64,000 nucleotides of DNA, from assembly GCA_023247725.1 (NCBI GenBank), contig JAHFFW010000004.1:19921-83920 (forward strand), written 5' to 3'. Below the pieces are notes generated by a model. It saw only the letters and a program-made list of their open reading frames with translations. It searched no databases and had not been told where the DNA came from. The number at the start of each line of letters is the position of its first letter. Positions within the stretch are counted from its first letter, which is position 1. The DNA comes from Candidatus Omnitrophota bacterium (lineage in GTDB: Bacteria > Omnitrophota > Gorgyraeia > Zapsychrales > JAHFFX01). The translations under genes were made by a program, and so were the position numbers. Shown here in pieces: positions 1-64,000 of the stretch.

Positions 1-246
1 TTGGTCATCTCGATTAATACCATTCATAATCTCCCGTTCGAAGAATGCAAGCAGGCGTTGCGGGAAATTGGGCGGGTCACGCGCCAGGATGCGTTTATTA
101 CCATCGATGCTTTTCGTACTCCCCAAGAGAAACGGTTGATGGATATGTGGAATCTAACCGCCAAAACCTATATGTCCGTCGATGATTGGATCAGTCTCTT
201 TAAAGTGGTGGGATACAAGGGTGATTACTACTGGTTTATTCCTTAA
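1..246 (+). CDS. C-terminal fragment of an unknown protein whose 5' end lies outside the window
   Basis: Open frame from the window edge to a stop at 244-246. No diagnostic motif recognised. Confidence 0.35.
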   Translation: MVISINTIHNLPFEECKQALREIGRVTRQDAFITIDAFRTPQEKRLMDMWNLTAKTYMSVDDWISLFKVVGYKGDYYWFIP

Positions 247-249
247 TCG

Positions 250-1287
250 ATGAAGACGCGTGCGGCCATCTTATATCAGCTAAATGCCCCCTTGGTCATT
301 GATGACATTGAGATCCCGGCTTTGCAGAAAGGGCAAGTCTTGGTCCGGATTTTGTACAGCGGGATCTGCCGGGCGCAGTGGAACGAAATGATCGGCCTTA
401 AAGGCCCGGATCGGTATTTGCCGCATTTGTTGGGACATGAGGGAGCGGCGATCGTGGAAGATTCAGGCCCCGGTGTGCATAAAGTCAAACCCGGAGATTA
501 CATCGCCTTGTCATGGATTAAAGGCGATGGGTTGGAAGCCCCGCGTTCTTTTTATCGACGGGGAAAAGAAGTCATTAATGCCGGAGCGGTTACGACCTTT
601 AGCGACTACGCGGTTGTTGCGGAAAACCGTTTAACTAAAATCTCGAAAAAAATCCCACCCAAGGTCGCGGCCATCATCGGTTGTGCCATTGTCACGGGTT
701 TTGGCATTGTTCATCATACCTTGCAGGTTAAAAAGGGAAACGCCATCGTGGTTTTGGGGGCCGGCGGAATTGGCGCGAGCGTCATCATGGCGGCGAGGCT
801 GGCTGGCTGTGCACAAATTCTTGCCCTCGATCCCGAGCCATGGAAACTCCAATTTGCCAAAAAGGTAGGCGCAACGCATGGAATTTTGTTTCGAGACAAT
901 AATCTTTTGGAAAAAATTCAAAAAATTGTTCCGCGGGGAGCGGATTACGCCATCGATGCATCCGGCAATAAAGCCGCCATGGAGCTGGGATTTGCCTGCA
1001 TTCATTCTCACGGCGTCATGGTCATTGCTGGAAATTTGGGAAAGGATGAAAAAATTTGTCTTCATCCTTTCGAATTGATCAAAGGCAAACGGATCGTCGG
1101 GACATGGGGAGGAGAAGCAATCCCGCAAAAGGATATTCCCTTTTATGTCAAAGAATATTGCGCCGGCCGACTTGCGCTTGGAAAACTCATCACCCATGAA
1201 TTTGATTTGGATCAAATCAATCAGGCCTTTAAGGTTCTTTGCGGCGGGAAGGCCGGCCGCATCGTTTTAAGAAACTCTGGGAGCTAG
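250..1287 (+). CDS. Zn-dependent medium-chain dehydrogenase/reductase (alcohol dehydrogenase family)
   Basis: GHEGAAIVE catalytic-zinc region and GAGGIGASV Rossmann loop; about 345 aa, typical for MDR enzymes. Confidence 0.8.
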   Translation: MKTRAAILYQLNAPLVIDDIEIPALQKGQVLVRILYSGICRAQWNEMIGLKGPDRYLPHLLGHEGAAIVEDSGPGVHKVKPGDYIALSWIKGDGLEAPRSFYRRGKEVINAGAVTTFSDYAVVAENRLTKISKKIPPKVAAIIGCAIVTGFGIVHHTLQVKKGNAIVVLGAGGIGASVIMAARLAGCAQILALDPEPWKLQFAKKVGATHGILFRDNNLLEKIQKIVPRGADYAIDASGNKAAMELGFACIHSHGVMVIAGNLGKDEKICLHPFELIKGKRIVGTWGGEAIPQKDIPFYVKEYCAGRLALGKLITHEFDLDQINQAFKVLCGGKAGRIVLRNSGS

Positions 1288-1298
1288 GCTCAACGTCT

Positions 1299-2270
1299 AT
1301 GGCGGAAAAATTATTAACCCATTCGCTTAAAAAAGATTTATTGGCCCAGATGATCCGCATCCGCCAGCTCGAGGAAAAGATTGTGGAGGTTTACGGCGAA
1401 GGCCACATGCGCACGCCTTCGCACCTTTCGATCGGACAGGAGGCCGTATCCGTTGGGGTTTGCCAGGTGCTCAAAGAGGGTGATCAAATCTTTGCATCCC
1501 ACCGCTGTCATGCGGCGTTTTTGGCCAGGGGCGGAACGACCGAAAGTTTTTTTGCCGAATTATGCGGCCGAGCCGCCGGCAGCAATAACGGTCGCGGCGG
1601 TTCGGCCCATTTGGCCTTTGCTTCGGGGGGAATGTATGCATCTCCTATTCTGGGCGCGATGATTCCCGTCGCTGTCGGCGCGGCTTTGGCTGCGGCCATG
1701 GATCACTCGAAACAGATCTCGGTCGCCTTTTTAGGGGATGCGGCTATTGAAGAAGGCGTCTTTGCCGAAAGCCTCAATTTTGCCATCATCAAAAAGCTTC
1801 CTGTTTTCTTTGTCTGTGAAAACAATCTGTATTCGACCCATGCGCATATCCGCGACCGTCAACCGGCCTGCGCCATTTACCGTCGGGTGGCCGGGCAGGG
1901 GATTGCAACCAAACAGCTCGACGGCAATGATGTGGAAAAGGTTTATACCAGTGCGCTCGCCGCAATACAGGCCTGCCGCAGGGGCACGGGGCCGGTTTTT
2001 TTGGAATATCTGACCTATCGCTATCGGGAGCACGTTGGTCCTTTGTATGATTACGACAAGGGGTACCGCACGAAAAAGGAAGTGGAGGCTTGGCAAAAAA
2101 AATGCCCGATTGAAGCTTATCGAAAAAAATTGATTAGACAGAAAATATCGACGGAACAAGAATTTATCAGACTACAACAACAATTTTCACAAGAAGCCGA
2201 ACGAGCTTATCGGAAGGCCTTAGAAAGTCCATTCCCCGAGCCGGCCACCCTTTTGGATCACGTTTATTAG
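1299..2270 (+). CDS. ThDP-dependent 2-oxoacid dehydrogenase E1 alpha-subunit homolog (PDH/acetoin-DH E1-alpha-like)
   Basis: SIGQEAVSVG and FLGDAAIEEG (GDG ThDP-binding) motifs. The track ORF begins at 1239, but the ATG at 1299 lies just after the upstream stop. Confidence 0.8.
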   Translation: MAEKLLTHSLKKDLLAQMIRIRQLEEKIVEVYGEGHMRTPSHLSIGQEAVSVGVCQVLKEGDQIFASHRCHAAFLARGGTTESFFAELCGRAAGSNNGRGGSAHLAFASGGMYASPILGAMIPVAVGAALAAAMDHSKQISVAFLGDAAIEEGVFAESLNFAIIKKLPVFFVCENNLYSTHAHIRDRQPACAIYRRVAGQGIATKQLDGNDVEKVYTSALAAIQACRRGTGPVFLEYLTYRYREHVGPLYDYDKGYRTKKEVEAWQKKCPIEAYRKKLIRQKISTEQEFIRLQQQFSQEAERAYRKALESPFPEPATLLDHVY

Positions 2271-2278
2271 GAACACGA

Positions 2279-3058
2279 ATGCCCCAAGCCCCCCAAATTG
2301 AATGGCACGAACAATGGAGCCTGTTCAGAAAGCCAGAGATTCCTTTCCTTTTTGAGGAATGGATTTTTCCTAATAAACTGGAGGATTTTAGGGGTAAATC
2401 GGTTTTGGAATGCGGCTGCGGGGGAGGACAACACACCGCCTTAATGGCTCCGTTTGCCAATAAAATCGTCGCGGTTGATCTCAATACGATCGATCTGGCC
2501 AAAGATCTCAATCGTGATGCCCAGAATATAGTTTTTCGGCAAGAAAATATCCTGGATATGAATTTAGGCGAAGAGTTTGACATTGTGCTTTCGATCGGTG
2601 TGATCCACCACACGGATCATCCGGAAAAAGCCGTTGAAAACCTAAAAAGGCACCTTTCCAGAGGCGGCAGGATTATATTGTGGGTTTATAGTCAAAAGGG
2701 AAACTTCCTGATGAAGCATTTGGTTGAACCAGCGAGAAGGCTTATCTTTAAAAAATTAAGTCGGAGAAACCTAAAATTTTTTTCCCAAGGGATCACCTTA
2801 CTACTGTATGTGCCGGTTTATTCCCTTTATCTTTTCCCTTTGCCTTTCTTGCCTTATTTTGGATATTTTAAAAATTTTAGAAGATTACCTTTTTATCGTA
2901 ATACCTTGAACATTTTTGATAAACTCAATGCGCCTCAGGTCGATTTTATTAGCAAGAAGCGAATTCAAACATGGTTTAGTGAAGCCGAATTTAAAGATAT
3001 CCATGTGAGTCCTTATGTTGGCGTCAGCTGGAGAATCAGCGCCACCAGAAAAATTTAA
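2279..3058 (+). CDS. Class I SAM-dependent methyltransferase
   Basis: VLECGCGGG glycine-rich SAM motif I followed by acidic motif II (VAVDL); hydrophobic C-terminus. Confidence 0.75.
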   Translation: MPQAPQIEWHEQWSLFRKPEIPFLFEEWIFPNKLEDFRGKSVLECGCGGGQHTALMAPFANKIVAVDLNTIDLAKDLNRDAQNIVFRQENILDMNLGEEFDIVLSIGVIHHTDHPEKAVENLKRHLSRGGRIILWVYSQKGNFLMKHLVEPARRLIFKKLSRRNLKFFSQGITLLLYVPVYSLYLFPLPFLPYFGYFKNFRRLPFYRNTLNIFDKLNAPQVDFISKKRIQTWFSEAEFKDIHVSPYVGVSWRISATRKI

Positions 3059-5823
3059 TGTCCGTCCTCATTCACTCCTATTACGGCAAATTCAAATCTT
3101 CATCCAGCCTAAAATCCTGCCTGTTTATTCTGTTGTCAGCGACGGTGTCTTATGTGGTGATGGGCTTTGTCTATCCTGAGCTTTTGTTTCGGCATGAATT
3201 GAGTTTCCTTTGGCAAAACGACGGCGGCATTCTCAAGGAGAGCCTTTTCACGTTCGTGTCTAATGCTCTTCACGGCGGTGTTCAGCTGTGGAATCGCTAC
3301 GATGAGATGAATTATGCCTATCTGTATCTCAGTCATGGAATTCAAACACTGGTCAACATCTTGACGGGTTGGACGTACCTATTGTTGTCGCCTTTTTTCG
3401 CCGAGCCGGGAAAGGCCCTGCATATTTTTTATTGCAGCGTTTTTCATTTCTTTCTCATCCTGATTCGGACTGCCGGCGGGTATCTGCTGCTGAGAAAATT
3501 TCGTTGCCATCCTTTGGTGATCTTTGTATCCTTGCTCATCCTCAATACCCTTTTGACCAGCCATATGTACGTGGGCTACACCCCGTCTAATCTATACAGT
3601 TATTTTTTGCTGCTGGCTTATTTTCTGTTGCGCTTCTTTGACCGTTTTCATTTGAAAGATTTCTTATGTTCCTTGCTGGTGATGGCGATGGCTTGCGCCA
3701 ATTCTTTATTATTGGCCTTAGGGTATTTTTATCAGGTCGTGCATTTTTTTATGGTTGGATGTTTTGTATTCAATTTTGGCCAGTTCAAGGCCACCATGAG
3801 CAAATTCAAACAGGGTTTCACCCAATCCAACTTATGGCGGGTCCTGGGCGTCCTGTCGGTGTGCATTCTTCTCACGCTGCCTTGTTTATACTTGGCCCGG
3901 TCTTTAAAAAAGGATTTTTACATTCCGAATTCCGGACTGGGGGATACCAAAGGGAGGATGAAGATGGGATTGAATCCTTTGGAATATTTTAAGCCCGCCG
4001 GGAAATCCTTTGCCAATCCCTGGGACTGGCCGGTTAAAGCCGTGGATTTTGAACACAACGACTGGGCGGGGTCCTGGTTATTTCTGGGGGCCAGTGTGTT
4101 ATGGTTTTCCTTGATCGGTCTTGTCTTCTCAAAACATCGGGAAAAACATATCTTTCTTTGGTCCGCGATTGGTATTCTCTCGGTGAATTTTCCGCAAGAC
4201 CCCCATTCATTTTTTTCCCTTGGCCATTGGCTCAACGCCTTAACGAATCCTTTTCGGTTTTTGCTGCGAAGTTTTCACATGTCGAGTTTACTCATGCCCT
4301 TGTTGTTCTTTCCGTTGGTCGCCTTCGGATTACAGGCCTTAAAGGAATTACTGAGTCAAAATTCTGAATCAACTTATGCGGATCGGGTTCCGGTCGCCAT
4401 GGTCACTGTCATGGCGATCGTCGTTGCCTTTAGCTTTTTGCTCCCCTTTACCGCAAAGGTCCATACGATCCTGAGCGGAATCATCTTCTTGGCGATCTTG
4501 GTCTTCATCCACCATCGACCCCTGATCACGGCGCAAAAGCCATTTTTAAAAATTTTAAACACGAATCTGATTTTGGTTTTTTTGATTATCTCGACGGTCG
4601 CAGTGGACTTAAAGGCCCTTTGTATTTATATGCACCAGGAGTATTATCAAGGCCGAACGTTAACCCCTATGCATTACGTCGGTTTAGATGATCCCGACCC
4701 CGTTCTCCTGGAATACCAAAATCCGTTCCTCTTGCCGTTCCGGGAGTATTATTCCTTCAGCAAAAAAGACGTGAAGCCCTTTGCCATCTTTCAAATAGGA
4801 AATCTTTTTTACCAAGAGCATTCCGCAAAGGGCCTGGTCGCCTATGGGCTTTTGATCGGTTGTCCGGGACTTTTTTTCCAGTACACGCCCTTGGAAAGAT
4901 ATACCCGCACGGTTATGATTTATAACCCCTTTCATTGGTCTTACCGAAATATTTATGATGATCCCGAAATCGAAGAATACCTCGCTCGGGATAAACGATT
5001 CCTGTATCTAGCCGATTATGCCATCGATGCTGAACATGGTAGCCTCGGTGAAATCCTGAATCGGAATTTGGATAGAAAGGTGATCCTGGTCGAAGGCCAG
5101 GGGGGGGAACGATGGGTCAAGCATTTGCAAAACCTGGCCGATTTAAGTCAAAACATGTTGAAGGGTCCGGAAGAAGAACCGGTTTATCGGTCCTGGGAGT
5201 TTCCTTTTTCGCCATCCCGCGTTCGGCAGCAGGGCGATTTTAAAAAATACATTTTTGACCTGCCAAAGGATTTTCCGTCGTACCTTTCGACCACTATTTT
5301 TACTGATGATCGGCTTAGCTGGCAGTTAAAGATCGGCGATCATGAACTCCTTCCCGTGCAAGGAAGTCTTAACCCTTGGACGTTCGATGTTCAAAATGTT
5401 CGGCAGGGCAAGCTAGCGATTCTTCTTCCTAAGGATTTTAATACTTCGGGGATAACCGCTATGCTGAAGGTCAAATTGCCAGAGGGAATATCTGATATTT
5501 GGCGCAATGCCTACGATGATTTTGGGTTCAACTACCGGGCGCCGCGTGACGGATGGTTGGTCGTGCATTATCCATTCGATTCTAAATGGAGTTTATCCGT
5601 CGATGGAAAACCCTCGCCAATTGCTAAAGTCAACGGGTACTTTATCGGGACCCCCCTCTCCAAAGGGGAACACAGAATTCTTTTGCGTTACTGGCCCGGT
5701 ACGCCTTTGCGGATCATGATTTTTATTTCGATCATCCTAACGGTCCTCGTCTTTTTTGGTTTGATCATTAAGGGGATTCGTTGGGAGAATGACTTGTTAA
5801 GGGAAGCCATTATCCGTCGATGA
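3058..5823 (+). CDS. YfhO-like / GT-C-like polytopic membrane glycosyltransferase candidate
   Basis: About 450 aa of multi-TM N-terminal region, a soluble domain and a C-terminal TM. The C-terminal segment (WLVVHYPFDSKWSLSVDGKPSPIAKVNGYFIGTPLSKGEHRILLRYWPG + TM) resembles the conserved YfhO C-terminus and that of ORF 25851. ATG overlaps the upstream stop (TAATG). Confidence 0.5.
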   Translation: MSVLIHSYYGKFKSSSSLKSCLFILLSATVSYVVMGFVYPELLFRHELSFLWQNDGGILKESLFTFVSNALHGGVQLWNRYDEMNYAYLYLSHGIQTLVNILTGWTYLLLSPFFAEPGKALHIFYCSVFHFFLILIRTAGGYLLLRKFRCHPLVIFVSLLILNTLLTSHMYVGYTPSNLYSYFLLLAYFLLRFFDRFHLKDFLCSLLVMAMACANSLLLALGYFYQVVHFFMVGCFVFNFGQFKATMSKFKQGFTQSNLWRVLGVLSVCILLTLPCLYLARSLKKDFYIPNSGLGDTKGRMKMGLNPLEYFKPAGKSFANPWDWPVKAVDFEHNDWAGSWLFLGASVLWFSLIGLVFSKHREKHIFLWSAIGILSVNFPQDPHSFFSLGHWLNALTNPFRFLLRSFHMSSLLMPLLFFPLVAFGLQALKELLSQNSESTYADRVPVAMVTVMAIVVAFSFLLPFTAKVHTILSGIIFLAILVFIHHRPLITAQKPFLKILNTNLILVFLIISTVAVDLKALCIYMHQEYYQGRTLTPMHYVGLDDPDPVLLEYQNPFLLPFREYYSFSKKDVKPFAIFQIGNLFYQEHSAKGLVAYGLLIGCPGLFFQYTPLERYTRTVMIYNPFHWSYRNIYDDPEIEEYLARDKRFLYLADYAIDAEHGSLGEILNRNLDRKVILVEGQGGERWVKHLQNLADLSQNMLKGPEEEPVYRSWEFPFSPSRVRQQGDFKKYIFDLPKDFPSYLSTTIFTDDRLSWQLKIGDHELLPVQGSLNPWTFDVQNVRQGKLAILLPKDFNTSGITAMLKVKLPEGISDIWRNAYDDFGFNYRAPRDGWLVVHYPFDSKWSLSVDGKPSPIAKVNGYFIGTPLSKGEHRILLRYWPGTPLRIMIFISIILTVLVFFGLIIKGIRWENDLLREAIIRR

Positions 5824-7223
5824 ATAGTTCTTACGATTACTGTGTAGTAGGCGCCGGACCCAGCGGATTAACCGCGGCCTACCAGTTGCTTAAGGCCGGA
5901 CATTCTGTGATTCTTTTGGAGCGGGACAGCCGAATCGGCGGCCTGGCCAAAAGTTATAACTATGACGGTCATGTTTTTGACACGGGACCGAAGCGTTTCC
6001 ATACCGAGGACCCCATCGTTCTTGATTTTATTAAGGAAATCATCCAGGATTCCGTCCTGCAGATTTCCCGCTCGACGGAGGTTTATTTCCTTAAGAAATA
6101 TTTCGAATGGCCTTTGAAAACCCGCGAGTTGTTCAAAATGCCCTGGCCGGTCATTGGGCGTTGCGCCGTTGATTTGATCAAAGCGAAAAAAATACAGGAT
6201 CCTCATTCCTTCCGGGAATTTATCATCTCCAAATATGGTCCAACTCTGTACGAAATCTTTTTCGCTCCTTACACGGGAAAGTTCCTGCGCTGGGATCCTA
6301 AGGATATTCATTCCGACTGGGCTTCGACGGGAATCAACCGGACGGTCATCGACAAACGGATCAAAACCAACACCTTATTGGATATTCTCAAGGTCCTCGT
6401 TTTGCCCGAGAAGGTCGACACGCATTTTCTTTATCCCATGCAAGGAGGATTCGGCGGGTTTTATGAGCGCCTGCTCGCGCGGTGTCAAGAGTATCCGCAG
6501 TTTTCGCTTTTGCTCAATAACTCCGTCGGCCAATTGACGAAGGAGGAGGAGAGCTTGGGCATTCGGACCAAAGACGGAAAATCCATTTCTTGCACTCACC
6601 TCATCTGGAGCGGAAACCTCAATTATTTGGCCAATCTTATTGCTTCGCAGCAGAATGTCCACTACCTCAATACGATTTTTTATAATTTGATCTGCCGTCA
6701 GGAGGGGATCAGTCATCAGCGTTCGCAGTGGATTTACGTCAGCCGCGGCGACAGCTTGATCAGCCGCATCACGTGTATGAAAGAATTTGCTCCCTACACC
6801 TGCAAAAATGGCTACTATAACGTGATCTGTGAATTGACCGATTCGCAGGCAAAACCTTTTTATTTTCTTAATCCCGAACGGTATAAAGACAAAATCCTGG
6901 AGGAACTCAAAGGCATGGCCTTCTTAAAAGATTCCCGGTTTGTTGAAGGCGTTCAGATCAATCCTGTCGTTGATACGTATCCGGTTTACCACCGTCACTA
7001 CACCCGGGATTTTGCCTCGATCGCCGGTCAGGTGAAGAAATTTTCTCCCCGGATTCATCTCTTAGGCCGTTGCGGGGCCTTCTGGTATAATAATTCCGAT
7101 CATTCCATTCGGTTTGCAATTGAGCTGACCCATAAATTGCTGGGCAAAAAAGAACAGGAATTTGCCTACCGGGATTATTTTGGCGGAACCAGCCTCCGCG
7201 CCGCTCATCCCCAAGGAGAATAA
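5820..7223 (+). CDS. FAD-dependent oxidoreductase, UDP-galactopyranose-mutase-like / amine-oxidase-like
   Basis: N-terminal YDYCVVGAGPSGLTAA dinucleotide-binding motif, IGGLAKSY and DTGPKRFHT motifs resembling Glf. Confidence 0.55.
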   Translation: MNSSYDYCVVGAGPSGLTAAYQLLKAGHSVILLERDSRIGGLAKSYNYDGHVFDTGPKRFHTEDPIVLDFIKEIIQDSVLQISRSTEVYFLKKYFEWPLKTRELFKMPWPVIGRCAVDLIKAKKIQDPHSFREFIISKYGPTLYEIFFAPYTGKFLRWDPKDIHSDWASTGINRTVIDKRIKTNTLLDILKVLVLPEKVDTHFLYPMQGGFGGFYERLLARCQEYPQFSLLLNNSVGQLTKEEESLGIRTKDGKSISCTHLIWSGNLNYLANLIASQQNVHYLNTIFYNLICRQEGISHQRSQWIYVSRGDSLISRITCMKEFAPYTCKNGYYNVICELTDSQAKPFYFLNPERYKDKILEELKGMAFLKDSRFVEGVQINPVVDTYPVYHRHYTRDFASIAGQVKKFSPRIHLLGRCGAFWYNNSDHSIRFAIELTHKLLGKKEQEFAYRDYFGGTSLRAAHPQGE

Positions 7224-7261
7224 TAATTGATAAGGTGGATGATTTCCTCAGCGTTTTGTAG

Positions 7262-7460
7262 TACATTGAAGTCAGCCCTTCGACTTCGCTCAGGGTTGAT
7301 GCTAATAGGGAAGTCGAAGCATCAACCCTTCGATGCTCCCTGGCCTGAAAGGCCGTCTCTCGCACCCCGGGGGTGAGAGACGGGCATAAAGATCCTCTCA
7401 CCCCCGGGGTGCGAGGGTGGGCTATCGCCGGTAACGGCGGGCCGGGGAAGCGTCAAGGCC
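7262..7460. repeat. Cluster of consecutive inverted repeats/hairpins in the intergenic region (possible structured RNA or REP-like element)
   Basis: GGGTTGATGCT-N15-AGCATCAACCC (perfect 11-bp arms), GGCCTGAAAGGCC, a CCGTCTCTCGCACCCCGGGGGTGAGAGACGG hairpin of about 15 bp, and CGCCGGTAACGGCG with a GTAA loop. The 19-nt core CTCGCACCCCGGGGGTGAG recurs as its reverse complement 17 nt downstream. Confidence 0.6.
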
Positions 7461-7482
7461 TTTATTCGTAAGGATCAGATCA

Positions 7483-8991
7483 ATGAACATTCTTTTTATT
7501 CAAAATAATGGGATCCAGGAATCCGTCGGCGTTGCCAATCTCTCCGGTATGCTCAAGGCTTATGGGCATAAAACCGATCTCTTATTGACCTCCCACACGC
7601 CCAATTTAGAGAAGGCGATTTCCGAATTTGGTCCGCATCTCATTGCCCTTTCCGGCTTGACGGGCGTCCATCATTCCCTGACCTCATTGGCCCAAAGAAT
7701 CAAAACGAAATTCCCCATTCCTGTCGTGATGGGGGGACCGCATCCAACTTACTCTCCGGAGGTCATTGAACACCCGGGCATTGATTTTATTTGCCGGGGA
7801 GAAGGCGAGCACGCGATGCTGGAATTGGCCAATAGCTTAGAAGCCGATCGCGATGTGACCAAAATCCAAAACCTTTGGGTCAAAACCAAGGAGGGAACGA
7901 TCCACAAAAATGACATGCGGGCTCCGGCTGTCTTGGATGAATTGCCTTTTTCCGACCGGGAGATGTATTACAAGTATCCTTTTTTGCGGGACGTGCCGAT
8001 GAAACGGTTCATCGCCAGCATGGGCTGTCCTTATCCTTGTACCTTTTGCCATGAACCGGTTATCCGCGGAATGTACCGCGGCAAAGGCAATTATGTCCGG
8101 CGCAAATCCGTGGCCCGCGCCATCGCTGAGATCAAATACATCCAGGACCGCTACCCTCTCAAACATGTGCATTTTTCCGACGATCTATTTTTTATCCGCA
8201 ATGCCTATGAATGGCTCGAAGAATTCGCCGAGGTTTATCCCAAAGAAATTGGCCTGCCCTTTTCCTGCAACATCCGTTATGATTCCGTCGTTGAGCACTC
8301 GGCGAATCTGCTCAAAAAAGCCGGCGCTTATGGCGTCGCCATCGGGCTCGAATCCGGCAGCGAACAACTGCGCCAGGTCGTCATTAAGAAAATGGTGAAG
8401 AATGAGCATATGGTCGAAGGGGCAAGATTGCTGCGGGAACGCGGCATTAAGATGCTCACGACCAATATGATTGGCCTGCCCGGAGAAACGCTGGATCAGG
8501 CCTTTGAAACGGTGGAGCTCAACATGAAGCTCAAATCGAACTTCACCCGGGCGAATACCTTTTTGCTTTTTCCAGGATTGCCCATGGTGGATTACGCCAT
8601 GCGCAATGGTTTTGTGGATCCCAACTTCGATATTCAAAAGCATGTGGCCGAGGCGACGGAGATTAACCTCAAGACCCCCTTTGCCAAGGAATTTCGTAAT
8701 CTCGCGTCCTTATTCTGGGTTTTTGTCAAATTCCCTCCCCCATTCATTCCGCTCTTTAAAAAAATCGTGCGCTGGCCGGATAATGTTTTCTTTCGCATGA
8801 TTGGCTCGATGAATATGATCCAGGAACTGTTGTTTTACCGGATCCGCCCCATTTCGGGATTCAAATTTTTTAAAAACACGGTCCTGATCTCCAAAGAGAT
8901 GACCTTGCGCAACATCCCCAGCTTGTTTAAGCCGAAGAAAATCTCGCCCGAAGAGAAACTTATTTTTGATAGCGACCGAGGATATTTATAG
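7483..8991 (+). CDS. B12-binding-domain radical SAM enzyme (class B radical SAM)
   Basis: N-terminal B12-binding-like domain (ILFIQNNGIQ...VVMGGPHPT) and CPYPCTFC CxxxCxxC radical SAM cluster motif. Confidence 0.8.
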   Translation: MNILFIQNNGIQESVGVANLSGMLKAYGHKTDLLLTSHTPNLEKAISEFGPHLIALSGLTGVHHSLTSLAQRIKTKFPIPVVMGGPHPTYSPEVIEHPGIDFICRGEGEHAMLELANSLEADRDVTKIQNLWVKTKEGTIHKNDMRAPAVLDELPFSDREMYYKYPFLRDVPMKRFIASMGCPYPCTFCHEPVIRGMYRGKGNYVRRKSVARAIAEIKYIQDRYPLKHVHFSDDLFFIRNAYEWLEEFAEVYPKEIGLPFSCNIRYDSVVEHSANLLKKAGAYGVAIGLESGSEQLRQVVIKKMVKNEHMVEGARLLRERGIKMLTTNMIGLPGETLDQAFETVELNMKLKSNFTRANTFLLFPGLPMVDYAMRNGFVDPNFDIQKHVAEATEINLKTPFAKEFRNLASLFWVFVKFPPPFIPLFKKIVRWPDNVFFRMIGSMNMIQELLFYRIRPISGFKFFKNTVLISKEMTLRNIPSLFKPKKISPEEKLIFDSDRGYL

Positions 8992-9036
8992 GTCTTGCTC
9001 ACGTTTTATCGATAACGAGCCTAAGCCGGCCGACCG

Positions 9037-11076
9037 ATGAAAAAACGTCTCATTTATCTTGCGGATTTGACCCATACCGGAGCGGGCATTGCCTCCAACG
9101 TTTTTCCTCTGGCCATCGGGCTTGTGGCTTCTTATGTTCAAGAAATTTACCAAGAAAAGTACGGAATTGAGCTTTTCAAATATCCCGATGACTTGAATCA
9201 AGCCTTGAAAAGGGAAACCCCGGATATCGTCGGATTCTCCAATTACTCGTGGAATTGCCATTTGTCCTATCAATTCGCGAAAGCGATCAAGGAACAATTT
9301 CCGCAAACGATCGTTGTCTTTGGCGGGCCGAATTATGGATTGACGGATCCGGAAGTTCGAGAGTTTTGGTCCCGTTTCCCGCGGTTGGATTTCTACCTGG
9401 TCAAAGAGGGCGAACTGGCATTCGTAAAATTGCTCGAGCAGCTGGAGCGTTATGGTTTTGATGCCCCGGCGTTAAAGAACTCTGACGAATGCATTTCGAA
9501 TGCCCATTATGTCGGTGAGAACGGGTTGACGAAAGGTGAGGTCCTGCCGCGGCTCGCCGATTTGCAGGTTTTGGGATCGCCTTACTTAAAGGGGTTCATG
9601 GACAAATTTTTTGACTCGGTCCTCATCCCCATGATTCATACGACCAGAGGCTGCCCCTTTACGTGCACCTTCTGCACCGAAGGCAATCTCTATTACAATA
9701 AGGTCGCCCAGCGCCTGGATCTTAAGGAGGAATTGGAATACATTGCCCAACGAAGAAAAGGAGTGCAGGATTTACTGATCACCGACGCGAATTTTGGCAT
9801 GTACGCCGAAGACATCGCCAAGGCTCAGGTGATCCACAAGGTTCAGGAGAAATATGATTGGCCTCGTCGGATCATTGTTTCGACGGGAAAAAATAAAAAG
9901 GAACGGATTATTGAAGTCGCCTCGATCGTTGGGGGGGCCTTGAGTTTCGCGGCCTCTTTACAATCGACCAACAAGGAAATCCTCAAAAATATCAGCCGGC
10001 AGAATATTTCTTTGGAGGTGCTCAACGAGATTGTGGAAAAAGCCCAGCATATCGGAACGACCACTTATACAGAATTGATTTTGTGCCTTCCCGGAGATAC
10101 GCTTCAAACCCATCTGCAGAGTTTAAAAGATGTCGTCGATTCCAATCTGGACAACATCCGCATGTATCAGCTGATCTTGCTACCCCAGACCGAGATGAAT
10201 ACTCCGCAAAGCCGGCAAATTTATGGATTCATCACCAAATTCCGCATTAATCCGCGCAGTTTCGGAAGGTATGAAGTCCTCAATCGAAACGTTGCTTCTA
10301 TTGAAAGCGAAGAGATTGTTGTCGCCAACAACACGTTGTCGGCGGGAGATTACCTGATGTGCCGGGAGATGGATTTTACCGTTGAGGTGGTCCACAATAC
10401 CCAGCTTTTTACAGAACTCTGTGGCCTTTGCAAATATTTTAGGATCTCATGGTTCGATTTTCTTTTGCGATTTTACCAGAAGGCGCGGCAACCGAATTCG
10501 GGACTCCAGGAACTTTACGACACCTTTAAAACGGACACCCTCAGAGGCCTTTGGGCTTCCTGGCAAGTGTTGGAAGAAGCCTCGGAATCCCTGATCGATG
10601 GTCTACTCTTTGATAGCGAGGGCACCAATGAAATGGCCAAAGGCAAGGCGCTGGCGTTTTTTCGGTATTTTTCGCAAATCAATGAACTGGTTTCCGGGGA
10701 GTTTAAAACATACCTCGACGATCAAAGGTTGGGGAATGGGTGTTTGGCGCTTTATCTGGAACAGTTGAAACAGTTGAATTATGCCAGAAAACAAGACTTT
10801 CTTGAGATCACGTCGCAAAGAAAAGCCTTGTCCCTAAATTTTGATTTCGAGCAATTGGCGCGATGCAACTACCGCGCCGATCCGCAGACTTATTTTAGTG
10901 CCCAACCGCTGATGCTCGAGATTTACCATGATCATCGCCAGATTGAAAAAATCGACGCTTACGTTCAACAATATGGCAAGAAGGTCGATGGTCTGGGTCG
11001 AATCATGATGCGGGCACCCGTTGGGAAGTTATTTAGGACCATGAAGACCAGAACATATTCCCTCAGTCGTGGATAA
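9037..11076 (+). CDS. B12-binding-domain radical SAM enzyme (second, longer paralog type)
   Basis: VVFGGPNY B12-domain-like region and GCPFTCTFCTEG CxxxCxxC motif; about 680 aa with a long C-terminal extension. Confidence 0.8.
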   Translation: MKKRLIYLADLTHTGAGIASNVFPLAIGLVASYVQEIYQEKYGIELFKYPDDLNQALKRETPDIVGFSNYSWNCHLSYQFAKAIKEQFPQTIVVFGGPNYGLTDPEVREFWSRFPRLDFYLVKEGELAFVKLLEQLERYGFDAPALKNSDECISNAHYVGENGLTKGEVLPRLADLQVLGSPYLKGFMDKFFDSVLIPMIHTTRGCPFTCTFCTEGNLYYNKVAQRLDLKEELEYIAQRRKGVQDLLITDANFGMYAEDIAKAQVIHKVQEKYDWPRRIIVSTGKNKKERIIEVASIVGGALSFAASLQSTNKEILKNISRQNISLEVLNEIVEKAQHIGTTTYTELILCLPGDTLQTHLQSLKDVVDSNLDNIRMYQLILLPQTEMNTPQSRQIYGFITKFRINPRSFGRYEVLNRNVASIESEEIVVANNTLSAGDYLMCREMDFTVEVVHNTQLFTELCGLCKYFRISWFDFLLRFYQKARQPNSGLQELYDTFKTDTLRGLWASWQVLEEASESLIDGLLFDSEGTNEMAKGKALAFFRYFSQINELVSGEFKTYLDDQRLGNGCLALYLEQLKQLNYARKQDFLEITSQRKALSLNFDFEQLARCNYRADPQTYFSAQPLMLEIYHDHRQIEKIDAYVQQYGKKVDGLGRIMMRAPVGKLFRTMKTRTYSLSRG

Positions 11077-11887
11077 AGGATTGAAGGGCAAGCGAATTCT
11101 TGTGCTGGGCGCGGCCAATGGCATAGGGCGAAGCCTCGCCTTGGATTTGGCCCGCCGTAAGGCCGATCTTTTTTTATTGGATATTGATAAAAAATTGACT
11201 GTCTTTTGTCAACGGCTCAACCGATACACTCGCTGCCAGGGCTATGTCTGCGATTTGGCGGATCACGCTCAGGTTGCGGACCGTCTGGTTTTTTTGCTGG
11301 CGAAAGGGGGACTGGATGGAATCGTTTATGTCGTTCGCGGTCGGCAAAAATATCCTTATTCCGACCTGGATGAGAAGAAGTGGAAAAAAGATCTGGGCCT
11401 GACCGTGGAGGCCATCCTTTACATCATCCAGCGGTTGTGGAAAGAAAAGAAAATCAATTCTTATGCGAGCATTGTGCTTTTGTCCTCTGTTTTGTCACAG
11501 TATGCGGGAGCCGAAAGCATTTCTTATCATATGTCGAAGTCGGCTCTGGAGTCGATGTGCCGGTACCTGACGGTCGAAATGGGAATTCATCACATCCGCA
11601 CAAATATTTTACAGCTTGGCCATTTTGTAAAGGATGAATTTAAGGAACGGTTCTATTCAAAAGAGAATACGGCCTATCGGTTTTGGCTGGAACGGGTCCA
11701 GCCTTTACGACGCGTGGGGCATAATGTCGACGCGGTGGGACCGATCACGTTTCTTTTATCCGATCAATCCGCTTTTATGACCGGTCAGACCATGTGCGTG
11801 GACGGGGGTCTGACGATTCAGGAACCTTCCAAACTTGTTCGGGATTTTTTATTGGAGCCAAGGGTAAAACTTGACGGAAAAAAATAA
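11069..11887 (+). CDS. SDR-family oxidoreductase
   Basis: VLGAANGIGRSLA TGxxxGxG-type motif, YHMSK catalytic YxxxK; start overlaps the upstream gene. Confidence 0.7.
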   Translation: MDKGLKGKRILVLGAANGIGRSLALDLARRKADLFLLDIDKKLTVFCQRLNRYTRCQGYVCDLADHAQVADRLVFLLAKGGLDGIVYVVRGRQKYPYSDLDEKKWKKDLGLTVEAILYIIQRLWKEKKINSYASIVLLSSVLSQYAGAESISYHMSKSALESMCRYLTVEMGIHHIRTNILQLGHFVKDEFKERFYSKENTAYRFWLERVQPLRRVGHNVDAVGPITFLLSDQSAFMTGQTMCVDGGLTIQEPSKLVRDFLLEPRVKLDGKK

Positions 11888-12662
11888 AGTTGTCTTGGTC
11901 ACGGGATCTTCGCAGGGTATCGGTAAGGCCACCGCGCTTTCCTTTTATCGCTCCGGGGACAGAGTTGTTTTTACCGGACGATCCTCCCAGAAAATAAAAA
12001 GGATCAAAAAAGACCTTAAAGATCCAGCGAGGGCTTTCATGCAAACGGCCGATTTGCGTTCTGCCAATTCTTGCCGTCGCCTGGTTGAGAAAATCGTACG
12101 AAAATGGGGCCGGATTGACATCCTGGTCAATAATTGTGGTGGCCTACCTGCCCGGGGTCGATTTCTTGACCTGGCGGAAAAAGCCTGGCGCGATTCTTTT
12201 GAATTGAATTTGTTGACGGCCGTGACGATGTCTCGGCGCGTTATTCCCTTCATGCAAAAGCACGGAGGAGGCCGCATTATCTTTGTTTCCTCATTTGTGG
12301 CGCTTCAGCCCGGGAGTTTTAACCCGCATTATTCGGCGATGAAAATGGCCCTGCTCAATCTGACCAAGCATCTGTCCTTGCAATTTGCCCAGGACAACAT
12401 CCTGGTCAATGCGGTCTTGCCGGGAAACATTCACACCGAAGGCTGGGAAACCTACCTGCTGGATAAATCGCGGCAGGAGCGCCGCGATTTATCCAGCGTG
12501 CAAAATGAAGAACATGAAAGGGTGGTGAAGGCTGTTCCCTTAAAGAGATTTGGCCGGCCGGAAGAAGTGGCTGAATTAATAAGATTTCTTTGCTCTGAGA
12601 CAGGAAGCTTTGTGACCGGCGCAAGTCTCATGATCGATGGAGGAATCCTGAAGGGCGTCTAA
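11871..12662 (+). CDS. SDR-family oxidoreductase (3-oxoacyl-ACP-reductase-like)
   Basis: VLVTGSSQGIGKA, NNCG, YSAMK motifs. Confidence 0.8.
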   Translation: MTEKNKVVLVTGSSQGIGKATALSFYRSGDRVVFTGRSSQKIKRIKKDLKDPARAFMQTADLRSANSCRRLVEKIVRKWGRIDILVNNCGGLPARGRFLDLAEKAWRDSFELNLLTAVTMSRRVIPFMQKHGGGRIIFVSSFVALQPGSFNPHYSAMKMALLNLTKHLSLQFAQDNILVNAVLPGNIHTEGWETYLLDKSRQERRDLSSVQNEEHERVVKAVPLKRFGRPEEVAELIRFLCSETGSFVTGASLMIDGGILKGV

Positions 12663-12715
12663 AACCGGCGGTGGGATTCTTTTTCGATCAAGATTCGAAT
12701 CGGGAGGCATTTGAG

Positions 12716-12832
12716 ATGTTTACCCTTGAGGAGTCGAAATTACTCATTCGTTTGATCCGTTATGCCAAATGGCTCATCATCACCCTGATGCTCGCGGGAA
12801 CGGCCGTGTATCTCTGGAAACATTTTGGATGA
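12716..12832 (+). CDS. Small (38 aa) single-TM membrane protein, not in the ORF track
   Basis: ATG at 12716 preceded by GGGAGG 8 nt upstream. Translates to MFTLEESKLLIRLIRYAKWLIITLMLAGTAVYLWKHFG with a hydrophobic helix. Its TGA (12830-32) overlaps the ATG at 12829 of the next SDR (ATGA coupling). Confidence 0.4.
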   Translation: MFTLEESKLLIRLIRYAKWLIITLMLAGTAVYLWKHFG

Positions 12833-13662
12833 ATGTGGGTCAGGATTCTAAAATTGTATTGATCGTCGGCGGTGCGGGAGGCATCGGCAAAAGGACCGCC
12901 GAATTATTATGGGAGCGAGACGATCACCTGATTGTTGCCGATCGGGATCAAAAGCGTTTGGATCAATTCAAAACCCAACATGACCATGCCGATAAAAAAC
13001 TATCTTGCCTGCTTTTTGATTTAACCGTTCCTGCCTCAAGGCAAGAGCTCATTTCATGGATCCGGGAAAAATTTGGAGTTTTGGATGTTTTGGTTGTCAC
13101 CGCAGCGGTTCATTCCACCTTTCCGGTTGAGTTTATGACCGATGAAACGATTGACCGCGTTTTAAATGTCAATCTCAACAGCCACATGAAGCTCGTCCGG
13201 GATTGCCTGCCACTGATTCGTGACGGCGGCAGGATCGTGGGAGTGAGCTCGATCGCCGCTCAAATTGGAATCCCCATGTCTTCGCTGTATTCCGCTTCCA
13301 AAGCCGGATTGGAAATGTTTTATGAATCATTGTCGGTCGAGGTCATGCACCGCCGGATCAAATGCATTGTCATCCAAATCGGAAATGTCAATACCGGGTT
13401 TAATGAAACCGGAAATGATTATCAACCGGTGGGAGACAGATCCATTGACGCCGGATATTCCAGGGTCGTCCGCAAGATTGACAGCCGTTATGGCATGGAT
13501 CCGGCGATCGTTGCTCAAACCATCCTTTCGGCGATGGAATCACGATCGCCGAAATTTTGTTATGTGGTGGGAGCCAATGCCAAAAAAGCGCATTGGGCCA
13601 AACGCCTTTTGGGACGGGACTGGGGCATTCGTTTGACGGCGAAATATTTTGGGTTTAAATAG
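12829..13662 (+). CDS. SDR-family oxidoreductase
   Basis: VLIVGGAGGIGKRTA, YSASK motifs. The track ORF starts at 12769; the ATG at 12829 (MNVGQDSKIV) is a more plausible start. Confidence 0.7.
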   Translation: MNVGQDSKIVLIVGGAGGIGKRTAELLWERDDHLIVADRDQKRLDQFKTQHDHADKKLSCLLFDLTVPASRQELISWIREKFGVLDVLVVTAAVHSTFPVEFMTDETIDRVLNVNLNSHMKLVRDCLPLIRDGGRIVGVSSIAAQIGIPMSSLYSASKAGLEMFYESLSVEVMHRRIKCIVIQIGNVNTGFNETGNDYQPVGDRSIDAGYSRVVRKIDSRYGMDPAIVAQTILSAMESRSPKFCYVVGANAKKAHWAKRLLGRDWGIRLTAKYFGFK

Positions 13663-13678
13663 ATAGGATCATTTTACC

Positions 13679-15586
13679 ATGTGTGGCATCCTCGCGCATG
13701 TCGCCTTCCAGCCGGGAGCAAAAATTTCGCAACCCCATTTAAAGGCCCTCAATGAGCTTCAGTGGCATCGGGGGCCGGATTCCGGCGGCGTTTACCTTCA
13801 GGGACCCGTCGGGCTGGCGGTGCGGCGATTATCCATCATCGATTTGGAAAAAGGGGACCAGCCCATCACCTCGGCGGATGGTCGGTACACGATTGTCTTT
13901 AACGGAGAGATTTATAACCACGACGAGCTGCGCCGGAATTTGCTCAACCAAGGTTATCCCCTCAAAACCCGCAGCGACACCGAAACCCTGCTGTATTCCT
14001 ACATCGATCAGGGACCGGCTTGTTTGAAGTCTTTAAACGGCATGTTTGCCTTTGCCATTTGGGATGAGAATCAACAGCAACTTTTTGTGGCCAGAGACCG
14101 GCTGGGAATCAAGCCGCTTTACTATGCCCAAAACCAAGAACGAATCTTGTTCTCTTCGGAATTGACGCCGATCTATGCGAGCGGTTTTTTTGATTTGCGG
14201 TTCGATCTTAAGGCGATTTCCGACTATTTGGCCTACTGGTATATCTGCGAACCCCGAACCATTTTCCAGGATGTTTATCAATTGACTCCGGGAACTTATG
14301 CCATCCTTGGCGACGGGGAGCTTAAGAAATTCTGCTACTGGCAAGTTCCAGCTGAAAAAGAAGCAGACATCTCGTTTACTTCGGCCCGGGAACAATTGCA
14401 GGCGCTCATCCAGGATTCGGTCAAACTCCGAATGAAGGTGGATGTCCCCATTGGAACCTTTTTAAGCGGCGGCATTGATTCGGGAATCATCACCGCCTTG
14501 GCCGGCCAAGACCGTAAAGAAGAGCTCACGGCGTTTTGTATCGGCTTCCCGCAAGAAACGTATTCCGAGGTCAAGGAAGCGACGCTCACTGCGCGTCGTT
14601 ATGGTGTGAACCTGCGCGTTTGTCAACTCGAGGAGATGACAGCCCAGAGGGTTCAGAAGGTTTTGACTGCCTTCGATGAGCCACTGGGCAATGCCAGTTA
14701 TGTCCCAACTTTTTTTTTGGCGGAAGCGGCGCGAAAGGAATTGAAAGTTGTTTTGACTGGCGACGGTGGAGATGAACTGTTCGGAGGTTATCCCACTTAC
14801 CAGGCACCGTATTACCAAACCATGTATCAGCAGACACCGCGATTTCTCCGGCGGATAGGGAGGGATTTTGTCAACCATCTTCCCGTCTCCCATAACCGGA
14901 TCAGTTTAGATTACCGGCTTAAACAACTGTGGAAAGGTTTGGACCATCCTTTCGACCGGGCGCATTATACCTGGAGAGAAGTGGCTTCGCTTCATCTTCA
15001 GCACCGTTTGTTCCGGCCGGAATACCGGGAAGAATTGGAGGGCTATGATCCTTTTTCCGTTGCCGAGTTCTATTTTAAAAAAGGAAAGGCCTTGAGCGTG
15101 AAAAACCAGCTGATGTATGCGGATCTTCACACTTATTTGCTCAATGATCATCTGCGCAAAATCGACCGGATGACCATGGCGCATTCTTTGGAAGCCCGGC
15201 TTCCATACCTTGATTACCGAATTGTGGAATTGGCCATGCGGATGCCGGCGGATTTTAAAGTCACCTTCCGGCAAACCAAACGGATTCTCAAGGACCTGGC
15301 CAGGGATTATTTGCCGACGAAGATTATCAAAGGCACAAAGAAGGGGCTTACATCCCCGATAGCCCATTGGATTTCTTCTGATTTGAAAAGTTACGTGACC
15401 GAGGAATTGCAGGGAGGATTATTGGCCCAGTTCTTCGATCGAGAATTCATTCAAACCCTGATGGCCGAGCATGCAGAGAAAACATTTGATCATAGCCGGA
15501 CGATCTGGGCCCTGTTGACCTTGCAGGTTTGGGGGAAAAAGTTTCGACTTTTAAGCCGCAGCCTTAAAGAAAAATCATTTGTTTAA
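13679..15586 (+). CDS. asnB: Asparagine synthetase (glutamine-hydrolysing) family amidotransferase
   Basis: N-terminal MCGI nucleophile Cys2, RGPDSGG, SGGIDS PP-loop; about 635 aa. Confidence 0.85.
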   Translation: MCGILAHVAFQPGAKISQPHLKALNELQWHRGPDSGGVYLQGPVGLAVRRLSIIDLEKGDQPITSADGRYTIVFNGEIYNHDELRRNLLNQGYPLKTRSDTETLLYSYIDQGPACLKSLNGMFAFAIWDENQQQLFVARDRLGIKPLYYAQNQERILFSSELTPIYASGFFDLRFDLKAISDYLAYWYICEPRTIFQDVYQLTPGTYAILGDGELKKFCYWQVPAEKEADISFTSAREQLQALIQDSVKLRMKVDVPIGTFLSGGIDSGIITALAGQDRKEELTAFCIGFPQETYSEVKEATLTARRYGVNLRVCQLEEMTAQRVQKVLTAFDEPLGNASYVPTFFLAEAARKELKVVLTGDGGDELFGGYPTYQAPYYQTMYQQTPRFLRRIGRDFVNHLPVSHNRISLDYRLKQLWKGLDHPFDRAHYTWREVASLHLQHRLFRPEYREELEGYDPFSVAEFYFKKGKALSVKNQLMYADLHTYLLNDHLRKIDRMTMAHSLEARLPYLDYRIVELAMRMPADFKVTFRQTKRILKDLARDYLPTKIIKGTKKGLTSPIAHWISSDLKSYVTEELQGGLLAQFFDREFIQTLMAEHAEKTFDHSRTIWALLTLQVWGKKFRLLSRSLKEKSFV

Positions 15587-15603
15587 AAAATCCGGGAGGC
15601 TTT

Positions 15604-15963
15604 ATGAATCATCGATGGTCGGGATGGGTCGATTTTATGGCAAGATGTTTTATCATCGCGTTCATGGTTTATTTGGCCTTGTCCGCTTTTTTTATTTCGG
15701 ATTTTAAAAAGCTCTCCCGGCTTTTGGATTCGGTGGAAAAAGAAATGCAGACCTTCACTCAGCAGAACAAAATCTATTCGACCTTTTTTACCACTGGAAA
15801 TCCAGAAATCCTTTATGTCATTGCCTTGCAAGATGAACAGAACGGCGATCTCGGTGGGGCCGCAAAGAAACTGTTGACGGCCATTCAAGTTTCGGATTTG
15901 AACAGCCAAAAATACCGCGCGAAGCTACAGGCACTTCTGGGAAAGTCCGGGCAGAATCCCTAA
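15604..15963 (+). CDS. Hypothetical small membrane protein
   Basis: One hydrophobic helix (FIIAFMVYLALSAFFI); no recognisable motif. Confidence 0.4.
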   Translation: MNHRWSGWVDFMARCFIIAFMVYLALSAFFISDFKKLSRLLDSVEKEMQTFTQQNKIYSTFFTTGNPEILYVIALQDEQNGDLGGAAKKLLTAIQVSDLNSQKYRAKLQALLGKSGQNP

Positions 15964-15974
15964 GTCTTCATTCC

Positions 15975-16316
15975 ATGTCATCCAGTTATGACGCGGTGAT
16001 TTCTTCTCTGGTCAAGGGTTTGCTTGATGATCAGGCGAATCCGGTCCTTGTTGAGCAAACCGCCCAACAGATGAGGAAAACTGTTCGACACATGCCGAGG
16101 CATCTGTCCCTGCCCATTATTTTTCTAACCCTTTGTTTTGATTGGGCGGGAATCTTGCGTGGAGGTCGAATCTTTCGATGTCAATCCGCTGTTTCTCAGC
16201 GGGCACAGATTGAAGATTGGAAAAAAAGTTTTTTATCGCCTTGTCGGGAGTTGATCCGTTTTCATGAAAAAATGAGCGGATTTATCTATTACTCCTATTC
16301 CCCGACGAAGAATTGA
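15975..16316 (+). CDS. Hypothetical protein
   Basis: ORF of 113 aa in an operon gap upstream of the GMC oxidoreductase; no motif recognised. Confidence 0.35.
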   Translation: MSSSYDAVISSLVKGLLDDQANPVLVEQTAQQMRKTVRHMPRHLSLPIIFLTLCFDWAGILRGGRIFRCQSAVSQRAQIEDWKKSFLSPCRELIRFHEKMSGFIYYSYSPTKN

Positions 16317-16341
16317 AAATGGCTTAAGGCTCTTTATTCCC

Positions 16342-17784
16342 ATGCTGCAGAATCGTTTAGATTGTGAGGTGCTCGTCGTCGGTTCCGGACCCGGCGGGGC
16401 CAATACCGCCTATCTATTGGCGCAAGCGGGCAAGGATGTAATCCTTGCCGAAGAAGGGGAGAATTTGACGGTTGAGCAAACCCCGGCCTATTCGCTGGAA
16501 GAAATGAAATCAAAATACCGTCATGGCGGTATGACGGTGGCCTTGGGCAAACCGAGCGTAGCCTATCTCGAGGGCTGCTGTGTCGGCGGAGGCAGTGAGA
16601 TCAATGCCGGTTTATACCACTATCCTTCACCGGAAGTTTTAGAAGAGTGGGTTAAAGATTTTGCTATTCGTGATTTTGGATTTGGGAAGCTGGAGCCTTT
16701 TTTCAAATCCTGTGAGCAAGATATTTCGGTTTCTTCCATGCCTGGTCAGGTGGGCTCAGCCTCTTTGAAGCTGCAGGAAGGAGCCCGCAAGCTCAATTGG
16801 AAAACTGCACAGATCCCTCGCTGCTGGAAATATGAATGTTTATCCGACGGAACCTGGCATTCTTCCCGGCAGTCGATGACCGAAACCATCATCCCCAAGG
16901 CCTTGCGTCATGGCTGCCGATTGCTGACGCGAGCTAAGGTCAAAAGACTTTGTTTGAAAAATCATCGAGCCGATCACGCCTTGGTGAGTTCCGTTACGAA
17001 AGCTGGTGAACAAAGTTTGACCACGATTAATTTTCGCCAGGTTTTCGTCTGTGGGGGCGCCGTGCAAACTCCGGCCCTTTTGAGGCGCAGCGGAATTAAG
17101 AAGAATATTGGCAATTCGCTGCGGATGCACCCGGCCATCCGGATGGTGGCAAAATTTTCCGAAGCAGTCAACGAAGAGCAAGAAGGCGTTCCGGTCGTTC
17201 AGGTGGAAGAATTCAAACCCCGTTTGACCCTGGGTGGATCTTACAGCGCCCTACCGCATCTGGCGTTGTGGTTAGGTCCACAGCGCATACAGAAGCTTCT
17301 TCCGGTTTGGAAAAATTTGGCCATGTTTTATGCGCTCATTGTCGGTCAAGGAGCTGGAACCGTAAGAAATATTCCCTGGACGGATGAGCCCTGGGTTCGC
17401 ATGCCTCTGACCAGGACGGATGCCAGTTCTTTCCGGGAAGGTTTAGAACTCTTGGGCCGTTTGCTATTTGCCGCTGGAGCGACGGAAATATTTCCACCGA
17501 TGCAGGGGTTGGAAATCTTAAAAACCCCAGACGATTTAAAAATATTCTTGGGCAACTTATCTTTGAATAAAATGGATATCTCGACGATTCATTTATTTAG
17601 CAGCTGTCCGATGGGAGAAAAGACAGAACTCTGCGCCGTGGATTCCTACGGAAAATTGCATGGCTTTAAGAATATTTATCTTAATGACGCGAGCATTTTG
17701 CCCAGCGCCCCCAGGGTGAACCCCCAGGCGCTCATCATGGCGATTGCCCGGCGAAATACAGCGAAATTTTTAGAAAATATTTGA
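16342..17784 (+). CDS. GMC-family FAD-dependent oxidoreductase
   Basis: VLVVGSGPGGANTA FAD-binding motif; GMC-like C-terminal region (PQALIMAIARR). Confidence 0.75.
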   Translation: MLQNRLDCEVLVVGSGPGGANTAYLLAQAGKDVILAEEGENLTVEQTPAYSLEEMKSKYRHGGMTVALGKPSVAYLEGCCVGGGSEINAGLYHYPSPEVLEEWVKDFAIRDFGFGKLEPFFKSCEQDISVSSMPGQVGSASLKLQEGARKLNWKTAQIPRCWKYECLSDGTWHSSRQSMTETIIPKALRHGCRLLTRAKVKRLCLKNHRADHALVSSVTKAGEQSLTTINFRQVFVCGGAVQTPALLRRSGIKKNIGNSLRMHPAIRMVAKFSEAVNEEQEGVPVVQVEEFKPRLTLGGSYSALPHLALWLGPQRIQKLLPVWKNLAMFYALIVGQGAGTVRNIPWTDEPWVRMPLTRTDASSFREGLELLGRLLFAAGATEIFPPMQGLEILKTPDDLKIFLGNLSLNKMDISTIHLFSSCPMGEKTELCAVDSYGKLHGFKNIYLNDASILPSAPRVNPQALIMAIARRNTAKFLENI

Positions 17785-17793
17785 AGGGCTTCT

Positions 17794-17821
17794 TTGCAAA
17801 GCCTTGCCCCAACGATATAAT
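17794..17821 (+). promoter_or_regulatory. Sigma70-like promoter upstream of the E1-beta gene
   Basis: TTGCAA (17794-17799), 16-nt spacer, TATAAT (17816-17821); a short hairpin (GGCTT...AAGCC) lies just upstream, after the GMC stop. Confidence 0.45.
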
Positions 17822-17870
17822 GAACCAATTCCACCTGCAATGATCGCGCATTCAATCAGAATCTAAGTTC

Positions 17871-18908
17871 ATGGCAAGTCGAATGATTAGCTACGCGCAG
17901 GCCATCTCGGAAGCCACGGTTCAAGCCATGGAGGCTGATCCGAATGTTTTTGTGTTCGGCCTGGGGGTGGATGATTTTAAAGGAATTTTTAACACCACCA
18001 GAGAAGCCTTTGCGAAGTTTGGATCCTCCCGCGTCGTCGGAACTCCCGCAAGTGAAAATGCATTAACCGGCATCGCCATTGGAGCGGCCTTAAATGGGAA
18101 AAGGCCGATTCTGGTTCACGCCCGCAATGACTTTATGTTTCTGGCGCTCGACCAGATGCTCAATAATGCGGCCAAATGGAAATATTCTTATGCCGGACAA
18201 TCGAGCGTTCCGATCGTCGTGCGCGGGATCATCGGCAAGGGCTGGGGGCAGGGACCGACGCATTCCCAGAGCATTCAATCCATCTTTGCGCATTTTCCGG
18301 GGCTTTATGTCGCCATGCCGTCGGGCGCGTATGTGGCCAAAGGATTGCTGATAAAAAGCCTGCAGATCGATACGCCGGTTGTGCTCCTCGAGCACCGGGC
18401 TCTTTATGATCTCAAGGAAGCAGTTCCGGAAAAATCCTACACTTTGGATTTTGGCAAGGCACGGGTTGTTCGCCTTGGGAGAGACATCACGATCGTTGCG
18501 ACATCCTTCATGGTTCCGGAGGCGGTTAAGGCGGCTGACATTCTTCAATCCCAAGGGATTGATCCGGAGATCATCGATCCGGTCAGTCTTAATCCGCTGG
18601 ATGAAGAAACCATTCTCAACTCAGTTGCTAAAACCGGACGGTTGCTGTGCGCCGACACGAGCTGGCGGCGTTGCGGCTTCGCCGCGGAAGTCGCGGCCAT
18701 CGTCGCCGAGAAAAGTTTTGGTTCGCTCAAGGGACCGGTCAAAAGGATCACCCTTGCGGATTGCCCGTGTCCGGTTTCACAAAAACTAGAAGCAGAATTC
18801 TATCCCAGCTTCCAAACGATCGTGAATTCGGTTTATGCCATGTTGGACCGAAAAGAAAAATTTCAAATGGAAAGTCCCAAAGCCGACGTGTTTATTGGAC
18901 CCTATTGA
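17871..18908 (+). CDS. ThDP-dependent 2-oxoacid dehydrogenase E1 beta-subunit homolog (transketolase-like pyrimidine-binding and C-terminal domains)
   Basis: MEADPNVFVFGLGVDD, GIAIGAALNGKRP, typical PDH-E1-beta layout; about 345 aa. Confidence 0.85.
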   Translation: MASRMISYAQAISEATVQAMEADPNVFVFGLGVDDFKGIFNTTREAFAKFGSSRVVGTPASENALTGIAIGAALNGKRPILVHARNDFMFLALDQMLNNAAKWKYSYAGQSSVPIVVRGIIGKGWGQGPTHSQSIQSIFAHFPGLYVAMPSGAYVAKGLLIKSLQIDTPVVLLEHRALYDLKEAVPEKSYTLDFGKARVVRLGRDITIVATSFMVPEAVKAADILQSQGIDPEIIDPVSLNPLDEETILNSVAKTGRLLCADTSWRRCGFAAEVAAIVAEKSFGSLKGPVKRITLADCPCPVSQKLEAEFYPSFQTIVNSVYAMLDRKEKFQMESPKADVFIGPY

Positions 18909-18947
18909 TCGCACGAACTTTATTACCGCAAAATTGAACTCATCAAA

Positions 18948-19625
18948 ATGCCTAAGCGTCCATTGACTCAAAAGGAGGCTTATAAAGCGGGAACAGACCA
19001 CCAGTTTGTTGACTCCATTGAGCTGGGTCCATGGACATCGTACAGTCTTTTGCATGACCCCAAACATATGTGCTTTGCCCTGTCCCGGTACAAATTTTGT
19101 GCAAAGGTATTGGAGGGAAAGGCCAACGTTCTGGAGGTGGGCTGCGGGGATGCCTTTGGGATTCCCATCGTGGCCCAGGCGGTGCAGCGGGTGGTGGCGG
19201 TGGACCCGGAGGACCGGCTGATCCGTTCCAATAAAAAAAGATTGAGGGGCATAAAGAACATTGAATTTCAAAGGCTTGATATCTGTGAAGAAGTTCCTAA
19301 AGAAATTTTTGCTGCTACGTTTTCCGTGGACGTCATTGAGCATCTGGATGCTCATTTGAACGGTGCTTTTATGCGCCATCAGTGTGAGTGTCTGCATCCC
19401 GACGGCATTTGCATCGTGGGGACCCCCAACATCACCGCCGGAAAATATGCCACGCCCCGCAGTCGGATCGAACACATCAATCTCAAAAGTCATGAGGCCC
19501 TGCGCGAGCAGATGGGAACATACTTTAAGAATGTCTTTATGTTTTCCATGAATGATGAAGTCGTGCATACCGGATTTGCGCCCATGGCGCATTATCTCTT
19601 TGGTGTCGGGATGGGTCTGAAATGA
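18948..19625 (+). CDS. Class I SAM-dependent methyltransferase (paralog A)
   Basis: VLEVGCGDAFG motif I; about 60% identical by eye to the ORF at 23346. Confidence 0.7.
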   Translation: MPKRPLTQKEAYKAGTDHQFVDSIELGPWTSYSLLHDPKHMCFALSRYKFCAKVLEGKANVLEVGCGDAFGIPIVAQAVQRVVAVDPEDRLIRSNKKRLRGIKNIEFQRLDICEEVPKEIFAATFSVDVIEHLDAHLNGAFMRHQCECLHPDGICIVGTPNITAGKYATPRSRIEHINLKSHEALREQMGTYFKNVFMFSMNDEVVHTGFAPMAHYLFGVGMGLK

Positions 19626-20833
19626 AAAGCCAGACCAAGGCAGAATACAAAGTTGTGGCCAGGCGCGAATCCTGCGCAATCTGTCATTCGTCGGACCTTG
19701 CGGTTTTGCTGGATCATCCCGGGCTCCCTTTGACGGGAATTTTTTCCCAGAAACCGATGGAGGAACAGCCCAGCGGCATCGACCAGCAATTCCTATTTTG
19801 TTCAGCCTGCGGCCATGGGCAATTGGCCTTTGCCGTGGATCCATCCCACCTTTATGACGAGACTTATATTTTTCGCACCTCCTTAAGTGCCACGGCCCGG
19901 GCCGGGACAGATTTTTTTCTGAATTTTTTGAAATCCATCCGGCCGCAATTGGATTTTCAATGCGCCCTCGATATCGGGTGCAATGACCTGTATTTGTTAA
20001 AACAATTGCAGGATAAAGTCCCAATCCGCGTCGGGATCGATCCCATGTGGGCGGCGCAGCCCCTTCCGGATCACACCGAAGGGATTGGGCTCATCGGCGG
20101 GACGCTAGAGGAAGCCGATGTGATGGGGGCCACTCACCGACGGCCTGACCTCGTGGTCTGCCGTCACACCCTCGAACATATTTTTGATCCCCGGCAAATG
20201 CTGGAAAAACTCGTCTCCATAACCTCCGATCAAACCCTTTTTGTTTTTGAATTGCCGGGATTGGACACGCTCATGGAGCGTTCGCGATTTGACCAGATTT
20301 TTCACCAGCATTTGCAATATTTCTCTTTGCACTCGCTTTGCGGGCTGATGCGGCTGTTCAATTTGCATCTGATCGATTACCAAATCCATTATCATGACTG
20401 GGGAGCCATGGCGGTGGCCTTTTCCAAACAAGGACGATCTGCCAGGGAACAAGATCCCCCTTTTCGGTTCGATATCCGCGTCATGAAGGATCGGTTTAAA
20501 ATTTTTCAGCAGCATCTGCAACGCGTGGGCCGGATTCTCGATTCCTTTAAGGATTCGGTGATCTATGGGTATGGGGCCTCTGCCATGTTGCCGATCCTCG
20601 CTTACCATATGCAGCACGATCTCGGTCTTTTGCAGGCTGTCCTTGATGATGATATCCGTCGGGCTGGACTTTATTATGCGAATCTACCGCTCAGGATTCA
20701 CCACCCCAGCGAAGTCAAAAATTTCACTGAAACCAATATTTTTCTAACCGCCGTTGATTCGGTGGAGCCGATTTTGACGAAGTTAATGGCCAGCCGGCCC
20801 AAAAATATTATCTTTCCTTTGGAGGCGATGTGA
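19622..20833 (+). CDS. NDP-sugar C-methyltransferase, TcaB9/TylCIII-like, with N-terminal zinc-ribbon domain
   Basis: CAICHS...CSACGHG four-Cys N-terminal domain, DIGCNDLYLL methyltransferase motif, C-terminal extension typical of this C-methyltransferase family. Confidence 0.65.
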   Translation: MKSQTKAEYKVVARRESCAICHSSDLAVLLDHPGLPLTGIFSQKPMEEQPSGIDQQFLFCSACGHGQLAFAVDPSHLYDETYIFRTSLSATARAGTDFFLNFLKSIRPQLDFQCALDIGCNDLYLLKQLQDKVPIRVGIDPMWAAQPLPDHTEGIGLIGGTLEEADVMGATHRRPDLVVCRHTLEHIFDPRQMLEKLVSITSDQTLFVFELPGLDTLMERSRFDQIFHQHLQYFSLHSLCGLMRLFNLHLIDYQIHYHDWGAMAVAFSKQGRSAREQDPPFRFDIRVMKDRFKIFQQHLQRVGRILDSFKDSVIYGYGASAMLPILAYHMQHDLGLLQAVLDDDIRRAGLYYANLPLRIHHPSEVKNFTETNIFLTAVDSVEPILTKLMASRPKNIIFPLEAM

Positions 20834-21612
20834 TGGAATTGGGTATCCGCGGAAAAAAGGCTCTCGTGACCGGATCCGGGCGTGGCATCGGTCAGGCCAT
20901 TGCCTTGGCGCTGGCTCAGGAAGGCGCCAAGGTTGCGGTTGTGGCCCGCACAAAGAATGACATTGACCGGCTCATGCAACAGATGGCAGGAGGTAAGACC
21001 GGTCATTGTGGTGTGAGTTTGGATCTGACGGTCGAAGGTGCACCGAAAAAGTTGGTCCAGGTTTTGAAAACAAGGGATTTTCCTTCCTTTGATATCGTCG
21101 TACATAACCTGGGAAGTGCTCTCGACATTCGCGATCCATTCTGTTCGCTGGACCAATGGCGGCAGGTCATGCGGATCAATTTTGAAATCGCCGTGGAATT
21201 GAATCTTTTGTTAATCCCGGCCATGCAGAAAAAAAGGTGGGGACGGGTCGTCCATATTTCGTCCATTGCGGCCATGGAAAATCAGGGGCCGGTGACGTAT
21301 TGCGCGGCCAAGGCGGCCTTGACGGCTTACACGCGCAGTATGGGTGGTGTTGTTGCTCCCGACGGGGTTGTGATGTCCGCGGTTTTGCCCGGGGCTGTCT
21401 TTACGGAAAAAGGTTATTGGGATATCGCCTCCCGAACGAATCCGAACCATGTGAGAAAATTCCTCACTGAACGCCAGCGCATTGGGCGCTTTGGCGAGCC
21501 GCAGGAGATTGCCCATTTTGTCACCTTTTTGTGTTCGGACTTGGCCTCCTTCAACACCGGGGCGATTGTTCCCGTCGATGGGGGACAGGGGAGAGGTTAT
21601 TTTGGGCAATAG
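20830..21612 (+). CDS. SDR-family oxidoreductase
   Basis: ALVTGSGRGIGQAIA, YCAAK motifs. Confidence 0.8.
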   Translation: MMELGIRGKKALVTGSGRGIGQAIALALAQEGAKVAVVARTKNDIDRLMQQMAGGKTGHCGVSLDLTVEGAPKKLVQVLKTRDFPSFDIVVHNLGSALDIRDPFCSLDQWRQVMRINFEIAVELNLLLIPAMQKKRWGRVVHISSIAAMENQGPVTYCAAKAALTAYTRSMGGVVAPDGVVMSAVLPGAVFTEKGYWDIASRTNPNHVRKFLTERQRIGRFGEPQEIAHFVTFLCSDLASFNTGAIVPVDGGQGRGYFGQ

Positions 21613-22414
21613 GGTTGTTCCACCAAAAGAGGAATGGCAAATCCATAACGCGTATCGCCGCCGGATCGTGGACATGGTCTGCGAAGGAAAGGATGGCCAT
21701 ATCCCGAGCGCCTTCTCCATTATTGATATCATCGCCGTCCTTTATCAATATTATTTAAAATTTGATGCGAAGAATCCCGCCTGGGAAAAGCGGGATTATT
21801 TCATTTTGAGCAAGGGCCACGGGTGCCTGGCCCTTTACGTTGTCTTGAAAGAACATGGCTTTTTGACCGAAAACGATTTGAATGGATTCTGCCAGCCCGA
21901 CGGAATTTTGGGCGAACACCCCGATGCAACGAAGGTTCCGGGAGTGGAGCTCTCCACCGGTTCGCTGGGCCATGGCTTTTCCATGGCGGTGGGAATGGCC
22001 TTAGGTTTACGCATCCAAAATAGGAATAACCGGTTGTTTGTTTTGGTCGGCGACGGGGAATGTCACGAAGGAACCGTGTGGGAAGCGGCGAATGTCGCCA
22101 ATAATTTGCAGCTGGGAAATCTTTGTGTCGTCGTCGACTGGAATGGTTCGGCCGCACAACTCATGCCGCGCGATGATCTGCCGGCCAAATGGAAGGCCTT
22201 CGGCTGGGAAACCCACGTCATCGACGGCCATTCCGTGACCGAATTACGCCAGGCCTTGGACCGAATTGCTTTTAAAAGTGTGGGAACCCCGACCGTGATT
22301 GTCGCTAAGACGATCAAAGGAAAAGGCGTTCCCTTGTTAGAAGGTCACGGGACCTGGCATCACCGGATTCCTAAACCCGACGAGTACAAGATCATCATGG
22401 AGGCCTTGGCGTGA
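21602..22414 (+). CDS. Transketolase N-terminal (ThDP-binding) subunit of a split transketolase
   Basis: SKGHGCLALY, GSLGHGFSMAVGMA, VGDGECHEGTVWEA (GDG ThDP motif). No in-frame ATG near the 5' end. The TTG at 21602 preceded by GGGAGAGG is proposed; the track ORF starts at 21482 inside the SDR. Confidence 0.75.
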   Translation: MGNRVVPPKEEWQIHNAYRRRIVDMVCEGKDGHIPSAFSIIDIIAVLYQYYLKFDAKNPAWEKRDYFILSKGHGCLALYVVLKEHGFLTENDLNGFCQPDGILGEHPDATKVPGVELSTGSLGHGFSMAVGMALGLRIQNRNNRLFVLVGDGECHEGTVWEAANVANNLQLGNLCVVVDWNGSAAQLMPRDDLPAKWKAFGWETHVIDGHSVTELRQALDRIAFKSVGTPTVIVAKTIKGKGVPLLEGHGTWHHRIPKPDEYKIIMEALA

Positions 22415-23343
22415 GCGCCTCACCCATTCGTGATCAATTCGCCCAAACGATGCTGGAGGTCGGAGCCGCTGATTCGGATCTTGTGGTTTTGGTGGGTGAC
22501 ATCAGCCATTTCAAATTGCAGCCTTTTGCGCAAGCGTGCCCCGGGCGGTTTTATAACATCGGAATTTGTGAACCCACCATGGTCAGCATGGCCGCGGGCC
22601 TGGCCAAGGTCGGGCTTATTCCGGTCGCTCATACCATTGCCCCTTTTTTGTTGGAACGTTCCTTTGAGCAGATCAAACTGGATTTTGGGTATCACCAATT
22701 GGGAGGAAACCTCATCACCGTCGGAAGCGCCTTTGATTATGCGAATCTGGGATGCACCCATCACTGCTACGATGATTTTGCCTTACTGGGAAATCTTCCC
22801 GGAACCCAACTTTTTTATCCGGGAAGCGCTGTGGAATTTGATACCCTTTTTCGCCAAGTCTATCGCAGGGGCCGTCTCAATCTTTTTCGTCTTCCGGCCA
22901 TCGCGCATCAACAAACCTGGAACAACGATGACATTATCCCGGGAAAGGCCATCCTGGTTCAGGAGGGAAGTGATTTGACGATTATCACCACCGGCCCTCA
23001 TCTGACAACGGCCTTGGCTGCGCAAGATGAGTTGCGCCAAAAGGGATTTCATCCCGAAATCATTTATATTCACACCATCGTTCCTCTTGACCGGGATCAA
23101 TTGTTAGCCAGCGTGCAAAAGACGCGCCGCATTCTCGTCGTGGAGGAACACGTCTTTCATGGCGGGTTGTCCAGTCGGGTGTTGGAACTGGTCCGCGGCA
23201 TTCGGGATTTACAATTTTCAAGTTTATGTCTGTCCAACGAATTTGCCACCCACTATGGTTCGTACGAGGATCAATGCCGGCGCGTTGGTCTGACGAAGGA
23301 AGGGATCCTTCGTCATGTCTTGGAAAAATTTTCTAAAAACTAG
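22411..23343 (+). CDS. Transketolase C-terminal (pyrimidine-binding) subunit
   Basis: VGDISHFKL, GICEPTMVSMAAGLA motifs; the start overlaps the stop of the N-terminal subunit gene. Confidence 0.8.
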   Translation: MSASPIRDQFAQTMLEVGAADSDLVVLVGDISHFKLQPFAQACPGRFYNIGICEPTMVSMAAGLAKVGLIPVAHTIAPFLLERSFEQIKLDFGYHQLGGNLITVGSAFDYANLGCTHHCYDDFALLGNLPGTQLFYPGSAVEFDTLFRQVYRRGRLNLFRLPAIAHQQTWNNDDIIPGKAILVQEGSDLTIITTGPHLTTALAAQDELRQKGFHPEIIYIHTIVPLDRDQLLASVQKTRRILVVEEHVFHGGLSSRVLELVRGIRDLQFSSLCLSNEFATHYGSYEDQCRRVGLTKEGILRHVLEKFSKN

Positions 23344-23345
23344 CG

Positions 23346-24038
23346 ATGCCAAAACCAAAGACCAAAGAGGCGCAAAATCAATTCCAATTCGACCATTACC
23401 GTGGGAAGGGACCCGTCGGGCTTGGTCCCTGGAGCAGTCATAGCTGGCGGGACGATCCAAAGCACATTGGGTTTACGCTGGCCCGGTACAAGTTTTGCGC
23501 CAAAATGCTTCATGGCAAAAAAGAAGTTCTGGAAATCGGATGCGGCGATGCCTTTGGAACCCCCATCATTTTGGAATCCGCTCGAAGGATTCATGCCGTC
23601 GATTTTGAGCCGCTCATTGTGGCTGATGCCCGGGCCCGCTATCGAAAAGAAGGAATGGGCCCGATCACTTTTTCAGTTGAGGACCTCACGGTGCGGCCGG
23701 TTCCCGGAAGTTTTGATGCGGTCTATTCGCTCGATGTTCTGGAACACATTCCGCAAAGAAAAGAAAGTCGTTTTATGAACAATATCGTTGCGAGTTTGAA
23801 ACCTGATGCGGTTTGTATTCTAGGAACCCCGAATAAAGAGGCCCGACGATTTGCCAGCAAAGCGAGCCAAGAAGGCCACGTCAATTTAAAAACCGCCCAG
23901 ACCTTAAGAATGCTCCTGATGCGTTATTTTAAGAATGCCCTGATTTTTTCCATGAATGATGAAATCGTGCATACCGGTTATTACCCGATGGCTCATTATT
24001 TATTGGGAATGGGTGTTGGGTTAAGGGCGCTATCATGA
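23346..24038 (+). CDS. Class I SAM-dependent methyltransferase (paralog B of 18948..19625)
   Basis: VLEIGCGDAFG; shared DPKH, ARYKFCAK and C-terminal FSMNDE(I/V)VHTG...PMAHYL blocks. Confidence 0.7.
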   Translation: MPKPKTKEAQNQFQFDHYRGKGPVGLGPWSSHSWRDDPKHIGFTLARYKFCAKMLHGKKEVLEIGCGDAFGTPIILESARRIHAVDFEPLIVADARARYRKEGMGPITFSVEDLTVRPVPGSFDAVYSLDVLEHIPQRKESRFMNNIVASLKPDAVCILGTPNKEARRFASKASQEGHVNLKTAQTLRMLLMRYFKNALIFSMNDEIVHTGYYPMAHYLLGMGVGLRALS

Positions 24039-24790
24039 CGGCGATGGACAAAAGTCTAACGGTTGTTGTCCCTGCCTTTAACGAGGAACAAAATATCCTC
24101 TCGGCCATTGAAAATGTAAAGGGTGCTTTGGAAGGGATGGACTGGGAAATCATTGTGGTCAATGACGGAAGCTCGGATCAAACCGGTTCTTTGGCGGAAA
24201 AAAAGGCCAAGACCGATGCGCGGGTCCGGGTCGTCCATAATGAAAAAAATCTCGGCTACGGACACGCCTTTCAGCGGGGGGTGGGGTTGGCCACGCGTTC
24301 TTACATTGGAATATTCCCCGGCGATAACGATATGTCGGCAAAATCCCTGCTCGATTTGGTGGAAAACATCGGCGACGCGGACATGATCACGGCCTATATG
24401 TCCGATAGCAAGAGGCGACCTTGGGGCCGGCGATGTCTTTCGCGTTTATTTGTTTTCTTGTTGAGCGTGCTTTTCGGGTTGCCGCTCAAATATTACAACG
24501 GTCCGTTCATTTGCCGGCGGGGATTATTACAATCCTTAGCCATCAAATCGGAGGGGCTGACGGCTTTGGCGGAGTGCAAAATTCGCCTGCTGAAAATGGG
24601 ATGCACCTATAAAGAAATCCGTTTTGACCATACTGGCCGCCAGGCCGGGCGTTCCAGCGCGCTGCGATGGAAAAGCATCAAACAGACTTTAAGAAATGTT
24701 GCCATCCTTTTTAAAGACATTTATCTGACTCCTCGGGTTCTTCAACAAGAACCGGGCAGATCAACATGGAAGAACGCATTAAAACAATAA
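24035..24790 (+). CDS. GT2 polyprenyl-phosphate glycosyltransferase (DPM1/CsbB/GtrB-like)
   Basis: VVVPAFNEE, VVNDGSSD, GYGHAF and C-terminal amphipathic region; paralogous to 30804..31526. Confidence 0.8.
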   Translation: MTAMDKSLTVVVPAFNEEQNILSAIENVKGALEGMDWEIIVVNDGSSDQTGSLAEKKAKTDARVRVVHNEKNLGYGHAFQRGVGLATRSYIGIFPGDNDMSAKSLLDLVENIGDADMITAYMSDSKRRPWGRRCLSRLFVFLLSVLFGLPLKYYNGPFICRRGLLQSLAIKSEGLTALAECKIRLLKMGCTYKEIRFDHTGRQAGRSSALRWKSIKQTLRNVAILFKDIYLTPRVLQQEPGRSTWKNALKQ

Positions 24791-24802
24791 AACCGGAGTA
24801 TT

Positions 24803-25318
24803 GTGTTCTATCTTCTTGCCAGTTGGTTTTTTTTTAGTTTGGCGGTTATCGCTCATATTGTTTGGTCGCGGAAAACAAGAAATCCATCCCGCTGGCTTGC
24901 GATGTTTTGCTTCATTGCTCTCATCATGCTTTGCGGGGATGTCGTCTTCGCTGGAATTTTTAGCCACGTTGTCGGAAACAATAGCCCTGGAGTAGCCACA
25001 TTGCCCCTCTACGGAACGGCGATTGTTTTTTATGTGATGTTGGTGCCCGTCTATACCTTGTTATATTTTGCCATGCTGACGGACAGTCCCTCGAAAATGA
25101 TTCTCAAGAAACTGCAAGCCGAGGGAACTTCGACCTATGAAGATTTATTGAAGCTCCTGACTTATGAAGAGGTTATTTCGCCGCGGTTGCAGGATCTTGA
25201 GGCCGGTGGCTTCATTCGTCGGGAAAACGATCAATATTGGCTTTTGCGTCGAGGGCACGGGGTGGCGAAATTGATTTCGCTTTGCCAAAAAATTTGCAAC
25301 CGGGGATTGGGAGGATAG
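24803..25318 (+). CDS. Small membrane protein with a C-terminal winged-helix-like domain (paralog 1)
   Basis: Two or three N-terminal hydrophobic helices, then YEDLLKLLTYEEVISPRLQDLEAGGFIRRENDQYWLLRRGHG resembling a wHTH recognition helix plus wing. Confidence 0.5.
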   Translation: MFYLLASWFFFSLAVIAHIVWSRKTRNPSRWLAMFCFIALIMLCGDVVFAGIFSHVVGNNSPGVATLPLYGTAIVFYVMLVPVYTLLYFAMLTDSPSKMILKKLQAEGTSTYEDLLKLLTYEEVISPRLQDLEAGGFIRRENDQYWLLRRGHGVAKLISLCQKICNRGLGG

Positions 25319-25330
25319 TCAAAAAAGAAC

Positions 25331-25897
25331 ATGTTCAGTATTTTTGATCAATTCATTTTGGTGATGGCAGGGCTTTCTTGCCTTTTCTTCATTGCGATTC
25401 AAGTCCTGGTGTTTCGTTTTATCGGTGCTGCCGGGGTCTTAAAGTGGCTTATGAACGTTTATTGGATCAGCACGATTTTGGGAGAAGGATTGACCATCTT
25501 TTTTGCCCGGAACGTATCGGCCTTCCATGGACGAGGACCGGCAGAGCTCGTGATCGTCTTTTTGGTATCCTTTATCCTTTACAGTTTAATGGCTTTTTTG
25601 TATGTCTTATTTATTTTGGGTCCTTACGAATCATCGGTCCGGTTACGGATTGTTCAGGAGATGGATCGCTATTATCCCAAAGGCTGCTCATTGGCGGCGC
25701 TTTTGCAGGCGTATAATACGGAAATTATTTTAAAACGCCGTTTAGGTCGCTTAATGGAGGCAGGAGATATATCCTACGACGGGCATTTATATCATCTTAA
25801 AAAGGAAATCAATCTCTTTTTGGTGACCGATCGAATGGTCGCCCAACTGAATGAATTCATCAATGGTCCTAAGGGCGATCAAAAGCAGTCCTTGTGA
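25331..25897 (+). CDS. Small membrane protein with a C-terminal winged-helix-like domain (paralog 2)
   Basis: Same architecture as 24803..25318 (TM helices, then LAALLQAYNTEIILKRRLGRLMEAGDISYDGHLYHLKK). Confidence 0.5.
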   Translation: MFSIFDQFILVMAGLSCLFFIAIQVLVFRFIGAAGVLKWLMNVYWISTILGEGLTIFFARNVSAFHGRGPAELVIVFLVSFILYSLMAFLYVLFILGPYESSVRLRIVQEMDRYYPKGCSLAALLQAYNTEIILKRRLGRLMEAGDISYDGHLYHLKKEINLFLVTDRMVAQLNEFINGPKGDQKQSL

Positions 25898-27974
25898 GAG
25901 AACCCCGAACCGGTCTTCGCTAATGCTTTTTATCGTTCCGGTTGCCTTCTGGCTCTTTTTGTTCCGTGATCTGGTCACGGCCAGGGCCTTTATTATCGGG
26001 GATTCCTTTAGCGTCTATTGTGTCGTGAAATTTTTTCTCGATTCCTTGCAGGAAGCGGTTTTTCCCTTGTGGGATCCTTTCTTAAATTTCGGTGAACCCT
26101 ATATACGGCATTTCGGTGAATTCAACCCCATCCTTATCCTCGTCGGAATTCTTTCGAAAACGGGGCTTTCCTTTTATCCGTCATTCTTGACGGCGTTTAT
26201 TATTTATTTTCTGTTGGGTGTGGCTGGCTTTTATTGGTTAGCCCTGCGGATTTTCCAAGATAAGGCGGCGGCGTATTTTTGTTTTGTGCTGCTTTTATTT
26301 TCTTCACTGGGCATGAACATCTTCAACCAAATCACCATTGTCTTGATCTATGTCCCCGTTGTCTGGTTTTTTTATTTTCTTTTGTGCTTTTACGAAAGCC
26401 CCGGGCATCGGGATTTTATGGGATGCGTGTTGACTTTATCAATGATTATCACGACGTATATTCCTTTTTATTTCTTGACGGTTTTCTTATTCATGTTTTT
26501 GGGCGTCGTTATTCTTTATCCTGCGGATGTGTCGGATTTTATTCGGAAATTAGCGGATTTTTTCCGCCCAAAAGCGATCTTTTGTTTTATCGGAGCGATC
26601 GTCCTGGCAATATCCCTAATGAGCGCCTGGTTCAATTACCGGTTGCTCAATTCGGATTTGAATGTTCCGGTTTGGCACTCGGCCACCCAGGCTTCCGCGG
26701 GCCTAGCCTTTGATTATGAACAACAAGCCACCAACGGAGCCATTCAAATTCCCTTGGGCAGGGGAATCTTTTCAGCTTCATTAATAGATATTCCTTACAG
26801 CAACGAGCGATTTTTTTATGTCCCGTTCTTTGTTTATCTGACGGTTTTGGCATTTCCCTGGACCCGCGCCAACCGGCGTATGGTGCTCTTCACGGGCGCA
26901 GGATTATTGCTTTTTTTTATCTGTTTAACCAAGGCTACGCCAGTTTATCCATTTTTCTTCAGGCATGTCTTTTATTTCAAATTATTCCGAAATTTGCATT
27001 TGTTCATTCCTTTTATCAGCTCCCTGCTGATTCTTTTGGCGGCCGAGCAATTGTCGGCTTTTTTTCAAATGGTTCAAGTCCATGGTAAAAAGTTTTGGGG
27101 TTATGGGTGGATTATTTTCTTTCATGCTGCCATTTTCGTTTTTTTATTGCGGCAGGAAGAAATTCTTTTAACGACTTTTTTGACGCTCCTGGTCAGTTTG
27201 GTATTTTTTTTGTTGGCGTGGGGTCGGCTTTTAACCCTCCGGAATGCCTGGACGCCCTGGGTGCTTTTACTGGCGATCATTTTGCAGCCCGTCGAGGTTC
27301 TCTGGGCTTTTCAAGACAAGGCCAAAAGTCATCACACGCCCATTATTGCCCGCGGTCTGCAGGCAGAAACCCGGCGCAGTGTTTTTTCCTATACGAGGCC
27401 GATGCCGAACGTCGTTGCAACTGACGTTGAGGATTACAATCTGTATTACAGTTATTTGGCCTTACGTGAAAATTCGCCGGTTTCCCCTTATCGTTATGGT
27501 TATCCGCCGCGTTGGTCGTATGAGCTTTCGCAAAATCTTGATCCTTTGACAGCCAAACTTCTTAGAAACCGTTTGCTCATTTTTAATTCTTCTCAAGAAG
27601 CAAGGATTTTGGGACTCGGGGCAGGCAGGTCCATCTGGGAGGGGTCGCAGGAAGTGCGCATCCTTCGCTTTGATCCAAACAAATTGATTCTCCAAACCCA
27701 TTTCTTAACGGAACAATTTTTTGTTCTGACGGATAGCTATCATCCGTTTTGGCGGGCCTGGATCAACGAAAAAGAGGTCCCCATCGAGCGTGCCCTGGGA
27801 GCCTTCCGAGGAATCAGGCTTCCTTGCGGACCCCAGGTGCTGCGATTGAAATATCAACCATGGGGAGCGGAAATTTTTCCCTGGATCACGATGATGATTC
27901 TGTGGTTAACCTTTGCGGATCTCCTGTATCTTTCTTGGAAAGGATTTCGTGGACGCAACCTTCGATCAGCATGA
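25851..27974 (+). CDS. YfhO-like GT-C-type polytopic membrane glycosyltransferase candidate
   Basis: More than 10 predicted TM helices. C-terminus SYHPFWRAWINEKEVPIERALGAFRGIRLPCGPQVLRLKYQPWG + TM matches the YfhO C-terminal signature and ORF 3058. The start is uncertain (25851, 25863 or 25923). Confidence 0.55.
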   Translation: MNSSMVLRAIKSSPCERTPNRSSLMLFIVPVAFWLFLFRDLVTARAFIIGDSFSVYCVVKFFLDSLQEAVFPLWDPFLNFGEPYIRHFGEFNPILILVGILSKTGLSFYPSFLTAFIIYFLLGVAGFYWLALRIFQDKAAAYFCFVLLLFSSLGMNIFNQITIVLIYVPVVWFFYFLLCFYESPGHRDFMGCVLTLSMIITTYIPFYFLTVFLFMFLGVVILYPADVSDFIRKLADFFRPKAIFCFIGAIVLAISLMSAWFNYRLLNSDLNVPVWHSATQASAGLAFDYEQQATNGAIQIPLGRGIFSASLIDIPYSNERFFYVPFFVYLTVLAFPWTRANRRMVLFTGAGLLLFFICLTKATPVYPFFFRHVFYFKLFRNLHLFIPFISSLLILLAAEQLSAFFQMVQVHGKKFWGYGWIIFFHAAIFVFLLRQEEILLTTFLTLLVSLVFFLLAWGRLLTLRNAWTPWVLLLAIILQPVEVLWAFQDKAKSHHTPIIARGLQAETRRSVFSYTRPMPNVVATDVEDYNLYYSYLALRENSPVSPYRYGYPPRWSYELSQNLDPLTAKLLRNRLLIFNSSQEARILGLGAGRSIWEGSQEVRILRFDPNKLILQTHFLTEQFFVLTDSYHPFWRAWINEKEVPIERALGAFRGIRLPCGPQVLRLKYQPWGAEIFPWITMMILWLTFADLLYLSWKGFRGRNLRSA

Positions 27975-29010
27975 AGCGAAGAAGCGCCCTTTCGCGCAGG
28001 CGGGTCCTATCAAGCTCCCCCGCCCGCCTGCCGGCGAGGCAGGGACCCTGCCGGCGGGGCTCCATGGCTCAGCAGCTTTTCTCAAAAGAATTTTCGGGTC
28101 TTCCGGTGCGCTTCTGGGTTTTACCTTGTTTTTGTTGTTCTTTGGGATCAATTATGAATTTTTGAGAATCGCCCGTCTAAATTATTTGTATGATCCGGAT
28201 AACATCTTGGGGAAATTTGCCCAGAATCAGATCTCATTAACGCCTGATCAATTCAAAGAGCGCTTGATGGAAAGCCGGGAGACGGTGCGATATCTTCCCT
28301 ACAAGGCTTTGGCTTACGGGAATCTCGGATTTTGCTATTTTTATGCCAAGGACGTCCCGCGGGCCATTCATGCTTATCGTCGGGCTATTGCCGAGGAACC
28401 GAATTGGTATCATTTATATTTCGACCTGGCGTTGATTTATTATGATCGCCGGGATTATATCCAGGCGGCAAAATTTCTCGAACAAAGTCTCTCGATCATC
28501 CCCAAGACCCGCGGGTTATTCCGCGAGGTCACGCTTTTTTTAAATCAGAATCAAAATCCTTTTTTTATCGAGATGGTGCAATATTTGAATCGCATCGATC
28601 AGGATGAACCCACCCTTTGGCTGATTCTGGGGGAAACTTATTATCATCAGAAACGAATACAGGAATTCCTCAAGATTTCCCAGGAGGGCTCCAGGCTTTT
28701 TCCGGGCCAGGCAAGATTCCGATTCCATCTGGCGATCGGTTATTTCCTTTTGGAAAAATGGGCGGATGCCAAGGTCTCCATTGATGCCGCCATTGCCCAG
28801 TACCCCGGGCAGTCGGAATTTTATTCCCTGCGCGGAATGATCCAGCAAAAATTGACCGGGGAAAATTCTATCGAAGATTTTCAGAAGGCCTTTATTCTTT
28901 CTGGCCAAGGAAAGCACAGCACGGCATTTTTTCCTACCCCACCCAGGTTGCATTATTTTCCGGCTGACTGGCTTTTTAAGGTTTACAGCCAGACCGGATT
29001 CATTAAGTAA
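27913..29010 (+). CDS. Membrane-anchored TPR-repeat protein
   Basis: One TM (ALLGFTLFLLFFGI) then TPR-like repeats (AYGNLGFCYFYAKDVPRAIHAYRRAIAEEP; LYFDLALIYYDRRDYIQAAKFLEQSL). The start is uncertain: the only in-frame ATG (27913) overlaps the upstream gene by 62 nt and precedes a GC-rich low-complexity stretch. Confidence 0.55.
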   Translation: MRISCIFLGKDFVDATFDQHEAKKRPFAQAGPIKLPRPPAGEAGTLPAGLHGSAAFLKRIFGSSGALLGFTLFLLFFGINYEFLRIARLNYLYDPDNILGKFAQNQISLTPDQFKERLMESRETVRYLPYKALAYGNLGFCYFYAKDVPRAIHAYRRAIAEEPNWYHLYFDLALIYYDRRDYIQAAKFLEQSLSIIPKTRGLFREVTLFLNQNQNPFFIEMVQYLNRIDQDEPTLWLILGETYYHQKRIQEFLKISQEGSRLFPGQARFRFHLAIGYFLLEKWADAKVSIDAAIAQYPGQSEFYSLRGMIQQKLTGENSIEDFQKAFILSGQGKHSTAFFPTPPRLHYFPADWLFKVYSQTGFIK

Positions 29011-29068
29011 TAATCGACAAAATTTCTTCTTATGTTACTTTAGTGTTGTTTATTGAAGGGAAATTTTC

Positions 29069-29791
29069 ATGGATGAGTTGAGCGGAAAAACTGCCGTTGT
29101 GACCGGGGCTTCGAGCGGGATTGGCAAGGCTATTGCGCTTCGATTCGGCGCCTTGGGCATGAAGGTTATTTTGATCGCCCGGCGTAAAAATGAGCTAAAA
29201 AAAGTTCAACACGGGATCCAGGCACAGGGTGGCACGGCCTTTATCTATCCGCTTGATTTAACCCGGCCTGAGGCGATCGCAAAAGTATTTCGGCAAATCC
29301 ACCGAGAGAGAGGGCCTGTACAGGTCCTCGTCAACAACGCCGGGATCGGATCTTTTGGTAAACCGGTCGTTCATTGCAGCCTGCAAGAATATGAACAGAC
29401 CTTCGATGTGAATTTGCGCGCGGTTTTTTTGGTGACGAAGGCCGTTTTGCCGTCGATGCTCAAGGTCAAAGAAGGGACGATCATCAACATCGGCTCCACT
29501 TATGGAAAAAACGGAATTCCCCGTTCGGCATTTTATTGTGCCAGCAAATTTGCCTTGGAAGGTTTTTCGGAGGCCTTGTTGCATGAGGTTCGGGAATATA
29601 ACATCGGTGTTTGCCTGATTTCTCCCGAACGCGTACGGATTGAAGCCTTGGGCAAAGATAGGCCCATTAAGGGAAATCTGGATCACTATATCAGCGTCGA
29701 AGATGTCGCCCGGGCGGCCGTATTTTGTGCTCGCCACAGCACAACGGCCACCGTCAGGGAAGTGATCCTTTATACTCGCCGGCCGATTTAA
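29069..29791 (+). CDS. SDR-family oxidoreductase
   Basis: AVVTGASSGIGKAIA, NNAG, YCASK motifs. Confidence 0.85.
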   Translation: MDELSGKTAVVTGASSGIGKAIALRFGALGMKVILIARRKNELKKVQHGIQAQGGTAFIYPLDLTRPEAIAKVFRQIHRERGPVQVLVNNAGIGSFGKPVVHCSLQEYEQTFDVNLRAVFLVTKAVLPSMLKVKEGTIINIGSTYGKNGIPRSAFYCASKFALEGFSEALLHEVREYNIGVCLISPERVRIEALGKDRPIKGNLDHYISVEDVARAAVFCARHSTTATVREVILYTRRPI

Positions 29792-29797
29792 GAACCT

Positions 29798-30790
29798 ATG
29801 AAGCGTAAAATCCTGGTCATCGGCAGCAATTCTTTTTCGGGAAGCGATTTTATTGATTTGCTTCTAGAAAATTCCGGCAACGATGTTATTGGAATGAGCC
29901 GCTCACCGGAGAAGAGTGAGGTGTTTTTGCCTTATCGGCGCCATGCCAAACCCCAGTTTCAATTTTTTCGGTTGGATCTGAACAAAGACATGTCCCGGAT
30001 TAAGGAACTGGTGGATTCGTTTAAACCGCATTATGTCGTTAATTTCGCGGCTCAAAGTGAAGTGGGGCCAAGCTGGAAGTCTCCGTGGGATTGGTTCCAA
30101 ACCAATACGGTCGCCTTATCCCGCCTCATCGATCACCTCAAAGAAAAAAGCTTCCTCAAAAAATATATTCATATTTCCAGTCCGGAAATCTACGGGAACT
30201 GCCAGGGACTCGTCAAAGAGGATTATCGTTTAAATCCCAGCACCCCGTATGCCGTCTCCAAGGCGGGGGCCGATCTGCTTCTTCTCGCATATTTTAGGAA
30301 TTACCGGTTTCCATTGGTCATTATTCGTTCCACCAATGTTTACGGAGCCCACCAGCAGTTATTCAAAATTTTTCCACGCGCCGTGATCCGGATCAAGTCC
30401 GGACAAAAATTGGAATTGCATGGTGGCGGCCAGGCCGTGAAATCCTATATTCATGTCCGCGATATTTCCCGGGGAGAGCTTTTGGCCTTAGAAAAGGGCC
30501 GCGTCGGAGAAACCTATCATCTTTCGCCAAAAGAGGGAATGTTGGTCCGTGATCTTGTTCGCAGGATCTGCCAGCGGATGGGTGCGAATTTTGAGAGAGC
30601 GACCGTCCCTGTTTCAGAACGTCTGGGGCAGGATCAGGCCTATGTCATTGACTCCACCAAAGCCCACACCGAGCTGGGGTGGAGCCCGCAGGTGTCTTTA
30701 GACCAAGGGATTGATCAAGTGATCGCATGGGTCAACCAGTTCTGGAAGCAGATCCAAAAACTGCCCTTGGAATATCATCACAAACCCTGA
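29798..30790 (+). CDS. NAD-dependent epimerase/dehydratase family (extended SDR; NDP-sugar dehydratase/epimerase-like)
   Basis: ILVIGSNSFSGSD Rossmann motif, YAVSKAGAD catalytic YxxxK; about 330 aa. Confidence 0.8.
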   Translation: MKRKILVIGSNSFSGSDFIDLLLENSGNDVIGMSRSPEKSEVFLPYRRHAKPQFQFFRLDLNKDMSRIKELVDSFKPHYVVNFAAQSEVGPSWKSPWDWFQTNTVALSRLIDHLKEKSFLKKYIHISSPEIYGNCQGLVKEDYRLNPSTPYAVSKAGADLLLLAYFRNYRFPLVIIRSTNVYGAHQQLFKIFPRAVIRIKSGQKLELHGGGQAVKSYIHVRDISRGELLALEKGRVGETYHLSPKEGMLVRDLVRRICQRMGANFERATVPVSERLGQDQAYVIDSTKAHTELGWSPQVSLDQGIDQVIAWVNQFWKQIQKLPLEYHHKP

Positions 30791-30803
30791 CATCGTTTTT
30801 TTA

Positions 30804-31526
30804 ATGCCAACCCAAGATTTTTCCGTTTCCATCATTGTCCCCGCCTATAATGAGGAAGACAATATCGCTCAGGCCTTGCAGAATGTTCACAAAGCGATCC
30901 AGGGCCTGACGGATGATTATGAAATTTTGGTTTTTAGTGACGGTAGCCAAGATCGCACCGGCCGTATTGTTCAAGACCAGGCCAGGCTCCATCCTGGAAT
31001 CAAACTCATTGAATTCGAAGAAAATCAGGGATACGGGTATGTTTTTAAAGAAGGAATCCGTTTGGCCAGCAAAAAGTATTTTTTGATTTTCCATGGTGAC
31101 AACGACATGGCCTGGCAGTCGACCCGTGACCTTATTCTTAATGCCGGTCAGAGCGATCTGATTAGCTCTTATTTGACGGACATGAAAATCCGGTCTTTAT
31201 TCCGACGGATTATTTCCCAGACGTTTGTGATGGCGATGAATTGTCTTTTTGGGATGCAGCTGCGTTATTTCAATGGTCCCTTTATTTGTCGTTGTGAGCT
31301 ATTAAGTTCCCTGCCGCTGCGAAGTCCGGGTTTGACGGTCGTTGCCGAAACCAAGATTCGTTTGATCAAAAAAGGCCATAGCTACAAAGAGATTCCCTTC
31401 CAACATATCGGACGACGGGGCGGAAAATCAACGGCCCTGCGTTTTAAAAATGTGGTGACGGTGATATCGGTCGTCGCCGTTCTCTGGAAAGAGATTTATC
31501 TCACAAAGGATTCAGAGAAAAAATAA
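30804..31526 (+). CDS. GT2 polyprenyl-phosphate glycosyltransferase (DPM1/CsbB/GtrB-like), paralog of 24035
   Basis: SIIVPAYNEE, VFSDGSQD, GYGYVF; colinear similarity with 24035..24790 down to the C-terminal HIGRRGGKSTALRFKN block. Confidence 0.8.
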   Translation: MPTQDFSVSIIVPAYNEEDNIAQALQNVHKAIQGLTDDYEILVFSDGSQDRTGRIVQDQARLHPGIKLIEFEENQGYGYVFKEGIRLASKKYFLIFHGDNDMAWQSTRDLILNAGQSDLISSYLTDMKIRSLFRRIISQTFVMAMNCLFGMQLRYFNGPFICRCELLSSLPLRSPGLTVVAETKIRLIKKGHSYKEIPFQHIGRRGGKSTALRFKNVVTVISVVAVLWKEIYLTKDSEKK

Positions 31527-33652
31527 TGCCAAAGAAATTACCAGAGTTATTGTCCGCACTGGAAGGAAAAAATATTTTAAGCCTTTCCGGCCTGGCGGTT
31601 CTTTGGGGAATCCAGCTCCTGGCCTTTTTGAGCTGGGGGCTCAGCCTTTTCCCCGTTGATCAAAAGAGAGTTTGGGCCGATTTTTTTACCGTCGTTCACC
31701 CCGAGGTTCAGCCAGAGCGAGAAATCCTGTTATTCCGTTTCTTTGTTTTGGGAACAGTGGCTATTTTTGCCTTCTTGTTATTTCGTCGATTGAAAAACTT
31801 TCCGGAGAGCCTCCCGAGCCTGACCATGCGGTTAATGGCAGAAGGCTTGATAACGATTAGCCTGGTGAGCTCGGGGCTGGGATGGATTCTCGCTCCCGAG
31901 GCCAATGAACCTAAGGTGATGTTCTATCTGATGGCAGCTTTGGCGATGGCCGCCAAATTTCTTCCACACGCGAGTGAAAGTGTTATCCGGCAGATTGAAT
32001 TGGCGGGGGCTCGGTTCAAGGACGCGTTTAAGCGCTGGTACGGCGGCGATGTCCTATTTTTGCTTTGGATCTTTGCTGCCATTGCGATCGTCGATGTTGA
32101 ATCGGTGCTTGCCCTCAGCTATGTGCAGGACAAATTTCATCATTGGGACGGCTTTGTCATGGCGCCAGGCTGGGCTTATTTATCGGGATTGGTTCTCAAC
32201 CACGATTGTATCACCCAGTATGGGATTTTTTGTGTGGCGGTCCTCAGCCGAATGGCACAATGGCTCGGCGGGTTCAGTTATCAGCATGTCCTTGCCGTTA
32301 TCGCTGCCTCGACCATCATTTATTACATGGTCAGTTACTTATTCTTAAGATCTTGGTTAAAAGATTCGCTGTTAGCGGCCAGTGGCATTGTCTTAGGGTT
32401 GACTTGGCAGATGTTCCATTCCGGACTCGAAAGTGTGATTTGGCGTTTTCCTTCGGCAACCGTTATTCGCTATTTTTTTGATGTATTTATTTTTGTCCTT
32501 ATCCTGGCTCATATTCGTCGAGGAAAATTCATCTTTCTTTACTTCGCCGCCATCCTTGCCGGGGTATCGTTGGCCCATGTGACCGATACCGGAATATATG
32601 TGACGTTGACCTTATGGGCTTATTTGATTTTAGAAACGGTGCGGGAACTAAGCGGGAAGAATTTTTTTAAGTCCAGCTTGTACCGGATGATCGCCTGTGC
32701 CATCTTGCCTTTGATGGTGGCCGCCGCGATCCTTGGGTGGATGGAAGGCCCCTGGTTTTTCTCGGCGGAGTTTTGGAACAATTCAATTGAGAATATCCGA
32801 CTGTTCTTGCGTGGTTTTGGCAATTTGCCGATCTACACCAATTTGAAAGAAGGTTTTCCGGGACTTTTTCTCCTGGGATTGGCGATTCCCTTAATTTATG
32901 TTCTGAATCTCATGGTCATCGGTTCTTTATATATTTCTGGAAAACTCGGGAAAGAGCATGTGCTGGCGATCTTGCTGAGCATTTATGGGCTGGGCTTGTA
33001 TCATTACTATGTTTGCCGGTCTGCGATCATGAGTTATCTGGTCGTGAGTCTGCCTTTGGTCTTCATCCTGTGTTACTGGATGCAAGCCCTCTTGGAAAAT
33101 CTGGACCGCTTTCCCAGAAGAATCATGACAAGCGTTGTCTTGTTTCTTCTGTTAGTTCAGTTATTCTCTAATCCCATCTTTCAAAAGTATCCCAATATCT
33201 TTCATTCTAAAGCGCAGCTGTGGGCTGAGGAAAAGGCCCAGTTTGAAAAGGAATTTCATTTCCAATCGGACGAGGCCCTCATCAGAGAAATGACGAGGCC
33301 CGAAGAGCGCGTGGCTTTGATCAGCAGTTTTGAAACCCAGATCTTGATTGAGGCCCAGCGTCGCCCATATTTTTATTATTTTCCTCTCATCAATTCTGAA
33401 CGCATGGAGGTCAATAGTTTTCAGGGAACTTACCTTTGGGAAAAGAGCCGCTTGGATAAGACCTTAATGCAATTGCAGCAGCATTCTCCCCAATATATTT
33501 TTGTCGAAAAAAAACTTTTCGAAGGAAAACTTCCCCGGCCCTATTATGCTTATCATGAGACGCTGACGATCCTCATGCAATTTTTGTATGAGCATTACGA
33601 ACCAGTCAAGTCAGGGAAATACCTATTGGCACTCAAACGCAAACCCCTCTGA
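31526..33652 (+). CDS. Large polytopic membrane protein, GT-C-like glycosyltransferase candidate of unclear family
   Basis: About 13 hydrophobic helices over roughly 530 aa, then a soluble C-terminal domain; the start overlaps the GT2 stop (ATAATG). Confidence 0.45.
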   Translation: MPKKLPELLSALEGKNILSLSGLAVLWGIQLLAFLSWGLSLFPVDQKRVWADFFTVVHPEVQPEREILLFRFFVLGTVAIFAFLLFRRLKNFPESLPSLTMRLMAEGLITISLVSSGLGWILAPEANEPKVMFYLMAALAMAAKFLPHASESVIRQIELAGARFKDAFKRWYGGDVLFLLWIFAAIAIVDVESVLALSYVQDKFHHWDGFVMAPGWAYLSGLVLNHDCITQYGIFCVAVLSRMAQWLGGFSYQHVLAVIAASTIIYYMVSYLFLRSWLKDSLLAASGIVLGLTWQMFHSGLESVIWRFPSATVIRYFFDVFIFVLILAHIRRGKFIFLYFAAILAGVSLAHVTDTGIYVTLTLWAYLILETVRELSGKNFFKSSLYRMIACAILPLMVAAAILGWMEGPWFFSAEFWNNSIENIRLFLRGFGNLPIYTNLKEGFPGLFLLGLAIPLIYVLNLMVIGSLYISGKLGKEHVLAILLSIYGLGLYHYYVCRSAIMSYLVVSLPLVFILCYWMQALLENLDRFPRRIMTSVVLFLLLVQLFSNPIFQKYPNIFHSKAQLWAEEKAQFEKEFHFQSDEALIREMTRPEERVALISSFETQILIEAQRRPYFYYFPLINSERMEVNSFQGTYLWEKSRLDKTLMQLQQHSPQYIFVEKKLFEGKLPRPYYAYHETLTILMQFLYEHYEPVKSGKYLLALKRKPL

Positions 33653-33674
33653 ATGGATTTCCAAAATCCTAACG

Positions 33675-34388
33675 ATGGAAAAATATCTGGTCGGGATCTG
33701 TGCCTTTAATGAAGGAGCTAAAATTAAGAGGGTCATGACAAAGTTCGCTGATTATGGCCTTTACGAGGTGTTAGTCATTGATGATGGTTCGACGGATGGA
33801 TCTCTGAGTGTAGTTTTATCTCATGAGGCGGTCACGCTGATTCGTAATGAACAGAATCGCGGCGCCGGCTATGGGACAAGACAGATCGTGAATTATGCGA
33901 GACAGAATCATTATACAGCCGTCATTTTTGTCTCTGGAAATGATAAAGACTCTCCCGCTGATGTCGCTAAACTTAAAGACGCGATTGAGGCCGGATACGA
34001 TTTTGTGCAAGGCTCCCGATATTTACCGGGCGGCGGTCATGGAGGAATGCCATTGTATCGAATGCTCACAACTCAATATATCCATCCCTGGCTATTTTCT
34101 CTAATCACCGGAAAAAGGATTACGGATAGCACCAATGGATTTCGGGCGGTTCGGGTAAACATGTTCAATGATCGAAGAATCAACCTGAATCAGCCCTGGC
34201 TTGATCATTATGAACTCGAACCTTATTTGTTTTATAAGGCGATTACCTGCGGTTATAAAGTCAAAGAAGTGCCGGTTACAAAGATTTATCCGAAAAAAGC
34301 AGAGGGTTACACTAAGATGCGCCCATTCATCGACTGGTGGAGTATTTTAAGACCGCTGGTGTATTTAGGATTAAGGATCAAAAAATAA
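33675..34388 (+). CDS. GT2 glycosyltransferase (polyprenyl-phosphate sugar synthase-like)
   Basis: VLVIDDGSTDGS, NRGAGYG motifs. The track ORF begins at 33588, but the ATG at 33675 (MEKYLVGICAF) lies after the upstream stop. Confidence 0.75.
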   Translation: MEKYLVGICAFNEGAKIKRVMTKFADYGLYEVLVIDDGSTDGSLSVVLSHEAVTLIRNEQNRGAGYGTRQIVNYARQNHYTAVIFVSGNDKDSPADVAKLKDAIEAGYDFVQGSRYLPGGGHGGMPLYRMLTTQYIHPWLFSLITGKRITDSTNGFRAVRVNMFNDRRINLNQPWLDHYELEPYLFYKAITCGYKVKEVPVTKIYPKKAEGYTKMRPFIDWWSILRPLVYLGLRIKK

Positions 34389-35989
34389 TGGACTTTAAAA
34401 ATCGGTTGCCATGGCTTCATATCCTGGCGGGCCTGGCCGGGTTCATCATTGTCTTAGGAATCATTTTGCGCTTTTTTCGCATCACCGACGCGGATTTTAC
34501 TTTCTATGACGAAGGGCTTTACCTTAATCTCAGCCGACCGTTTTCGGATTTTGTGGCCAAGCACTTGCCCCTTAAAGGAGCGGATTTCTGGCAAGCGGTA
34601 TACACCTTACTGTTGATTTCTTTACCCCAAGGCAAGGCGCTGTGGCTTTTTCTTGTGGATTCGAGGGTATTTTGGGGGTTGTGGGAAGGGTGGTCGGTTC
34701 CTCGTGTCATTGCGGCGGTGTCAGGCACTTTAACCCTTGGTCTGGAATTTATTTTTGTCCAACGGTTTTTTCAGAATCGGCTCATCGCTTTTTTAAGTGT
34801 GGTTCTCTTGAGTATTTTACCCAGCCATGTGTTTTATTCCCGCCTGGCCTTGCAGGAAACTTTGAGTACACTTTTTTTCCTCGCCGGTTTCTATTTTTAT
34901 TTGTTTCCGGCAAAATTGAATTCAAGGACGTTCTTATCGGCGGTCTTTTTCATCGGCGCCTATTTTACCAATTACCGCCTCATCATTATTCCTTTACTGG
35001 TTCTTTGGGCCGAAATCTGGATGTCATTATCCCTAGGCCAGAGACCCAATGTTCGTAAATATATCTGGCATGTACTGACTTTCCTCAGCCTGATGTTCAG
35101 TATTGGCGCCATTGATGAAGGGCAGAATACCGTCGTCACCTTTTCTTGGATGTTCCATCAGGCGCAGCTGGGCCAACACCAATTCGACTGGCTTAACTTT
35201 TTTTCCTTTCCCTATTATTTGTTTCGCTTGGAGCATCCATTCTTTGGATTGTTATTTTTCAGCGGGGCATATTTACTCTCTCGAAGGAGTTTCTATGATC
35301 TTTTGCCTTTGGGGTTAGTGCTTTTGCAGATGGCCATCTTTTCTTTCGCGGCGGATAAGGCCGCTCGCTATGTGTGTGTCGTGACTCCTTTTTTGGCGGC
35401 GTCCGTGGCGGTGACAATTGCCCGGTTATGGGACGATATCAAAAATCCCCGTCGGCAAGTTGTCCTGGGGATTCTGGTCTTCTTTCTTGTTGCGGGCATG
35501 ACACTCAAATCCGTGAGATTGGCTACGGCAGTTTCTGACTATCGCCCGTCGATGCAATACTTGGTCGGTCTTGATCCTGCGGTTAAAGTCATTTCCACAC
35601 AGCCTTTCGTCCAAAACCTATATGTTGAACCCAGAGAGCGCGTTCAAGAGTGTCCACTGGAATTCATCGGTCTGGTTGCCTTATACATGCAAGGATACCG
35701 ATACTTAGTTTTAGATCCCCAAGCCTATATCACTTATACCGCTGACCGAAATAAATTCACGCCCGTTCTTAAGGATTACCTTGGATTCATTTTAACCAAC
35801 GCCAAACCTGTTAAGGAATTCCCACATTTTAACCAGGATTTATTGGAGAGATTTGTTTTCGAACACAATGAAAATTTGCAGCGTTCGCTGGCTTTTTTGC
35901 GGATGAATGATGCCGGGATGGGGAGACTACGGATTTATGACATCAACGCGTGCTTGCTCGCCATTCAGCAACGTTTAGGATCGCGATGA
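34388..35989 (+). CDS. GT-C glycosyltransferase, PMT/ArnT-like (GT39/GT83-like)
   Basis: FTFYDEGLYLN first-loop DE motif characteristic of PMT/ArnT-family GT-C enzymes; more than 10 TM helices. ATG 34388 overlaps the upstream TAA (TAATG). Confidence 0.6.
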   Translation: MDFKNRLPWLHILAGLAGFIIVLGIILRFFRITDADFTFYDEGLYLNLSRPFSDFVAKHLPLKGADFWQAVYTLLLISLPQGKALWLFLVDSRVFWGLWEGWSVPRVIAAVSGTLTLGLEFIFVQRFFQNRLIAFLSVVLLSILPSHVFYSRLALQETLSTLFFLAGFYFYLFPAKLNSRTFLSAVFFIGAYFTNYRLIIIPLLVLWAEIWMSLSLGQRPNVRKYIWHVLTFLSLMFSIGAIDEGQNTVVTFSWMFHQAQLGQHQFDWLNFFSFPYYLFRLEHPFFGLLFFSGAYLLSRRSFYDLLPLGLVLLQMAIFSFAADKAARYVCVVTPFLAASVAVTIARLWDDIKNPRRQVVLGILVFFLVAGMTLKSVRLATAVSDYRPSMQYLVGLDPAVKVISTQPFVQNLYVEPRERVQECPLEFIGLVALYMQGYRYLVLDPQAYITYTADRNKFTPVLKDYLGFILTNAKPVKEFPHFNQDLLERFVFEHNENLQRSLAFLRMNDAGMGRLRIYDINACLLAIQQRLGSR

Positions 35990-37014
35990 CGGTGAAGACC
36001 TTACCTTTAAAGGACGCCTTGGCGAAACTAGCCTTGCCGGCTACCGACCGCAATCTTTTTTCTTCCCCCGAATGGATGAAGGTCATTGTATGCACTTATG
36101 GAACCAGAATTTTTGTCAAATACATCGAACGTGATGCAAAAGTTTCTAGTTATGTTTTTTATACGGTGGTAAAAAATTTTTTGGAATGGAAGATTTGCCT
36201 TTGTTCTTATTGCGATTATTGCGATGGATATGTCAACTGTGCCCAAGACTGGGAGGATTTTTTCCAAGATTTCCGGAGGGAGTACCCTTCCTACCGCATT
36301 GCCGTGCGCAATCTGCGTGACGATCTTGTGCGCGCCAACCCTCACTTTCAACTTCTAAGCCAGGAGTGGTTTCATTTGCTGAATCTTCAGGATAGTCTCG
36401 AAGCCATTTGGAACCGTACGCATGAATCATTTCGGTCCGCCGTTAAGCAAGGCAAAAAGAAAGAGATTTCTGTCCGTGTGTGTGAGAAAAAATATTTGGC
36501 GGATTTTTATCGGCTTCATTTGCGTTTGCGGAAAAATAAATATCGGGTATTTCCGCAGCCTTTGGCTTTTTTTGAGAATATTTGGAATGAGTATATGGAA
36601 AGGAAGAAAGGATTCATGCTGGGGGCTTTCTTTAGGGAACAGTTGGTCGCGGCCAATATCTATTTGGAGTGCGGGAATACGTTATACTATAAATTCAATA
36701 CCTCCGATTTATCGGCGACGCATCTACGGCCTAACAATGTGCTTTTTTGGGAAGGCATTGAGCTCGCTAAAAAGCGGGGACTCGAATATTTGGACTTAGG
36801 CTCGAGTGGTCTGGAACAAAAGGGCCTGATTTTATTTAAGGAACACGCTGGGGTAAAAGGGCAATATATCTTTCACTTGGGATTTGCCCCGCCGGGATTC
36901 AAATTCAGCAAAAAAAGAATCCTCAAGGCATTCACGACAATCTGCACCCGGCCCTGGATGCCCGAAGCCGCCGTCCGCTGGGGAAGCCAGATTATTTATC
37001 CATACTTAGCTTGA
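35986..37014 (+). CDS. FemAB-like / GNAT-fold acyltransferase (Acetyltransf_6-like)
   Basis: C-terminal NIYLECGNTLYYKFNTSDLSATHLRPNNVLFWEGIELAKKRGLEYLDLGSS resembles the FemAB/BioF2-like acyltransferase core. ATG 35986 overlaps the upstream TGA. Confidence 0.45.
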   Translation: MTVKTLPLKDALAKLALPATDRNLFSSPEWMKVIVCTYGTRIFVKYIERDAKVSSYVFYTVVKNFLEWKICLCSYCDYCDGYVNCAQDWEDFFQDFRREYPSYRIAVRNLRDDLVRANPHFQLLSQEWFHLLNLQDSLEAIWNRTHESFRSAVKQGKKKEISVRVCEKKYLADFYRLHLRLRKNKYRVFPQPLAFFENIWNEYMERKKGFMLGAFFREQLVAANIYLECGNTLYYKFNTSDLSATHLRPNNVLFWEGIELAKKRGLEYLDLGSSGLEQKGLILFKEHAGVKGQYIFHLGFAPPGFKFSKKRILKAFTTICTRPWMPEAAVRWGSQIIYPYLA

Positions 37015-37784
37015 AAGAAGGAATGACCAAATCTCAAAGAACCAAAATGGAATTAAAAGAAATTTTCAATCATTGGGCAAAAAGCGTTCATCCGGATTAT
37101 GCCCATCAGCAGTGGCTTTTGAGCAAATGGGAAGTATTTGAGGGAATTGAATGGTCTGCGGCAAAGATTGATTTGATGGTCAAAACAATTGCCCAAGGAT
37201 TGAGTTTAAAAATTTCGGATTGTCTGATCGATTTGGGATGCGGGGCTGGCTGGATTTTACAGGCCCTTTTGTCGCGCTGTGCAAAGGGAGTCGGCTTGGA
37301 TATTTCCTGGGAAATGCTCAAAATGGCGACTCGCAAAGCCCGCGTGAATTATCTTTGCGGCGAGATCGGCCAATTGCCTTTGCGATCTGAAAGTTTCGAT
37401 TGTGCCTTGGTTTACTATGTATTTTTGAATTTTCGGGACTATCGTTATGTCGAACAATCGCTCTTGGAGATCTTTCGCATTCTAAAACCTGGTGGTCGGG
37501 CCTTAATTGGACAACTGCCTGACCAAAATTGTTCGGCTGATTACGAGCTGGCAAAGGCCGACCATTTGCAATTTTGTCAACGGCATTATCTGCTGGGAAA
37601 GAATAATCGGGACCTTTATTTACCCCCGTTGCGATTGTTCGACCGGAATCGCTTAAAAGATTTTTTGGGAAAATACAACATGGACCATCGATTTCTGCCC
37701 TCCTTTAATCCTTTCTTCCGAGAAGGAAAGCCTGAAGTGATCGATTGGCGATTCGACCTGATTCTGGAAAAAAATCTAAAATGA
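37011..37784 (+). CDS. Class I SAM-dependent methyltransferase
   Basis: LIDLGCGAGW motif I, VGLDIS motif II, LKPGGRALIG post-II region. Confidence 0.8.
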   Translation: MKEGMTKSQRTKMELKEIFNHWAKSVHPDYAHQQWLLSKWEVFEGIEWSAAKIDLMVKTIAQGLSLKISDCLIDLGCGAGWILQALLSRCAKGVGLDISWEMLKMATRKARVNYLCGEIGQLPLRSESFDCALVYYVFLNFRDYRYVEQSLLEIFRILKPGGRALIGQLPDQNCSADYELAKADHLQFCQRHYLLGKNNRDLYLPPLRLFDRNRLKDFLGKYNMDHRFLPSFNPFFREGKPEVIDWRFDLILEKNLK

Positions 37785-38806
37785 CCAAGCGTTGGATTTT
37801 TTTTATCGTGTTGTCCCTATTGGCAGGCGGCTGTGCAACCGAAGGAAAGAGGCATTTGCGCAAATATCATGAATCCCGTTTCTTGATGTGGACGACGGTC
37901 CAATTGGATGTCTGCTATAACAGCGAACAACAAAAAGAATTGGAATTGGCCGTTGCTAAAGTCTGGGAACGGATGGGCGAGATTTCCTGGAAGCTCAATG
38001 TCTATGACGAGAAAAGCGATGTAGCGAAAATCAATCGGGCCTATCCGGCCGCCGTACCCGTAGAAAAGGAAACTTACCAAGTGCTGAAGGACGCCTTGCG
38101 CTATTATCAGTTAACCTCCGGACGCTTTGATGTGACCGTCTGGCCGCTCATTCAACTGTGGAGACAAAGTGAACAAGAGCACCATTTGCCTTCCGGTGAA
38201 GCAATGCAGCGGGTCCTGCAAATTTTGGGATCGGACAAGATCGAGCTTTTGCCGGATGAAAGCGTTCGGATGAAGAGTCCCAAAACCCAAATTGATTTGA
38301 GCAGTATCATTGACGGGTACGCGGCGGATGTGGCCAAACGGATTCTCCAGGCGGAAGGATTTTCCCAATTCCTTATTGATACCAGCGGTGAATTATACGC
38401 GGCCGGAAAAAATTGCGAAGGCCATGAGTGGAGGATCGGAATCCGGCACCCGCATAAACCCGATCAGATGATTGGCGTCATCGAAATCGAGAACCAGTCG
38501 GTCACGACCTCCGGCAACTATGAAAAATTTTATGAAATCGAGGGGAAGCGCTGGTCGCATATTTTGAATCCTTTAACCGGTTATCCGGAAAAAGGAATCG
38601 CCAGCGCCACCGTCATCGGCCCTAATACCGAAGATTCCGATGCCTTATCCACCGCCCTGTGCGTGTTGTCGCCGGAGAAAGGCATTGAACTCATCAATTC
38701 GTTAGGAGAGGATTGGGCGGCGGTTCTTTACCTCGAGGACGGCGAGAAGCTTCAGGAAGTGGAGAGTCGGAATTTTGCCAAGTACCGCCTGAGGGGAACT
38801 CGATAA
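37781..38806 (+). CDS. apbE: ApbE-family FAD:protein FMN transferase lipoprotein
   Basis: Signal peptide plus lipobox LLAGGC; FDVTVWP, IIDGYAAD, TSGNYEKF and SDALSTAL ApbE-like blocks. ATG 37781 overlaps the upstream TGA. Confidence 0.75.
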   Translation: MTKRWIFFIVLSLLAGGCATEGKRHLRKYHESRFLMWTTVQLDVCYNSEQQKELELAVAKVWERMGEISWKLNVYDEKSDVAKINRAYPAAVPVEKETYQVLKDALRYYQLTSGRFDVTVWPLIQLWRQSEQEHHLPSGEAMQRVLQILGSDKIELLPDESVRMKSPKTQIDLSSIIDGYAADVAKRILQAEGFSQFLIDTSGELYAAGKNCEGHEWRIGIRHPHKPDQMIGVIEIENQSVTTSGNYEKFYEIEGKRWSHILNPLTGYPEKGIASATVIGPNTEDSDALSTALCVLSPEKGIELINSLGEDWAAVLYLEDGEKLQEVESRNFAKYRLRGTR

Positions 38807-38847
38807 AAAATATTTGGAAATTTTTCGCAGCATTTTCAAATTGCGCT

Positions 38848-38874
38848 TTGAGCCAATAACCTTTTTGTTATAAT
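38848..38874 (+). promoter_or_regulatory. Promoter with extended -10 (TGTTATAAT) upstream of the glucan phosphorylase gene
   Basis: TG at 38866-67 and TATAAT at 38869-74; possible -35 TTGAGC at 38848-53 (short spacer). The same TTTTGTTATAAT motif occurs at 57011. Confidence 0.4.
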
Positions 38875-38917
38875 ATGACCTGCATCAAATCCGAAAATTC
38901 GAAAAAGGAGACAGATT

Positions 38918-40945
38918 TTGAAGGAAACTCTCGCCCAACAGGGTGCGACCTACGGCTATGAAGATTTTATTGGGTCCATTGATGATTTTGAGAACAGTTA
39001 TTCCCCGGATATCAATCCAAAGACCTATTTTGGATTCCCTTTAATTCCCATCCTGAACGCCGAAAAAGCTCTTTTGTCGACGGATGTCAAGTCCGTGGCC
39101 TATTTTTCCATGGAATACGGCATAGCCCCAAGCATTTATCATTCCTTTGGTCTCAGTCGACCCCTGGATGAAAAAAACCAGTTTTTCAACCATGAGGTTT
39201 TCTCGAATTATTGGCTGTGTGATTACATTTTTAAAATCCAGATTGATAAAACCTTGGATATCCCGTTGTATGGCGGCGGATTAGGAGTTCTGGCGGGCGA
39301 TGCCATCAAAAGTTCGGCGGATTTGGGATATTCCGTCGCGGGGATTGGCATTTTATGGAATAAGGGATACTTCAAACAAAATTTCTGGTACAAACATGGA
39401 CAAGTCCCGGAAGAAATGACCTGGAATCCCAGGCGCTATCCGGGCCTCATCCCTTTGAAAACTATGGTCACTGTCAAGACAAAAGAGGGAGAGTTGCATC
39501 TGCGCGTTTGGAAATACTATATTTATAGTTGGGATCAAGAAAGAGTCTGCCCGATTCTTCTGATTGATTCGAATCTGCCCCAGAACCCGGAACATTTCCG
39601 TAAGCTGAGCGATCAGCTTTACCGCAGCGATCATCCCTGGTGGAAGATTTTCCAGCGAATCATTCTAGGAATAGGAGGAGTGAAGGCTCTCGAATCCGTC
39701 GGATATTCGATTGATTGCTACCATCTGAACGAAGGCCATGCGGCCTTGTCCATATTGGAAAAATATATTTCTTCCGAAGAAAAAAATCATCCGGGGTCAG
39801 TCAGGAAAAATTTCGTGTATACCTGCCATACTCCCGTTGCGGCGGGGCATGACCGTTTTCCGGTCGGGGAGGTGGAGAAAATTCTATTGCCGGAATATGG
39901 GCAGGCGGCCCATCAATTTGGCAAGGAATTCCCGCATTCGGATCAAATCAATTTGACCTTCATGTCATTGAATACCTGCCCCAAGGTCAATGCAGTGGCC
40001 GTCAAGCATGGCGAAATCATGCGTATGCAGTTTCCGTTATTTGCACAGAAAATTATCTCGATCACCAACGGTGTGCACATTCATACCTGGATGTCCGAAA
40101 GTTTTAAAAAACTCTTGGACCAATATGAGTCCGTCTTTGGCGATTGGCGGCGAAGTCCGGAAAATTTATCCCGTATTAGAGATCTCCGCGACGATCAGCA
40201 CTTTCGCCAGAATCTTTTTGCCGCCCATCAAGTGAACAAACGCAATCTTATGACCCTCCTTAAACCCTGGGGGTTGGAAGAGGATGTTTTTACCTTGGCC
40301 TGGGCTCGAAGGATCGCCGGCTATAAAAGGCCGGCCCTTATTTTTCATAACTTTCAGCGAGTCGTCGATATGGCCTATCAATTAGGGAAGGTCCAATTGA
40401 TCCTGGCCGGAAAAGCTCATCCCAATGACAATATCGGTGCCGCCCATATCGACGAGATTTTAGAACATATCGATGCGGTCAATGAGCACGGCAAGGTGAT
40501 CAAGGTTCTTATCTTGGAAAATTATGATACATATTTTGGGAAACTTTTGACCAATTGTGTGGATGTCTGGCTCAATAACCCTCTGCCGCCCTTTGAAGCC
40601 TCGGGCACGAGCGGCATGAAGGCGATCCTGAACGGGGTTTTGCAATTGAGTACATTAGATGGCTGGGTGGTGGAGGCAGAACACGATGACATTGGCTGGA
40701 TCTTCGGTTATCGCCATCAGGGACCGGATATTGGCAGCGAGGCCGATCTCCGACTCGAGGAAGACTCGGCGGCGCTTTATCAAATTTTGGAATCGGTCAT
40801 CCGACTGTATTATGCCACCAATAGGCAGGGAACGATCAATGCCCAGAGTCCCTGGCTTGACAAAATGATCAATTGCGTTGCCCGGGGCGGTTACTTTAAT
40901 GCTCAGCGTATGATGCAGGAATATTTTGAAAAGATGTGGCATTAA
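38918..40945 (+). CDS. glgP: Alpha-glucan (glycogen) phosphorylase, GT35, short bacterial/archaeal type
   Basis: GGGLGVLAGD, EASGTSGMK PLP-lysine motif; TTG start as given by the track. Confidence 0.85.
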   Translation: MKETLAQQGATYGYEDFIGSIDDFENSYSPDINPKTYFGFPLIPILNAEKALLSTDVKSVAYFSMEYGIAPSIYHSFGLSRPLDEKNQFFNHEVFSNYWLCDYIFKIQIDKTLDIPLYGGGLGVLAGDAIKSSADLGYSVAGIGILWNKGYFKQNFWYKHGQVPEEMTWNPRRYPGLIPLKTMVTVKTKEGELHLRVWKYYIYSWDQERVCPILLIDSNLPQNPEHFRKLSDQLYRSDHPWWKIFQRIILGIGGVKALESVGYSIDCYHLNEGHAALSILEKYISSEEKNHPGSVRKNFVYTCHTPVAAGHDRFPVGEVEKILLPEYGQAAHQFGKEFPHSDQINLTFMSLNTCPKVNAVAVKHGEIMRMQFPLFAQKIISITNGVHIHTWMSESFKKLLDQYESVFGDWRRSPENLSRIRDLRDDQHFRQNLFAAHQVNKRNLMTLLKPWGLEEDVFTLAWARRIAGYKRPALIFHNFQRVVDMAYQLGKVQLILAGKAHPNDNIGAAHIDEILEHIDAVNEHGKVIKVLILENYDTYFGKLLTNCVDVWLNNPLPPFEASGTSGMKAILNGVLQLSTLDGWVVEAEHDDIGWIFGYRHQGPDIGSEADLRLEEDSAALYQILESVIRLYYATNRQGTINAQSPWLDKMINCVARGGYFNAQRMMQEYFEKMWH

Positions 40946-40948
40946 GTC

Positions 40949-41764
40949 ATGAAACAATATCTTGATTTGGTTAATTTCATTCTAAAAAACGGCAGCCCAA
41001 AACAGGATCGAACCGGTACGGGAACGCTCTCCATCTTTGGTTATCAGATGCGTTATGATTTGCGTGACGGATTTCCGCTTTTGACCACCAAAAAAGTTTT
41101 ATTTTCAGCGGTCGTCCGGGAATTGCTTTGGTTCCTGAAAGGATCCACCAACATCAACGATGATCTCAAAGCGCACACCCCTATCTGGAATGCCTGGGCC
41201 GATGAGCACGGGGAACTCGGTCCGGTTTACGGCTATCAATGGCGCAAGTGGGAGCAATTCATCTGGGATGAAAAAAATAAAACTTATCAAAAGAACCATA
41301 TTGATCAAATGGCCCATGCCATCGCTATGATTAAGGCTGAGCCGCAGTCACGCCGGATCATCGTCAGTGCCTGGAATGTCGCCGATCTTGATCAAATGGC
41401 CCTGCCTCCCTGCCATGCCTTTTTCCAATTTTATGTTGTGGATGGCCGTTTGGATTGTCAACTGTATCAGCGTTCGGCGGATGTTGCTTTGGGTGTCCCT
41501 TTTAATATCGCCAGTTATGCGCTGTTGATGAGCCTGGTCGCAAAGGAGTGCCGTTTGTCTCCCGGAATTTTTGTTCACACCTTGGGTGATGCCCATATCT
41601 ATCTGAATCATGTGGACGGATTGAAATTGCAACTCCAGCGCAAACCCTTACCTTTGCCCCGCCTGCAGCTGTCTGATAAAAAAGTTTTAGAGATGACCTT
41701 CGAAGACATCCATCTGCTCCATTATCAGCATCATGAGTTTATCAAGTTTCCCATTGCGGTTTAA
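40949..41764 (+). CDS. thyA: Thymidylate synthase
   Basis: [18 protein letters not shown] catalytic Cys region, RSADV. Confidence 0.9.
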
Positions 41765-41767
41765 TTC

Positions 41768-42316
41768 ATGAGGGCATTTTCCATCATTGTCGCCGTCGAT
41801 GCTCACTTAGGAATAGGGAAGGGCGGCCAGCTCCCCTGGCATTTGCCGACGGATTTAAAACACTTTAAAGACATTACGAACCGGACGCAGCATCCCGGTA
41901 AAATGAATGCGGTCATTATGGGCCGCAAAACTTGGCTAGCTTTGCCGGAAAGATTTCGGCCATTGCCAAAACGCTACAATGTTGTCTTGAGCCGCAGTCA
42001 GGATTCCACTCGCTTTGTTTCAGCTTCTTACCTAGCAAGAAATTTCAATGAAACGATGGAGTTTTTGGCGCAATCTCCTCAAGACCAGAAAATTGAAAAT
42101 ATCTTTATCATTGGAGGCGGACAGGTTTTTCAACAGACCGTAATCCTCCCGGCCTGCAACAAAATTTACCTCACCAAAATCCTTTTCGATTTCCAGTGTG
42201 ACACGTTCTTTCCGCCGATTCCTCCTGACTTCCAGGAAGTCTCCAAATCATCGTTACAAACAGAACAATCATTGAGTTTTTATTTCAGCGAGTGGCATCG
42301 CACGCCGATTTCTTAA
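41768..42316 (+). CDS. folA: Dihydrofolate reductase
   Basis: IVAVD...IGKGGQLPW, VIMGRKTW motifs; immediately downstream of thyA. Confidence 0.85.
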   Translation: MRAFSIIVAVDAHLGIGKGGQLPWHLPTDLKHFKDITNRTQHPGKMNAVIMGRKTWLALPERFRPLPKRYNVVLSRSQDSTRFVSASYLARNFNETMEFLAQSPQDQKIENIFIIGGGQVFQQTVILPACNKIYLTKILFDFQCDTFFPPIPPDFQEVSKSSLQTEQSLSFYFSEWHRTPIS

Positions 42317-42531
42317 CAATTTTTTGGCGATTTTTGGAAACGTTTCCTAAAAATCCGGGTTATTCGCTAAGTTATTATTACAGGCTGGTTTGTAGCAACT
42401 CAGGAAAAATCCCTGAAAAAATTTCCCAAAGTTCGCATGGTAGAATTTTTGTAAGTCATTTATACTTAAGATGATTCTGCAACATTATGTCTTCTGGAAT
42501 TCGGAACATAGTGGAGGGCTGTGTTTAGGAA

Positions 42532-43728
42532 TTGCTCTTCCAGGAACATATGATCATTCCTAAAAAAATTAGCAGCAAGAAGCAGATTCTGGTTGTTGAT
42601 GACGAAAAAAGCATCACGCAAATGTTGGCCATGCTCCTTGAAACCCGCGGGTATGAAGTCAACATCGCTTCTTGCGGAAAAGAAGCCATTGACAAAGCGC
42701 AGCACCACAACCTTGATCTGATCCTGCTTGATCTGATCCTTCCCGATGTAGAAGGGTTTGAAGTCTGCCGTCGTCTGAAAGAAGAAAAAAGCACTCAGCA
42801 TATCCCCATCATCATCCTTAGTTCCAAATACCTATACGAAGATAAAGTCGAGGGCCTTTACCTGGGGGCCGATGATTATTTAACGAAACCATTCGATCAT
42901 GAGGAGCTTTTTGCTCGGATGGAAGCGGTCATGCGGCGCGGGCTTTTTGGCGGCCTGGATATAGCTCACGACGGCGCGGAAGCGTTGATTATCGAGTTAC
43001 GGAAAATCATCGATCAAGAATTGATCGTTCCCTTCTACCAGCCGATTTATTCATTTTGGCAGAAGAAGGTCTTTGGACTGGAGGTCCTTAGCCGACCGCG
43101 AACTCAAAGCATCTTGGCAAATCCAGAATTACTTTTTAAAGCGGCTTTACAATTTGGTCTTTATCCCGATTTAGAGTTGTTGGCCTGGAGAAAGGCCATA
43201 GGTCCTATTGCCCCGCAGTTGCAAGGAAAAAAATTATTTTTGAATTGCAATCCCTATCTCATCGAAGGTCCCAAATTTCTCAAAGTCAGATCCATTTTTG
43301 AGGAGAATCAAATACGACCACAGGATGTAGTTTTGGAGCTCACGGAACGCTCGGCCATTTCGGATTTTAAGGCATTTTATGATTGCCTTAAGCACTATAA
43401 AGAATGCGGATTTAAGATTGCTGTCGATGATGTGGGCGGGGGTTATGCCAGTCTCGAGGCCATTGTGGAAATCCATCCGGAAGTGGTGAAAATTGATCGT
43501 CACATCGTTAATGAACTCAGATTAGATCCATTTAAGAAAAGCATTGTGAAATTTGTGGTGGCCTTCTGCAGGGAAAATAACATCATGGCCATTGCCGAAG
43601 GAATTGAAACAAGAGAAGACCTCCAATCGCTCTTGGAGATTGGAATCGAGGCAGGCCAGGGCTATTATCTTTTTAGACCCAGCCCCAGGGTCGATATGGT
43701 CGCTATGAATAAAAATCTCCCCTTTTAA
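42532..43728 (+). CDS. Response regulator with receiver and EAL (c-di-GMP phosphodiesterase) domains
   Basis: ILVVDDE...LILLDLILPD receiver with phospho-acceptor Asp; ELTER, DDVGGGYASL EAL motifs. Confidence 0.8.
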   Translation: MLFQEHMIIPKKISSKKQILVVDDEKSITQMLAMLLETRGYEVNIASCGKEAIDKAQHHNLDLILLDLILPDVEGFEVCRRLKEEKSTQHIPIIILSSKYLYEDKVEGLYLGADDYLTKPFDHEELFARMEAVMRRGLFGGLDIAHDGAEALIIELRKIIDQELIVPFYQPIYSFWQKKVFGLEVLSRPRTQSILANPELLFKAALQFGLYPDLELLAWRKAIGPIAPQLQGKKLFLNCNPYLIEGPKFLKVRSIFEENQIRPQDVVLELTERSAISDFKAFYDCLKHYKECGFKIAVDDVGGGYASLEAIVEIHPEVVKIDRHIVNELRLDPFKKSIVKFVVAFCRENNIMAIAEGIETREDLQSLLEIGIEAGQGYYLFRPSPRVDMVAMNKNLPF

Positions 43729-43782
43729 TCCTCCTTAAATCCGTTCGTTTTCAACTCGTTCCTGTCGAAAAGTAAGTTCTTT

Positions 43783-43810
43783 TTGCAAATTGTAATTTCC
43801 TCATTATAAT
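43783..43810 (+). promoter_or_regulatory. Sigma70-like promoter upstream of glgB
   Basis: TTGCAA (43783-88), 16-nt spacer, TATAAT (43805-10). Confidence 0.45.
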
Positions 43811-43913
43811 GATGATGTTTTCGCAGTTCCGTTGGATTCTTCATCTTACGTCCGTCCCTTTGAATTGATTTCATTCCTGTTCTTTCTGCAGTTCGAGTCA
43901 AAAAATTGAGTCT

Positions 43914-45818
43914 ATGCTTGTGACCAAAATCTACCAGCCCATGTCAGAATCGGATGTTTACCTTTTCAAAGAAGGGAATCATTTCCGTTTATACGAATTT
44001 TTAGGGGCTCACCCGATGGTTCAAGATGACCGGCTAGGAACGCATTTCGCCGTCTGGGCGCCTAATGCCCGGCAGGTTTCAGTGATCGCAGAGTTCAATG
44101 GGTGGAATCCGCACGCTCATAAGCTTTTTGCGCGTTGGGACGGCTCGGGTATTTGGGAGGGATTTGTCCCCGAGGCGCAAAAAGGCCATCTCTATAAATA
44201 TCAGATTGTTTCCAATTACAATAATTACAAGGTCGAAAAGAAAGATCCCTTTTCTTTTTGGGGCGAACGCCCGCCGCAGACCGCTTCCGTCATATGGGAT
44301 CTTGATTATGAATGGCATGATTCCCGCTGGATGCAGAATCGGCAAAACGTCAACAGCCTTGACAAGCCCTGGGCCATTTATGAAATGCATTTGGGATCCT
44401 GGCGCCGGAACGTCGAGGAACACAATCGATTTTTGACCTATCGCGAGATTGCGGATTATTTGATTCCTTATCTGAAAGATATGGGCTATACCCACGTGCA
44501 ATTGATGCCGGTCATGGAGCACCCGTTTTATGGTTCCTGGGGCTATCAGTCGGTGGGTTATTTTTGCGCCACCAGCCGTTACGGCACTCCGCAGGATTTG
44601 TTGTCTCTTATTGATCAACTGCATCAGAACGACATTGGGGTGATCCTCGATTGGGTGCCTTCCCATTTTCCGACGGATGCGCACGGCTTATCCTATTTTG
44701 ACGGGACTCATTTGTACGAGCATGCCGACCCGCGCAAAGGTTACCACCCAGACTGGAGCAGTTACATTTTTAATTATGGCCGCAATGAGGTCAAAGAGTT
44801 TCTCATTAGTTCCGCCTTATTCTGGCTGGATCAATATCATGCGGATGGATTGAGAGTGGATGGAGTGGCCTCTATGCTTTATCTGGATTATTCCCGCAAA
44901 GAGGGAGAGTGGAATCCCAACGAATACGGCGGAAGGGAAAATATTGAGGCCATCAATTTTATCAAGCGCTTGAATGAGGTCGTTTATGCCGATTATCCGG
45001 GAGTGCAAATGATTGCGGAAGAGTCGACGGCCTGGCCCATGGTTTCGCGTCCAATTTATTCCGGAGGACTTGGATTTGGCATGAAATGGAATATGGGATG
45101 GATGCACGATACCTTGGAATATTTCTCTAAGGATCCCATTTACCGAAAATTCCATCACCAAGAATTGACCTTTAGCATGCTTTATGCCTTCACGGAAAAT
45201 TTTGTCTTAGCCTTCTCCCATGACGAGGTTGTTCACGGCAAGGGATCGCTTCTGAACAAAATGCCTAACGATGACTGGCAGAAATTTGCGAATCTGCGGC
45301 TGTTGTATGGTTATATGTATGGCCATCCGGGAAAAAAATTGCTCTTTATGGGCGGAGAATTTGCCCAGCGCAACGAATGGTATCACGAACAGAGTCTGGA
45401 TTGGCATCTTTTGCAATATGGCCCGCACCAGGGGATCCAGCGCTGGGTGCGGGATCTCAACCATTTTTACACCCATGAACCGGTCTTGTTCCAAAGGGAT
45501 TTTTCCTCTGAGGGTTTTGAATGGATTGATTGCCAGGACTGGCAACAGGGGGTGATTAGCTTTATCCGCAAGTGCCCTGGTCACAAACCGCTCGTGGTTG
45601 TTTGCAATCTGACGCCGACGGTTCGCCAGGATTACCGGATTGGAGTTCCCGAAGGGGGTTTTTGGGAATTGGTTCTCAATAGCGATGCAGCGCCATACGG
45701 AGGAAGCGGCCTGATCCATGGCGGCCAATCGGCCCAGGCCATCAGCTTTCACCAGCGAAGATTTTCTTTAAACTTGACCTTGCCTTCCCTCTGCGCCCTT
45801 TTTCTTAAATTAACCTGA
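43914..45818 (+). CDS. glgB: 1,4-alpha-glucan branching enzyme (GH13)
   Basis: FAVWAPNA, GVILDWVPSHF, ADGLRVDGVASMLY; about 634 aa. Confidence 0.85.
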   Translation: MLVTKIYQPMSESDVYLFKEGNHFRLYEFLGAHPMVQDDRLGTHFAVWAPNARQVSVIAEFNGWNPHAHKLFARWDGSGIWEGFVPEAQKGHLYKYQIVSNYNNYKVEKKDPFSFWGERPPQTASVIWDLDYEWHDSRWMQNRQNVNSLDKPWAIYEMHLGSWRRNVEEHNRFLTYREIADYLIPYLKDMGYTHVQLMPVMEHPFYGSWGYQSVGYFCATSRYGTPQDLLSLIDQLHQNDIGVILDWVPSHFPTDAHGLSYFDGTHLYEHADPRKGYHPDWSSYIFNYGRNEVKEFLISSALFWLDQYHADGLRVDGVASMLYLDYSRKEGEWNPNEYGGRENIEAINFIKRLNEVVYADYPGVQMIAEESTAWPMVSRPIYSGGLGFGMKWNMGWMHDTLEYFSKDPIYRKFHHQELTFSMLYAFTENFVLAFSHDEVVHGKGSLLNKMPNDDWQKFANLRLLYGYMYGHPGKKLLFMGGEFAQRNEWYHEQSLDWHLLQYGPHQGIQRWVRDLNHFYTHEPVLFQRDFSSEGFEWIDCQDWQQGVISFIRKCPGHKPLVVVCNLTPTVRQDYRIGVPEGGFWELVLNSDAAPYGGSGLIHGGQSAQAISFHQRRFSLNLTLPSLCALFLKLT

Positions 45819-45849
45819 GCTCAATAATCTGAAATATTGTTTGAATTCC

Positions 45850-45878
45850 TTGACGGGTATTTCTTTCCGAATTAAGAT
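45850..45878 (+). promoter_or_regulatory. Sigma70-like promoter upstream of the small wHTH-like gene
   Basis: TTGACG (45850-55), 17-nt spacer, TAAGAT (45873-78). Confidence 0.4.
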
Positions 45879-45929
45879 ACTTTATATTTAAAACCATGCT
45901 TTTTCGCTAATCTTGAGAGGAGAATTGAT

Positions 45930-46250
45930 ATGAGTAAAGAAGAGGTCATTGAGACCGCCGGTAAAACTTGGAGGACTCTCGCTGAAAAAGGAGAGACCTC
46001 GATTGCCGATCTAGCCAAGATCCTGCAGCAAGAAGAAGAATTAGTTTGCCAAGCCATCGGCTGGCTTGCCCGCGAAGATAAAATCAATTACAACACCCGA
46101 AATAATAAGACGATGGTGTCGCTCGTTGAATCCGAAATACGGTCATTTGCGGGTTTGATGCAGCAAGCCCAGGCCGGTGAAGAAAATCCTGTCGCTCGAA
46201 AAAGCAATGCATTGACCGGCAAAACGAAAAATACACGCCGAATTTCATAA
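45930..46250 (+). CDS. Small winged-helix-like protein of unknown function
   Basis: 106-aa ORF with a helix-turn-helix-like segment (SIADLAKILQQEEELVCQAIGWLARE); sits between glgB and the GH57 gene. Confidence 0.4.
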   Translation: MSKEEVIETAGKTWRTLAEKGETSIADLAKILQQEEELVCQAIGWLAREDKINYNTRNNKTMVSLVESEIRSFAGLMQQAQAGEENPVARKSNALTGKTKNTRRIS

Positions 46251-46338
46251 ATTCCTAAAATAGAGCGCCACCAAGTCAAGAAACTGTCTTCTGCGATAAC
46301 CGATGGTATAAGTCCAAAGGAAGGAAGAAAGCAAGCAG

Positions 46339-48756
46339 TTGAAACACAATGTTTGTATCCACGGCCATTTTTATCAGCCACCCCGTGAAAATGCCTGGCT
46401 GGAAGAAATCGAAATACAGGAATCGGCCTATCCTTACCATGACTGGAATGAGCGGGTAACGGCGGAATGTTACGCCCCCAATACCGCCTCGCGCATTCTG
46501 GATTCCAAGAAAAAAATCGTCGACATTGTCAATAATTATCCGAAGATGAGCTTTGACTTCGGACCGACGCTATTGTCTTGGATGGAGCGCCATGCCCCCG
46601 GAATTTACCAAGCGATCCTTGTTTCTGATCGTCTCAGTCAAGAGCGCTTCTCTGGCCATGGTTCGGCGATCGCCCAGGCGTATAATCATATGATTATGCC
46701 GTTGGCCAATTCCCGCGACAAAATCACTCAGGTTATCTGGGGGATCAGAGATTTTCACTATCGTTTCGGCCGGGACCCTAAAGGGATGTGGTTGCCGGAG
46801 ACAGCGGTGGATTTAGAAACCCTTGACATTCTGGCCGAACACAAGATTCAATTCACCATCTTGGCTCCGCATCAGGCCAAGCGAGTGCGCGAACTGGGAG
46901 ACGAACAGTGGTCCGATGCCAGTGGCGAGAAGATCGATCCCAAATATCCCTATCTGTGCCGTTTGCCGTCGGGTCGTTCAATCGTTCTGTTTTTTTATGA
47001 CGGGCCGGTTTCTCAAGATGTCGCTTTCCGGGGCCTTTTGGGCAATGGTCAGGCCTTCGCCGAACGCTTGGTGGGAATCTTTCCGGAAAATTCGCACGAA
47101 GAGCTGTTGGAGCATATCGCCACGGATGGAGAAACCTATGGCCATCACCATCGTTTTGGGGATATGGCGCTCGCCTACTGCTTTCATTATCTGGAAAAAA
47201 ATAAACTCGCCCGAATTATGATTTACAGCGAATATTTGGAATATCATCCCCCAGAAAAAGAAGTCGAAATCATTGAACAAACCTCCTGGAGTTGCGCTCA
47301 TGGGGTGGAACGCTGGCGTTTCAACTGCGGTTGCAGTATTGGACGAACTCCCGGATGGACCCAAGCCTGGCGGGCCCCGCTTCGTCAGGCCTTGGATCTG
47401 GTTCGCGATGCACTCATCCCGATTTATGAAGACCGAATGAAGCAATTCTCCCCCGATCCTTGGAAGGCCAGAGATCATTATATCGAAGTTATCCTGGATC
47501 GATCGGTGGCCAATGTCGAGCGATTCCTTGCGGATTTTTGTCGTCCGGGTTTGGCGGCGGAAGAAAAAATTCAGTGTTTGAAACTTTTAGAAATGCAGCG
47601 TCAGGCCATGCTCATGTATACCAGTTGTGGCTGGTTCTTCGACGATATTTCCGGAGTGGAAGCCGTGCAGGTCATGCAATACGCGGCCCGGGCCATACAA
47701 CTCGCCAGAGATTTGGCGGGCATTGAACTCGAGGGGAAATTCAAAAAAATTTTACAAAAGGCTACGAGCAATGTGAAAGGATTAAAAGATGGCGCCCTCA
47801 TTTATGACTTTTATATTCGCCCCAAGGTGATTGGGCTCATGGACGTGGGAGCGCATTATGCGATGTCCTCGATTTTTGAGGATTATCCCGATTCCGTCAA
47901 ATTGTTTTGCTACGAAGTGAGTCGACAAGATTACGAAAAAAGGCAAAAGGATGATGAAAGGCTGATTTTGGGACGGGCCACGCTGCGTTCGCAGGTTACT
48001 TGGGAAGAGATCCGATTCAGCTTTGCGGTCATTTATGCCCAGGAACATAATTACCGCGGGTCGCTAAAGCTGGATATGGATGAACAACACTACGAACGAA
48101 TGAAACAAGATTTGTTGGAGGCTTTCGGCAAAGGGGAGACCGCCAAGGTCCTGGAGGAGATGACCGACCATTTCGGAAAGGAAATCTACTCGTTCTGGAA
48201 TTTATTTCCCAATCAGCAAGAGAAGGCCCTCAGTCATATCCTTAAACCTGCCCTGGAGAATATCCGTTTCCTTTTCCACAGTATCTTTGACCACCAATCC
48301 CCATTATTGGCATCACAGGAAAGTTTGCGGATTGCTTTACCGCGCACGCTGGCCATGACGGTTGAATTTGCCGTTAATCGAGATCTGCGCGAACTCTTAC
48401 TTTATCCCAACATCAATCTGGAAGAATTGCAGCGTCTGGTGGATGAGGTCAAAAGCTGGTCATTCCAATTGGATGATGCCTCCTTAAGTTTTGCAGCGAC
48501 CAAGAAGATTAATGACCTCATGCAGCAACTAGCCAAAGAACCGCTCAATAAAGAGCTTTTGTCTACGATTGAGACTGTTTTTAAAACTCTGAAAATTCTC
48601 CATTTGCCTTTGGAACGTTGGCGAGCTCAAAATATTTATTTTTCCATTGGGAAGGAACATCTCAAGATGATGCAAGAGCGTGCCGCAAAACAAGACGATG
48701 AAGCGAAAGCATGGTTGGAGCATTTCAACAATCTCGGAACCTATCTTGAAATTTGA
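46339..48756 (+). CDS. Glycoside hydrolase family 57 protein with long C-terminal extension
   Basis: HGHFYQPPRE GH57 signature at the N-terminus; about 805 aa; TTG start as in the track. Confidence 0.8.
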   Translation: MKHNVCIHGHFYQPPRENAWLEEIEIQESAYPYHDWNERVTAECYAPNTASRILDSKKKIVDIVNNYPKMSFDFGPTLLSWMERHAPGIYQAILVSDRLSQERFSGHGSAIAQAYNHMIMPLANSRDKITQVIWGIRDFHYRFGRDPKGMWLPETAVDLETLDILAEHKIQFTILAPHQAKRVRELGDEQWSDASGEKIDPKYPYLCRLPSGRSIVLFFYDGPVSQDVAFRGLLGNGQAFAERLVGIFPENSHEELLEHIATDGETYGHHHRFGDMALAYCFHYLEKNKLARIMIYSEYLEYHPPEKEVEIIEQTSWSCAHGVERWRFNCGCSIGRTPGWTQAWRAPLRQALDLVRDALIPIYEDRMKQFSPDPWKARDHYIEVILDRSVANVERFLADFCRPGLAAEEKIQCLKLLEMQRQAMLMYTSCGWFFDDISGVEAVQVMQYAARAIQLARDLAGIELEGKFKKILQKATSNVKGLKDGALIYDFYIRPKVIGLMDVGAHYAMSSIFEDYPDSVKLFCYEVSRQDYEKRQKDDERLILGRATLRSQVTWEEIRFSFAVIYAQEHNYRGSLKLDMDEQHYERMKQDLLEAFGKGETAKVLEEMTDHFGKEIYSFWNLFPNQQEKALSHILKPALENIRFLFHSIFDHQSPLLASQESLRIALPRTLAMTVEFAVNRDLRELLLYPNINLEELQRLVDEVKSWSFQLDDASLSFAATKKINDLMQQLAKEPLNKELLSTIETVFKTLKILHLPLERWRAQNIYFSIGKEHLKMMQERAAKQDDEAKAWLEHFNNLGTYLEI

Positions 48757-48888
48757 AAAAAGGGTTGGATATTTTTATTCTGCTACGCCAGCCGTGGGTG
48801 GGGCTTCGCAGCAATATTCTCGAGCAGAATAATTGCCTCGAAGCAAAAGCACCAGTTTTATGACTTTTGCGAAGGAGAATAATTGCTT

Positions 48889-50394
48889 ATGAAAAAGCGA
48901 GGAAGCGGAGTCCTGCTGCATATCACCTCGTTGCCTTCGGCCTTTGGAATCGGAGATCTGGGGCCCGAGGCCTTTGCCTTCGTGGATTTCCTTTTCCAAA
49001 CTCGGCAAACGTACTGGCAAATGCTGCCATTGAATCCGACGGATTTGATGTACGGCAATTCGCCTTACAGCAGCTCCTGCGCCTTTGCCTTAAGTCCCTT
49101 GATCGTCAGCCCTCAGGTTTTGTTCGAGGATGGTTGGTTGGAAAAGTCAGATCTCTCATCGGTCCCGCCCTTTCCGGCCTGGATGTGTGATTTCGCTGCC
49201 GTCGCTCAATATAAGGTCATGATCCTGACCAAGGCCTTCGAACATTTTCGCAAAGTTCGTGGGAAAAAAACAGCCTATGAGAAATTTTTACAAGACAACG
49301 CCTCCTGGTTGCAGGATTTTGTTTTATTTTCTGTCATCAAACAACATTTCCAAGGCCTGGCCTTCACCAGTTGGCCCAAGGAACTTCGGGACCGGGAGAG
49401 AGCCGCATTAAAAGTTTTTGAAAAAAATCATGCGGATCAGATTGAAAAGGAGAGCTTCATCCAATTTGTCGCTACAGAGCAATGGATGCGCCTTAAAGAA
49501 TATTGTCATCAGAAAGGGATCACGACCATCGGCGATATCCCGATTTATGTCAATGATGATAGCATCGATGTCTGGGCCCATCCGCATTTATTCAAATTGG
49601 GCCCTGACAAAAAACCGTCATTCGTGGCGGGTGTTCCTCCGGATTATTTCAGCGAAACCGGCCAGCGCTGGGGCAATCCCGTCTACAACTGGGAAAAACT
49701 GCATCAGTCGAAATACGTTTGGTGGAAGGATCGCATTCGGCAGAATTTGAAACTCTTTGATATGCTGCGCATCGACCATTTCCGTGGATTTGAATCATAT
49801 TGGGAAATTCCCGCCACCGAGTCAACGGCGGTCAATGGATCATGGGTCAAAGTTCCAGGGGAAGAATTTTTCATGAATATGGAAAAAGAGTTCCATCAAC
49901 TCCCTTTTATCGCTGAGGATTTGGGTTCCATCACTCCGGCGGTGACCGAACTGATGGATCGTTTCCAATTTCCGGGGATGAAGGTTCTGTTGTTTGCCTT
50001 CGGTGGAGATACGGAAACCCATCCCTACATCCCCAAAAATTATTTGACCAATTGCGTGGTGTATACCGGCACCCATGACAATAACACAGCCCGAGGCTGG
50101 TTTGATCACGAGGCCTCCGCTGAAGAAAAGGCCAATCTCACCCGCTATCTTGGTTATGAACCCAAGACGCAGGAGATCGCCTGGATCTTAATTTCCATGG
50201 CCATGGAATCAGTGGCGGACGGTTGCCTGATCCCTTTACAAGATGTGTTGAATCTGCCCACCGAGGCCCGCATGAATAAACCGGGAACGACCCAGGGGAA
50301 TTGGCGCTGGCGGTTTGCGGCCTCGGCTTTAAGCCCTCAGATCAAAGAAAAATTGTTATCGATCACAGAGTCAAGTCGGCGAAGCCGAAATTAA
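48889..50394 (+). CDS. malQ: 4-alpha-glucanotransferase (amylomaltase, GH77)
   Basis: GVLLHITSLPS...GDLG N-terminal signature, GDIP, DHFRGF; ATG 48889 with GAAGGAG RBS. Confidence 0.85.
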   Translation: MKKRGSGVLLHITSLPSAFGIGDLGPEAFAFVDFLFQTRQTYWQMLPLNPTDLMYGNSPYSSSCAFALSPLIVSPQVLFEDGWLEKSDLSSVPPFPAWMCDFAAVAQYKVMILTKAFEHFRKVRGKKTAYEKFLQDNASWLQDFVLFSVIKQHFQGLAFTSWPKELRDRERAALKVFEKNHADQIEKESFIQFVATEQWMRLKEYCHQKGITTIGDIPIYVNDDSIDVWAHPHLFKLGPDKKPSFVAGVPPDYFSETGQRWGNPVYNWEKLHQSKYVWWKDRIRQNLKLFDMLRIDHFRGFESYWEIPATESTAVNGSWVKVPGEEFFMNMEKEFHQLPFIAEDLGSITPAVTELMDRFQFPGMKVLLFAFGGDTETHPYIPKNYLTNCVVYTGTHDNNTARGWFDHEASAEEKANLTRYLGYEPKTQEIAWILISMAMESVADGCLIPLQDVLNLPTEARMNKPGTTQGNWRWRFAASALSPQIKEKLLSITESSRRSRN

Positions 50395-50720
50395 AGGAAA
50401 ACCTTGAGGCGTTTGGGAGTGTATGTTAGAATTTTTTCCAGTTATCCGCCTTCGCAGAAGACCATGGGTTTGTCCGTGGATTTCGCTGAATGTTCTTCGT
50501 TCAGCTTCGCAGGACCATCCTCCGAAGCTCAACCGGAAACATTGAACGAAGGAGGATGAATGCGGAGAGGTTCCCGCTTCGGCGGATGTCGCCGAGGGGC
50601 AAGCCCTTCCTTCGCAATCCTAGGGCGGATAACCCTGCGAAGCCAAACGCGGAGCAAAACGGAGCAATTTGGCGTAGCAGGGTAAATCAGAAAGGGACCA
50701 CGGGCTTGCCCGAGGGGCTC
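50395..50720 (+). other. GC-rich structured leader / possible ncRNA upstream of the lipoprotein gene
   Basis: 326-nt non-coding stretch, noticeably more GC-rich than its surroundings, with repeated CTTCG(C/T)AG/TTCGTTCA words and imperfect inverted repeats. The ORFs the track places here (50490+, 50529-) are Arg-rich and implausible. Confidence 0.35.
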
Positions 50721-51272
50721 ATGGAAAATTTCCTTTGGTGGGGCACATTGATGGCATGCCTCTTGGCATCGGGTTGTCATGGCGCCAGGCTGACAGAATC
50801 CTCGACGGTTGCGCAGCAACCCTGCAAAATCGTTGATGCCGAACGATTGAGGCAAGGAGGGAAACTCCTGATCATCCCTTTTTCCGCTAATGCCCAGGTC
50901 GAGGCCACCACCCAATCCGAGCAGATTTCTCTCATGATCGTCAAAGGAATCGCAGAAACCTTAAAAAAATCCGGCGGTCCTTTCGAAATCCTTTCCGCTG
51001 ACAACGCCTCAGCCGCACAGCTGCTCCTACAAGGCCACATTGAAGAGAAATCGGAAAAATCCCAAGTGAAAGAGTGGATTCATTTCGAAAATGTTTTGAA
51101 ACTCGCAGTTTCGCTGGAAATCAGGGAAACCGCTTCGCAAAGGCGGCTGGCGGTCATGGTGTATTCGTTGAGCGAACCTAGTCCTAAAAAGGATTTTCTT
51201 TCTCTCGGTTACCGTTTAGGAAAACAGATTGGTCAACGGCTCCTAACCGAAATTCAGCTTCCAGCCAGTTAA
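50721..51272 (+). CDS. Lipoprotein of unknown function
   Basis: MENFLWWGTLMACLLASGCHG signal plus lipobox. The track ORF extends upstream to 50490 but that part is Arg-rich low complexity. Confidence 0.55.
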   Translation: MENFLWWGTLMACLLASGCHGARLTESSTVAQQPCKIVDAERLRQGGKLLIIPFSANAQVEATTQSEQISLMIVKGIAETLKKSGGPFEILSADNASAAQLLLQGHIEEKSEKSQVKEWIHFENVLKLAVSLEIRETASQRRLAVMVYSLSEPSPKKDFLSLGYRLGKQIGQRLLTEIQLPAS

Positions 51273-51285
51273 AGAAAGGTTTGAC

Positions 51286-52254
51286 GTGATCGTCCTGACG
51301 GGGGGCGCGGGTTTCATCGGCAGCGGCATCCTCGCTCGCTTGAATTCCTCTAATATCAAAGACATCTGGATCGTCGACCATATCGTCAAAGACGATTTGA
51401 AGAAAAAGAATCTGGTCGGAAAAAAGTATCTGAAATACACCGATAAAACCGATTTTCTAAAATTGGTGCGCGCCCAAAAAATCGATCCCACGGTTGACTG
51501 CATCATCCATATGGGGGCTTGCAGTTCGACAACGTTGAATGATGCGGCGTATTTCCGGCGAAATAATTTTGAATATTCCCGGTCCCTGGCCCGGTGGGCG
51601 AGGGCCAAGAAGGTCAGATTCATTTACGCGAGTTCAGCGGCGACCTATGGCGATGGGGCAAGAGGTTACAAGGATGACGAGGCAACCGCGCTGCGGTTGC
51701 GACCTTTGAATTTGTACGGCAAATCAAAACAAGCCTTTGATCTGTGGGTCATCAAAAATGGTCTGACCGACAGGATGGTTGGACTGAAGTTCTTCAATAT
51801 TTTTGGCCCTAACGAATATCATAAAGGTGACATGCGCAGTGTCATCGCGAAGTCTTATCCCAAAGCGGTTAAAGAAGGAACGATCGGGCTTTTCAAATCC
51901 TACAAAGCCGAATATCCCCATGGTGAGCAAAAAAGAGATTTCCTTTATGTGAAAGATGCCGTCGATGTCGTGATGTTCTTTCTTGAGCATCCGGAAAAAT
52001 CCGGAATTTTTAACGTCGGTTCGGGCAAGGCCTGCAGTTGGAACGATGTGGCCAAGGCCATCTTCGCCGCTTTAAAGGAGCCGCCTAGAGTCACCTATTT
52101 CGACATGCCGGTGGAGCTGCGCGATCAGTATCAGTATTTCACTCAAGCGGATATGACCAGGCTTCGCGATACGGGTTATTCCAAATCCTTTATGGAACTG
52201 GAAGACGCGGTTGCGGATTACCTGAGTTATCTGAAAGAGAATCGTTACTGGTAA
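51286..52254 (+). CDS. hldD: ADP-L-glycero-D-manno-heptose 6-epimerase
   Basis: MIVLTGGAGFIGS, YASSAATYG (YxxxK-region), overall HldD/RfaD-like layout; GTG start. Confidence 0.75.
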   Translation: MIVLTGGAGFIGSGILARLNSSNIKDIWIVDHIVKDDLKKKNLVGKKYLKYTDKTDFLKLVRAQKIDPTVDCIIHMGACSSTTLNDAAYFRRNNFEYSRSLARWARAKKVRFIYASSAATYGDGARGYKDDEATALRLRPLNLYGKSKQAFDLWVIKNGLTDRMVGLKFFNIFGPNEYHKGDMRSVIAKSYPKAVKEGTIGLFKSYKAEYPHGEQKRDFLYVKDAVDVVMFFLEHPEKSGIFNVGSGKACSWNDVAKAIFAALKEPPRVTYFDMPVELRDQYQYFTQADMTRLRDTGYSKSFMELEDAVADYLSYLKENRYW

Positions 52255-52312
52255 AAGGACTCTTGCTGATGAAGTGGGTCGAGCCTTCGCCACAATTTGA
52301 CAGGGGGAAACA

Positions 52313-54553
52313 ATGATGTTAGTGCTTTTGGCCGTTGGAACTGCCCTCTTTGCCATTGGGGTGTGGTTTCTTCTCAAAGGTTACGCTACCTCTCCCAATG
52401 CCAATCTGGTCGTCCCCATTACGGAATCGAATCGGCTCAAAAGTGATCTGACCGCCACCCGTGATTCAGAGGCAAAACTTCGCGCGGAATTGCAAACCCT
52501 GCGACAAGAGTTTACTTTGAGCAAGGAGGCCCTGGACAAAGCCAAAAAGGAGGAACAGTCTGGGGCTGCCAAAACACAGCAGTTGGAAGCCGAGATCATG
52601 CGGGTCAATCAAAAGGCGGAATCGCAGGCAAAAGAAGCCTTGGAACTTGTCAACGCCTTAACGCGGGAAACTGAGGCGCTCAAAAAGACCCGCGATGATT
52701 TGAGCAAGATCAAGGATGTCGAAACCGCCATGGCCTTCGCCAATGAGCAGATCAAAAATGAGAATTTGACTCTGCAGACGGAGTTGCAAAAAAGGGCTGA
52801 GCGAATGGCTCAGATGGAGGAAGAGATTGGCCGCATCGGCACTCAAAAGGATGAACAGCATGCCGTTGCCCTCAAAGAACTCAATGCCACGATTGACAAA
52901 ATCAAGGCTGATTTGCAAAAGCGCGATGAACAGGTGGCGCAGTTGGAAAAAGAAAACAGCCGGTTCAAAGTCGAAGCTGATGAGCATCATGTGGCGATGG
53001 TCAATGATTTGAATGCCACAATCAATAAATTGGAAACTCATTCGCAAGCTCTGAGTTTGCAGTTGGAAGACAAAAATGCCCGGGTCCGGCAGTTGGAATT
53101 GCTCGTCGCTGATACCCAAAGCGAGATGGAAAATAAATTCGCTTCTCAAACCCATAATCTCCAATCCCTCACTTCCGAAAATGAACATCTGCAAAGAGAG
53201 CTCAATGAATTGATTTTTAAGACCAGAGAGATGGAAGAGGAAGTTTTGGCTTTGCGAAAAGAAAAGGAAAAATTCTCCTCGGTTATTGAACCGGCTTTCG
53301 AACGGGTTAAGGAAGAGGCACGTTTGTTGCGCGAACAAAACCAGGGTCAGGCCTCCCAGATCCGTCGCTTGGAAAATGAGTTCTCTGAGACGAATAAGGA
53401 GAAGGATCGCCAATTGGGGCTGACGACGGCTTTGACTGATCGGCTGAAATTGGAAAATGCGGAGCTTCTGAAACAGCTTGAGCAAAAAACCTCCGTCCTA
53501 AAAGACACAGAAGAATCTTTATTCTCATTGCGCCGCGATTATGAAAAACAGCTGGCGGTAGCGAATGGGTCTCTGGAAAGCATGAAATTGTCGCAGCAAT
53601 CTCTTCAGGACCAACTGCGCGAAAGTTTCAATAAGGTTCGTGATCTGGACGAAAACCAGTCGCAGGTCCAAAAAGAACATCAGCGTCAGGTGGCCTCCGC
53701 GAACGGCATGGTCGAACAATTGAACAACGAAAGGAAAAGCCTGCGGGTACAAATTGACCAGGGACTCGCCCGGATTCACCAGCTCGAATCCGAATATTCC
53801 CGCACGCTCAAGGATCGCGAGCAAAAATTGAGCGAGGCCGTCTCCGAACTGGAACGCCAGAAAATGACGAACCTCTCCCTGAAAGATTTAACCGAGGAGA
53901 GGGGTTCTCAAATTGAACGACTCAAAGGGGAATTCTCGCAGCAATTTCAAATCCTCAAAGAGCGGGAGCAAAAGATCAACGAGTTGCAAGCAAATTTGGA
54001 ACGGCAGAAAATCACCCATCAGTCGTTGAAGGAAATTGCCGACGAGAAAACTGCCGAAATCAACCGCTTTAAGAATGATTTGGTCCAGCTGTCCCAAAAG
54101 AACGACGAACAGTCGGCTCAGGCCAGGACAACCATCGATGCATTGCGACAGGATCGTGAGGCTTCGCTCCAGGCCAAGAGCGAACTTGAGCAGCATATCC
54201 AAAAGCACAAGGAGATCAATACGAGCCTCTTGGAAAAAGAGAAAACCATGCAGTACGAATTGGCCAAGGCCAAGGCCCAATCCATGGGATTGGAAAAAAT
54301 CTGCGCTGATTTCAAAACCCAAATGGAAAGATTGCTCAAAGAAATGGATGAGCTCAAGGCGCAGAATAAGAATTTACAAAAAAATGGACACCAGGCCCAA
54401 AAAGAATTGCAGGACCTGCGGGCTTTCGCCGAAGCGATTACGAGCAAGGAACAACAATCTCAGGTCGAACTGCAAAAAAGTCGCGAACAGTTGCGGGGTT
54501 TGGAAAAGATTTTCGCTGATTTTAAATCTCGATTAGAAGGCATTGGCCCTTAA
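52313..54553 (+). CDS. Membrane-anchored long coiled-coil protein with internal repeats
   Basis: N-terminal TM (LVLLAVGTALFAIGVWFLL), then about 700 aa rich in E/K/Q/L heptads. Internal repeats LERQKMTNLSLKDLTEE / LERQKITHQSLKEIADE and GLEKICADFKTQMERL / GLEKIFADFKSRLEG. Confidence 0.7.
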   Translation: MMLVLLAVGTALFAIGVWFLLKGYATSPNANLVVPITESNRLKSDLTATRDSEAKLRAELQTLRQEFTLSKEALDKAKKEEQSGAAKTQQLEAEIMRVNQKAESQAKEALELVNALTRETEALKKTRDDLSKIKDVETAMAFANEQIKNENLTLQTELQKRAERMAQMEEEIGRIGTQKDEQHAVALKELNATIDKIKADLQKRDEQVAQLEKENSRFKVEADEHHVAMVNDLNATINKLETHSQALSLQLEDKNARVRQLELLVADTQSEMENKFASQTHNLQSLTSENEHLQRELNELIFKTREMEEEVLALRKEKEKFSSVIEPAFERVKEEARLLREQNQGQASQIRRLENEFSETNKEKDRQLGLTTALTDRLKLENAELLKQLEQKTSVLKDTEESLFSLRRDYEKQLAVANGSLESMKLSQQSLQDQLRESFNKVRDLDENQSQVQKEHQRQVASANGMVEQLNNERKSLRVQIDQGLARIHQLESEYSRTLKDREQKLSEAVSELERQKMTNLSLKDLTEERGSQIERLKGEFSQQFQILKEREQKINELQANLERQKITHQSLKEIADEKTAEINRFKNDLVQLSQKNDEQSAQARTTIDALRQDREASLQAKSELEQHIQKHKEINTSLLEKEKTMQYELAKAKAQSMGLEKICADFKTQMERLLKEMDELKAQNKNLQKNGHQAQKELQDLRAFAEAITSKEQQSQVELQKSREQLRGLEKIFADFKSRLEGIGP

Positions 54554-54596
54554 CCCACCGCTATTTCAATCTTAAAACCAAGCCATTTTTTCCATC

Positions 54597-55625
54597 ATGC
54601 GCGCCGCAATGTATTACAGCAATTCCGATGTCCGCTTGGTTCAGTTGCCAGAACCGGCCATTGGAAAGGATGAAGCTTTGCTGCGAGTTGAGGCTAGCGG
54701 CATTTGCGGAACGGATTGTTTGGAGTGGTATCGTCGAGATAAGGTCCCTTTGGTTTTGGGGCACGAAGTTGCCGGCATTTTGGTTTCGGTTGGGAAAAAG
54801 GTAAAGAAATTCCGGGTTGGCGATCGGGTGGTGGCCACGCATCATGTGCCTTGTGAATGGTGTGCTTTCTGCCGCGACGGCCACGAAACAGTCTGCGATT
54901 TGCTGCGTCAGACCCATTTTGAACCGGGCGGATTTTGTGAATTCCTTCGATTGCCAGCCGTCAATCTTAAGAAGGGGACATTCAAGATTCCCGATCAGAT
55001 TTCATTCGCAGAGGCAACGTTCGTGGAACCGCTCGGTTGTGCCTTGCGAGGCCAGCGCCTGGCACGCATGCGTCCGGGAAAGAATGTTTTAGTCATCGGC
55101 AGTGGCATGGCAGGGCTTTTGCATATCAAAATCGCAAAATACCATCATGCCCGGCGAATTGTTACCACGGATGTTGATCCATTTCGATTGGAGGTGGCAC
55201 AAAAATGCGGGGCGCATGCCGTCATTCCAGCCCAGGAAAACGTCGTGGCCGAAGTCAAAAGAAATTTTCATGGCAAACTGGCGGATCTGGTGATTTTGTG
55301 CACCGGAGTGCAAACCGCCATTGAACAGGGATTACGCTCAGTCGAGCGGGGAGGCACGGTTCTGGTTTTTACGGCCGCTGCCAAAGATGCACTGTTACCA
55401 GTTTCTCTGAACGATTTGTTTTGGCGAAGTGAACTGACGATTTTGAGCTCTTATGCGGCGGCGCCGAAAGATTTAGCCCAAGCCTTGCGAGTGATCGCTA
55501 AAAAGAACATAAAGGTCAAAGACCTGATCACTCACCATTTGCCTTTGACTGACATTCAGAAAGGATTTGATTTAACGGTTCGGCCACAAAATTCGGTTAA
55601 GGTGATCATTTATCCGCAGCGATAG
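54597..55625 (+). CDS. Zn-dependent alcohol dehydrogenase family (threonine/sorbitol-dehydrogenase-like MDR)
   Basis: GICGTDC, GHEVAGIL, VIGSGMAGL Rossmann loop. Confidence 0.8.
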   Translation: MRAAMYYSNSDVRLVQLPEPAIGKDEALLRVEASGICGTDCLEWYRRDKVPLVLGHEVAGILVSVGKKVKKFRVGDRVVATHHVPCEWCAFCRDGHETVCDLLRQTHFEPGGFCEFLRLPAVNLKKGTFKIPDQISFAEATFVEPLGCALRGQRLARMRPGKNVLVIGSGMAGLLHIKIAKYHHARRIVTTDVDPFRLEVAQKCGAHAVIPAQENVVAEVKRNFHGKLADLVILCTGVQTAIEQGLRSVERGGTVLVFTAAAKDALLPVSLNDLFWRSELTILSSYAAAPKDLAQALRVIAKKNIKVKDLITHHLPLTDIQKGFDLTVRPQNSVKVIIYPQR

Positions 55626-55691
55626 ATGAGGGACACCTTAAAAAGATTGAAAGATAAGCCTTTTGGTTCATTTGGAGGAAGGGAGAACACG

Positions 55692-56483
55692 ATGGATTGG
55701 GGAATGAAAAATCGGATGGCGCGGATTATCCAGCCAAAAACCGGCAAGGCCCTCATGCTCGCCGTGGATCATGGATATTTTTTGGGACCAACCTCAGGCC
55801 TGGAAGATTTGGGCAAAACGGTAGCGCCGTTATTACCCTATACTGATTCTCTGATGTTGACCCGAGGTGCCTTGCGGCAATGCATCAATGCGGCCACCAA
55901 CACGCCGATCGTGCTAAGAGTTTCGGGTGGTAACTCCGTTCTCGAAGAGGATCTTTCCGATGAGGACTTGACCGTCGATATCGAGGACGCCATTCGGTTG
56001 AATGCTTCGGCGATCACCATGTCGATTTATGTCGGTTCACCGCATCAACATCAGACGATTGTGAATTTGGCGAAAGCGGTTGATTGGGGACAAAAATTTG
56101 GGATCCCCGTTTTAGCGGTCACGGCCGTCGGCAAAGAGATGGCCCGGGACGAACGCTATCTGAGTTTGGCCTGCCGGATTGCCGCGGAGACGGGAGCCCA
56201 CATGGTTAAAACCTATTACTGTGAAGATTTCTCTAGGCTGGTCAAAAAAGTTCCGATCCCGGTCGTCGTTGCCGGGGGAAAAAAGATTCCCGAGAAAGAG
56301 GCCTTTGAGCTGACCTTTAAATCCATTCGTGAGGGAGCCGTCGGTGTGGATATGGGACGTAATATTTTTCAAGCCGAATCACCCGTCGCTATGATCCAAG
56401 CGGTGCGCTCCATTGTTCATGAGAACCATTCGGTCAAAAAGGCCTTGGAACTTTATCACGATCTTTTGTCCAAGAAGAACTAA
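55692..56483 (+). CDS. Class I aldolase, DhnA/FbaB (DeoC/LacD superfamily) type
   Basis: LMLAVDHGYFLGP N-terminal signature and HMVKTYY probable Schiff-base Lys region. ATG 55692 with GGAGG RBS; the track ORF starts at 55626. Confidence 0.6.
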   Translation: MDWGMKNRMARIIQPKTGKALMLAVDHGYFLGPTSGLEDLGKTVAPLLPYTDSLMLTRGALRQCINAATNTPIVLRVSGGNSVLEEDLSDEDLTVDIEDAIRLNASAITMSIYVGSPHQHQTIVNLAKAVDWGQKFGIPVLAVTAVGKEMARDERYLSLACRIAAETGAHMVKTYYCEDFSRLVKKVPIPVVVAGGKKIPEKEAFELTFKSIREGAVGVDMGRNIFQAESPVAMIQAVRSIVHENHSVKKALELYHDLLSKKN

Positions 56484-56505
56484 GGGTGTGGTTTTTGGTC
56501 ATTCG

Positions 56506-56928
56506 ATGGATGATCCGCTTAAGGAATTCAGAGTCCGGCATCAGTCCATTATTGAGGCGATTGACCGGATCCAGTTGGCCATACGGGACTACAACAAGGT
56601 CAGGCCCTTGGTTTATGATCTGCAGATCAAATGGTTTCACCATTTGGGCAGACAGGATCAGCTATTTTTTGCGCCCATTGCGGAATTCCATCGTTTAGAT
56701 CCCAAGGCATTAAAAATGCTGGGATTTCTCCAAGATGATTTAAGGGATATGAAAATCAAATCCCTAGTTTTTTTTGACCGCCATCCCGGACAAATGGGAG
56801 ACCTCCGTCAAAAAACTTTTATCACGGATTTTTCCTTATTTTCTAAAGAGGTCTTGGCTCGGATCGAGATTGAAGAAACCCAATTGATACCTCTCTTGGC
56901 TCACTGTGTGGAAGGGAAAAGACGCTGA
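56506..56928 (+). CDS. Hypothetical protein (possibly hemerythrin-like, weak)
   Basis: 140 aa from ATG 56506 with several His/Glu-containing helices (WFHHLGRQDQ, DRHPGQ); assignment weak. Confidence 0.35.
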   Translation: MDDPLKEFRVRHQSIIEAIDRIQLAIRDYNKVRPLVYDLQIKWFHHLGRQDQLFFAPIAEFHRLDPKALKMLGFLQDDLRDMKIKSLVFFDRHPGQMGDLRQKTFITDFSLFSKEVLARIEIEETQLIPLLAHCVEGKRR

Positions 56929-57014
56929 TCATCATTAACTCGTTGGGGTCTGCGGAAATAACCAATCATTCATCATTCTCTGAGGGGTTGAGCGATTGAT
57001 TATTCTTGACATTT

Positions 57015-57023
57015 TGTTATAAT
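57015..57023 (+). promoter_or_regulatory. Extended -10 promoter element (TGTTATAAT) immediately upstream of the lipoprotein gene; candidate leaderless transcript
   Basis: TG 57015-16, TATAAT 57018-23; the start codon (57031/57034) lies only 8-11 nt downstream. Confidence 0.4.
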
Positions 57024-57030
57024 TGAGACC

Positions 57031-57450
57031 TTGATGTCCGGAACATTGCAAAAATTTTTTATTGGCCTCATGCTTTTGGTATTGGTCGGTTGTGGGCCTG
57101 CCATGGAAACCGCGAAAATCCTTTGGGGGTCCTCGACTCGCGCCTTGGAGGCTGCCCGGTCCAATGCTTTCCGACGGGATTTTTCTTGCGATCTTGATGC
57201 GTGTTATAAAGAAACCCTCAAAATTGCAGAATTAGAAAAATGGGAAATTTTTATTAAAAAAAGAAAAGAGCCAATGATCGTTGTGATGGGGATCAAAGGC
57301 GCGGTGGAAACAACGGAGGTGGGGATTTTCTTTAAGTCCATTTCTGCCGGCCGAGTGGAGATTGCGGTGACCTCTTTGAGTACGAATGCCAAGAGAACCG
57401 CAGCCGAAACTCTTTTTGCCGAATTAGCCAACACTTTTCCCGAACCCTAA
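57031..57450 (+). CDS. Lipoprotein of unknown function
   Basis: LLLVLVGCG lipobox after a signal peptide; 139 aa. Confidence 0.6.
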   Translation: MMSGTLQKFFIGLMLLVLVGCGPAMETAKILWGSSTRALEAARSNAFRRDFSCDLDACYKETLKIAELEKWEIFIKKRKEPMIVVMGIKGAVETTEVGIFFKSISAGRVEIAVTSLSTNAKRTAAETLFAELANTFPEP

Positions 57451-57453
57451 GCC

Positions 57454-57777
57454 ATGTCCTTCGAAAAAGGCCAGCCGGATTTTTTGTCTGATCGTAAAGA
57501 TGTCATCCAGGTGGTCATCTTGTATAAACCGGAGGAAAAATTCCGGGTGAACTCACTGCAACGAGCGCTCGAAATGGCGGGTCGGGCCCTTAAAGTGAAT
57601 CTAGAGATCACTCGGACCAATGATTTTCCTGTCTATTCGGGTTACAATTTCAATCCAACGAATACTCCGGTGGTTTTTATTAATGGGAATTTGGAGTTTG
57701 TGAGTGCGGTTCCTCAAGTCAATTTGTTGAAGAAAAAACTTAAAGAGATTAAAGAACGGGGAAGTTTCCTGCTTTAA
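57454..57777 (+). CDS. Glutaredoxin/thioredoxin-fold-like small protein lacking CxxC (paralog 1)
   Basis: TNDF...FNPTNTPVVFINGNLEFVSAVPQVNLLKKKL resembles the glutaredoxin C-terminal half (TVPxIFIxGxxIGG); no Cys present. Confidence 0.45.
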   Translation: MSFEKGQPDFLSDRKDVIQVVILYKPEEKFRVNSLQRALEMAGRALKVNLEITRTNDFPVYSGYNFNPTNTPVVFINGNLEFVSAVPQVNLLKKKLKEIKERGSFLL

Positions 57778-57783
57778 GGGAGA

Positions 57784-58068
57784 GTGCTCGTGGCTCTTAA
57801 GATTGAAATCCTTGCCAAAGCCGAAGAAAAACCAAAAATGGAAGCCATCGCCAGCGCCATTCAGCAGGGCGCCAAGAATGTGAATGTTTCCGTACAAATC
57901 ATATTCACCAACGATTTCGGTTCCTTTGCCGGCCACTCCTTTAATCCCGCCCAAACGCCCATTGTCTTTATCGCCGGAAAACTCGAATTTTATGGCGGTG
58001 TCCCTCCCCTGTTAGCCATCCAGAAAAAACTCGTTGAGCTTCGCGATAAGGCAAGCCAGGGTTTTTAA
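57784..58068 (+). CDS. Glutaredoxin/thioredoxin-fold-like small protein lacking CxxC (paralog 2)
   Basis: TNDF...FNPAQTPIVFIAGKLEFYGGVPPLLAIQKKL; tandem paralog of 57454..57777. Confidence 0.45.
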   Translation: MLVALKIEILAKAEEKPKMEAIASAIQQGAKNVNVSVQIIFTNDFGSFAGHSFNPAQTPIVFIAGKLEFYGGVPPLLAIQKKLVELRDKASQGF

Positions 58069-58095
58069 AAGCTCGTAACAATAAGTTAAATCGCG

Positions 58096-58611
58096 ATGAT
58101 CGAACATGAATTGTTATTTTTGGGTTTACTGAAAGATGGGCCAAAACATGGCTACGAAATCAAACGGCTCATTGAGGAGGAATTATTTCCCTTTGTTGGG
58201 TTGAAGATTAAGTCCATTTATTATCCTTTAAAAAAGATGGAGCGCTTAGGCCTGGTCAATAAGGATGTCGGCCGGGAAGGCAAATGGCCGGAGAAATATA
58301 TTTATAGCATCACCCCGAAAGGAGAAAAGATCTTTGAACACCTGATTACAGAAAATTTTTTAACGATTGAGCGGCCTTATTTCAATATCGATCTCTCGTT
58401 GTACTTTCTGCCCTTCGTGGAGAAAAAGATTGCGCGCCGCCGGCTGAAAGCCAGAATCATTTTTCTCAAACGAATCATGCGCGATCTAGAAGCGCTGGAA
58501 AAGAATATCAAACCAAATACCCAGCATTTGCGGATCATCCTCTCACATGACATTGCTCTGGTAAACGCCGAGATTAATTCCCTTTCCAGTCTGATTGAGA
58601 CCTTGATTTAA
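58096..58611 (+). CDS. PadR-family transcriptional regulator
   Basis: LLFLGLLKDGPKHGYEIKRLIEE N-terminal winged-helix signature of PadR. Confidence 0.8.
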   Translation: MIEHELLFLGLLKDGPKHGYEIKRLIEEELFPFVGLKIKSIYYPLKKMERLGLVNKDVGREGKWPEKYIYSITPKGEKIFEHLITENFLTIERPYFNIDLSLYFLPFVEKKIARRRLKARIIFLKRIMRDLEALEKNIKPNTQHLRIILSHDIALVNAEINSLSSLIETLI

Positions 58612-58650
58612 TCCTTCCATTGTTTCGTTCAAAATCCCCCAGAATACTTC

Positions 58651-58699
58651 TTGACAAGAGGGAGTGCTGTAATAAAATCTTACTAGTAAAATTTTACTA
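58651..58699 (+). promoter_or_regulatory. Sigma70-like promoter with an overlapping perfect 16-bp palindrome (candidate PadR operator)
   Basis: TTGACA 58651-56, 16-nt spacer, TAAAAT 58673-78; TAGTAAAATTTTACTA perfect palindrome at 58684-99, overlapping TTACTAGTAA (58680-89). Confidence 0.5.
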
Positions 58700-58781
58700 T
58701 TTGCCTTAATAAGACAAAAACAGTTCATTTCATTAGAGATAGAAAGATTCCATCGTTTTATTTCCGACGAGATAACGGGAC

Positions 58782-60299
58782 ATGGACATTCAAAAGATCC
58801 TTTTAGCTGCAGCCGAGCGTTTTCCTCAGAAAGCCGCCCTTATATATAGGGAAGAGACGGTTTCCTTCCAGCAATTGCAGGAAATGGTTTTACAGGTGGC
58901 TAACGCGCTTTTACTTGAAGGCATTCAGAAGTCGGAGAAGATAGGGATCTTTCTACCAAATTGTCCGGAATATCTCTATTCCTATCTCGCCATTTTTTGC
59001 CTGGGCGCTGTCGGCATCCCCTTGGATTATATGCTTAAAATGGATGAGCTTATTTCCTGCCTACGGCATTCCGAGGCCACGGTTCTTATTGCTCAAACGA
59101 ACCCCGCTGTTTCTCTCGATGAACTCAAAAAAGCCGTGCCTTCATTGAAAACAATCATCCTCCTTGGTCCGCATTCAGGAAACTTTCATTCCTTTACAAA
59201 TCTTACCCGCCGCGCTCCTGCCCATCCAATTTCTATCACCACGACCGAGACTGATCCTGCATTGATCATGTATACCTCCGGAACTACCGGGAAGCCCAAA
59301 GGAATTCTATTGAATTATCGGCACTTGGAAGGTTCTCCCAGGGCCATGGAATATTTTGTTGATTTAACCGAAAGGGATGTTAAACTTTGTGCTCTGCCTT
59401 TGAGTCATGTTGGCGGTTTTATCTATATTCAGAATTGCATCATGTTCGGGATCACACTGATCCTTATGGATCGATTTAATCCCTTCGAATTCCTGGGGCT
59501 CATTGCGCGTTACCGGGTGACGTGTTTTCATATTGTCCCCGCCATGTACACGGCCATTCTCACCTTAAAACAGATTGAGAAATTTGATTTGTCTTCGTTA
59601 CGCTGGGTCGTGGTTTTTGGAGCGCCGGGCTCGCCGGATATCTTACAAAGGTTTCATCAGTACTGTCCGAATGCCCAACTGCTCAATGGCTGGGGAATGA
59701 CCGAGACCTGTCCGCCCAACACCGTTACGCCTTTAGGAAGTAACCGAATTGAAAGTGTCGGCAAACCTTCGCCGCATTGTGAAATCAAAATTTTCGATGA
59801 GGAGGACAAGGAGATTCCCGTCGGAAAGATTGGGGAAATCGTGATCCGCGGCTGGGTTGTTATGGAAGGTTACTATAAAGATCCGGAGGCAACCGCCATG
59901 GCCAAGCGTCATGGGTGGTTTCATACGGGAGACCTGGGCCGGTTTGATCAAGAAGGATTTCTCTATATCGTCGGACGCAAAAAGGAAATGATTAAAGTGG
60001 GCGGTCAGATTGTTTACGCCCCCGAGGTTGAATCGGCGTTTTATAAACATGAAGCCGTCGCTGAAGCCGCGGTCATTGGCGTGCCGGATCAATTGCGGGG
60101 TGAGGCCGTGAAGGCCTTTGTGGTTTTAAAAGAGAAGGGAAGTATTGCCAGCGAAGACTTGCGGTATTTTCTTCGGGACCATCTGGCGCATTTCAAGGTG
60201 CCGCAGTCGGTGGAAATCCGCGAGGCCCTGCCTAAGAATCGAACCGGAAAGGTTGACAAAGAGCTCCTTAAACAAGAAGCCCAATCCGTGGGTCAATAA
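58782..60299 (+). CDS. AMP-dependent synthetase/ligase (acyl-CoA synthetase family)
   Basis: YTSGTTGKPKGI AMP-binding motif, TGDLG, KVGG. Confidence 0.85.
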   Translation: MDIQKILLAAAERFPQKAALIYREETVSFQQLQEMVLQVANALLLEGIQKSEKIGIFLPNCPEYLYSYLAIFCLGAVGIPLDYMLKMDELISCLRHSEATVLIAQTNPAVSLDELKKAVPSLKTIILLGPHSGNFHSFTNLTRRAPAHPISITTTETDPALIMYTSGTTGKPKGILLNYRHLEGSPRAMEYFVDLTERDVKLCALPLSHVGGFIYIQNCIMFGITLILMDRFNPFEFLGLIARYRVTCFHIVPAMYTAILTLKQIEKFDLSSLRWVVVFGAPGSPDILQRFHQYCPNAQLLNGWGMTETCPPNTVTPLGSNRIESVGKPSPHCEIKIFDEEDKEIPVGKIGEIVIRGWVVMEGYYKDPEATAMAKRHGWFHTGDLGRFDQEGFLYIVGRKKEMIKVGGQIVYAPEVESAFYKHEAVAEAAVIGVPDQLRGEAVKAFVVLKEKGSIASEDLRYFLRDHLAHFKVPQSVEIREALPKNRTGKVDKELLKQEAQSVGQ

Positions 60300-60313
60300 G
60301 AAAGGGAAAGGAC

Positions 60314-61078
60314 ATGACGAACAAAGTACAAAGAATGACGCGCGACATCCACATGACCGGACAGGATTTGACCAATATGGTGCAGTTAAGGCCGACGGAC
60401 CTTGGCAAATATGCCATCGTGCCTGGACCGAAGGAGCGGCTGGACAATCTGGTCAAGAAATTGGAAAACCCGATCAAAAATTTCACGTTTATGGAATATT
60501 CCATGTTCACCGGCATGTATCAGGGAATTAAGATGACCGCCATGAACGGGGGGCGGTTTTCGGCGGATACCGCGATCACGACGGAACTCCTGTGCAACGC
60601 CCAGGCCAGGCACATGATCCGGATCGGGAGCTGCGGGGCCTTGAGCGATGAGATCAACATCGGTGACATCATTGTGGTCAATGGGGCCATCGCCGGCGAA
60701 GGCGTGACCCCTTATTATGTCCATAAGGATTTCAAGATTGAAACCGATAAGGCCTTGACCGAGGCGATCTATGCGGTGGCGCAAAAAAGCGGTCATCAAA
60801 TCCATCTCGGGAAAGTCTGGTCTACCGATGCCATTTTGCGGGAGACCAAAGAAAACGTCAATAACGCCATCGATCAGGGTGCGATTGCCGTCGATATGGT
60901 GTCATCCGTCTTTTTGACCCTGTGCCAGCTTTATGAAATTCCGGCAACGGTCATTCTGGCCGTGAGTGACAATATCATCACCGGCGAAATGGGATTCCTT
61001 TCGCCGAATTATTATATGGCGGAGAGTTCGTTGGTGACGATTGCGTTGAACCTGATAAAGAAACTGGAAGAAAAGTAA
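60314..61078 (+). CDS. Nucleoside phosphorylase, PNP/UDP family I (DeoD-like; possible MTA phosphorylase)
   Basis: RIGSCGAL phosphate/ribose-binding motif, overall PNP_UDP_1 layout. Confidence 0.65.
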   Translation: MTNKVQRMTRDIHMTGQDLTNMVQLRPTDLGKYAIVPGPKERLDNLVKKLENPIKNFTFMEYSMFTGMYQGIKMTAMNGGRFSADTAITTELLCNAQARHMIRIGSCGALSDEINIGDIIVVNGAIAGEGVTPYYVHKDFKIETDKALTEAIYAVAQKSGHQIHLGKVWSTDAILRETKENVNNAIDQGAIAVDMVSSVFLTLCQLYEIPATVILAVSDNIITGEMGFLSPNYYMAESSLVTIALNLIKKLEEK

Positions 61079-61088
61079 ACGAGGGAGG

Positions 61089-61289
61089 ATGGCCATGAAA
61101 TTTCCGGTAACGGTGCATAAAAGTTCCTATGGCTACGATGTCCACTGTCCTCTTCTGCCGGGGTGTCATAGTCAGGGAGAAAGCATTGAAGAAGCCTTAG
61201 AGAATATCAAGGACGCCATTAAAACATATTTGGAAATGGTCGCTGACGAAGAAAAAGGCCAGCTTTATGAAGTTGAAGTAGGAGTCTGA
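61089..61289 (+). CDS. hicB: HicB-family antitoxin (UPF0150-like)
   Basis: 66 aa; HKSSYGYDVHCPLLPGCHSQGESIEEALENIKDAIKTYLE matches the HicB N-terminal fold signature. Confidence 0.65.
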   Translation: MAMKFPVTVHKSSYGYDVHCPLLPGCHSQGESIEEALENIKDAIKTYLEMVADEEKGQLYEVEVGV

Positions 61290-61498
61290 TGCTCTTTACG
61301 GATCTTTCTTCTGACCGTGTTGTTAAAGCTTTGACCAAAGCGGGTTTTAAAATTATTCGTCAGGGAAAACATATTGGCATGTCGAATGGCACTAAGTTCT
61401 TGGTGATCCCCCGTCATCCACGGATTAACCCTTATACATCGAAAGGGATTATTCGTGATGCCGGGTTAACGGAAGAACAGTTTAAGGAACTTATTTGA
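61289..61498 (+). CDS. hicA: HicA-family toxin (YcfA-like)
   Basis: 69 aa; VVKALTKAGFKIIRQGKHIGMSNGTKFLVIPRHP...KGIIRDAGL matches the HicA pattern; the start overlaps the hicB stop. Confidence 0.65.
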   Translation: MLFTDLSSDRVVKALTKAGFKIIRQGKHIGMSNGTKFLVIPRHPRINPYTSKGIIRDAGLTEEQFKELI

Positions 61499-61573
61499 AA
61501 AAATCCTACCGAAAAGATATCTACAGCACCGTTTTTGTGAGACCTATGAAAAGATGCTAAAGGATCCTCGATT

Positions 61574-62551
61574 ATGAAAGAATCCCCTTTATTCTGGCCG
61601 GCCCAATTAAAAGGCCGGACTCTACTGGTCCTCGATGAGACATTGATCCCCAAGAAAATTCATTACATCAAAGTCAAAGGGACCAATGATGCGGTCCGGG
61701 TTATCCGCCAGATGAAAACCCGGGCCTTTGGCCAGTTTTTGGTTGTCTTCAATACATTCCTTTTGACACTTAAAACCTCATCGGAAACGTCCCAGGTCTT
61801 GATGAAAGAGATCAAAAAAACCGCGCAGGCCCTGAATAACAGCCGACCGACGTTTCCTTTTGGAGAGGTCACTGCGGTCGTCGTGAATTGGGCGCAAATC
61901 GCTTTGGATCATGGACAAGAACTTCCAGCGATGAAAAGGTTTCTCGAAAAAAATATTCAAGGATACCTCCAAGGAATTCGCCATCGCCGCCTTGCGCGAG
62001 TGGCACAGATCGCGTCAGTGATCGAAGATGGAGACCGAATCTTGACCCATTGCAATGTCAGCGGCGAATTGGCCATGGCGGCTCAGATTTGTCAGCAATC
62101 GAACAAACGTGTGCATTTTTTTGCCACCGAAACCCGCCCCTTTTTTCAAGGCACGAAGCTCACTTGCTGGGAATTGCAAAAGCTCGGCGCGAATGTGACC
62201 CTTGTGGCAGACAATGCCGTTGGATCGCTTTTGCAAGATGGTTTGGTTGACAAGGTGATTGTTGGGTCAGACCGGTCTTGCGCCAATGGCGACATCGCCA
62301 ACAAGATCGGAACATATCAGATTGCGGTTTTGGCTAAAGAATTCGGCGTGCCTTTTTTTGCCCTGACGCAACCCTCCACCCGGATTGCCCGCGGAGAAGA
62401 CATCCCGATCGAGATCCGTGACCCCCATGAGCTTTTGCAGTTTGGAAAACGAAAAATCGTGGCTGGAGGTGTCCGGGGTTTTTATCCAGGATTCGATGTG
62501 ACTCCTCGGGAATTGATCGGAAAATCCATTGCCATCCATGTCCAATCCTAA
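61574..62551 (+). CDS. mtnA: eIF-2B/MtnA-family isomerase (methylthioribose-1-phosphate isomerase candidate)
   Basis: ILTHCNVSG, GSDRSCANGDIANKIGTYQIAVLAKEFGVPFFAL. Near-identical block architecture to MtnA; the N-terminal domain is degenerate. Confidence 0.65.
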   Translation: MKESPLFWPAQLKGRTLLVLDETLIPKKIHYIKVKGTNDAVRVIRQMKTRAFGQFLVVFNTFLLTLKTSSETSQVLMKEIKKTAQALNNSRPTFPFGEVTAVVVNWAQIALDHGQELPAMKRFLEKNIQGYLQGIRHRRLARVAQIASVIEDGDRILTHCNVSGELAMAAQICQQSNKRVHFFATETRPFFQGTKLTCWELQKLGANVTLVADNAVGSLLQDGLVDKVIVGSDRSCANGDIANKIGTYQIAVLAKEFGVPFFALTQPSTRIARGEDIPIEIRDPHELLQFGKRKIVAGGVRGFYPGFDVTPRELIGKSIAIHVQS

Positions 62552-63017
62552 GGAGCCGGTCCTTCTCATTCAAGGGGTTTTGGCGGAAAGATTTTTTGAC
62601 GAATTAAAAAAGCGTTCCACCGATCAGGTGTTTCTGATGGAAGGCCGTCCGACGCTGGAAGCGGCCACTCGAGGTTGCCGGCAACTTTTAAAACGACGGA
62701 TCACCCCGACCTTGATTTCCGACAATATGGCTGGTGTTCTTTTTTATAAAAATTTGGTGAAAGAAGTTTGGATGGCTTACCAGGATACGGATCAAGAGGG
62801 CGCGGTTTGCGATTCTGGGGCGCTCATTCTCGGCGTTTTGGCTAAGCGTCACGTCATTCCGGTTAAGCTTTTTCCGGCGCAGCGTAAGACGAGTTTTTTA
62901 GGAAGACCCGAGCAGCTTTTGTGTTTTCAAGGAACCCGCTTGGCGCCCAAAGGCATCAAGGCTTATGTGCCATTGGTAGAATGGGTGCCCGGAAAATACA
63001 TTTCGGAGATCCATTAG
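62529..63017 (+). CDS. Truncated eIF-2B/MtnA-like paralog (C-terminal domain only)
   Basis: VFLMEGRPTLEAATRGCRQLL...TLISDNMAGVL...GALILGVLAKRHVIPVKLF follows the eIF2B-family C-terminal Rossmann-like pattern but lacks the N-terminal domain and the THCN motif. Confidence 0.45.
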   Translation: MPSMSNPKEPVLLIQGVLAERFFDELKKRSTDQVFLMEGRPTLEAATRGCRQLLKRRITPTLISDNMAGVLFYKNLVKEVWMAYQDTDQEGAVCDSGALILGVLAKRHVIPVKLFPAQRKTSFLGRPEQLLCFQGTRLAPKGIKAYVPLVEWVPGKYISEIH

Positions 63018-64000
63018 ATGCAGGACCTAATCACTATTAAAACCTTTCGCCGTAATTTCGAGGCGGAGCAAGCCAAGGAATTGCTTAAGGCAAATCAAAT
63101 CGAGGCGATTGTTTCTATTCCCAACTGGGGCGGCATTCTAAAGAGAGGTCCCCGAAGGTTTAGGAAATGTTCAACTCTTGGTTCATCAAAGTGAGGCTCA
63201 AAAGGCCCTCGATCTTTTGGAGTCGACCGAAAGTGAAGTCGACAATTCGGTTTTGCAAGAGGCCGTAGAAAACAATACCATGCTGTCGTTTCAACCGGAG
63301 AAAAAAGCGGAGAAAACTTATCGTCTTGTCCCCATGATGTTAGTTGTCGTTGTAATTTTTTTTCTGTCTATCGCGGCGGTTAATTTTTTTAGACCCTGGA
63401 TTTTCGTTGAATATTATAAAGGTGCAAAAGGTAATATCCATAAAGCGGTGCGAAGTGAAGCCATTGTCAGCCGGGGCAAGGCTAATGGCCTTTTGAAAGA
63501 ATTCTATCAAAATGGAGTTCTGCGCCGCACCGGTAATTTCCGTAACGGTCGGGCCGAGGGGATTTTTCGGCACTATGACGATAAAGGACATTTAAAAAGT
63601 GAAGCGACTTATCAGGACGGTAAATTGTATGGACCAACAAAAAGTTATTATGAAAACGGACAATTGGAATCTGAATTCAATTTTTTTGATAATGAGTTCG
63701 ATGGAATCCAGAAAGTTTATTATCCCAGCGGGGAGATTTGGCGTGAATTCACCTATCAAGGGGGAACGCGGCTGGATAAATCTGGAAATCCGGTTTCCGG
63801 AATGTTAAAAGAGTATCATGACAATGGAATTTTGGTCCTTGAAGAAAATTATGTCGCTGGACGGTTGCAGGGTGCGGCCCAATATTATGATCGTGAGGGT
63901 CATTTGGCTAACATTCAAGTTTTTGACCACGGAATCCCATTAGTTTTTAAGGAATTTTATACGAACGGTCAAGTAAGACATGAAGCGTATTATTCTCAGT
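63018..64000 (+). pseudogene. DUF2007-like domain + TM helix + MORN/YwqK-like repeat protein, reading frame interrupted at a C4 run (63150-63153); 3' end outside window
   Basis: Frame A (63018-63194) encodes MQDLITIKTFRRNFEAEQAKELLKANQIEAIVSIPNWGG... A -1 shift at GGTCCCCGAAGG continues as EGLGNVQLLVHQSEAQKALDLLES (completing the DUF2007 pattern), then TM (LVPMMLVVVVIFFLSIAAV) and MORN-like repeats (YQNGVLRRTGNFRNGRAEG..., YENGQLESEFNF...). Confidence 0.45.
63280..64000 (+). CDS. Alternative reading: independent TM-anchored MORN-repeat (YwqK-like) protein, partial
   Basis: ATG 63280 follows an in-frame TAG. TM helix then at least five MORN-like repeats (G..Y..NG.L). Not listed in the track because it is open at the 3' end. 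Confidence 0.5.
   Translation, partial: MLSFQPEKKAEKTYRLVPMMLVVVVIFFLSIAAVNFFRPWIFVEYYKGAKGNIHKAVRSEAIVSRGKANGLLKEFYQNGVLRRTGNFRNGRAEGIFRHYDDKGHLKSEATYQDGKLYGPTKSYYENGQLESEFNFFDNEFDGIQKVYYPSGEIWREFTYQGGTRLDKSGNPVSGMLKEYHDNGILVLEENYVAGRLQGAAQYYDREGHLANIQVFDHGIPLVFKEFYTNGQVRHEAYYSQ

Follow-up and report, generated by a model that had tools for sequence, protein, structure and literature searches.

Two thiamine enzyme pairs in an Omnitrophota envelope glycan locus: probable carbon branching of activated keto-sugars

Two thiamine (ThDP) enzyme pairs, an E1-alpha/E1-beta pair and a split transketolase, are encoded in one cell-surface glycan locus of about 38 kb in an Omnitrophota-like bacterium; the most likely role of both is to introduce branches into the carbon skeleton of activated keto-sugars. 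We consider it probable, from gene context and known precedents, that they function as two stand-alone ThDP carboligases in an envelope glycan pathway, independently of E2 and E3. The DNA analysed (the window) is a stretch of 64,000 nt, positions 19,921-83,920 of the forward strand of contig JAHFFW010000004.1 (Candidatus Omnitrophota bacterium, GCA_023247725.1).

All four genes are intact and lie on the + strand, as do the other genes described here; their presence had been stated in the first-pass annotation of the window. The E1-alpha-like subunit (323 aa; 1299..2270; Pfam E1_dh, E 4e-61), whose start at 1299 agrees with the gene-caller product P0001, is preceded by a Zn-dependent alcohol dehydrogenase (Zn-ADH, 345 aa; 250..1287; Pfam ADH_N + ADH_zinc_N). 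Its stop (2270) is separated from the start of the E1-beta-like subunit (345 aa; 17871..18908; Pfam Transket_pyr, E 1e-25, and Transketolase_C, E 6e-36) by 15,600 nt and exactly 12 ORFs, in agreement with the earlier estimate of about 16 kb and about a dozen genes. This block (2279..17784; Pfam, NCBIfam) encodes a methyltransferase, a 921-aa YfhO-like GT-C, an FAD oxidoreductase, two B12-radical-SAM enzymes, three SDRs, an AsnB-like amidotransferase, two small proteins and a GMC oxidoreductase. E1-beta is followed by a class I SAM methyltransferase (225 aa; 18948..19625; Pfam Methyltransf_23/25/11), a TylC3/TcaB9-like sugar C-methyltransferase (403 aa; 19622..20833), a classical SDR (260 aa; 20830..21612; Pfam adh_short) and the split transketolase, which begins 2.7 kb after E1-beta (about 3 kb in the earlier description). 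The ORF of the N-terminal, ThDP-binding subunit (TK-N; 21578..22414; Pfam Transketolase_N, E 1e-43) opens at 21482, the likely start being ATG 21578 or TTG 21602, and its stop is overlapped by the GTG start of the C-terminal subunit (TK-C, Pyr + C domain; 22411..23343; Pfam Transket_pyr + Transketolase_C). Further downstream are a NodS-like SAM methyltransferase (230 aa; 23346..24038; Pfam), a four-gene delivery unit (24035..27974) and an NDP-sugar 4,6-dehydratase-like extended SDR (330 aa; 29798..30790). The window has no nucleotidyltransferase gene that would point to the activated-sugar substrate. AMP-ligase and FemAB/GNAT-like genes are also present in the window.

Both E1-like subunits possess the domains, the ThDP-Mg motif and the catalytic Glu and His of the 2-oxoacid dehydrogenase E1 family (PDH, BCKDH, acetoin DH). 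Neither reaches the curated NCBIfam cut-off for PDH: E1-alpha scored 279 bits against TIGR03182 (cut-off 393.85) and E1-beta 293.6 bits against NF006667 (cut-off 321). Among solved structures, E1-alpha is best matched by human PDH E1-alpha (E 4e-41), and it conserves both the ThDP-Mg residues (GD..NN) and the counterpart of human His263. E1-beta carries a C-terminal extension of ~25 aa, and 33/33 family members retain its ThDP-activating Glu and the counterpart of His128. Since the His residues used for lipoyl acylation in PDH E1 are retained, the sequence alone is compatible with an E2 partner. E1-beta appears to be the cognate partner of E1-alpha: the two subunits have the same nearest relatives, and their identities to the window copies are correlated over 37 loci (r = 0.91).

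The earlier statement that no lipoyl-E2 or E3 gene is present proved correct for the window, where Pfam detected no such domain among the 48 largest + strand ORFs and no E2, E3 or lipoyl motif occurred in any of the six frames. Neither E2 nor E3 adjoined the genes in 11 Pfam-annotated neighbourhoods of relatives or, by motif, in 80 loci. A single match to the E2-like motif DHRxxDG, in locus L046, lay inside a 23-codon fragment and was discarded as a chance match.

TK-N matched the split transketolase of Carboxydothermus hydrogenoformans (6yak) with E 2e-66, and TK-C matched 6yaj with E 2e-35. The catalytic equipment of transketolase (EC 2.2.1.1) is present and invariant, comprising the ThDP/Mg motif and the equivalents of E. 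coli His26, His66, His100, His261, His473 and Glu411; within TK-N neither the GDG..N motif nor the catalytic His residues varied (alignment A1), and TK-C keeps the ThDP Glu. The set of residues binding substrate and phosphate (Arg358, Ser385, His461, Arg520, Asp469) has been retained only in the equivalent of Arg358. At the other positions TK-C has Phe for Ser385, Gly for His461, Leu for Asp469 and Ala for Arg520 (E. coli numbering), all four being substrate-binding positions in canonical transketolase (PMC4601599). The substrate pocket of TK-C appears, from these replacements, to be remodelled. Gly occupies the His461 position in 46/46 module members and Leu the Asp469 position in 44/46; together with the motif LGCTHHCY these changes give the clade a sequence signature. 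TK-N homologues with 70-77% identity occur in many phyla, and the clade ranges over many bacterial phyla and some archaeal MAGs. More distant TK pairs with the same changed His and Asp positions directly follow a GDP-mannose 4,6-dehydratase gene, lying between it and NDP-sugar reductase genes, and no heptose genes were seen among the neighbours scanned. A tblastn search with TK-N against 72,556 plasmids returned only ordinary transketolases of <45% identity, and no cultured carrier was found there.

The gene set recurs as a conserved module. There were 49 genome loci with a TK-N at least 50% identical to that of the window, and 32 of these had at least 8 kb of upstream sequence. In 25 of the 32, both E1-alpha and E1-beta were found within 10 kb of the close TK homologue, accompanied by the SDR (25 loci), the 4,6-dehydratase-like enzyme (21), the C-methyltransferase (20) and the ADH (19). 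In the control, ordinary split-TK loci, the count was 0/18 for each of the E1 pair, SDR, C-methyltransferase, dehydratase-like enzyme and ADH. Matching gene order was found in Pfam-annotated neighbourhoods of Omnitrophota, Planctomycetota, Schekmanbacteria and two complete or near-complete genomes, and the module extends to reduced genomes, a Woesearchaeota MAG among them. The description of the ThDP genes as a dispersed set holds for the window but reflects only a local insertion: alpha and beta are adjacent in 23/25 relatives carrying both, and only two genes separate them in L091. The compact, adjacent arrangement is the ancestral one, and the 15.6 kb gap is a lineage-specific insertion. 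The separation results from insertion of a gene block in the Omnitrophota-like lineage and is not a sign of unrelated subunits. HldE-like and GmhA-like genes occur in many relatives (heptose-gene linkage in 19/49 loci); the window itself has no heptose genes.

The tailoring genes are similarly conserved. The C-methyltransferase had been called TcaB9-like, and this assignment is upheld by matches over residues 16-272 to the D-mycarose 3-C-methyltransferase 4rv9 (E 7e-21) and to TcaB9 (E 1e-13); its N-terminal Zn domain and its class I methyltransferase domain are homologous to those of solved TylC3/TcaB9 family members. Its score against Pfam Methyltransf_13 (29.9 bits) is just under the cut-off, its C-terminal part has no Pfam Methyltransf_14 match, and the PDB alignments end at residue ~270. 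The 4,6-dehydratase-like SDR, presumed to be the source of the 4-keto acceptor, scored 213 bits against TIGR01181 (dTDP-glucose 4,6-dehydratase), below the cut-off of 365; homologues with 58-64% identity adjoin E1-alpha/beta in relatives. Homologues of the classical SDR (46-70% identity) are directly upstream of TK-N in 25/32 module loci, and those of the Zn-ADH (40-50% identity) are found in 19/32. The class I SAM methyltransferase (18948-19625) also has homologues in module loci (45-67% identity), and NodS-like methyltransferase homologues come after TK-C in relatives.

Among known systems, the closest in gene content are AviB1/AviB2 (avilamycin), Pau11/Pau12 (paulomycin), the aldgamycin pair and KbDH-alpha/beta (kibdelomycin), which, as here, are separate E1-alpha and E1-beta genes without E2/E3 in sugar-tailoring clusters, alongside 4,6-dehydratase, C-methyltransferase and ketoreductase genes. 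These enzymes attach acetyl branches to keto-sugars (PMC4753412; PMC12247030), and for the window the same chemistry is predicted, with pyruvate donating an acetyl unit to a keto-sugar. The E1 pair likewise stands among putative NDP-keto-sugar tailoring genes without E2/E3, with companions in 20-25/32 loci. The E1-type branchers described so far come from secondary-metabolite clusters (2025 review, PMC12247030), those of the AviB1/B2 type from actinomycete antibiotic clusters, whereas the pair studied here is found, in Omnitrophota and many other largely uncultured phyla, within an envelope glycan locus that includes GT2/GT-C delivery, is combined with a split transketolase and has its subunits 15.6 kb apart. 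The split transketolase resembles those of miharamycin and amipurimycin in gene context, with split N and C subunits beside an oxidoreductase in a sugar-tailoring cluster. The first-pass annotation had taken both enzyme types to be known sugar branchers. This is correct for E1-type AviB1/AviB2, but for the split transketolases of miharamycin and amipurimycin hydroxyacetyl branching has been proposed, not demonstrated, and their substrates have not been shown to be NDP-sugars (PMC12247030). The same 2025 review lists 13 putative sugar-branching split transketolases, in Streptomycetes only and none characterised, whereas the clade in the window spans many phyla with high conservation and defined pocket substitutions. 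Canonical split transketolase (C. hydrogenoformans) and the PDH/BCKDH E1 heterotetramers share folds, ThDP/Mg motifs and catalytic His and Glu with the enzymes of the window, and differ from them in the four TK-C residues, the equivalog scores, the E1-beta extension, the association with E2/E3 and a wholly different gene context. YerE and YerE-like enzymes are single-chain ThDP flavoenzymes of the decarboxylase/ALS superfamily, acting in the synthesis of yersiniose and related LPS sugars. They equip an NDP-4-keto sugar of a Gram-negative surface glycan with a branch of two or more carbons, the task proposed here, but belong to a different ThDP superfamily. Relatives often have such a YerE/ALS-type protein as their third ThDP enzyme (594-606 aa in L002, L003 and L005); the window does not. 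Literature searches on split transketolases of O-antigen or deoxysugar clusters, and on heptose combined with ThDP branching, found nothing relevant, and the published accounts examined gave no support for E1 or TK genes in the O-antigen region of Coxiella burnetii.

Gene context and precedent, on which all steps are based, suggest the following route. The 4,6-dehydratase-like enzyme would turn a nucleotide-activated hexose or heptose into a 4-keto-6-deoxy sugar, and the carbon beside the ketone would be C-methylated by the TylC3/TcaB9-like enzyme. The alpha2beta2 E1 would decarboxylate pyruvate, and the hydroxyethylidene-ThDP carbanion would attack a sugar carbonyl instead of a lipoyl group, yielding a C-acetyl branch on a tertiary alcohol that could be reduced to hydroxyethyl by an SDR or ADH. 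In the SDR-TK-N-TK-C unit a second keto function would be made or used, and the transketolase would transfer hydroxyacetyl (glycolaldehyde), with hydroxypyruvate or a ketose as donor. The sugar may be decorated further by class I and B12-radical-SAM methyltransferases; short GT2 enzymes would then load it on polyprenyl phosphate, and YfhO-like GT-C would attach it outside the membrane. In its full form we advance this scheme tentatively: the window may hold a rearranged copy of an undescribed, widespread pathway in which two or three classes of ThDP carboligase furnish envelope glycans with a C-methylated heptose or hexose bearing several C-branches (hydroxyacetyl together with acetyl or hydroxyethyl), the TK clade having exchanged phosphosugar binding for an NDP-keto-sugar acceptor. 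The product had earlier been described as a heavily branched deoxysugar. The branching context is supported, but "deoxysugar" may mean a modified heptose: given the NDP-heptose genes of many relatives, a heptose may take the place of a hexose as substrate.

C-branched sugars are rare, and few of their biosynthetic enzymes are known. In many phyla, mostly uncultured ones, the module unites E1-type and TK-type enzymes within surface-glycan loci; if the proposal is true, transketolase-type sugar branching would for the first time be found outside the antibiotic clusters of Streptomyces, and in many phyla. Unusual, undescribed envelope sugars are predicted in Omnitrophota and other lineages, and the module offers testable candidates for new biocatalysts forming tertiary alcohols. 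Annotation pipelines probably mislabel its genes as part of core metabolism, e.g. 'pyruvate dehydrogenase E1' and 'transketolase', which would distort metabolic reconstructions from MAGs.

The retained catalytic residues, including the His of lipoyl acylation, and the fact that the closest solved structures are a true PDH E1 and a true split transketolase would fit housekeeping roles, the E1 pair serving PDH, BCKDH or acetoin dehydrogenase with E2/E3 encoded elsewhere (the search covered the 64-kb window and related loci only) and the split transketolase acting in the pentose phosphate pathway. We regard this as highly improbable in view of the E1 scores under the curated cut-offs, the absence of E2, E3 and lipoyl motifs from the window and the 80 loci, the loss from TK-C of all but Arg358 of the substrate-binding set, the linkage to sugar-tailoring genes kept across many phyla as against 0/18 ordinary split-TK loci, and the presence of the module in reduced genomes. 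Sugar chemistry had already been favoured over a dehydrogenase complex, and the sub-cut-off scores, the conserved module and the TK-C replacements lend this view support. The same replacements make it very unlikely that the transketolase supplies sedoheptulose-7-phosphate to a linked NDP-heptose pathway, with the E1 pair providing a small acetoin- or lactyl-like group (an acyloin or acyl substituent) for later attachment to the glycan. HldE-like and GmhA-like genes beside the module and the AMP-ligase and FemAB/GNAT-like genes of the window would accord with such a scheme, but it needs phosphosugar binding, the window is without heptose genes, and the distant pairs of the clade are linked to GDP-mannose dehydratase instead.

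Less improbable, though still unlikely, is chain extension in place of ring branching. Here the acceptor of the carbanions would be a terminal aldehyde (e.g. a C6/C7 dialdose formed by ADH, SDR or GMC oxidase), giving 8-10-carbon sugars, or the enzymes would act on polyprenyl-phosphate-linked sugars. The frequent Zn-ADH, the GMC and FAD oxidoreductases of the window, the heptose-gene linkage and the abundance of GT2/GT-C units are consistent with this possibility. On the other hand, the co-conserved C-methyltransferase and 4,6-dehydratase indicate an intermediate with a keto group at ring position 4, and all known E1-type precedents add to ring ketones.

Many GT2/GT-C units are present in the locus. 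The delivery unit downstream of the NodS-like gene (Pfam, NCBIfam, TM prediction) encodes a short GT2 resembling polyprenyl-phosphate glycosyltransferases, two membrane proteins of 171 and 188 aa and a 707-aa YfhO-like GT-C, and the order of its four genes recurs in L002, L003, L091 and L092.

Nearly all sizeable ORFs of the window are on the + strand. Positions ~250 to ~37,800 form a single long glycan-type locus, followed by housekeeping genes (GlgP, ThyA, FolA, GlgB and others). The thiamine diphosphate (ThDP) enzymes listed in the first-pass annotation were confirmed by Pfam matches: E1-alpha at 1299-2270 (+; E1_dh, E 4e-61), E1-beta at 17871-18908 (+; Transket_pyr and Transketolase_C), and a split transketolase (TK) with an N subunit, TK-N, from 21578 (or 21602) to 22414 (+; Transketolase_N, E 1e-43) and a C subunit, TK-C, at 22411-23343 (+), the GTG start of which overlaps the TK-N stop. 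The sugar C-methyltransferase at 19622-20833 (+), annotated as TcaB9-like, did match TcaB9 (E 1e-13) and is a homologue of the solved MtmC/TylC3-type protein 4rv9 (E 7e-21). A 4,6-dehydratase-like gene at 29798-30790 (+) scored 213 bits to dTDP-glucose 4,6-dehydratase, below the cut-off. The named relatives of E1-alpha are Candidatus Omnitrophica MAGs. Neither a Pfam scan of the window's 48 largest ORFs nor a six-frame motif scan of the window detected E2, E3 or lipoyl domains, which bears out their claimed absence.

Both E1 subunits keep the fold and the catalytic residues, namely the ThDP-Mg Asp/Asn, a His in alpha that corresponds to His263 of the human enzyme, and the Glu and His of beta. 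Their scores were 279 (alpha) and 294 bits (beta) versus curated NCBI cut-offs for PDH of 394 and 321 bits, respectively. Because identity to the window's alpha subunit correlated with identity to its beta subunit (r = 0.91, 37 related loci) and the two genes were neighbours in 23 of 25 loci, the window's E1-alpha and E1-beta form a cognate pair and are not two orphans. The C-termini of the E1-beta family run ~25 residues beyond the end of Geobacillus stearothermophilus E1-beta, whose C-terminus we take to be part of the E2-binding site.

In the window the "about a dozen" genes reported between alpha and beta are exactly 12 ORFs, covering 15.6 kb. This separation is real, but the dispersal of the ThDP set is secondary, the operon being compact in relatives. 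Since alpha is directly beside beta in the related loci L002, L003 and L092, and only two genes (SDR and methyltransferase) away from it in L091, the arrangement in the window reflects an insertion specific to this lineage, in an operon whose ancestral form was compact. Upstream of the window the contig has the conserved operon start, with radical-SAM and GT9-like genes and those for an epimerase and a methyltransferase; the ADH and E1-alpha come next. The GC content drops to 0.43 at 2001-4000 (methyltransferase and start of a 921-aa YfhO-like gene) versus 0.47-0.52 in the neighbouring segments, as could be expected if part of the inserted block were of foreign origin. The block holds two B12-binding radical-SAM enzymes (7483-8991 and 9037-11076), which may methylate unactivated sugar carbons; for the latter, the closest family is that of the KedN5-type C-methyltransferases, at 168 bits and thus far below the cut-off. 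It also encodes an AsnB-like glutamine amidotransferase (13679-15586), for which the best model was the XrtA/PEP-CTERM-system amidotransferase (522 bits versus a cut-off of 817), a match suggestive of a glycan with a carboxamide group.

Scanning the TK-N alignment against one genome per species yielded 80 loci. In 49 of these TK-N was at least 50% identical to that of the window, and in the other 31, which represent ordinary split transketolases, the identity was 40-47%. Neighbourhoods were counted in those 32 high-identity loci whose upstream sequence reached 8 kb or more, and compared with 18 low-identity loci. E1-alpha and E1-beta were present in 25/32 high-identity loci, an SDR immediately 5' of TK-N in 25/32, a dTDP-glucose-4,6-dehydratase-like gene in 21/32, a C-methyltransferase in 20/32 and a Zn-ADH in 19/32, whereas each of these was found in 0/18 low-identity loci. 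The usual order of the module is dehydratase/epimerase, E1-alpha, E1-beta, (epimerase), C-methyltransferase, SDR, TK-N, TK-C, methyltransferase, and from E1-beta onward the window matches it exactly. TK-N homologues with 70-77% identity occur in widely different phyla; the bacterial carriers include Planctomycetota, Omnitrophota, Desulfobacterota, Chloroflexota, Nitrospirota, Nitrospinota, several Proteobacteria, Chlamydiota, Verrucomicrobiota and Campylobacterota, and the archaeal carriers are two MAGs. E2 and E3 were not seen in 11 Pfam-annotated neighbourhoods, and no E3 or lipoyl motif was found in the 80 loci. The lone E2-like motif match among them was discarded, as it sits in a 23-codon fragment.

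Two of the nearest Omnitrophota relatives, L091 and L092, have two split-TK pairs (2072-3834 and 16803-18716 in L091; 704-2458 and 13659-15381 in L092) together with an E1 pair in one locus, and L002, L003 and L005 additionally have an ALS/YerE-type ThDP enzyme. Taken together, up to three classes of ThDP carboligase are therefore possible per glycan locus.

TK-N retains the ThDP/Mg motif and the catalytic histidines. When TK-C was aligned with human TK and the split TK of Carboxydothermus (residues numbered as in E. coli/human), Arg358/318, the ThDP-activating Glu and His473 were found to be retained. His461/416 is replaced by Gly in 46/46 module members and Asp469/424 by Leu in 44/46; Ser385/345 is changed to Phe or Gly, and Arg520/474 to a residue that is not basic, which according to HMMER alignments is Ala in the window. 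A new motif, LGCTHHCY, is conserved in the clade. From the structures of the enzymes from yeast, E. coli and human, we assign the replaced positions to phosphate and C2-hydroxyl binding. They belong to the recognised substrate-binding residues of transketolase (PMC4601599). Because these residues are replaced, the pocket as predicted from sequence argues against a pentose-phosphate role and also against supply of sedoheptulose-7-phosphate.

Gly and Leu at His461 and Asp469 were also found in remoter TK pairs, L059 (Patescibacteria), L066 (Bacteriovoracaceae), L060 and L067, near which there is no E1. In L059 a bona fide GDP-mannose 4,6-dehydratase (493 bits) is directly 5' of the TK pair; in both L059 and L066 two NDP-sugar epimerase/reductases lie 3' of it, with glycosyltransferases next in L059. 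These neighbours are the clearest contextual evidence that the TK clade acts on an NDP-4-keto-6-deoxy sugar. A third split-TK group, from Sphaerochaeta and related bacteria (L073, L077, L079, L080, L083, L084 and L089), has Ser/Leu at the two positions and no sugar-nucleotide genes nearby, and may use yet another non-canonical substrate.

The comparative context thus supports the original proposal that these enzymes serve sugar branching and not a dehydrogenase complex. We consider it fairly probable that the E1 pair would add an acetyl branch, independently of E2, and the TK pair a hydroxyacetyl branch, both to NDP-keto-sugars. Some E1-type pairs, among them AviB1/B2, Pau11/12, the pair from aldgamycin and KbDH-alpha/beta, have been proposed or shown to furnish keto-sugars with an acetyl branch derived from pyruvate, and YerE-type enzymes perform acetyl branching in LPS sugars (PMC4753412; PMC12247030); KbDH-alpha/beta was tested in vitro (PMC12247030). 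Hydroxyacetyl transfer by split-gene TKs has only been proposed, for miharamycin and amipurimycin biosynthesis, and the 13 putative split-TK branchers from bioinformatics are all from Streptomycetes, none of them characterised (PMC12247030). The module would work like these systems. It differs in uniting the E1 with the TK type (in L005 also with the YerE/ALS type), in sitting in envelope-glycan loci instead of antibiotic clusters, in its spread over many phyla, and in the defined set of pocket changes that marks its TK clade. 'PDH E1' and 'transketolase' labels in MAGs should accordingly be read as core metabolism only with caution.

Of the deoxysugar product suggested at first, the sugar chemistry stands on the comparative context, and the substrate can be refined. 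No nucleotidyltransferase gene was found in the window. HldE-like genes (kinase and nucleotidyltransferase) occur in 19/49 and GmhA-like isomerases in 12/49 module loci, versus 0/31 ordinary-TK loci for both, and shortly before the window begins there is a GT9 (heptosyltransferase)-like gene; for these reasons the acceptor in many carriers may be a nucleotide-activated heptose.

The TK genes are followed 3' by a short GT2 resembling polyprenyl-phosphate glycosyltransferases (PpgS, ArnC), a pair of small membrane proteins and a YfhO-like protein of 707 aa, for which 11 TM segments were predicted. This order is kept in Omnitrophota relatives. The two small proteins (171 and 188 aa) have no family match and are conserved in these relatives. 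With this unit (24035-27974), the locus has three units of GT2 plus large polytopic membrane protein, YfhO-like or without Pfam match (the others at 30804-33652 and 33588-35989), as well as the 921-aa YfhO-like protein (cf. 3058-5823). By analogy, the delivery unit would provide lipid-linked export and extracytoplasmic transfer, and we liken it, presumptively, to CsbB/GtrB + YfhO or ArnT systems. The repetition suggests that several lipid-linked, extracytoplasmic glycosylation systems exist in parallel.

Beyond the glycan locus, 38918-50394 carries a glycogen/alpha-glucan gene set (GlgP-like phosphorylase, GlgB, a GH57 protein with DUF3536 and a GH77 4-alpha-glucanotransferase), with thyA-folA and the gene of an EAL response regulator lying between its members. 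At 60314-62551 a PNP/MTAP-like phosphorylase adjoins an IF-2B-family (MtnA-like) gene, which suggests a methionine-salvage pair; such a pair would be relevant to a locus rich in SAM-dependent enzymes.

Follow-up and report, generated by a model that had tools for sequence, protein, structure and literature searches.

The substrates of the cobalamin-binding radical SAM enzymes TokK and CysS are pantetheine-tethered. In moenomycin, a B12-binding radical SAM methylase is found together with AsnB-type amidotransferases, whose substrate is a lipid-linked uronic acid; the substrate of HpnJ in hopanoid cyclitol-ether formation is a lipid-linked amino sugar, and AprD4, partnered with AprD3, carries out the C3' deoxygenation of apramycin. 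Three-component periplasmic glycosylation consists of a GT2 polyprenyl-phosphate glycosyltransferase, a flippase and a GT-C enzyme (YfhO/GtrC/ArnT), and DprE1/DprE2 perform the oxidation-reduction epimerisation of a lipid-linked sugar; we know of no radical SAM enzyme in the described systems of these two kinds. The sugar-modifying B12-binding radical SAM methylases include GenK and GenD1/GntE (gentamicin), MoeK5 (moenomycin) and Fom3 (PMC12931638). Methylating and non-methylating enzymes of this type are inseparable by sequence, and AprD4 and ArsL, which have the same domain layout, bind no cobalamin (PMC12931638).

Two genes encoding such proteins, rSAM A (7483-8991, 502 aa) and rSAM B (9037-11076, 679 aa), were located 46 nt apart on the forward strand of the 64-kb stretch of DNA analysed here (the window); all features given below with window coordinates lie on this strand. 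The gene calls on the source metagenome contig were identical and confirmed both ORFs of an earlier note on this DNA. Pfam detected both domains in rSAM A (B12-binding, 68.4 bits against a cut-off of 32.1, residues 10-115; Radical_SAM, 70.6 bits against 29.5, residues 179-345) and in rSAM B (39.1 bits, residues 18-132, and 46.4 bits, residues 201-364), passing the cut-offs for PF02310/PF04055-type domains, and E-values of 1e-10 to 1e-19 excluded chance matches. The CxxxCxxC clusters pointed out in the note, CPYPCTFC as the [4Fe-4S]/SAM cluster motif of rSAM A (8026-8049; C182, C186, C189) and CPFTCTFC in rSAM B (9652-9675; C206, C210, C213), retained all three cysteines invariantly in the respective 25-sequence family alignments, A1 and A2. 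The neighbouring genes were recognised by Pfam and NCBIfam as three SDR genes (11069-13662) and an AsnB-type amidotransferase gene, as the note had described, and its placement of both proteins among class-B-type radical SAM enzymes inside a glycan cluster agrees with these domains and neighbours. We consider it moderately probable that rSAM A and rSAM B, though both in the B12-binding radical SAM superfamily, are unrelated to each other and belong to two separate, portable sugar-tailoring modules nested in one surface-glycan cluster. The domains, motifs, folds and the conservation of families and gene neighbourhoods are observed; since neither family has a characterised member, the substrates, chemistry and cobalamin use proposed below are drawn by analogy.

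Compared by description only, both proteins would follow the logic of GenK, GenD1/GntE, MoeK5 and Fom3, in which the enzyme acts at an unactivated carbon of a sugar or small hydroxylated unit. Those enzymes are encoded in antibiotic clusters, whereas A and B lie in loci for primary glycans of the cell surface or of flagellin, in phyla other than Actinobacteria. Such enzymes had been called rare in glycan loci, which does not hold for environmental bacteria, with thousands of homologues. No cobalamin riboswitch was found in the window, and Pfam scans of its ORFs of at least 150 aa revealed no cob or btu genes.

rSAM B has the three-domain architecture of TokK/ThnK (carbapenem) and CysS (cystobactamid), which are iterative cobalamin-dependent radical SAM methylases, and its fold matches theirs from end to end. 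In phmmer comparisons rSAM B matched TokK with 143.6 bits (E 7.5e-41) and CysS with 112 bits (E 2.3e-31). Its AF2 model (pLDDT 88.6) aligned over the full length with TokK (TM 0.73) and CysS (about 0.70) in Foldseek, followed by TsrM at 0.44, and the structural alignment with TokK gave 21% identity. The best NCBIfam match was the KedN5 subfamily (168 bits; cut-off 700). The TokK segment A70-x-S72-x-Y74-x-W76 is the 'downstream Cbl-binding motif', with the Trp under the cobalt (PMC9204698). It aligned with G66-F-S-N-Y70-S-W72 of rSAM B (9232-9252), in which N69, Y70, S71 and W72 were invariant (A2), so that both proteins carry (A/G)xSxYxW; both also have D250-A251-N252 (9784-9792 in the window) at the 'GGE' SAM-binding position. 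The contexts differ, as rSAM B, together with two SDRs dedicated to it, belongs to a sugar/glycan pathway, whereas TokK and CysS serve carrier-protein or pantetheine-tethered antibiotic pathways; no carrier protein genes (ACP, PCP) were found near rSAM B. By analogy with these enzymes, rSAM B is probably a cobalamin-dependent C-methylase of a sugar, and it possibly methylates iteratively. The (iterative) C-methylation suggested by the earlier note is thus reasonable for rSAM B, with TokK, CysS and the KedN5 family as the nearest characterised relatives, but is not inferable from sequence for rSAM A.

The rSAM B gene overlaps the start of SDR1 (11069-11887) by 8 nt, and SDR1 overlaps SDR2 (11871-12662) by 17 nt, both of which are consistent with co-translation. 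This B-SDR-SDR triad, with the SDRs assigned by Pfam, was detected in nine of 15 close orthologue loci, from Leptospira, Leptospiraceae, Planctomycetales, Alteromonadales and one further MAG, and the gene order B-SDR1-SDR2 was repeated in loci L041, L042, L124, L125, L126 and L127. The conserved pathway around the triad comprises a GmhA-like isomerase, an HldE-like kinase/nucleotidyltransferase, 4,6-dehydratase-type epimerases, E1-alpha/beta and other ThDP enzymes, methyltransferases and a Zn-dependent alcohol dehydrogenase. The last of these is encoded at 250-1287 in the window, with homologues in L041, L042, L043, L126 and L127. The genes for the E1-alpha-type ThDP enzyme subunit (1239-2270) and its E1-beta-type partner (17871-18908; Transket_pyr and Transketolase_C) are adjacent in L040, L041, L042, L125 and L127, but in the window the nested A and B modules lie between them.

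The cultured Alteromonadales Algibacillus agarilyticus and Catenovulum sediminis possess the same 16-gene B-pathway operon, which has flagellin and FleQ at its end. The annotation of these 22-kb loci includes no GT2 or GT-C-type (YfhO, PMT_2) gene, an arrangement unlike that of three-component systems; together with the adjoining flagellin gene, this indicates that the substrate of rSAM B is probably a soluble activated sugar. To an unactivated carbon of this sugar, rSAM B would add one or more methyl groups from methylcobalamin, while SDR1 and SDR2 would perform the accompanying keto/hydroxyl redox steps, and the pathway may yield an elaborate, branched sugar donor.

The rSAM A family is very conserved and has no characterised relative. 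Homologues of rSAM A formed more than 120 clusters (64-84% identity, 99-100% coverage), most orthologues came from Vicinamibacterales, and 63-86% identity was kept over at least seven nominal lineages; mean column identity in A1 was 75%. Candidate cobalamin-contact elements of rSAM A (7645-7743) are A55-L-S57-G-L59, at the position of the MetH-type GxSxL, and G84-G85-P-H87, to which the published cobalamin-motif roles were applied (PMC9204698). The AxSxL and GG elements were invariant in A1, as was the upstream beta1-loop Q7-N-N-G-I-Q-E-S14 (7501-7524), and this invariance suggests a functional cofactor site. The AF2 model (pLDDT 80) matched TsrM, MgmA, AprD4, OxsB, CysS and TokK about equally in Foldseek (TM 0.61-0.67). 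The HpnJ, ladderane and PhpK models of NCBIfam scored about 100 bits each, with HpnJ nominally best (113.5 bits).

A fixed module of genes for a YfhO-like protein, a UGM-like enzyme, rSAM A, an SDR, AsnB, a small membrane protein and a GMC oxidoreductase was found in Planctomycetales and Leptospiraceae MAGs, and module A was kept without B in six loci (L005, L007, L031, L037, L039 and L040). In all six, the gene for the UDP-galactopyranose-mutase-like flavoenzyme (5820-7223; Pfam Amino_oxidase and NAD_binding_8) is conserved beside A. Its resemblance to UGM extends from end to end, the top PDB match being UDP-galactopyranose mutase 4dsg (residues 8-448). The AsnB-type glutamine amidotransferase (13679-15586) accompanies A in nine of 27 loci and displayed 53-62% identity in the same six. 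SDR3 (12769-13662) follows A directly in L005 and recurs within module A in L037, L039 and L040, with B absent at that position in all four. Two small single-TM proteins (15604-16316; 119 and 113 aa) are encoded next, and the 113-aa protein, with homologues in L007, L031, L039 and L040, is conserved directly upstream of the gene for the GMC-family FAD oxidoreductase (16342-17784; Pfam). The latter enzyme was present in module A of L007, L031, L037, L039 and L040.

The YfhO-like polytopic membrane protein (3058-5823; 921 aa, about 11 TM) has orthologues adjoining A in L005, L007, L039, L040 and Tistlia L003. It is a putative GT-C-type glycosyltransferase, presumed so from a weak Pfam YfhO match confined to the C-terminal part (41.3 bits). 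Within about three genes of A, most A loci examined encode a polytopic membrane protein that is 480 aa or longer and has 9-14 predicted TM, and profile comparison gave no link to YfhO for those beside A in Acidobacteria. Module A may tailor a sugar by a change of ring form, oxidation/reduction, carboxylate amidation and one radical step, and the product would then pass to the adjacent membrane transferase. The combination of rSAM A, AsnB and a membrane-linked transferase resembles that of methylase and AsnB in moenomycin. C-methylation would be the most likely radical step.

Deoxygenation is the first alternative for this step. AprD4 was the best PDB sequence match of the rSAM A family profile (65.8 bits, in the radical SAM core) and was among the best folds (TMq 0.65, TMt 0.71), and the apramycin order of a radical SAM gene followed by an SDR gene is also that of A, the SDR gene lying directly 3' of A in the nearest relative (L005). 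Thus, rSAM A could be an AprD4-like radical 1,2-diol dehydratase with SDR3 as an AprD3-like reductase, its Rossmann domain serving without cobalamin as in AprD4 (PMC12931638). We regard this as unlikely, because the score for the NCBIfam AprD4 model was 67.6 bits (cut-off 500), the strongly conserved B12-binding-type domain of rSAM A is far over the Pfam cut-off, the invariant AxSxL, GG and QNNGIQES elements suggest a functional cofactor site, and no SDR gene adjoins A in L007 and L031.

It appears doubtful that rSAM A, instead of transferring a methyl group, rearranges a lipid-linked sugar or contracts its ring with the help of cobalamin, in the manner of HpnJ or OxsB. HpnJ was the top NCBIfam match for rSAM A and its nearest paralogues (113-137 bits), and the coupling of A to membrane transferases and to a ring-contracting, UGM-like enzyme is consistent with such a step. 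HpnJ, BchE and HpnR/HpnP have the same domain layout as rSAM A. However, the scores for HpnJ, BchE and HpnR were far under the cut-offs (577.6, 481 and 650), several unrelated models scored rSAM A almost equally, and hopanoid or bacteriochlorophyll genes are absent nearby. Neither rSAM A nor rSAM B is an ortholog of BchE, HpnP/HpnR or HpnJ, the NCBIfam scores of both lying far under the cut-offs.

The earlier note had taken the two genes for adjacent copies next to three SDRs and AsnB, and had suggested dual or iterative C-methylation or another radical rearrangement of a sugar or lipid; on this reading the SDRs and AsnB would serve both enzymes of a functional tandem pair. The adjacency on the same strand favors such a pair, and three lineages, represented by the window, GCA_041486485.1 and Leptospiraceae GCA_020440835.1, have both modules within a single large cluster, which indicates that they may serve the same final glycan. 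Nevertheless, rSAM A and rSAM B shared 23% identity over 377 columns and have different best NCBIfam families, HpnJ/ladderane/PhpK and KedN5, respectively; they are therefore not paralogous copies but members of separate subfamilies. Adjacency was confined to this contig: a B orthologue adjoined A in none of 27 A loci, and none of 80 B-family loci contained an A orthologue. In the nearest related MAG (GCA_964464475.1), contig 13 carries the A ortholog (84% identity) but no B, and the B ortholog (65% identity) is on contig 31. In two other MAGs A and B are 14-23 kb apart in one large cluster. The SDRs also segregate, SDR1 and SDR2 with B, and SDR3, like AsnB, with A. A functional tandem pair is accordingly improbable. 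A compositional trace of the B triad having been inserted recently was looked for and not found, which counts against the nested-module reading.

It is highly improbable that rSAM A modifies a membrane lipid, for example by methylating or cyclising branched or membrane-spanning lipids as GrsA/B and Gmm do, and that the glycan genes near it are incidental: B12-binding radical SAM enzymes do modify archaeal tetraethers, with related lipid genes in Acidobacteria and Planctomycetes (PMC11214058), the 'ladderane lipid' model matches rSAM A at 102 bits, and the CofD-like, LPG_synthase_TM, DedA and glycerol-3-P-oxidase-like genes of acidobacterial (Vicinamibacterales) A loci would also fit a lipid pathway, but no tes, mss or grs homologues were among the genes recognised in the flanks, GT2 genes lie beside A in acidobacterial loci as well, and UGM-like, AsnB, GMC, SDR and YfhO-like genes surround A both in the window and in six other loci.

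Both modules share features with described glycan systems. The window holds repeated GT2/small membrane protein/YfhO-like cassettes similar to three-component glycosylation systems, and in GCA_964464475.1 the B triad is inside such a cassette, flanked by sm171-like and sm188-like genes and by a YfhO707 orthologue. In module A, beside the polytopic membrane protein presumed to be GT-C-like, an SDR accompanies an FAD oxidoreductase (GMC), as in the oxidation-reduction epimerisation by DprE1/DprE2.

The proteins rSAM A (7483-8991, + strand, 502 aa) and rSAM B (9037-11076, + strand, 679 aa), hereafter A and B, belong to a known class, the B12-binding radical SAM tailoring enzymes. Their coordinates and CxxxCxxC motifs, as claimed in an earlier note made from the sequence alone, were confirmed by direct reading (CPYPCTFC at nt 8026-8049 in A and CPFTCTFC at nt 9652-9675 in B), and the same gene calls were found on the 95.9-kb source contig ENA ERZ27297570. 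Using the Pfam curated cut-offs (32.1 bits for B12-binding, PF02310, and 29.5 bits for Radical_SAM, PF04055), A scored 68.4 and 70.6 bits and B scored 39.1 and 46.4 bits. A failure to match the B12-binding profile is therefore not the case for either protein. The [4Fe-4S] motifs were invariant in both family alignments (25 sequences each). The earlier note had also taken A and B as adjacent copies suggesting dual methylation. The domain class was right, but A and B share only 23% identity over 377 columns, have different closest relatives (weak and spread over several for A, TokK and CysS for B) and belong to separate conserved modules, and they are thus neither copies nor a tandem pair. They are two uncharacterised subfamilies, each with well-defined conserved partner genes, and hold no surprise in kind.

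Sequence comparison related B to TokK (143.6 bits, E 7.5e-41) and CysS (112 bits). The AlphaFold model of B (pLDDT 88.6) matched TokK and CysS in Foldseek with TM scores of 0.73 and about 0.70, respectively, over ~700 columns including the C-terminal helical domain, while the next-best match was TsrM with a TM of 0.44. The downstream cobalamin-binding motif of TokK (A70-x-S72-x-Y74-x-W76) corresponds to G66-F-S-N-Y70-S-W72 in B, where N69, Y70, S71 and W72 were invariant in 25 family members. The triplet D250-A251-N252 of B, conserved in the B family alignment, is that of TokK standing in for the GGE SAM motif (both the A/G-x-S-x-Y-x-W motif and DAN at the GGE position are as defined in PMC9204698). 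The NCBIfam model of the KedN5 subfamily gave 167.8 bits at model positions 16-405 of 624, not reaching its cut-off of 700. TokK, ThnK and CysS are iterative C-methylases, and KedN5 is also predicted to be one. These methylases act on pantetheine- or carrier-tethered substrates in secondary-metabolite clusters, whereas the setting of B is sugar biosynthesis: carrier-protein, NRPS, PKS and beta-lactam genes were absent from the window and from the eight Pfam-annotated orthologue loci of B.

The module B, consisting of B followed by an SDR1-type and an SDR2-type gene, was identified in the window (SDR1 11069-11887 and SDR2 11871-12662, both +) and in Leptospira (L041), Algibacillus agarilyticus (L042), a Planctomycetales MAG (L124), the MAG GCA_041486485.1 (L125), a Leptospiraceae MAG (L126) and Catenovulum sediminis (L127). 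The window genes overlap by 8 nt (B/SDR1) and 17 nt (SDR1/SDR2). Two less specific SDRs adjoin the B orthologue in L045, L047 and L048; with these three included, B and two SDRs occurred together in nine of the 15 close orthologue loci. The triad was absent from L043, L044, L046, L049, L115 and L123. The pathway around the triad recurs between loci and comprises a SIS_2 (GmhA-like) isomerase, an HldE-like PfkB and nucleotidyltransferase protein, an NTP-transferase, two dehydratase/epimerase-type enzymes, a 218-aa methyltransferase, a Methyltransf_21 protein, the ThDP enzyme subunits E1-alpha and E1-beta, an acetolactate-synthase-like ThDP enzyme and a Zn-ADH. An identical 16-gene operon with the B orthologue was located in A. 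agarilyticus and C. sediminis (positions about 1-17900), ending directly at flagellin and FleQ genes, and is a probable flagellin-glycosylation island in these cultured strains. No GT2 or GT-C-type gene was annotated in these two 22-kb Alteromonadales loci; therefore, the pathway most likely makes an activated sugar that is soluble, and this is most likely the stage at which B works.

Homology and motifs together suggest how B might work. Cob(I)alamin would be methylated by SAM, and a second SAM would be cleaved at the [4Fe-4S] cluster to give a 5'-deoxyadenosyl radical. This radical would take a hydrogen from an unactivated sugar carbon, and the methyl group would then pass from methylcobalamin to the substrate radical. 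Repeat rounds would be possible, as for TokK and CysS, and SDR1 and SDR2 could plausibly oxidise neighbouring positions and reduce them again. B12-binding radical SAM genes of other subfamilies also accompany the orthologues. In L123, one encoding 667 aa (4179-6182) lies two genes upstream of the B orthologue. In Tistlia (L003), one encoding 625 aa (7827-9704) has two SDRs beside it and is transcribed divergently from the A orthologue, so that a B12-binding radical SAM gene with two SDRs is seen again with a non-orthologous enzyme.

The partners of A and B were analyzed by translating every ORF of the 127 fetched loci and labelling it by similarity to the window proteins. The module A contains a YfhO-like polytopic protein (~860-925 aa; 921 aa in the window, 3058-5823), an FAD enzyme (~465 aa; 5820-7223), A, an SDR3-type SDR (12769-13662), AsnB (13679-15586), a small single-TM protein and a GMC oxidoreductase (16342-17784). 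It was complete or nearly so in the window, three Planctomycetales MAGs (L005, L007 and L031), the MAG GCA_041486485.1 (L039) and a Leptospiraceae MAG (L040), and partial in an Acidimicrobiia fragment (L037). In none of these six fetched loci was B located between A and SDR3/AsnB. The other ~20 A loci kept A and a large polytopic membrane protein and nothing more, and most A loci examined had such a polytopic protein, 480 aa or longer with 9-14 predicted TM, no more than ~3 genes from A. In Acidobacteria, the polytopic protein adjoining A belongs to a different, unannotated family (c1). Profile-profile comparison by hhalign gave no link between c1 and the family of the 921-aa YfhO-like protein (probability <1%), and Pfam and NCBIfam scans of the acidobacterial membrane proteins returned nothing beyond a weak 'Chlor_Arch_YYY' match; therefore, we do not claim the c1 proteins as GT-C enzymes. 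The A loci of Vicinamibacterales (L009, L038 and others) have an unusual set of further genes, for GT2s, DedA, LPG_synthase_TM proteins, a protein of 665-685 aa with a CofD domain and an enzyme resembling glycerol-3-phosphate oxidase. Such a combination would suit the making of a phospho-linked glycolipid or a teichoic-acid-like polymer.

The residues A55-x-S57-x-L59 of A, at the position of the MetH GxSxL motif, were invariant in the family alignment, as were G84-G85 and the beta1-loop Q7NNGIQES14. The conservation of these elements suggests a predicted functional cofactor site. The AF2 models of both A and B have the N-terminal alpha/beta domain, and cobalamin-bound structures were among their matches. 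The B12-binding layout alone is no proof of cobalamin use in A or B, since AprD4 and ArsL possess the Rossmann-like domain and lack cobalamin (PMC12931638). Pfam scans detected no cob, cbi or btu genes among the window ORFs of at least 150 aa, and an Rfam scan of the window detected neither a cobalamin riboswitch nor any other RNA family.

The reaction of A is proposed less firmly than that of B. Sequence cannot tell methylating from non-methylating B12-binding radical SAM members (PMC12931638), and the AlphaFold model of A (pLDDT 80) resembled TsrM, MgmA, AprD4, OxsB, CysS and TokK about equally (TM 0.61-0.67), with no single closest structure standing out in Foldseek. The reaction may, tentatively but quite plausibly, be a C-methylation. 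An AprD4/AprD3-like deoxygenation is unlikely: in weak matches of the A family profile to the PDB, AprD4 (6fd2) gave 65.8 bits, beside TokK with 45 and MgmA with 42, but the AprD4 NCBIfam model covered the radical SAM core only, at 67.6 bits against a cut-off of 500. The C-methylases GenK, GenD1, Fom3 and MoeK5, which act on sugars or small molecules, did not appear among the PDB matches of A or B. An HpnJ-like rearrangement appears quite improbable, as the HpnJ model scored 113.5 bits and did not reach its cut-off of 577.6 (rounded, 113 vs 578); BchE (78.1 bits, cut-off 481) and HpnR (45.1 bits, cut-off 650) did not reach theirs either, and no hopanoid or bacteriochlorophyll genes were found in the flanks of A among the annotated window genes and the source-contig flank. 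A clustering with BchE or HpnP, named in the earlier note as a possible refutation, was accordingly not seen, with no NCBIfam model near its cut-off for A (HpnJ, BchE, HpnR) or B (KedN5). The names BchE and YgiQ, found in some sources, were rejected because the scores were far under the cut-offs. A lipid substrate is very unlikely. The full-length alignment of the FAD enzyme with UDP-galactopyranose mutase (UGM; 4dsg) argues for a sugar. A hydropathy scan of the C-terminal helices of A for a membrane anchor reached a maximum of 1.48, below threshold. In the proposed pathway, A would contribute a single radical step, and the sugar it acts on would also undergo ring isomerisation (UGM-like enzyme), oxidation and reduction (GMC, SDR3) and amidation (AsnB) before its use by the adjacent membrane transferase.

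The arrangement of the two modules differs between the window and its nearest relative, the Planctomycetales MAG GCA_964464475.1. There, A (84% identity) lies on contig 13 in the order ZnADH-E1a-YfhO-FAD-A-SDR3-AsnB (L005), and B (65% identity) with two SDRs lies on contig 31 (L124), where homologues of two small membrane proteins of the window (sm171 and sm188) flank it on one side and a YfhO707 orthologue on the other. In the window, sm171, sm188 and YfhO707 are contiguous (24803-27974) and the B triad instead lies between A and SDR3. The E1-alpha (1239-2270) and E1-beta (17871-18908) genes, neighbours in five other genomes (L040, L041, L042, L125 and L127), are separated by 15.6 kb in the window, where they enclose the A module and the B triad. 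From these placements, the window order is E1-alpha / MT-YfhO-FAD-A / B-SDR1-SDR2 / SDR3-AsnB-sm-sm-GMC / E1-beta, and the A/B tandem is a mosaic of two modules. By GC and GC3, the B triad does not differ from the genes around it, and composition thus gives no sign that it was inserted recently. In two other MAGs, modules A and B are 14-23 kb apart within the same large cluster. The two modules probably contribute to one glycan, though not as a tandem pair.

The A family comprises more than 120 clusters (90% level) that are 64-84% identical over 99-100% of the length. In genomes, A was detected at 63-86% identity across at least seven nominal lineages, plus one partial match at 60%; carriers include Planctomycetales, Omnitrophota, Oligoflexales, Vicinamibacterales and other Acidobacteriota, Tistlia consotensis (α-Proteobacteria), δ- and β-Proteobacteria MAGs and Leptospiraceae. 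A search of 1.84 billion cluster representatives gave 3,095 at E<=1e-30, and beyond the A family the next relatives were merely 34-44% identical; none of these paralogues checked by NCBIfam scans and cluster look-ups carried a name. The B family is broader (47-68% identity in the best 120 clusters), with carriers in Fibrobacterota, Elusimicrobia, Leptospira, Omnitrophica, Chlamydiae, Nitrospina, Binatia, Algibacillus and Catenovulum, and a metagenome scan gave at least 352 confirmed relatives. From these family sizes, such genes are common in environmental glycan loci, and the view that they are rare in cell-surface glycan loci did not hold. [quoted passage not shown]

These results place two large conserved B12-radical SAM groups in cell-surface or flagellin glycan pathways, not antibiotic clusters, with fixed partner genes for each. 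No relevant literature was found tying radical SAM or cobalamin enzymes to YfhO, O-antigen, capsule, flagellin glycosylation or GMC oxidoreductase. A joint reading, doubtful as a whole, is that A and B both bring chemistry undescribed in the surface or flagellar glycans of bacteria. In this reading, B would methylate iteratively in the manner of TokK and extend the methyl or methoxy substituent of an activated sugar, which may derive from heptose, to an ethyl, isopropyl or tert-butyl branch. The cobalamin enzyme A, nearly invariant over several nominal phyla, would make a radical C-C or C-H change on a sugar bound for a GT-C-type membrane transferase. The two would define a family of sugars, alkyl-branched or rearranged, that is widespread but unrecognised in Planctomycetota, Acidobacteriota, Leptospiraceae and marine γ-Proteobacteria. 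If B does methylate a sugar in the manner of TokK and CysS, bacterial glycans would carry alkyl-branched sugars so far not looked for. That A keeps 63-86% identity over at least seven nominal lineages suggests that its substrate at the membrane is constrained and possibly common to them; if so, A would be a useful way into what the many adjoining polytopic 'GT-C-like' proteins, still unannotated, do. The finding is a useful lead, and the cultured carriers C. sediminis and A. agarilyticus (B) and T. consotensis (A) provide testable strains.

The glycan cluster ends near 37.8 kb, beyond which ApbE, glycogen metabolism genes, thyA, folA and others are located. Just upstream of position 1, the source contig has genes for another radical SAM protein (297 aa as seen in the 10-kb flank, incomplete), an epimerase, a methyltransferase of 218 aa and a protein with faint similarity to heptosyltransferases; the cluster therefore starts before the window. 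The genes at 19622-23343 encode a TylC3-type NDP-hexose C-methyltransferase (Methyltransf_13/23), an SDR and a transketolase split into N and C halves as separate genes, giving the cluster a second path to branched sugars, one that depends on SAM. The paired sm171 and sm188 (171 and 188 aa, 24803-25897) match no Pfam or NCBIfam model and are each built of three TM helices at the N terminus followed by a soluble domain; small unmatched proteins, homologous or similar in size, recur in L041, L124, L125, L126 and Tistlia L003 beside GT2, large membrane proteins and the B triad. A new type of paired flippase or adaptor is a possible role for the two. Between the UGM-like gene and A lies a highly structured spacer of 260 nt (7224-7482), with two sets of inverted repeats at 7278-7329 and 7352-7422 (28-nt arms, 89% complementary). 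The motif CACCCCGGGGGTGAGAG is confined within the window to this spacer, which could be a terminator, an attenuator or a REP-like element.

Follow-up and report, generated by a model that had tools for sequence, protein, structure and literature searches.

A divergent family of TcaB9/MtmC/KijD1-fold methyltransferases in a cross-phylum gene cassette that probably builds a multiply carbon-branched surface sugar

A stretch of 64,000 nucleotides from a Candidatus Omnitrophota bacterium (hereinafter the window) codes for a three-domain SAM-dependent methyltransferase (hereinafter the target), which we hold with fair confidence to be a C-methyltransferase of the TcaB9/MtmC/KijD1 type that belongs to a separate family and acts within a proposed branched-sugar pathway. 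It is the constant member of a cassette that recurs across phyla together with E1 alpha/beta-like ThDP subunits, an SDR and a split transketolase. This cassette, of which we found no description in the literature covered by a search of limited scope, probably builds a multiply carbon-branched surface sugar.

A preliminary description of the region, made from the sequence alone, had recognized in the target a CxxC...CxxC zinc-binding domain, a methyltransferase core and a C-terminal extension typical of sugar C-methyltransferases, and all three were borne out. The cysteines of the Cys18-x-x-Cys21 and Cys60-x-x-Cys63 motifs, the predicted zinc ligands, align with the four found in TcaB9 and MtmC, and 119–120 of 120 homologues keep each of them; the core matches PF13489 well over the gathering score of 27 (Table 1); and the C-terminal domain is shared with known enzymes in both Foldseek and family-profile comparisons. 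Against the target runs a long antisense ORF (18786-20024); the plus-strand reading has homologues at the level of E 1e-275.

Table 1. Features of the target, its neighborhood and the related genes of the window
Feature	Position	Strand	Details
Zinc-dependent alcohol dehydrogenase	250..1287	+	ADH_N, ADH_zinc_N
Pyruvate-dehydrogenase E1 alpha-like subunit	1299..2270	+	PF00676 207 bits, TIGR03182 279 bits
Pyruvate-dehydrogenase E1 beta-like ThDP subunit	17883..18908	+	PF02779/PF02780, NF006667 294 bits
Small class I methyltransferase MT225	18948..19625	+	225 aa; Pfam Methyltransf_23/25/11
Target ORF, three-domain SAM-dependent methyltransferase	19622..20833	+	403 aa, ATG start; TcaB9/MtmC/KijD1 fold
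Target, N-terminal Cys4 zinc-ribbon domain	19673..19855	+	residues 18-78; Cys18, Cys21, Cys60, Cys63
Target, class I SAM-binding core and catalytic region	19952..20374	+	PF13489 58 bits
Target, C-terminal alpha/beta domain	20474..20830	+	residues about 285-403; homologue of the C-methyltransferase C-terminal domain
Classical FabG-like SDR	20833..21612	+	259 aa; adh_short_C2 144 bits
Split transketolase, N-terminal (ThDP-binding) subunit (TK-N)	21578..22414	+	PF00456 150 bits, NF004559 232 bits
Split transketolase, C-terminal subunit (TK-C; pyrimidine-binding and C-terminal domain)	22411..23343	+	PF02779, PF02780
Small class I methyltransferase MT230	23346..24038	+	230 aa; Pfam; common accessory methyltransferase of the cassette
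Putative delivery module	24035..27974	+	Pfam, hydropathy
GT2	24035-24790	+	Pfam
Two paired 3-TM proteins	24803-25318, 25331-25897	+	Pfam, hydropathy
YfhO-like polytopic membrane protein	25851-27974	+	Pfam, hydropathy
NDP-sugar 4,6-dehydratase-like extended SDR	29798..30790	+	TIGR01181 (dTDP-glucose 4,6-dehydratase) 213 bits, under the cutoff of 365
Canonical HldD	51286-52254		the window's only heptose-activation-type gene

The preliminary description had further proposed searches with PF08421 and PF08484. Both models find the target below their gathering scores, PF08421 over its whole length (positions 1–62 of 62, E 6.6e-7, 29.9 bits against 31.3) and PF08484 over a part of it (positions 63–144 of 160, E 0.0064, 16.7 bits against 23.5), although the homology itself is clear from a phmmer search of the PDB (MtmC, E 7e-21; TcaB9, E 1e-13). 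At E <= 0.01 PF08421 is detected in 119 of 119 members of the target family and PF08484 in 71 of 119, as compared to a precomputed PF08484 match in 120 of 120 TcaB9-like proteins. Among the NCBIfam models none reaches its cutoff with the target, the sole match being to BioC (20.7 bits, far under the cutoff). A profile of the target family, in turn, recovers TcaB9 with E 1e-30, its positions 14–386 spanning chain residues 13–395 and thus all three domains.

The structural comparison points the same way. With an AlphaFold (AF2) model of the target (pLDDT 92.1, pTM 0.90) as the query, Foldseek returns full-length matches, over about 400–420 aligned columns, only to MtmC, KijD1 and TcaB9 (TM 0.73–0.80, E 1e-26 to 1e-20, 18–23% identity), while the next matches cover the methyltransferase core only, with TM about 0.35. 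The best match in both sequence and structure is MtmC, the D-mycarose 3-C-methyltransferase of Streptomyces argillaceus (PDB 4RV9/4RVD; Foldseek E 1e-26, TM 0.79, 419 aligned columns, 22–23% identity), in which a Cys4 ribbon is also followed by a SAM core and a C-terminal domain. TcaB9 of Micromonospora chalcea (PDB 3NDI, 4E2W-4E33) and KijD1 of Actinomadura kijaniata (PDB 5T64/5T67) likewise match the fold over its full length (TM 0.74–0.78, 18–21% identity). Taken together, sequence and model show, beyond chance, that each of the three domains of the target is homologous to its counterpart in the TcaB9-type sugar C-methyltransferases, the C-terminal domain being a homologous but divergent version of theirs. 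MtmC belongs to an actinomycete antibiotic pathway and acts on a dTDP-deoxysugar.

The TcaB9 residues that have been probed by mutagenesis, which we identified via the titles of PDB entries and the sequence differences between entries, are Tyr76, His181, Tyr222, Glu224 and His225. Three of them are retained in the target as Tyr82, His186 and His230 (TcaB9 Tyr76, His181 and His225, respectively) and are invariant among 120 close homologues; across 133 diverse representatives the two histidines are found in 133 of 133, the tyrosine in 129 and each of the zinc-ribbon cysteines in 122–127. Further residues common to both enzymes are Cys13/16/54/57, Asp219, Gln220, the Y-G-A of positions 323–325 and Asp348 (TcaB9 numbering). 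The SAM-binding motif I of the target, D117-I-G-C-N-D122, is conserved as D-x-G-C-N-D, with D117, G119, C120, N121 and D122 invariant. In contrast, the target segment F227-H228-Q229-H230 takes the place of TcaB9 Tyr222-Asp223-Glu224-His225. The Tyr222 position is Phe in 118 of 120 target-family members but Tyr in 119 of 120 TcaB9-like enzymes of actinomycetes, and the Glu224 position is Gln in 92 and Glu in 28 of 120 as against Glu in all 120 TcaB9-like enzymes. The intervening His228 is conserved in 120 of 120 family members and also has a counterpart in MtmC (I-Y-H-E-H, compared to I-F-H-Q-H in the target), while both MtmC and KijD1, unlike the target with its Phe227 and Gln229, keep the Tyr and the Glu.

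With two of the five probed TcaB9 residues changed, and with several other methyltransferases in the cluster, among them two B12-radical SAM enzymes of which one falls in the KedN5 C-methyltransferase family, the target could instead be an O- or N-methyltransferase, or a dead scaffold that has retained the C-methyltransferase fold. We consider this very improbable: the SAM motif and the equivalents of His225, His181 and Tyr76 are invariant over about 250 sequences, and a scaffold would not keep them. Moreover, the replacements are themselves conserved, and the near-universal Phe together with the universal His228 therefore argues for selection on an active site.

The C-terminal domain departs from the characterized enzymes in a comparable manner. 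Its loop reads G-Y-G-A-S-A-M-L-P, as compared to G-Y-G-A-T-A-K-S-A in TcaB9, and the lysine of the G-Y-G-A-x-A-K loop, present in TcaB9, KijD1 and MtmC (G-Y-G-A-P-A-K), presumably has a role in nucleotide binding. In the target family the Lys328 position is Met in 120 of 120 members and the Ser329 position Leu in 118 of 120, whereas the G-Y-G-A and Asp348 positions are invariant. The Thr326 position is Ser in the target and Ala in most of its family, and D342-D343-D344 of the target stands for D-T-T, with Asp in place of Thr350. Overall, the target family shows a different but conserved residue at 50 of the positions that do not vary within the TcaB9-like clade. Hence, of the earlier label 'TcaB9/TylCIII-like' the three-domain homology stands, but orthology does not, given the 18–23% identity, the Phe and Gln replacements and the altered lysine loop; since these same sites differ, neither 3-C regiochemistry nor a dTDP-linked substrate should be assumed. 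Judged by its residues and its sub-threshold profile scores, the target falls outside the canonical TcaB9/TylCIII members, in a divergent 'F-H-Q-H' family with its own active-site pattern, and the substrate handle of this family may differ from dTDP.

In the window, the target lies in a tightly packed array in which the genes from 18948 to 24790 are separated by overlaps of 1–35 nt or gaps of 2 nt: the MT225 stop overlaps the target start by 4 nt, and the SDR start overlaps the target stop codon by 1 nt. The two class I methyltransferases flank the target at exactly the coordinates given in the preliminary description, and the SDR and the split transketolase lie between them, as it had also noted. 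Its estimate that the flanking methyltransferases are about 60% identical was too high, a pairwise alignment giving 45% identity and 64% similarity (E 1e-70). Nor did its duplicated methylation step hold up as a local duplication. MT225 is closest to proteins from MAGs of the Planctomycetales (66%) and the Chlamydiae (49%), and orthologues of MT230 at 50–61% identity occur in 23 loci; the nearest orthologues from other phyla resemble MT225 and MT230 more closely (66% and 61%, respectively) than the two resemble each other (45%). A recent tandem duplication was accordingly rejected on these identities and a neighbor-joining tree, and the two are old paralogues.

Two further genes escaped the preliminary description, namely the E1 beta-like gene just upstream of MT225 and its E1 alpha partner, which in the window is set apart by a gap of 15.6 kb. 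Behind MT230, the GT2, the paired 3-TM proteins and the YfhO-like protein likely constitute a delivery module; the loci L047, L055 and L072 also have the GT2 together with both of the small membrane proteins. No nucleotidyltransferase was found in the portion of the window taken up by the cluster or in the 10 kb upstream.

To delineate the wider context we compared the loci of target homologues that have 8 kb or more of sequence to either side (hereinafter fully flanked loci; 38–40 depending on the count). Thirty-eight of these, drawn from over 15 phyla with Patescibacteria and Woesearchaeota among them, place the target gene inside one cassette made up of the 4,6-dehydratase-like enzyme, E1 alpha/beta, the target and the SDR, followed by one of two ThDP systems, the split transketolase or a YerE-like enzyme; small methyltransferases and a zinc alcohol dehydrogenase complete it. 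No partner accompanies the target more constantly than the SDR, which is found in 35–38 of the 38–40 fully flanked loci with a mean identity of 59%, as compared to 39% for the target itself. E1 beta is present in 30–32 of 38–40 and E1 alpha in 26 of 38; homologues of the zinc alcohol dehydrogenase (40–61% identity) occur in 26–27, those of the dehydratase-like enzyme (45–64% identity) in 23–26 and TK-N (63% mean identity) in 21–26 of 38–40. The SDR and the split transketolase are thus not incidental neighbors but parts of this cross-phylum cassette with E1 alpha/beta. TK-C always follows TK-N. The transketolase pair (21–22 of 38 loci) sits directly behind the SDR in what we term type A cassettes, while type B cassettes code for the acetolactate-synthase-like (YerE-like) ThDP enzyme (15 of 38) and DmpF/DmpG-like aldolase and dehydrogenase genes. 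One type B cassette (locus L083) belongs to Opitutaceae bacterium MBA3-11, which can be cultured. Of the 69 loci with enough upstream sequence, 34 have E1 beta on the target's strand and no more than 2.6 kb upstream, and in 18 of the 34 it directly adjoins the target; E1 alpha adjoins E1 beta in all the other loci listed. Dehydratase-like and epimerase-like NDP-sugar enzymes are found in 23–27 of 38 loci.

Many of the related loci additionally carry a protein with both HldE domains (23 of 38) and a GmhA-like isomerase (17 of 38), recalling the activation of ADP-heptose. The HldE-like protein has its domains in swapped order relative to HldE, with the nucleotidyltransferase first, and the HldE- and GmhA-like scores are well under the NCBIfam cutoffs (139 vs 345, 89 vs 181.5 and 101.5 vs 276). 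Such genes are absent from the window itself, which has the canonical HldD only.

As the cluster contains the NDP-sugar 4,6-dehydratase-like gene and ThDP enzymes, the C-branched sugar pathway of the preliminary description is upheld as the best reading of the locus. The most likely function of the target, by analogy with its characterized relatives, would be C-methylation beside the keto group of a nucleotide-activated sugar. Two other substrates deserve consideration in light of the cassette. The first is a non-nucleotide compound that supplies the ThDP enzymes, be it a 2-oxo acid in free form, a phosphorylated ketose or an intermediate bound to a lipid or carrier. It would fit the universal loss of the lysine loop on the nucleotide-side domain (120 of 120 members), the constant association with ThDP enzymes, whose donors are oxo acids or ketoses, the DmpF/DmpG-like genes of type B cassettes, which make or use small oxo acids, and the want of a nucleotidyltransferase in the window's cluster. 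However, the family has kept the entire C-terminal domain with its invariant G-Y-G-A and Asp348, and the above-noted prevalence of NDP-sugar dehydratase- and epimerase-like enzymes and of HldE- and GmhA-like genes speaks for activated sugars; we therefore rate such a substrate as improbable.

The second retains the fold and the chemistry but changes the nucleophile: the target would methylate the carbon beside a side-chain ketone that E1 alpha/beta had attached, converting for instance an acetyl into a propionyl-type branch, with the SDR reducing the ketone. The commonest arrangement of the cassette, E1 alpha, E1 beta, target, SDR, with the SDR translationally coupled, fits this order of events equally well, and the replacement of the sugar-contacting Tyr222 and Glu224 together with the remodeled nucleotide-side loop is what a differently placed substrate might call for. 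Yet gene order may not mirror reaction order, and five of the 38 fully flanked loci combine the target with a transketolase pair but have no E1 beta within 8–10 kb. Furthermore, we know of no enzyme of the TcaB9/MtmC/KijD1 fold that methylates a side chain on a sugar. On balance, we see side-chain methylation as an unlikely alternative to methylation of the sugar ring carbon next to its keto group.

The cassette has partial parallels in known pathways. The E1 alpha/beta homologues AviB1/AviB2 and Pau11/Pau12, as well as YerE, have been proposed or shown to install two-carbon branches on 4-keto sugars, with a ketoreductase acting next (PMC4753412). AviB1/AviB2 and Pau11/Pau12 (with the ketoreductase Pau7) resemble the window in combining an E1 alpha/beta pair with reductases in a sugar cluster, a likeness at the level of families, while YerE of the yersiniose pathway resembles the acetolactate-synthase-like ThDP enzyme of type B cassettes. 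Unlike the Avi, Pau and Yer pathways, the cassette joins its E1 pair to a second ThDP enzyme, a C-methyltransferase-fold enzyme and, often, heptose-activation genes; in a further difference, the reductase beside the target is a FabG-type SDR.

From the fold, the homologous domains, the conserved residues, the layout of the operon and the recurrence of the cassette, all of them observed, we infer the substrate, the methylated carbon, the nucleotide, the product and the order of the steps along the following lines. By homology, a nucleotide-activated keto-sugar would bind in between the SAM-binding and C-terminal domains, the latter serving as the handle for the substrate and the Cys4 zinc ribbon being predicted to play a structural role. 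The likely maker of this keto-sugar is the cluster's 4,6-dehydratase-like enzyme. His230 would take a proton off the carbon beside the keto group, His186 and Tyr82 would hold the resulting enolate, and the methyl group of SAM would pass to the enolate carbon. The translationally coupled SDR might then act on a keto group, E1 alpha/beta and the split transketolase would attach more carbon units via ThDP chemistry, and the small methyltransferases could supply extra methyl groups. Finally, the GT2 and YfhO-type proteins would probably transfer the finished sugar to a surface polymer.

All the characterized sugar C-methyltransferases of this fold come, to our knowledge, from actinomycete antibiotic pathways, and the three solved relatives recovered here (MtmC, KijD1 and TcaB9) are actinomycete enzymes. 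The target family appears as a sister branch that is much larger and broader than these: about 760 clusters at 50% identity outscore every solved enzyme against its profile, and the Phe/Gln and lost-lysine changes are typical of it. The closest GTDB representative is 48% identical to the target, and a tblastn search of 72,556 plasmids found no family member, only distant relatives at 21–25% identity. In their sources, family members are named only 'methyltransferase domain-containing protein', 'SAM-dependent methyltransferase' or 'hypothetical protein'.

The constant partners of the target, namely two ThDP systems that form C-C bonds, reductases and heptose-type activation genes, suggest that multiply branched sugars on the surfaces of mostly uncultured microbes are made by a route not yet explored. 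We tentatively advance a more specific version of this proposal, well short of a confident prediction: the cassette may make a hitherto undescribed, heavily carbon-decorated higher sugar, probably heptose-derived, C-methylated and bearing two separately installed ThDP-derived carbon units. This sugar would be a shared component of surface glycans whose genes have passed between over 15 phyla of bacteria and archaea, with Patescibacteria, Chlamydiota and Woesearchaeota among them, and the target family would represent a new functional class of sugar C-methyltransferases that has its own active-site solution and a non-dTDP handle. If true, this would bring to light both an unfamiliar sugar and novel enzymology, namely a naturally occurring Phe/Gln version of the active site and a transketolase that acts on a sugar nucleotide, and would provide an annotation rule for thousands of metagenomic genes.

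The three-domain zinc-ribbon SAM-dependent methyltransferase studied here (hereinafter the target) is encoded in a single dense block of same-strand genes, which overlap by 1–35 nt or are separated by a 2-nt gap. The target gene shares its first 4 nt with the end of the upstream methyltransferase gene and its last nucleotide with the beginning of the downstream SDR. Profile matches bear out the preliminary description in placing this SDR and the two halves of a split transketolase (TK-N and TK-C) between two small class I methyltransferases, MT225 and MT230. An antisense ORF overlapping MT225 and the target most likely represents a shadow ORF of these plus-strand genes, which are strongly conserved.

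Positions of the features in the window
Feature	Position	Strand	Details
E1 alpha	1299-2270
Gene run between E1 alpha and E1 beta	2279-17784
Polytopic membrane protein	3058-5823
B12-binding radical SAM protein	9037-11076		679 aa
E1 beta	17883-18908
Antisense ORF	18786-20024	minus	412 aa, TTG start
Gene block containing the target	18948-24790
MT225	18948-19625
Target	19622-20833	+	403 aa, ATG start
SDR	20833-21612
TK-N	21578-22414
TK-C	22411-23343
MT230	23346-24038
Small GT2	at 24035
Small membrane protein	24803-25318		171 aa
Small membrane protein	25331-25897		188 aa
Polytopic membrane protein	25851-27974
Small GT2	at 30804
Polytopic membrane protein	31526-33652
Small GT2	at 33588
Polytopic membrane protein	34337-35989
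Glycogen metabolism genes	38918-50394
thyA-folA pair	40949-42316
EAL-domain response regulator	42532-43728
ADP-heptose 6-epimerase	51286-52254		TIGR02197, 369 bits, above cutoff

The target protein bears the cysteine pairs C18-x-x-C21 and C60-x-x-C63, and its residues 111–251 match the methyltransferase core PF13489 (58 bits, gathering score 27, E = 1e-15). The proposed match to the two C-methyltransferase profiles was neither a clean pass nor a fail, both scores lying below the gathering score: the zinc-binding PF08421 aligns over its whole length (29.9 against 31.3 bits, E = 6.6e-7) and the C-terminal PF08484 partially (16.7 against 23.5 bits, E = 0.0064). An NCBIfam scan of the protein returned no useful match. 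Among the members of its family, E ≤ 0.01 is reached by 119/119 for PF08421 and 71/119 for PF08484. In its fold and homology the target is nevertheless of the TcaB9 type, as earlier proposed. In phmmer searches against all PDB sequences, the solved actinomycete sugar C-methyltransferases MtmC (7e-21), TcaB9 (1e-13) and KijD1 (2e-10) are the only significant matches, the next having E = 0.07. An AlphaFold2 model built with 119 homologues as input (pLDDT 92.1, pTM 0.90) retrieves chains of the same three enzymes as its top 18 Foldseek matches in the PDB (TM 0.73–0.80, ~400–420 aligned columns), while all the rest cover the Rossmann core alone (TM ~0.35). Further, the family profile aligns with TcaB9 over chain residues 13–395, covering all three domains (E = 1e-30).

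The TcaB9 residues probed by mutation, according to PDB entry titles (Y76F, H181N, Y222F, E224Q and H225N; the chain index is the residue number + 2 because of a GHM tag), were mapped onto 120 close homologues and 133 diverse representatives at 50% identity. The four zinc cysteines are each conserved in 119–120/120 and 122–127/133 of these sets, respectively, as are the equivalents of Tyr76 (Y82; 120/120 and 129/133), His181 (H186) and His225 (H230), the two histidines being invariant in both sets. In contrast, Tyr222 is replaced by Phe (F227; 118/120 close, 115/133 diverse) and Glu224 mostly by Gln (Q229; Gln in 92 and Glu in 28 of the close set; Gln in 103, His in 21 and Glu in 5 of the diverse one), whereas 120 TcaB9-like actinomycete proteins retain Tyr222 (119/120) and Glu224 (120/120), and KijD1 and MtmC likewise have Tyr and Glu. 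The position of Asp223 is occupied by His (H228; 120/120 and 121/133), as in MtmC; the family forms a divergent "F-H-Q-H" branch. The phmmer scores against the target provide an independent check: wild-type TcaB9 lies slightly below its Y222F and E224Q mutant chains but above the Y76F, H181N and H225N chains. The C-terminal domain retains the G-Y-G-A motif and Asp348, but the lysine of G-Y-G-A-x-A-K present in TcaB9, KijD1 and MtmC is Met in 120/120 family members, and the D-T-T of TcaB9 is D-D-D in the target. Judging from these sequence changes, the family would hold the nucleotide end of its substrate differently, and that nucleotide may be other than dTDP. While homologous to TcaB9, MtmC and KijD1 and presumed to work like them, the target departs from the TcaB9 type at Tyr222/Glu224, in the lysine loop and in its sub-threshold Pfam scores; because of these two residue-level failures and the Pfam thresholds, we do not file it as a TcaB9/TylCIII orthologue.

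A word-indexed search recovers >600 relatives, of which the 120 listed are 42–63% identical to the target along their whole length and derived from Omnitrophota, Nitrospirota, Planctomycetota, Chloroflexota, Desulfobacterota and others; their names are only generic ("methyltransferase domain-containing protein", "hypothetical protein"). An exhaustive profile search yields 760 clusters at 50% identity (E ≤ 1e-30, by our estimate ~130 bits in that library). The solved enzymes score 92–122 bits against the family profile and therefore would lie outside this set. Scanning one genome per GTDB species, we found 79 loci, nearly all in MAGs, with hosts including Patescibacteria, Chlamydiota, Elusimicrobiota, Verrucomicrobiota, Bdellovibrionota, Woesearchaeota and one Methanomicrobia MAG; the closest match to the target there is only 48% identical. 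The searchable literature contained no description of the family or its gene cassette.

Searching the window's proteins against the 79 loci and clustering all ORFs of those loci de novo gave the same picture of this cassette. In the 38 loci where the target homologue has 8 kb or more of sequence on each side, the neighbors are a FabG-like SDR (35), pyruvate-dehydrogenase-like E1 beta (30) and E1 alpha (26) subunits, a 220-aa methyltransferase (29), a second epimerase-like gene (27), a zinc ADH (26), a 4,6-dehydratase-like gene (23), a protein with both HldE domains in swapped order (23), the transketolase pair (21–22), a GmhA-like isomerase (17), a YerE-like acetolactate-synthase-type ThDP enzyme (15) and an MT225/230-type methyltransferase (13). 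The SDR is better conserved than the target (mean identity 59% versus 39%). The transketolase pair (type A cassettes) or the YerE-like enzyme (type B) follows the SDR, usually directly (e.g., L044 10001-17568, L030 and L073); hence, the usual core order is target, SDR and then TK-N and TK-C or the YerE-like enzyme, with E1 alpha and beta upstream in most loci. Either ThDP system is present in 36/38 loci and both in 1/38, and this near mutual exclusivity suggests two non-homologous solutions to one carbon–carbon-bond-forming step. DmpF/DmpG-like genes for an acetaldehyde dehydrogenase and an aldolase are a frequent addition in type B cassettes. The HldE-like protein (nucleotidyltransferase, then kinase) and the divergent GmhA-like isomerase are frequent, for example in L054 (3075-4607 and 4615-5214). 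All score well under the NCBIfam cutoffs, and they resemble a dedicated route of heptose-type activation outside LPS synthesis.

By homology with the solved enzymes, the most likely reaction of the target is methylation, with SAM as donor, of a carbon beside a keto group of a nucleotide-activated sugar, with His230 as the putative base and His186 and Tyr82 predicted to stabilize the enolate. E1 alpha/beta homologues and YerE are proposed or shown to install two-carbon branches on 4-keto sugars, followed by ketoreduction (PMC4753412). The RmlB-like dehydratase of the cluster could supply the 4-keto sugar. Taken together, these activities make the cassette resemble a pathway to a C-methylated sugar bearing up to two carbon units from ThDP chemistry. 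In the main rival reading, the methyl group goes not to a ring carbon but to the side chain installed by E1; this fits the gene order equally well, though we consider it improbable. The divergent HldE-like, GmhA-like and GT9-like genes suggest a heptose precursor in many carriers, and the GT2 and YfhO-like membrane proteins of the window suggest delivery to an extracytoplasmic acceptor.

The window's cassette is of type A, and its cluster, which begins ~4.6 kb upstream of the window with genes for a radical SAM protein, a GT9-like protein, an epimerase-like protein and the 220-aa methyltransferase, is peculiar in having no heptose-activation genes. It has two further peculiarities. First, MT225 and MT230 are both present, whereas in the 26 other loci that carry this family it never occurs twice. 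Earlier put at ~60% identical, they proved to be 45% identical (64% similar, E = 1e-70); MT225 shares 66% identity with the upstream methyltransferase in a Planctomycetales MAG, and MT230 shares 61% with the Nitrospirota orthologue. On sequence comparison, they are one family with two old lineages. Neither has a close solved relative in the PDB (best E = 2e-6, phosphoethanolamine N-methyltransferases), and O-methylation is our guess as to their role. Second, 15.6 kb of other glycan-modification genes separates E1 alpha from E1 beta, whereas the two are neighbors in all other loci examined. These genes are a methyltransferase, a YfhO-like membrane protein, an FAD amine oxidase, two B12-radical SAM enzymes, three SDRs, an AsnB-type amidotransferase, two small ORFs and a GMC oxidoreductase, and look like a second modification module inserted into the cassette. 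For one B12-binding radical SAM protein, the best match is to the KedN5 family of methylcobalamin-dependent C-methyltransferases (168 bits, below the cutoff of 700), and this protein may provide a second, radical C-methylation route.

Four large polytopic membrane proteins, two weakly YfhO-like and two without a Pfam match, each lie near a small GT2, an arrangement that resembles several glycosylation systems of the lipid-carrier, flip-and-transfer kind working in parallel within one cluster. Two adjacent small proteins, in each of which three hydrophobic segments at the N terminus precede a soluble C-terminal part, gave no match in a Pfam scan; they recur beside a GT2 in L047, L055 and L072, and may serve the glycosylation module as a flippase-like or regulatory pair. 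Downstream of the glycan cluster, a phosphorylase-like gene, the GlgB branching enzyme, a GH57 with DUF3536 and the 4-alpha-glucanotransferase MalQ, interspersed with a thyA-folA pair and an EAL-domain response regulator, and followed by a canonical ADP-heptose 6-epimerase, are ordinary housekeeping genes; they show the organism to be a producer of ADP-heptose. While the single target gene is unsurprising, the phylum-spanning conserved cassette is a concrete, testable lead to new sugar chemistry.
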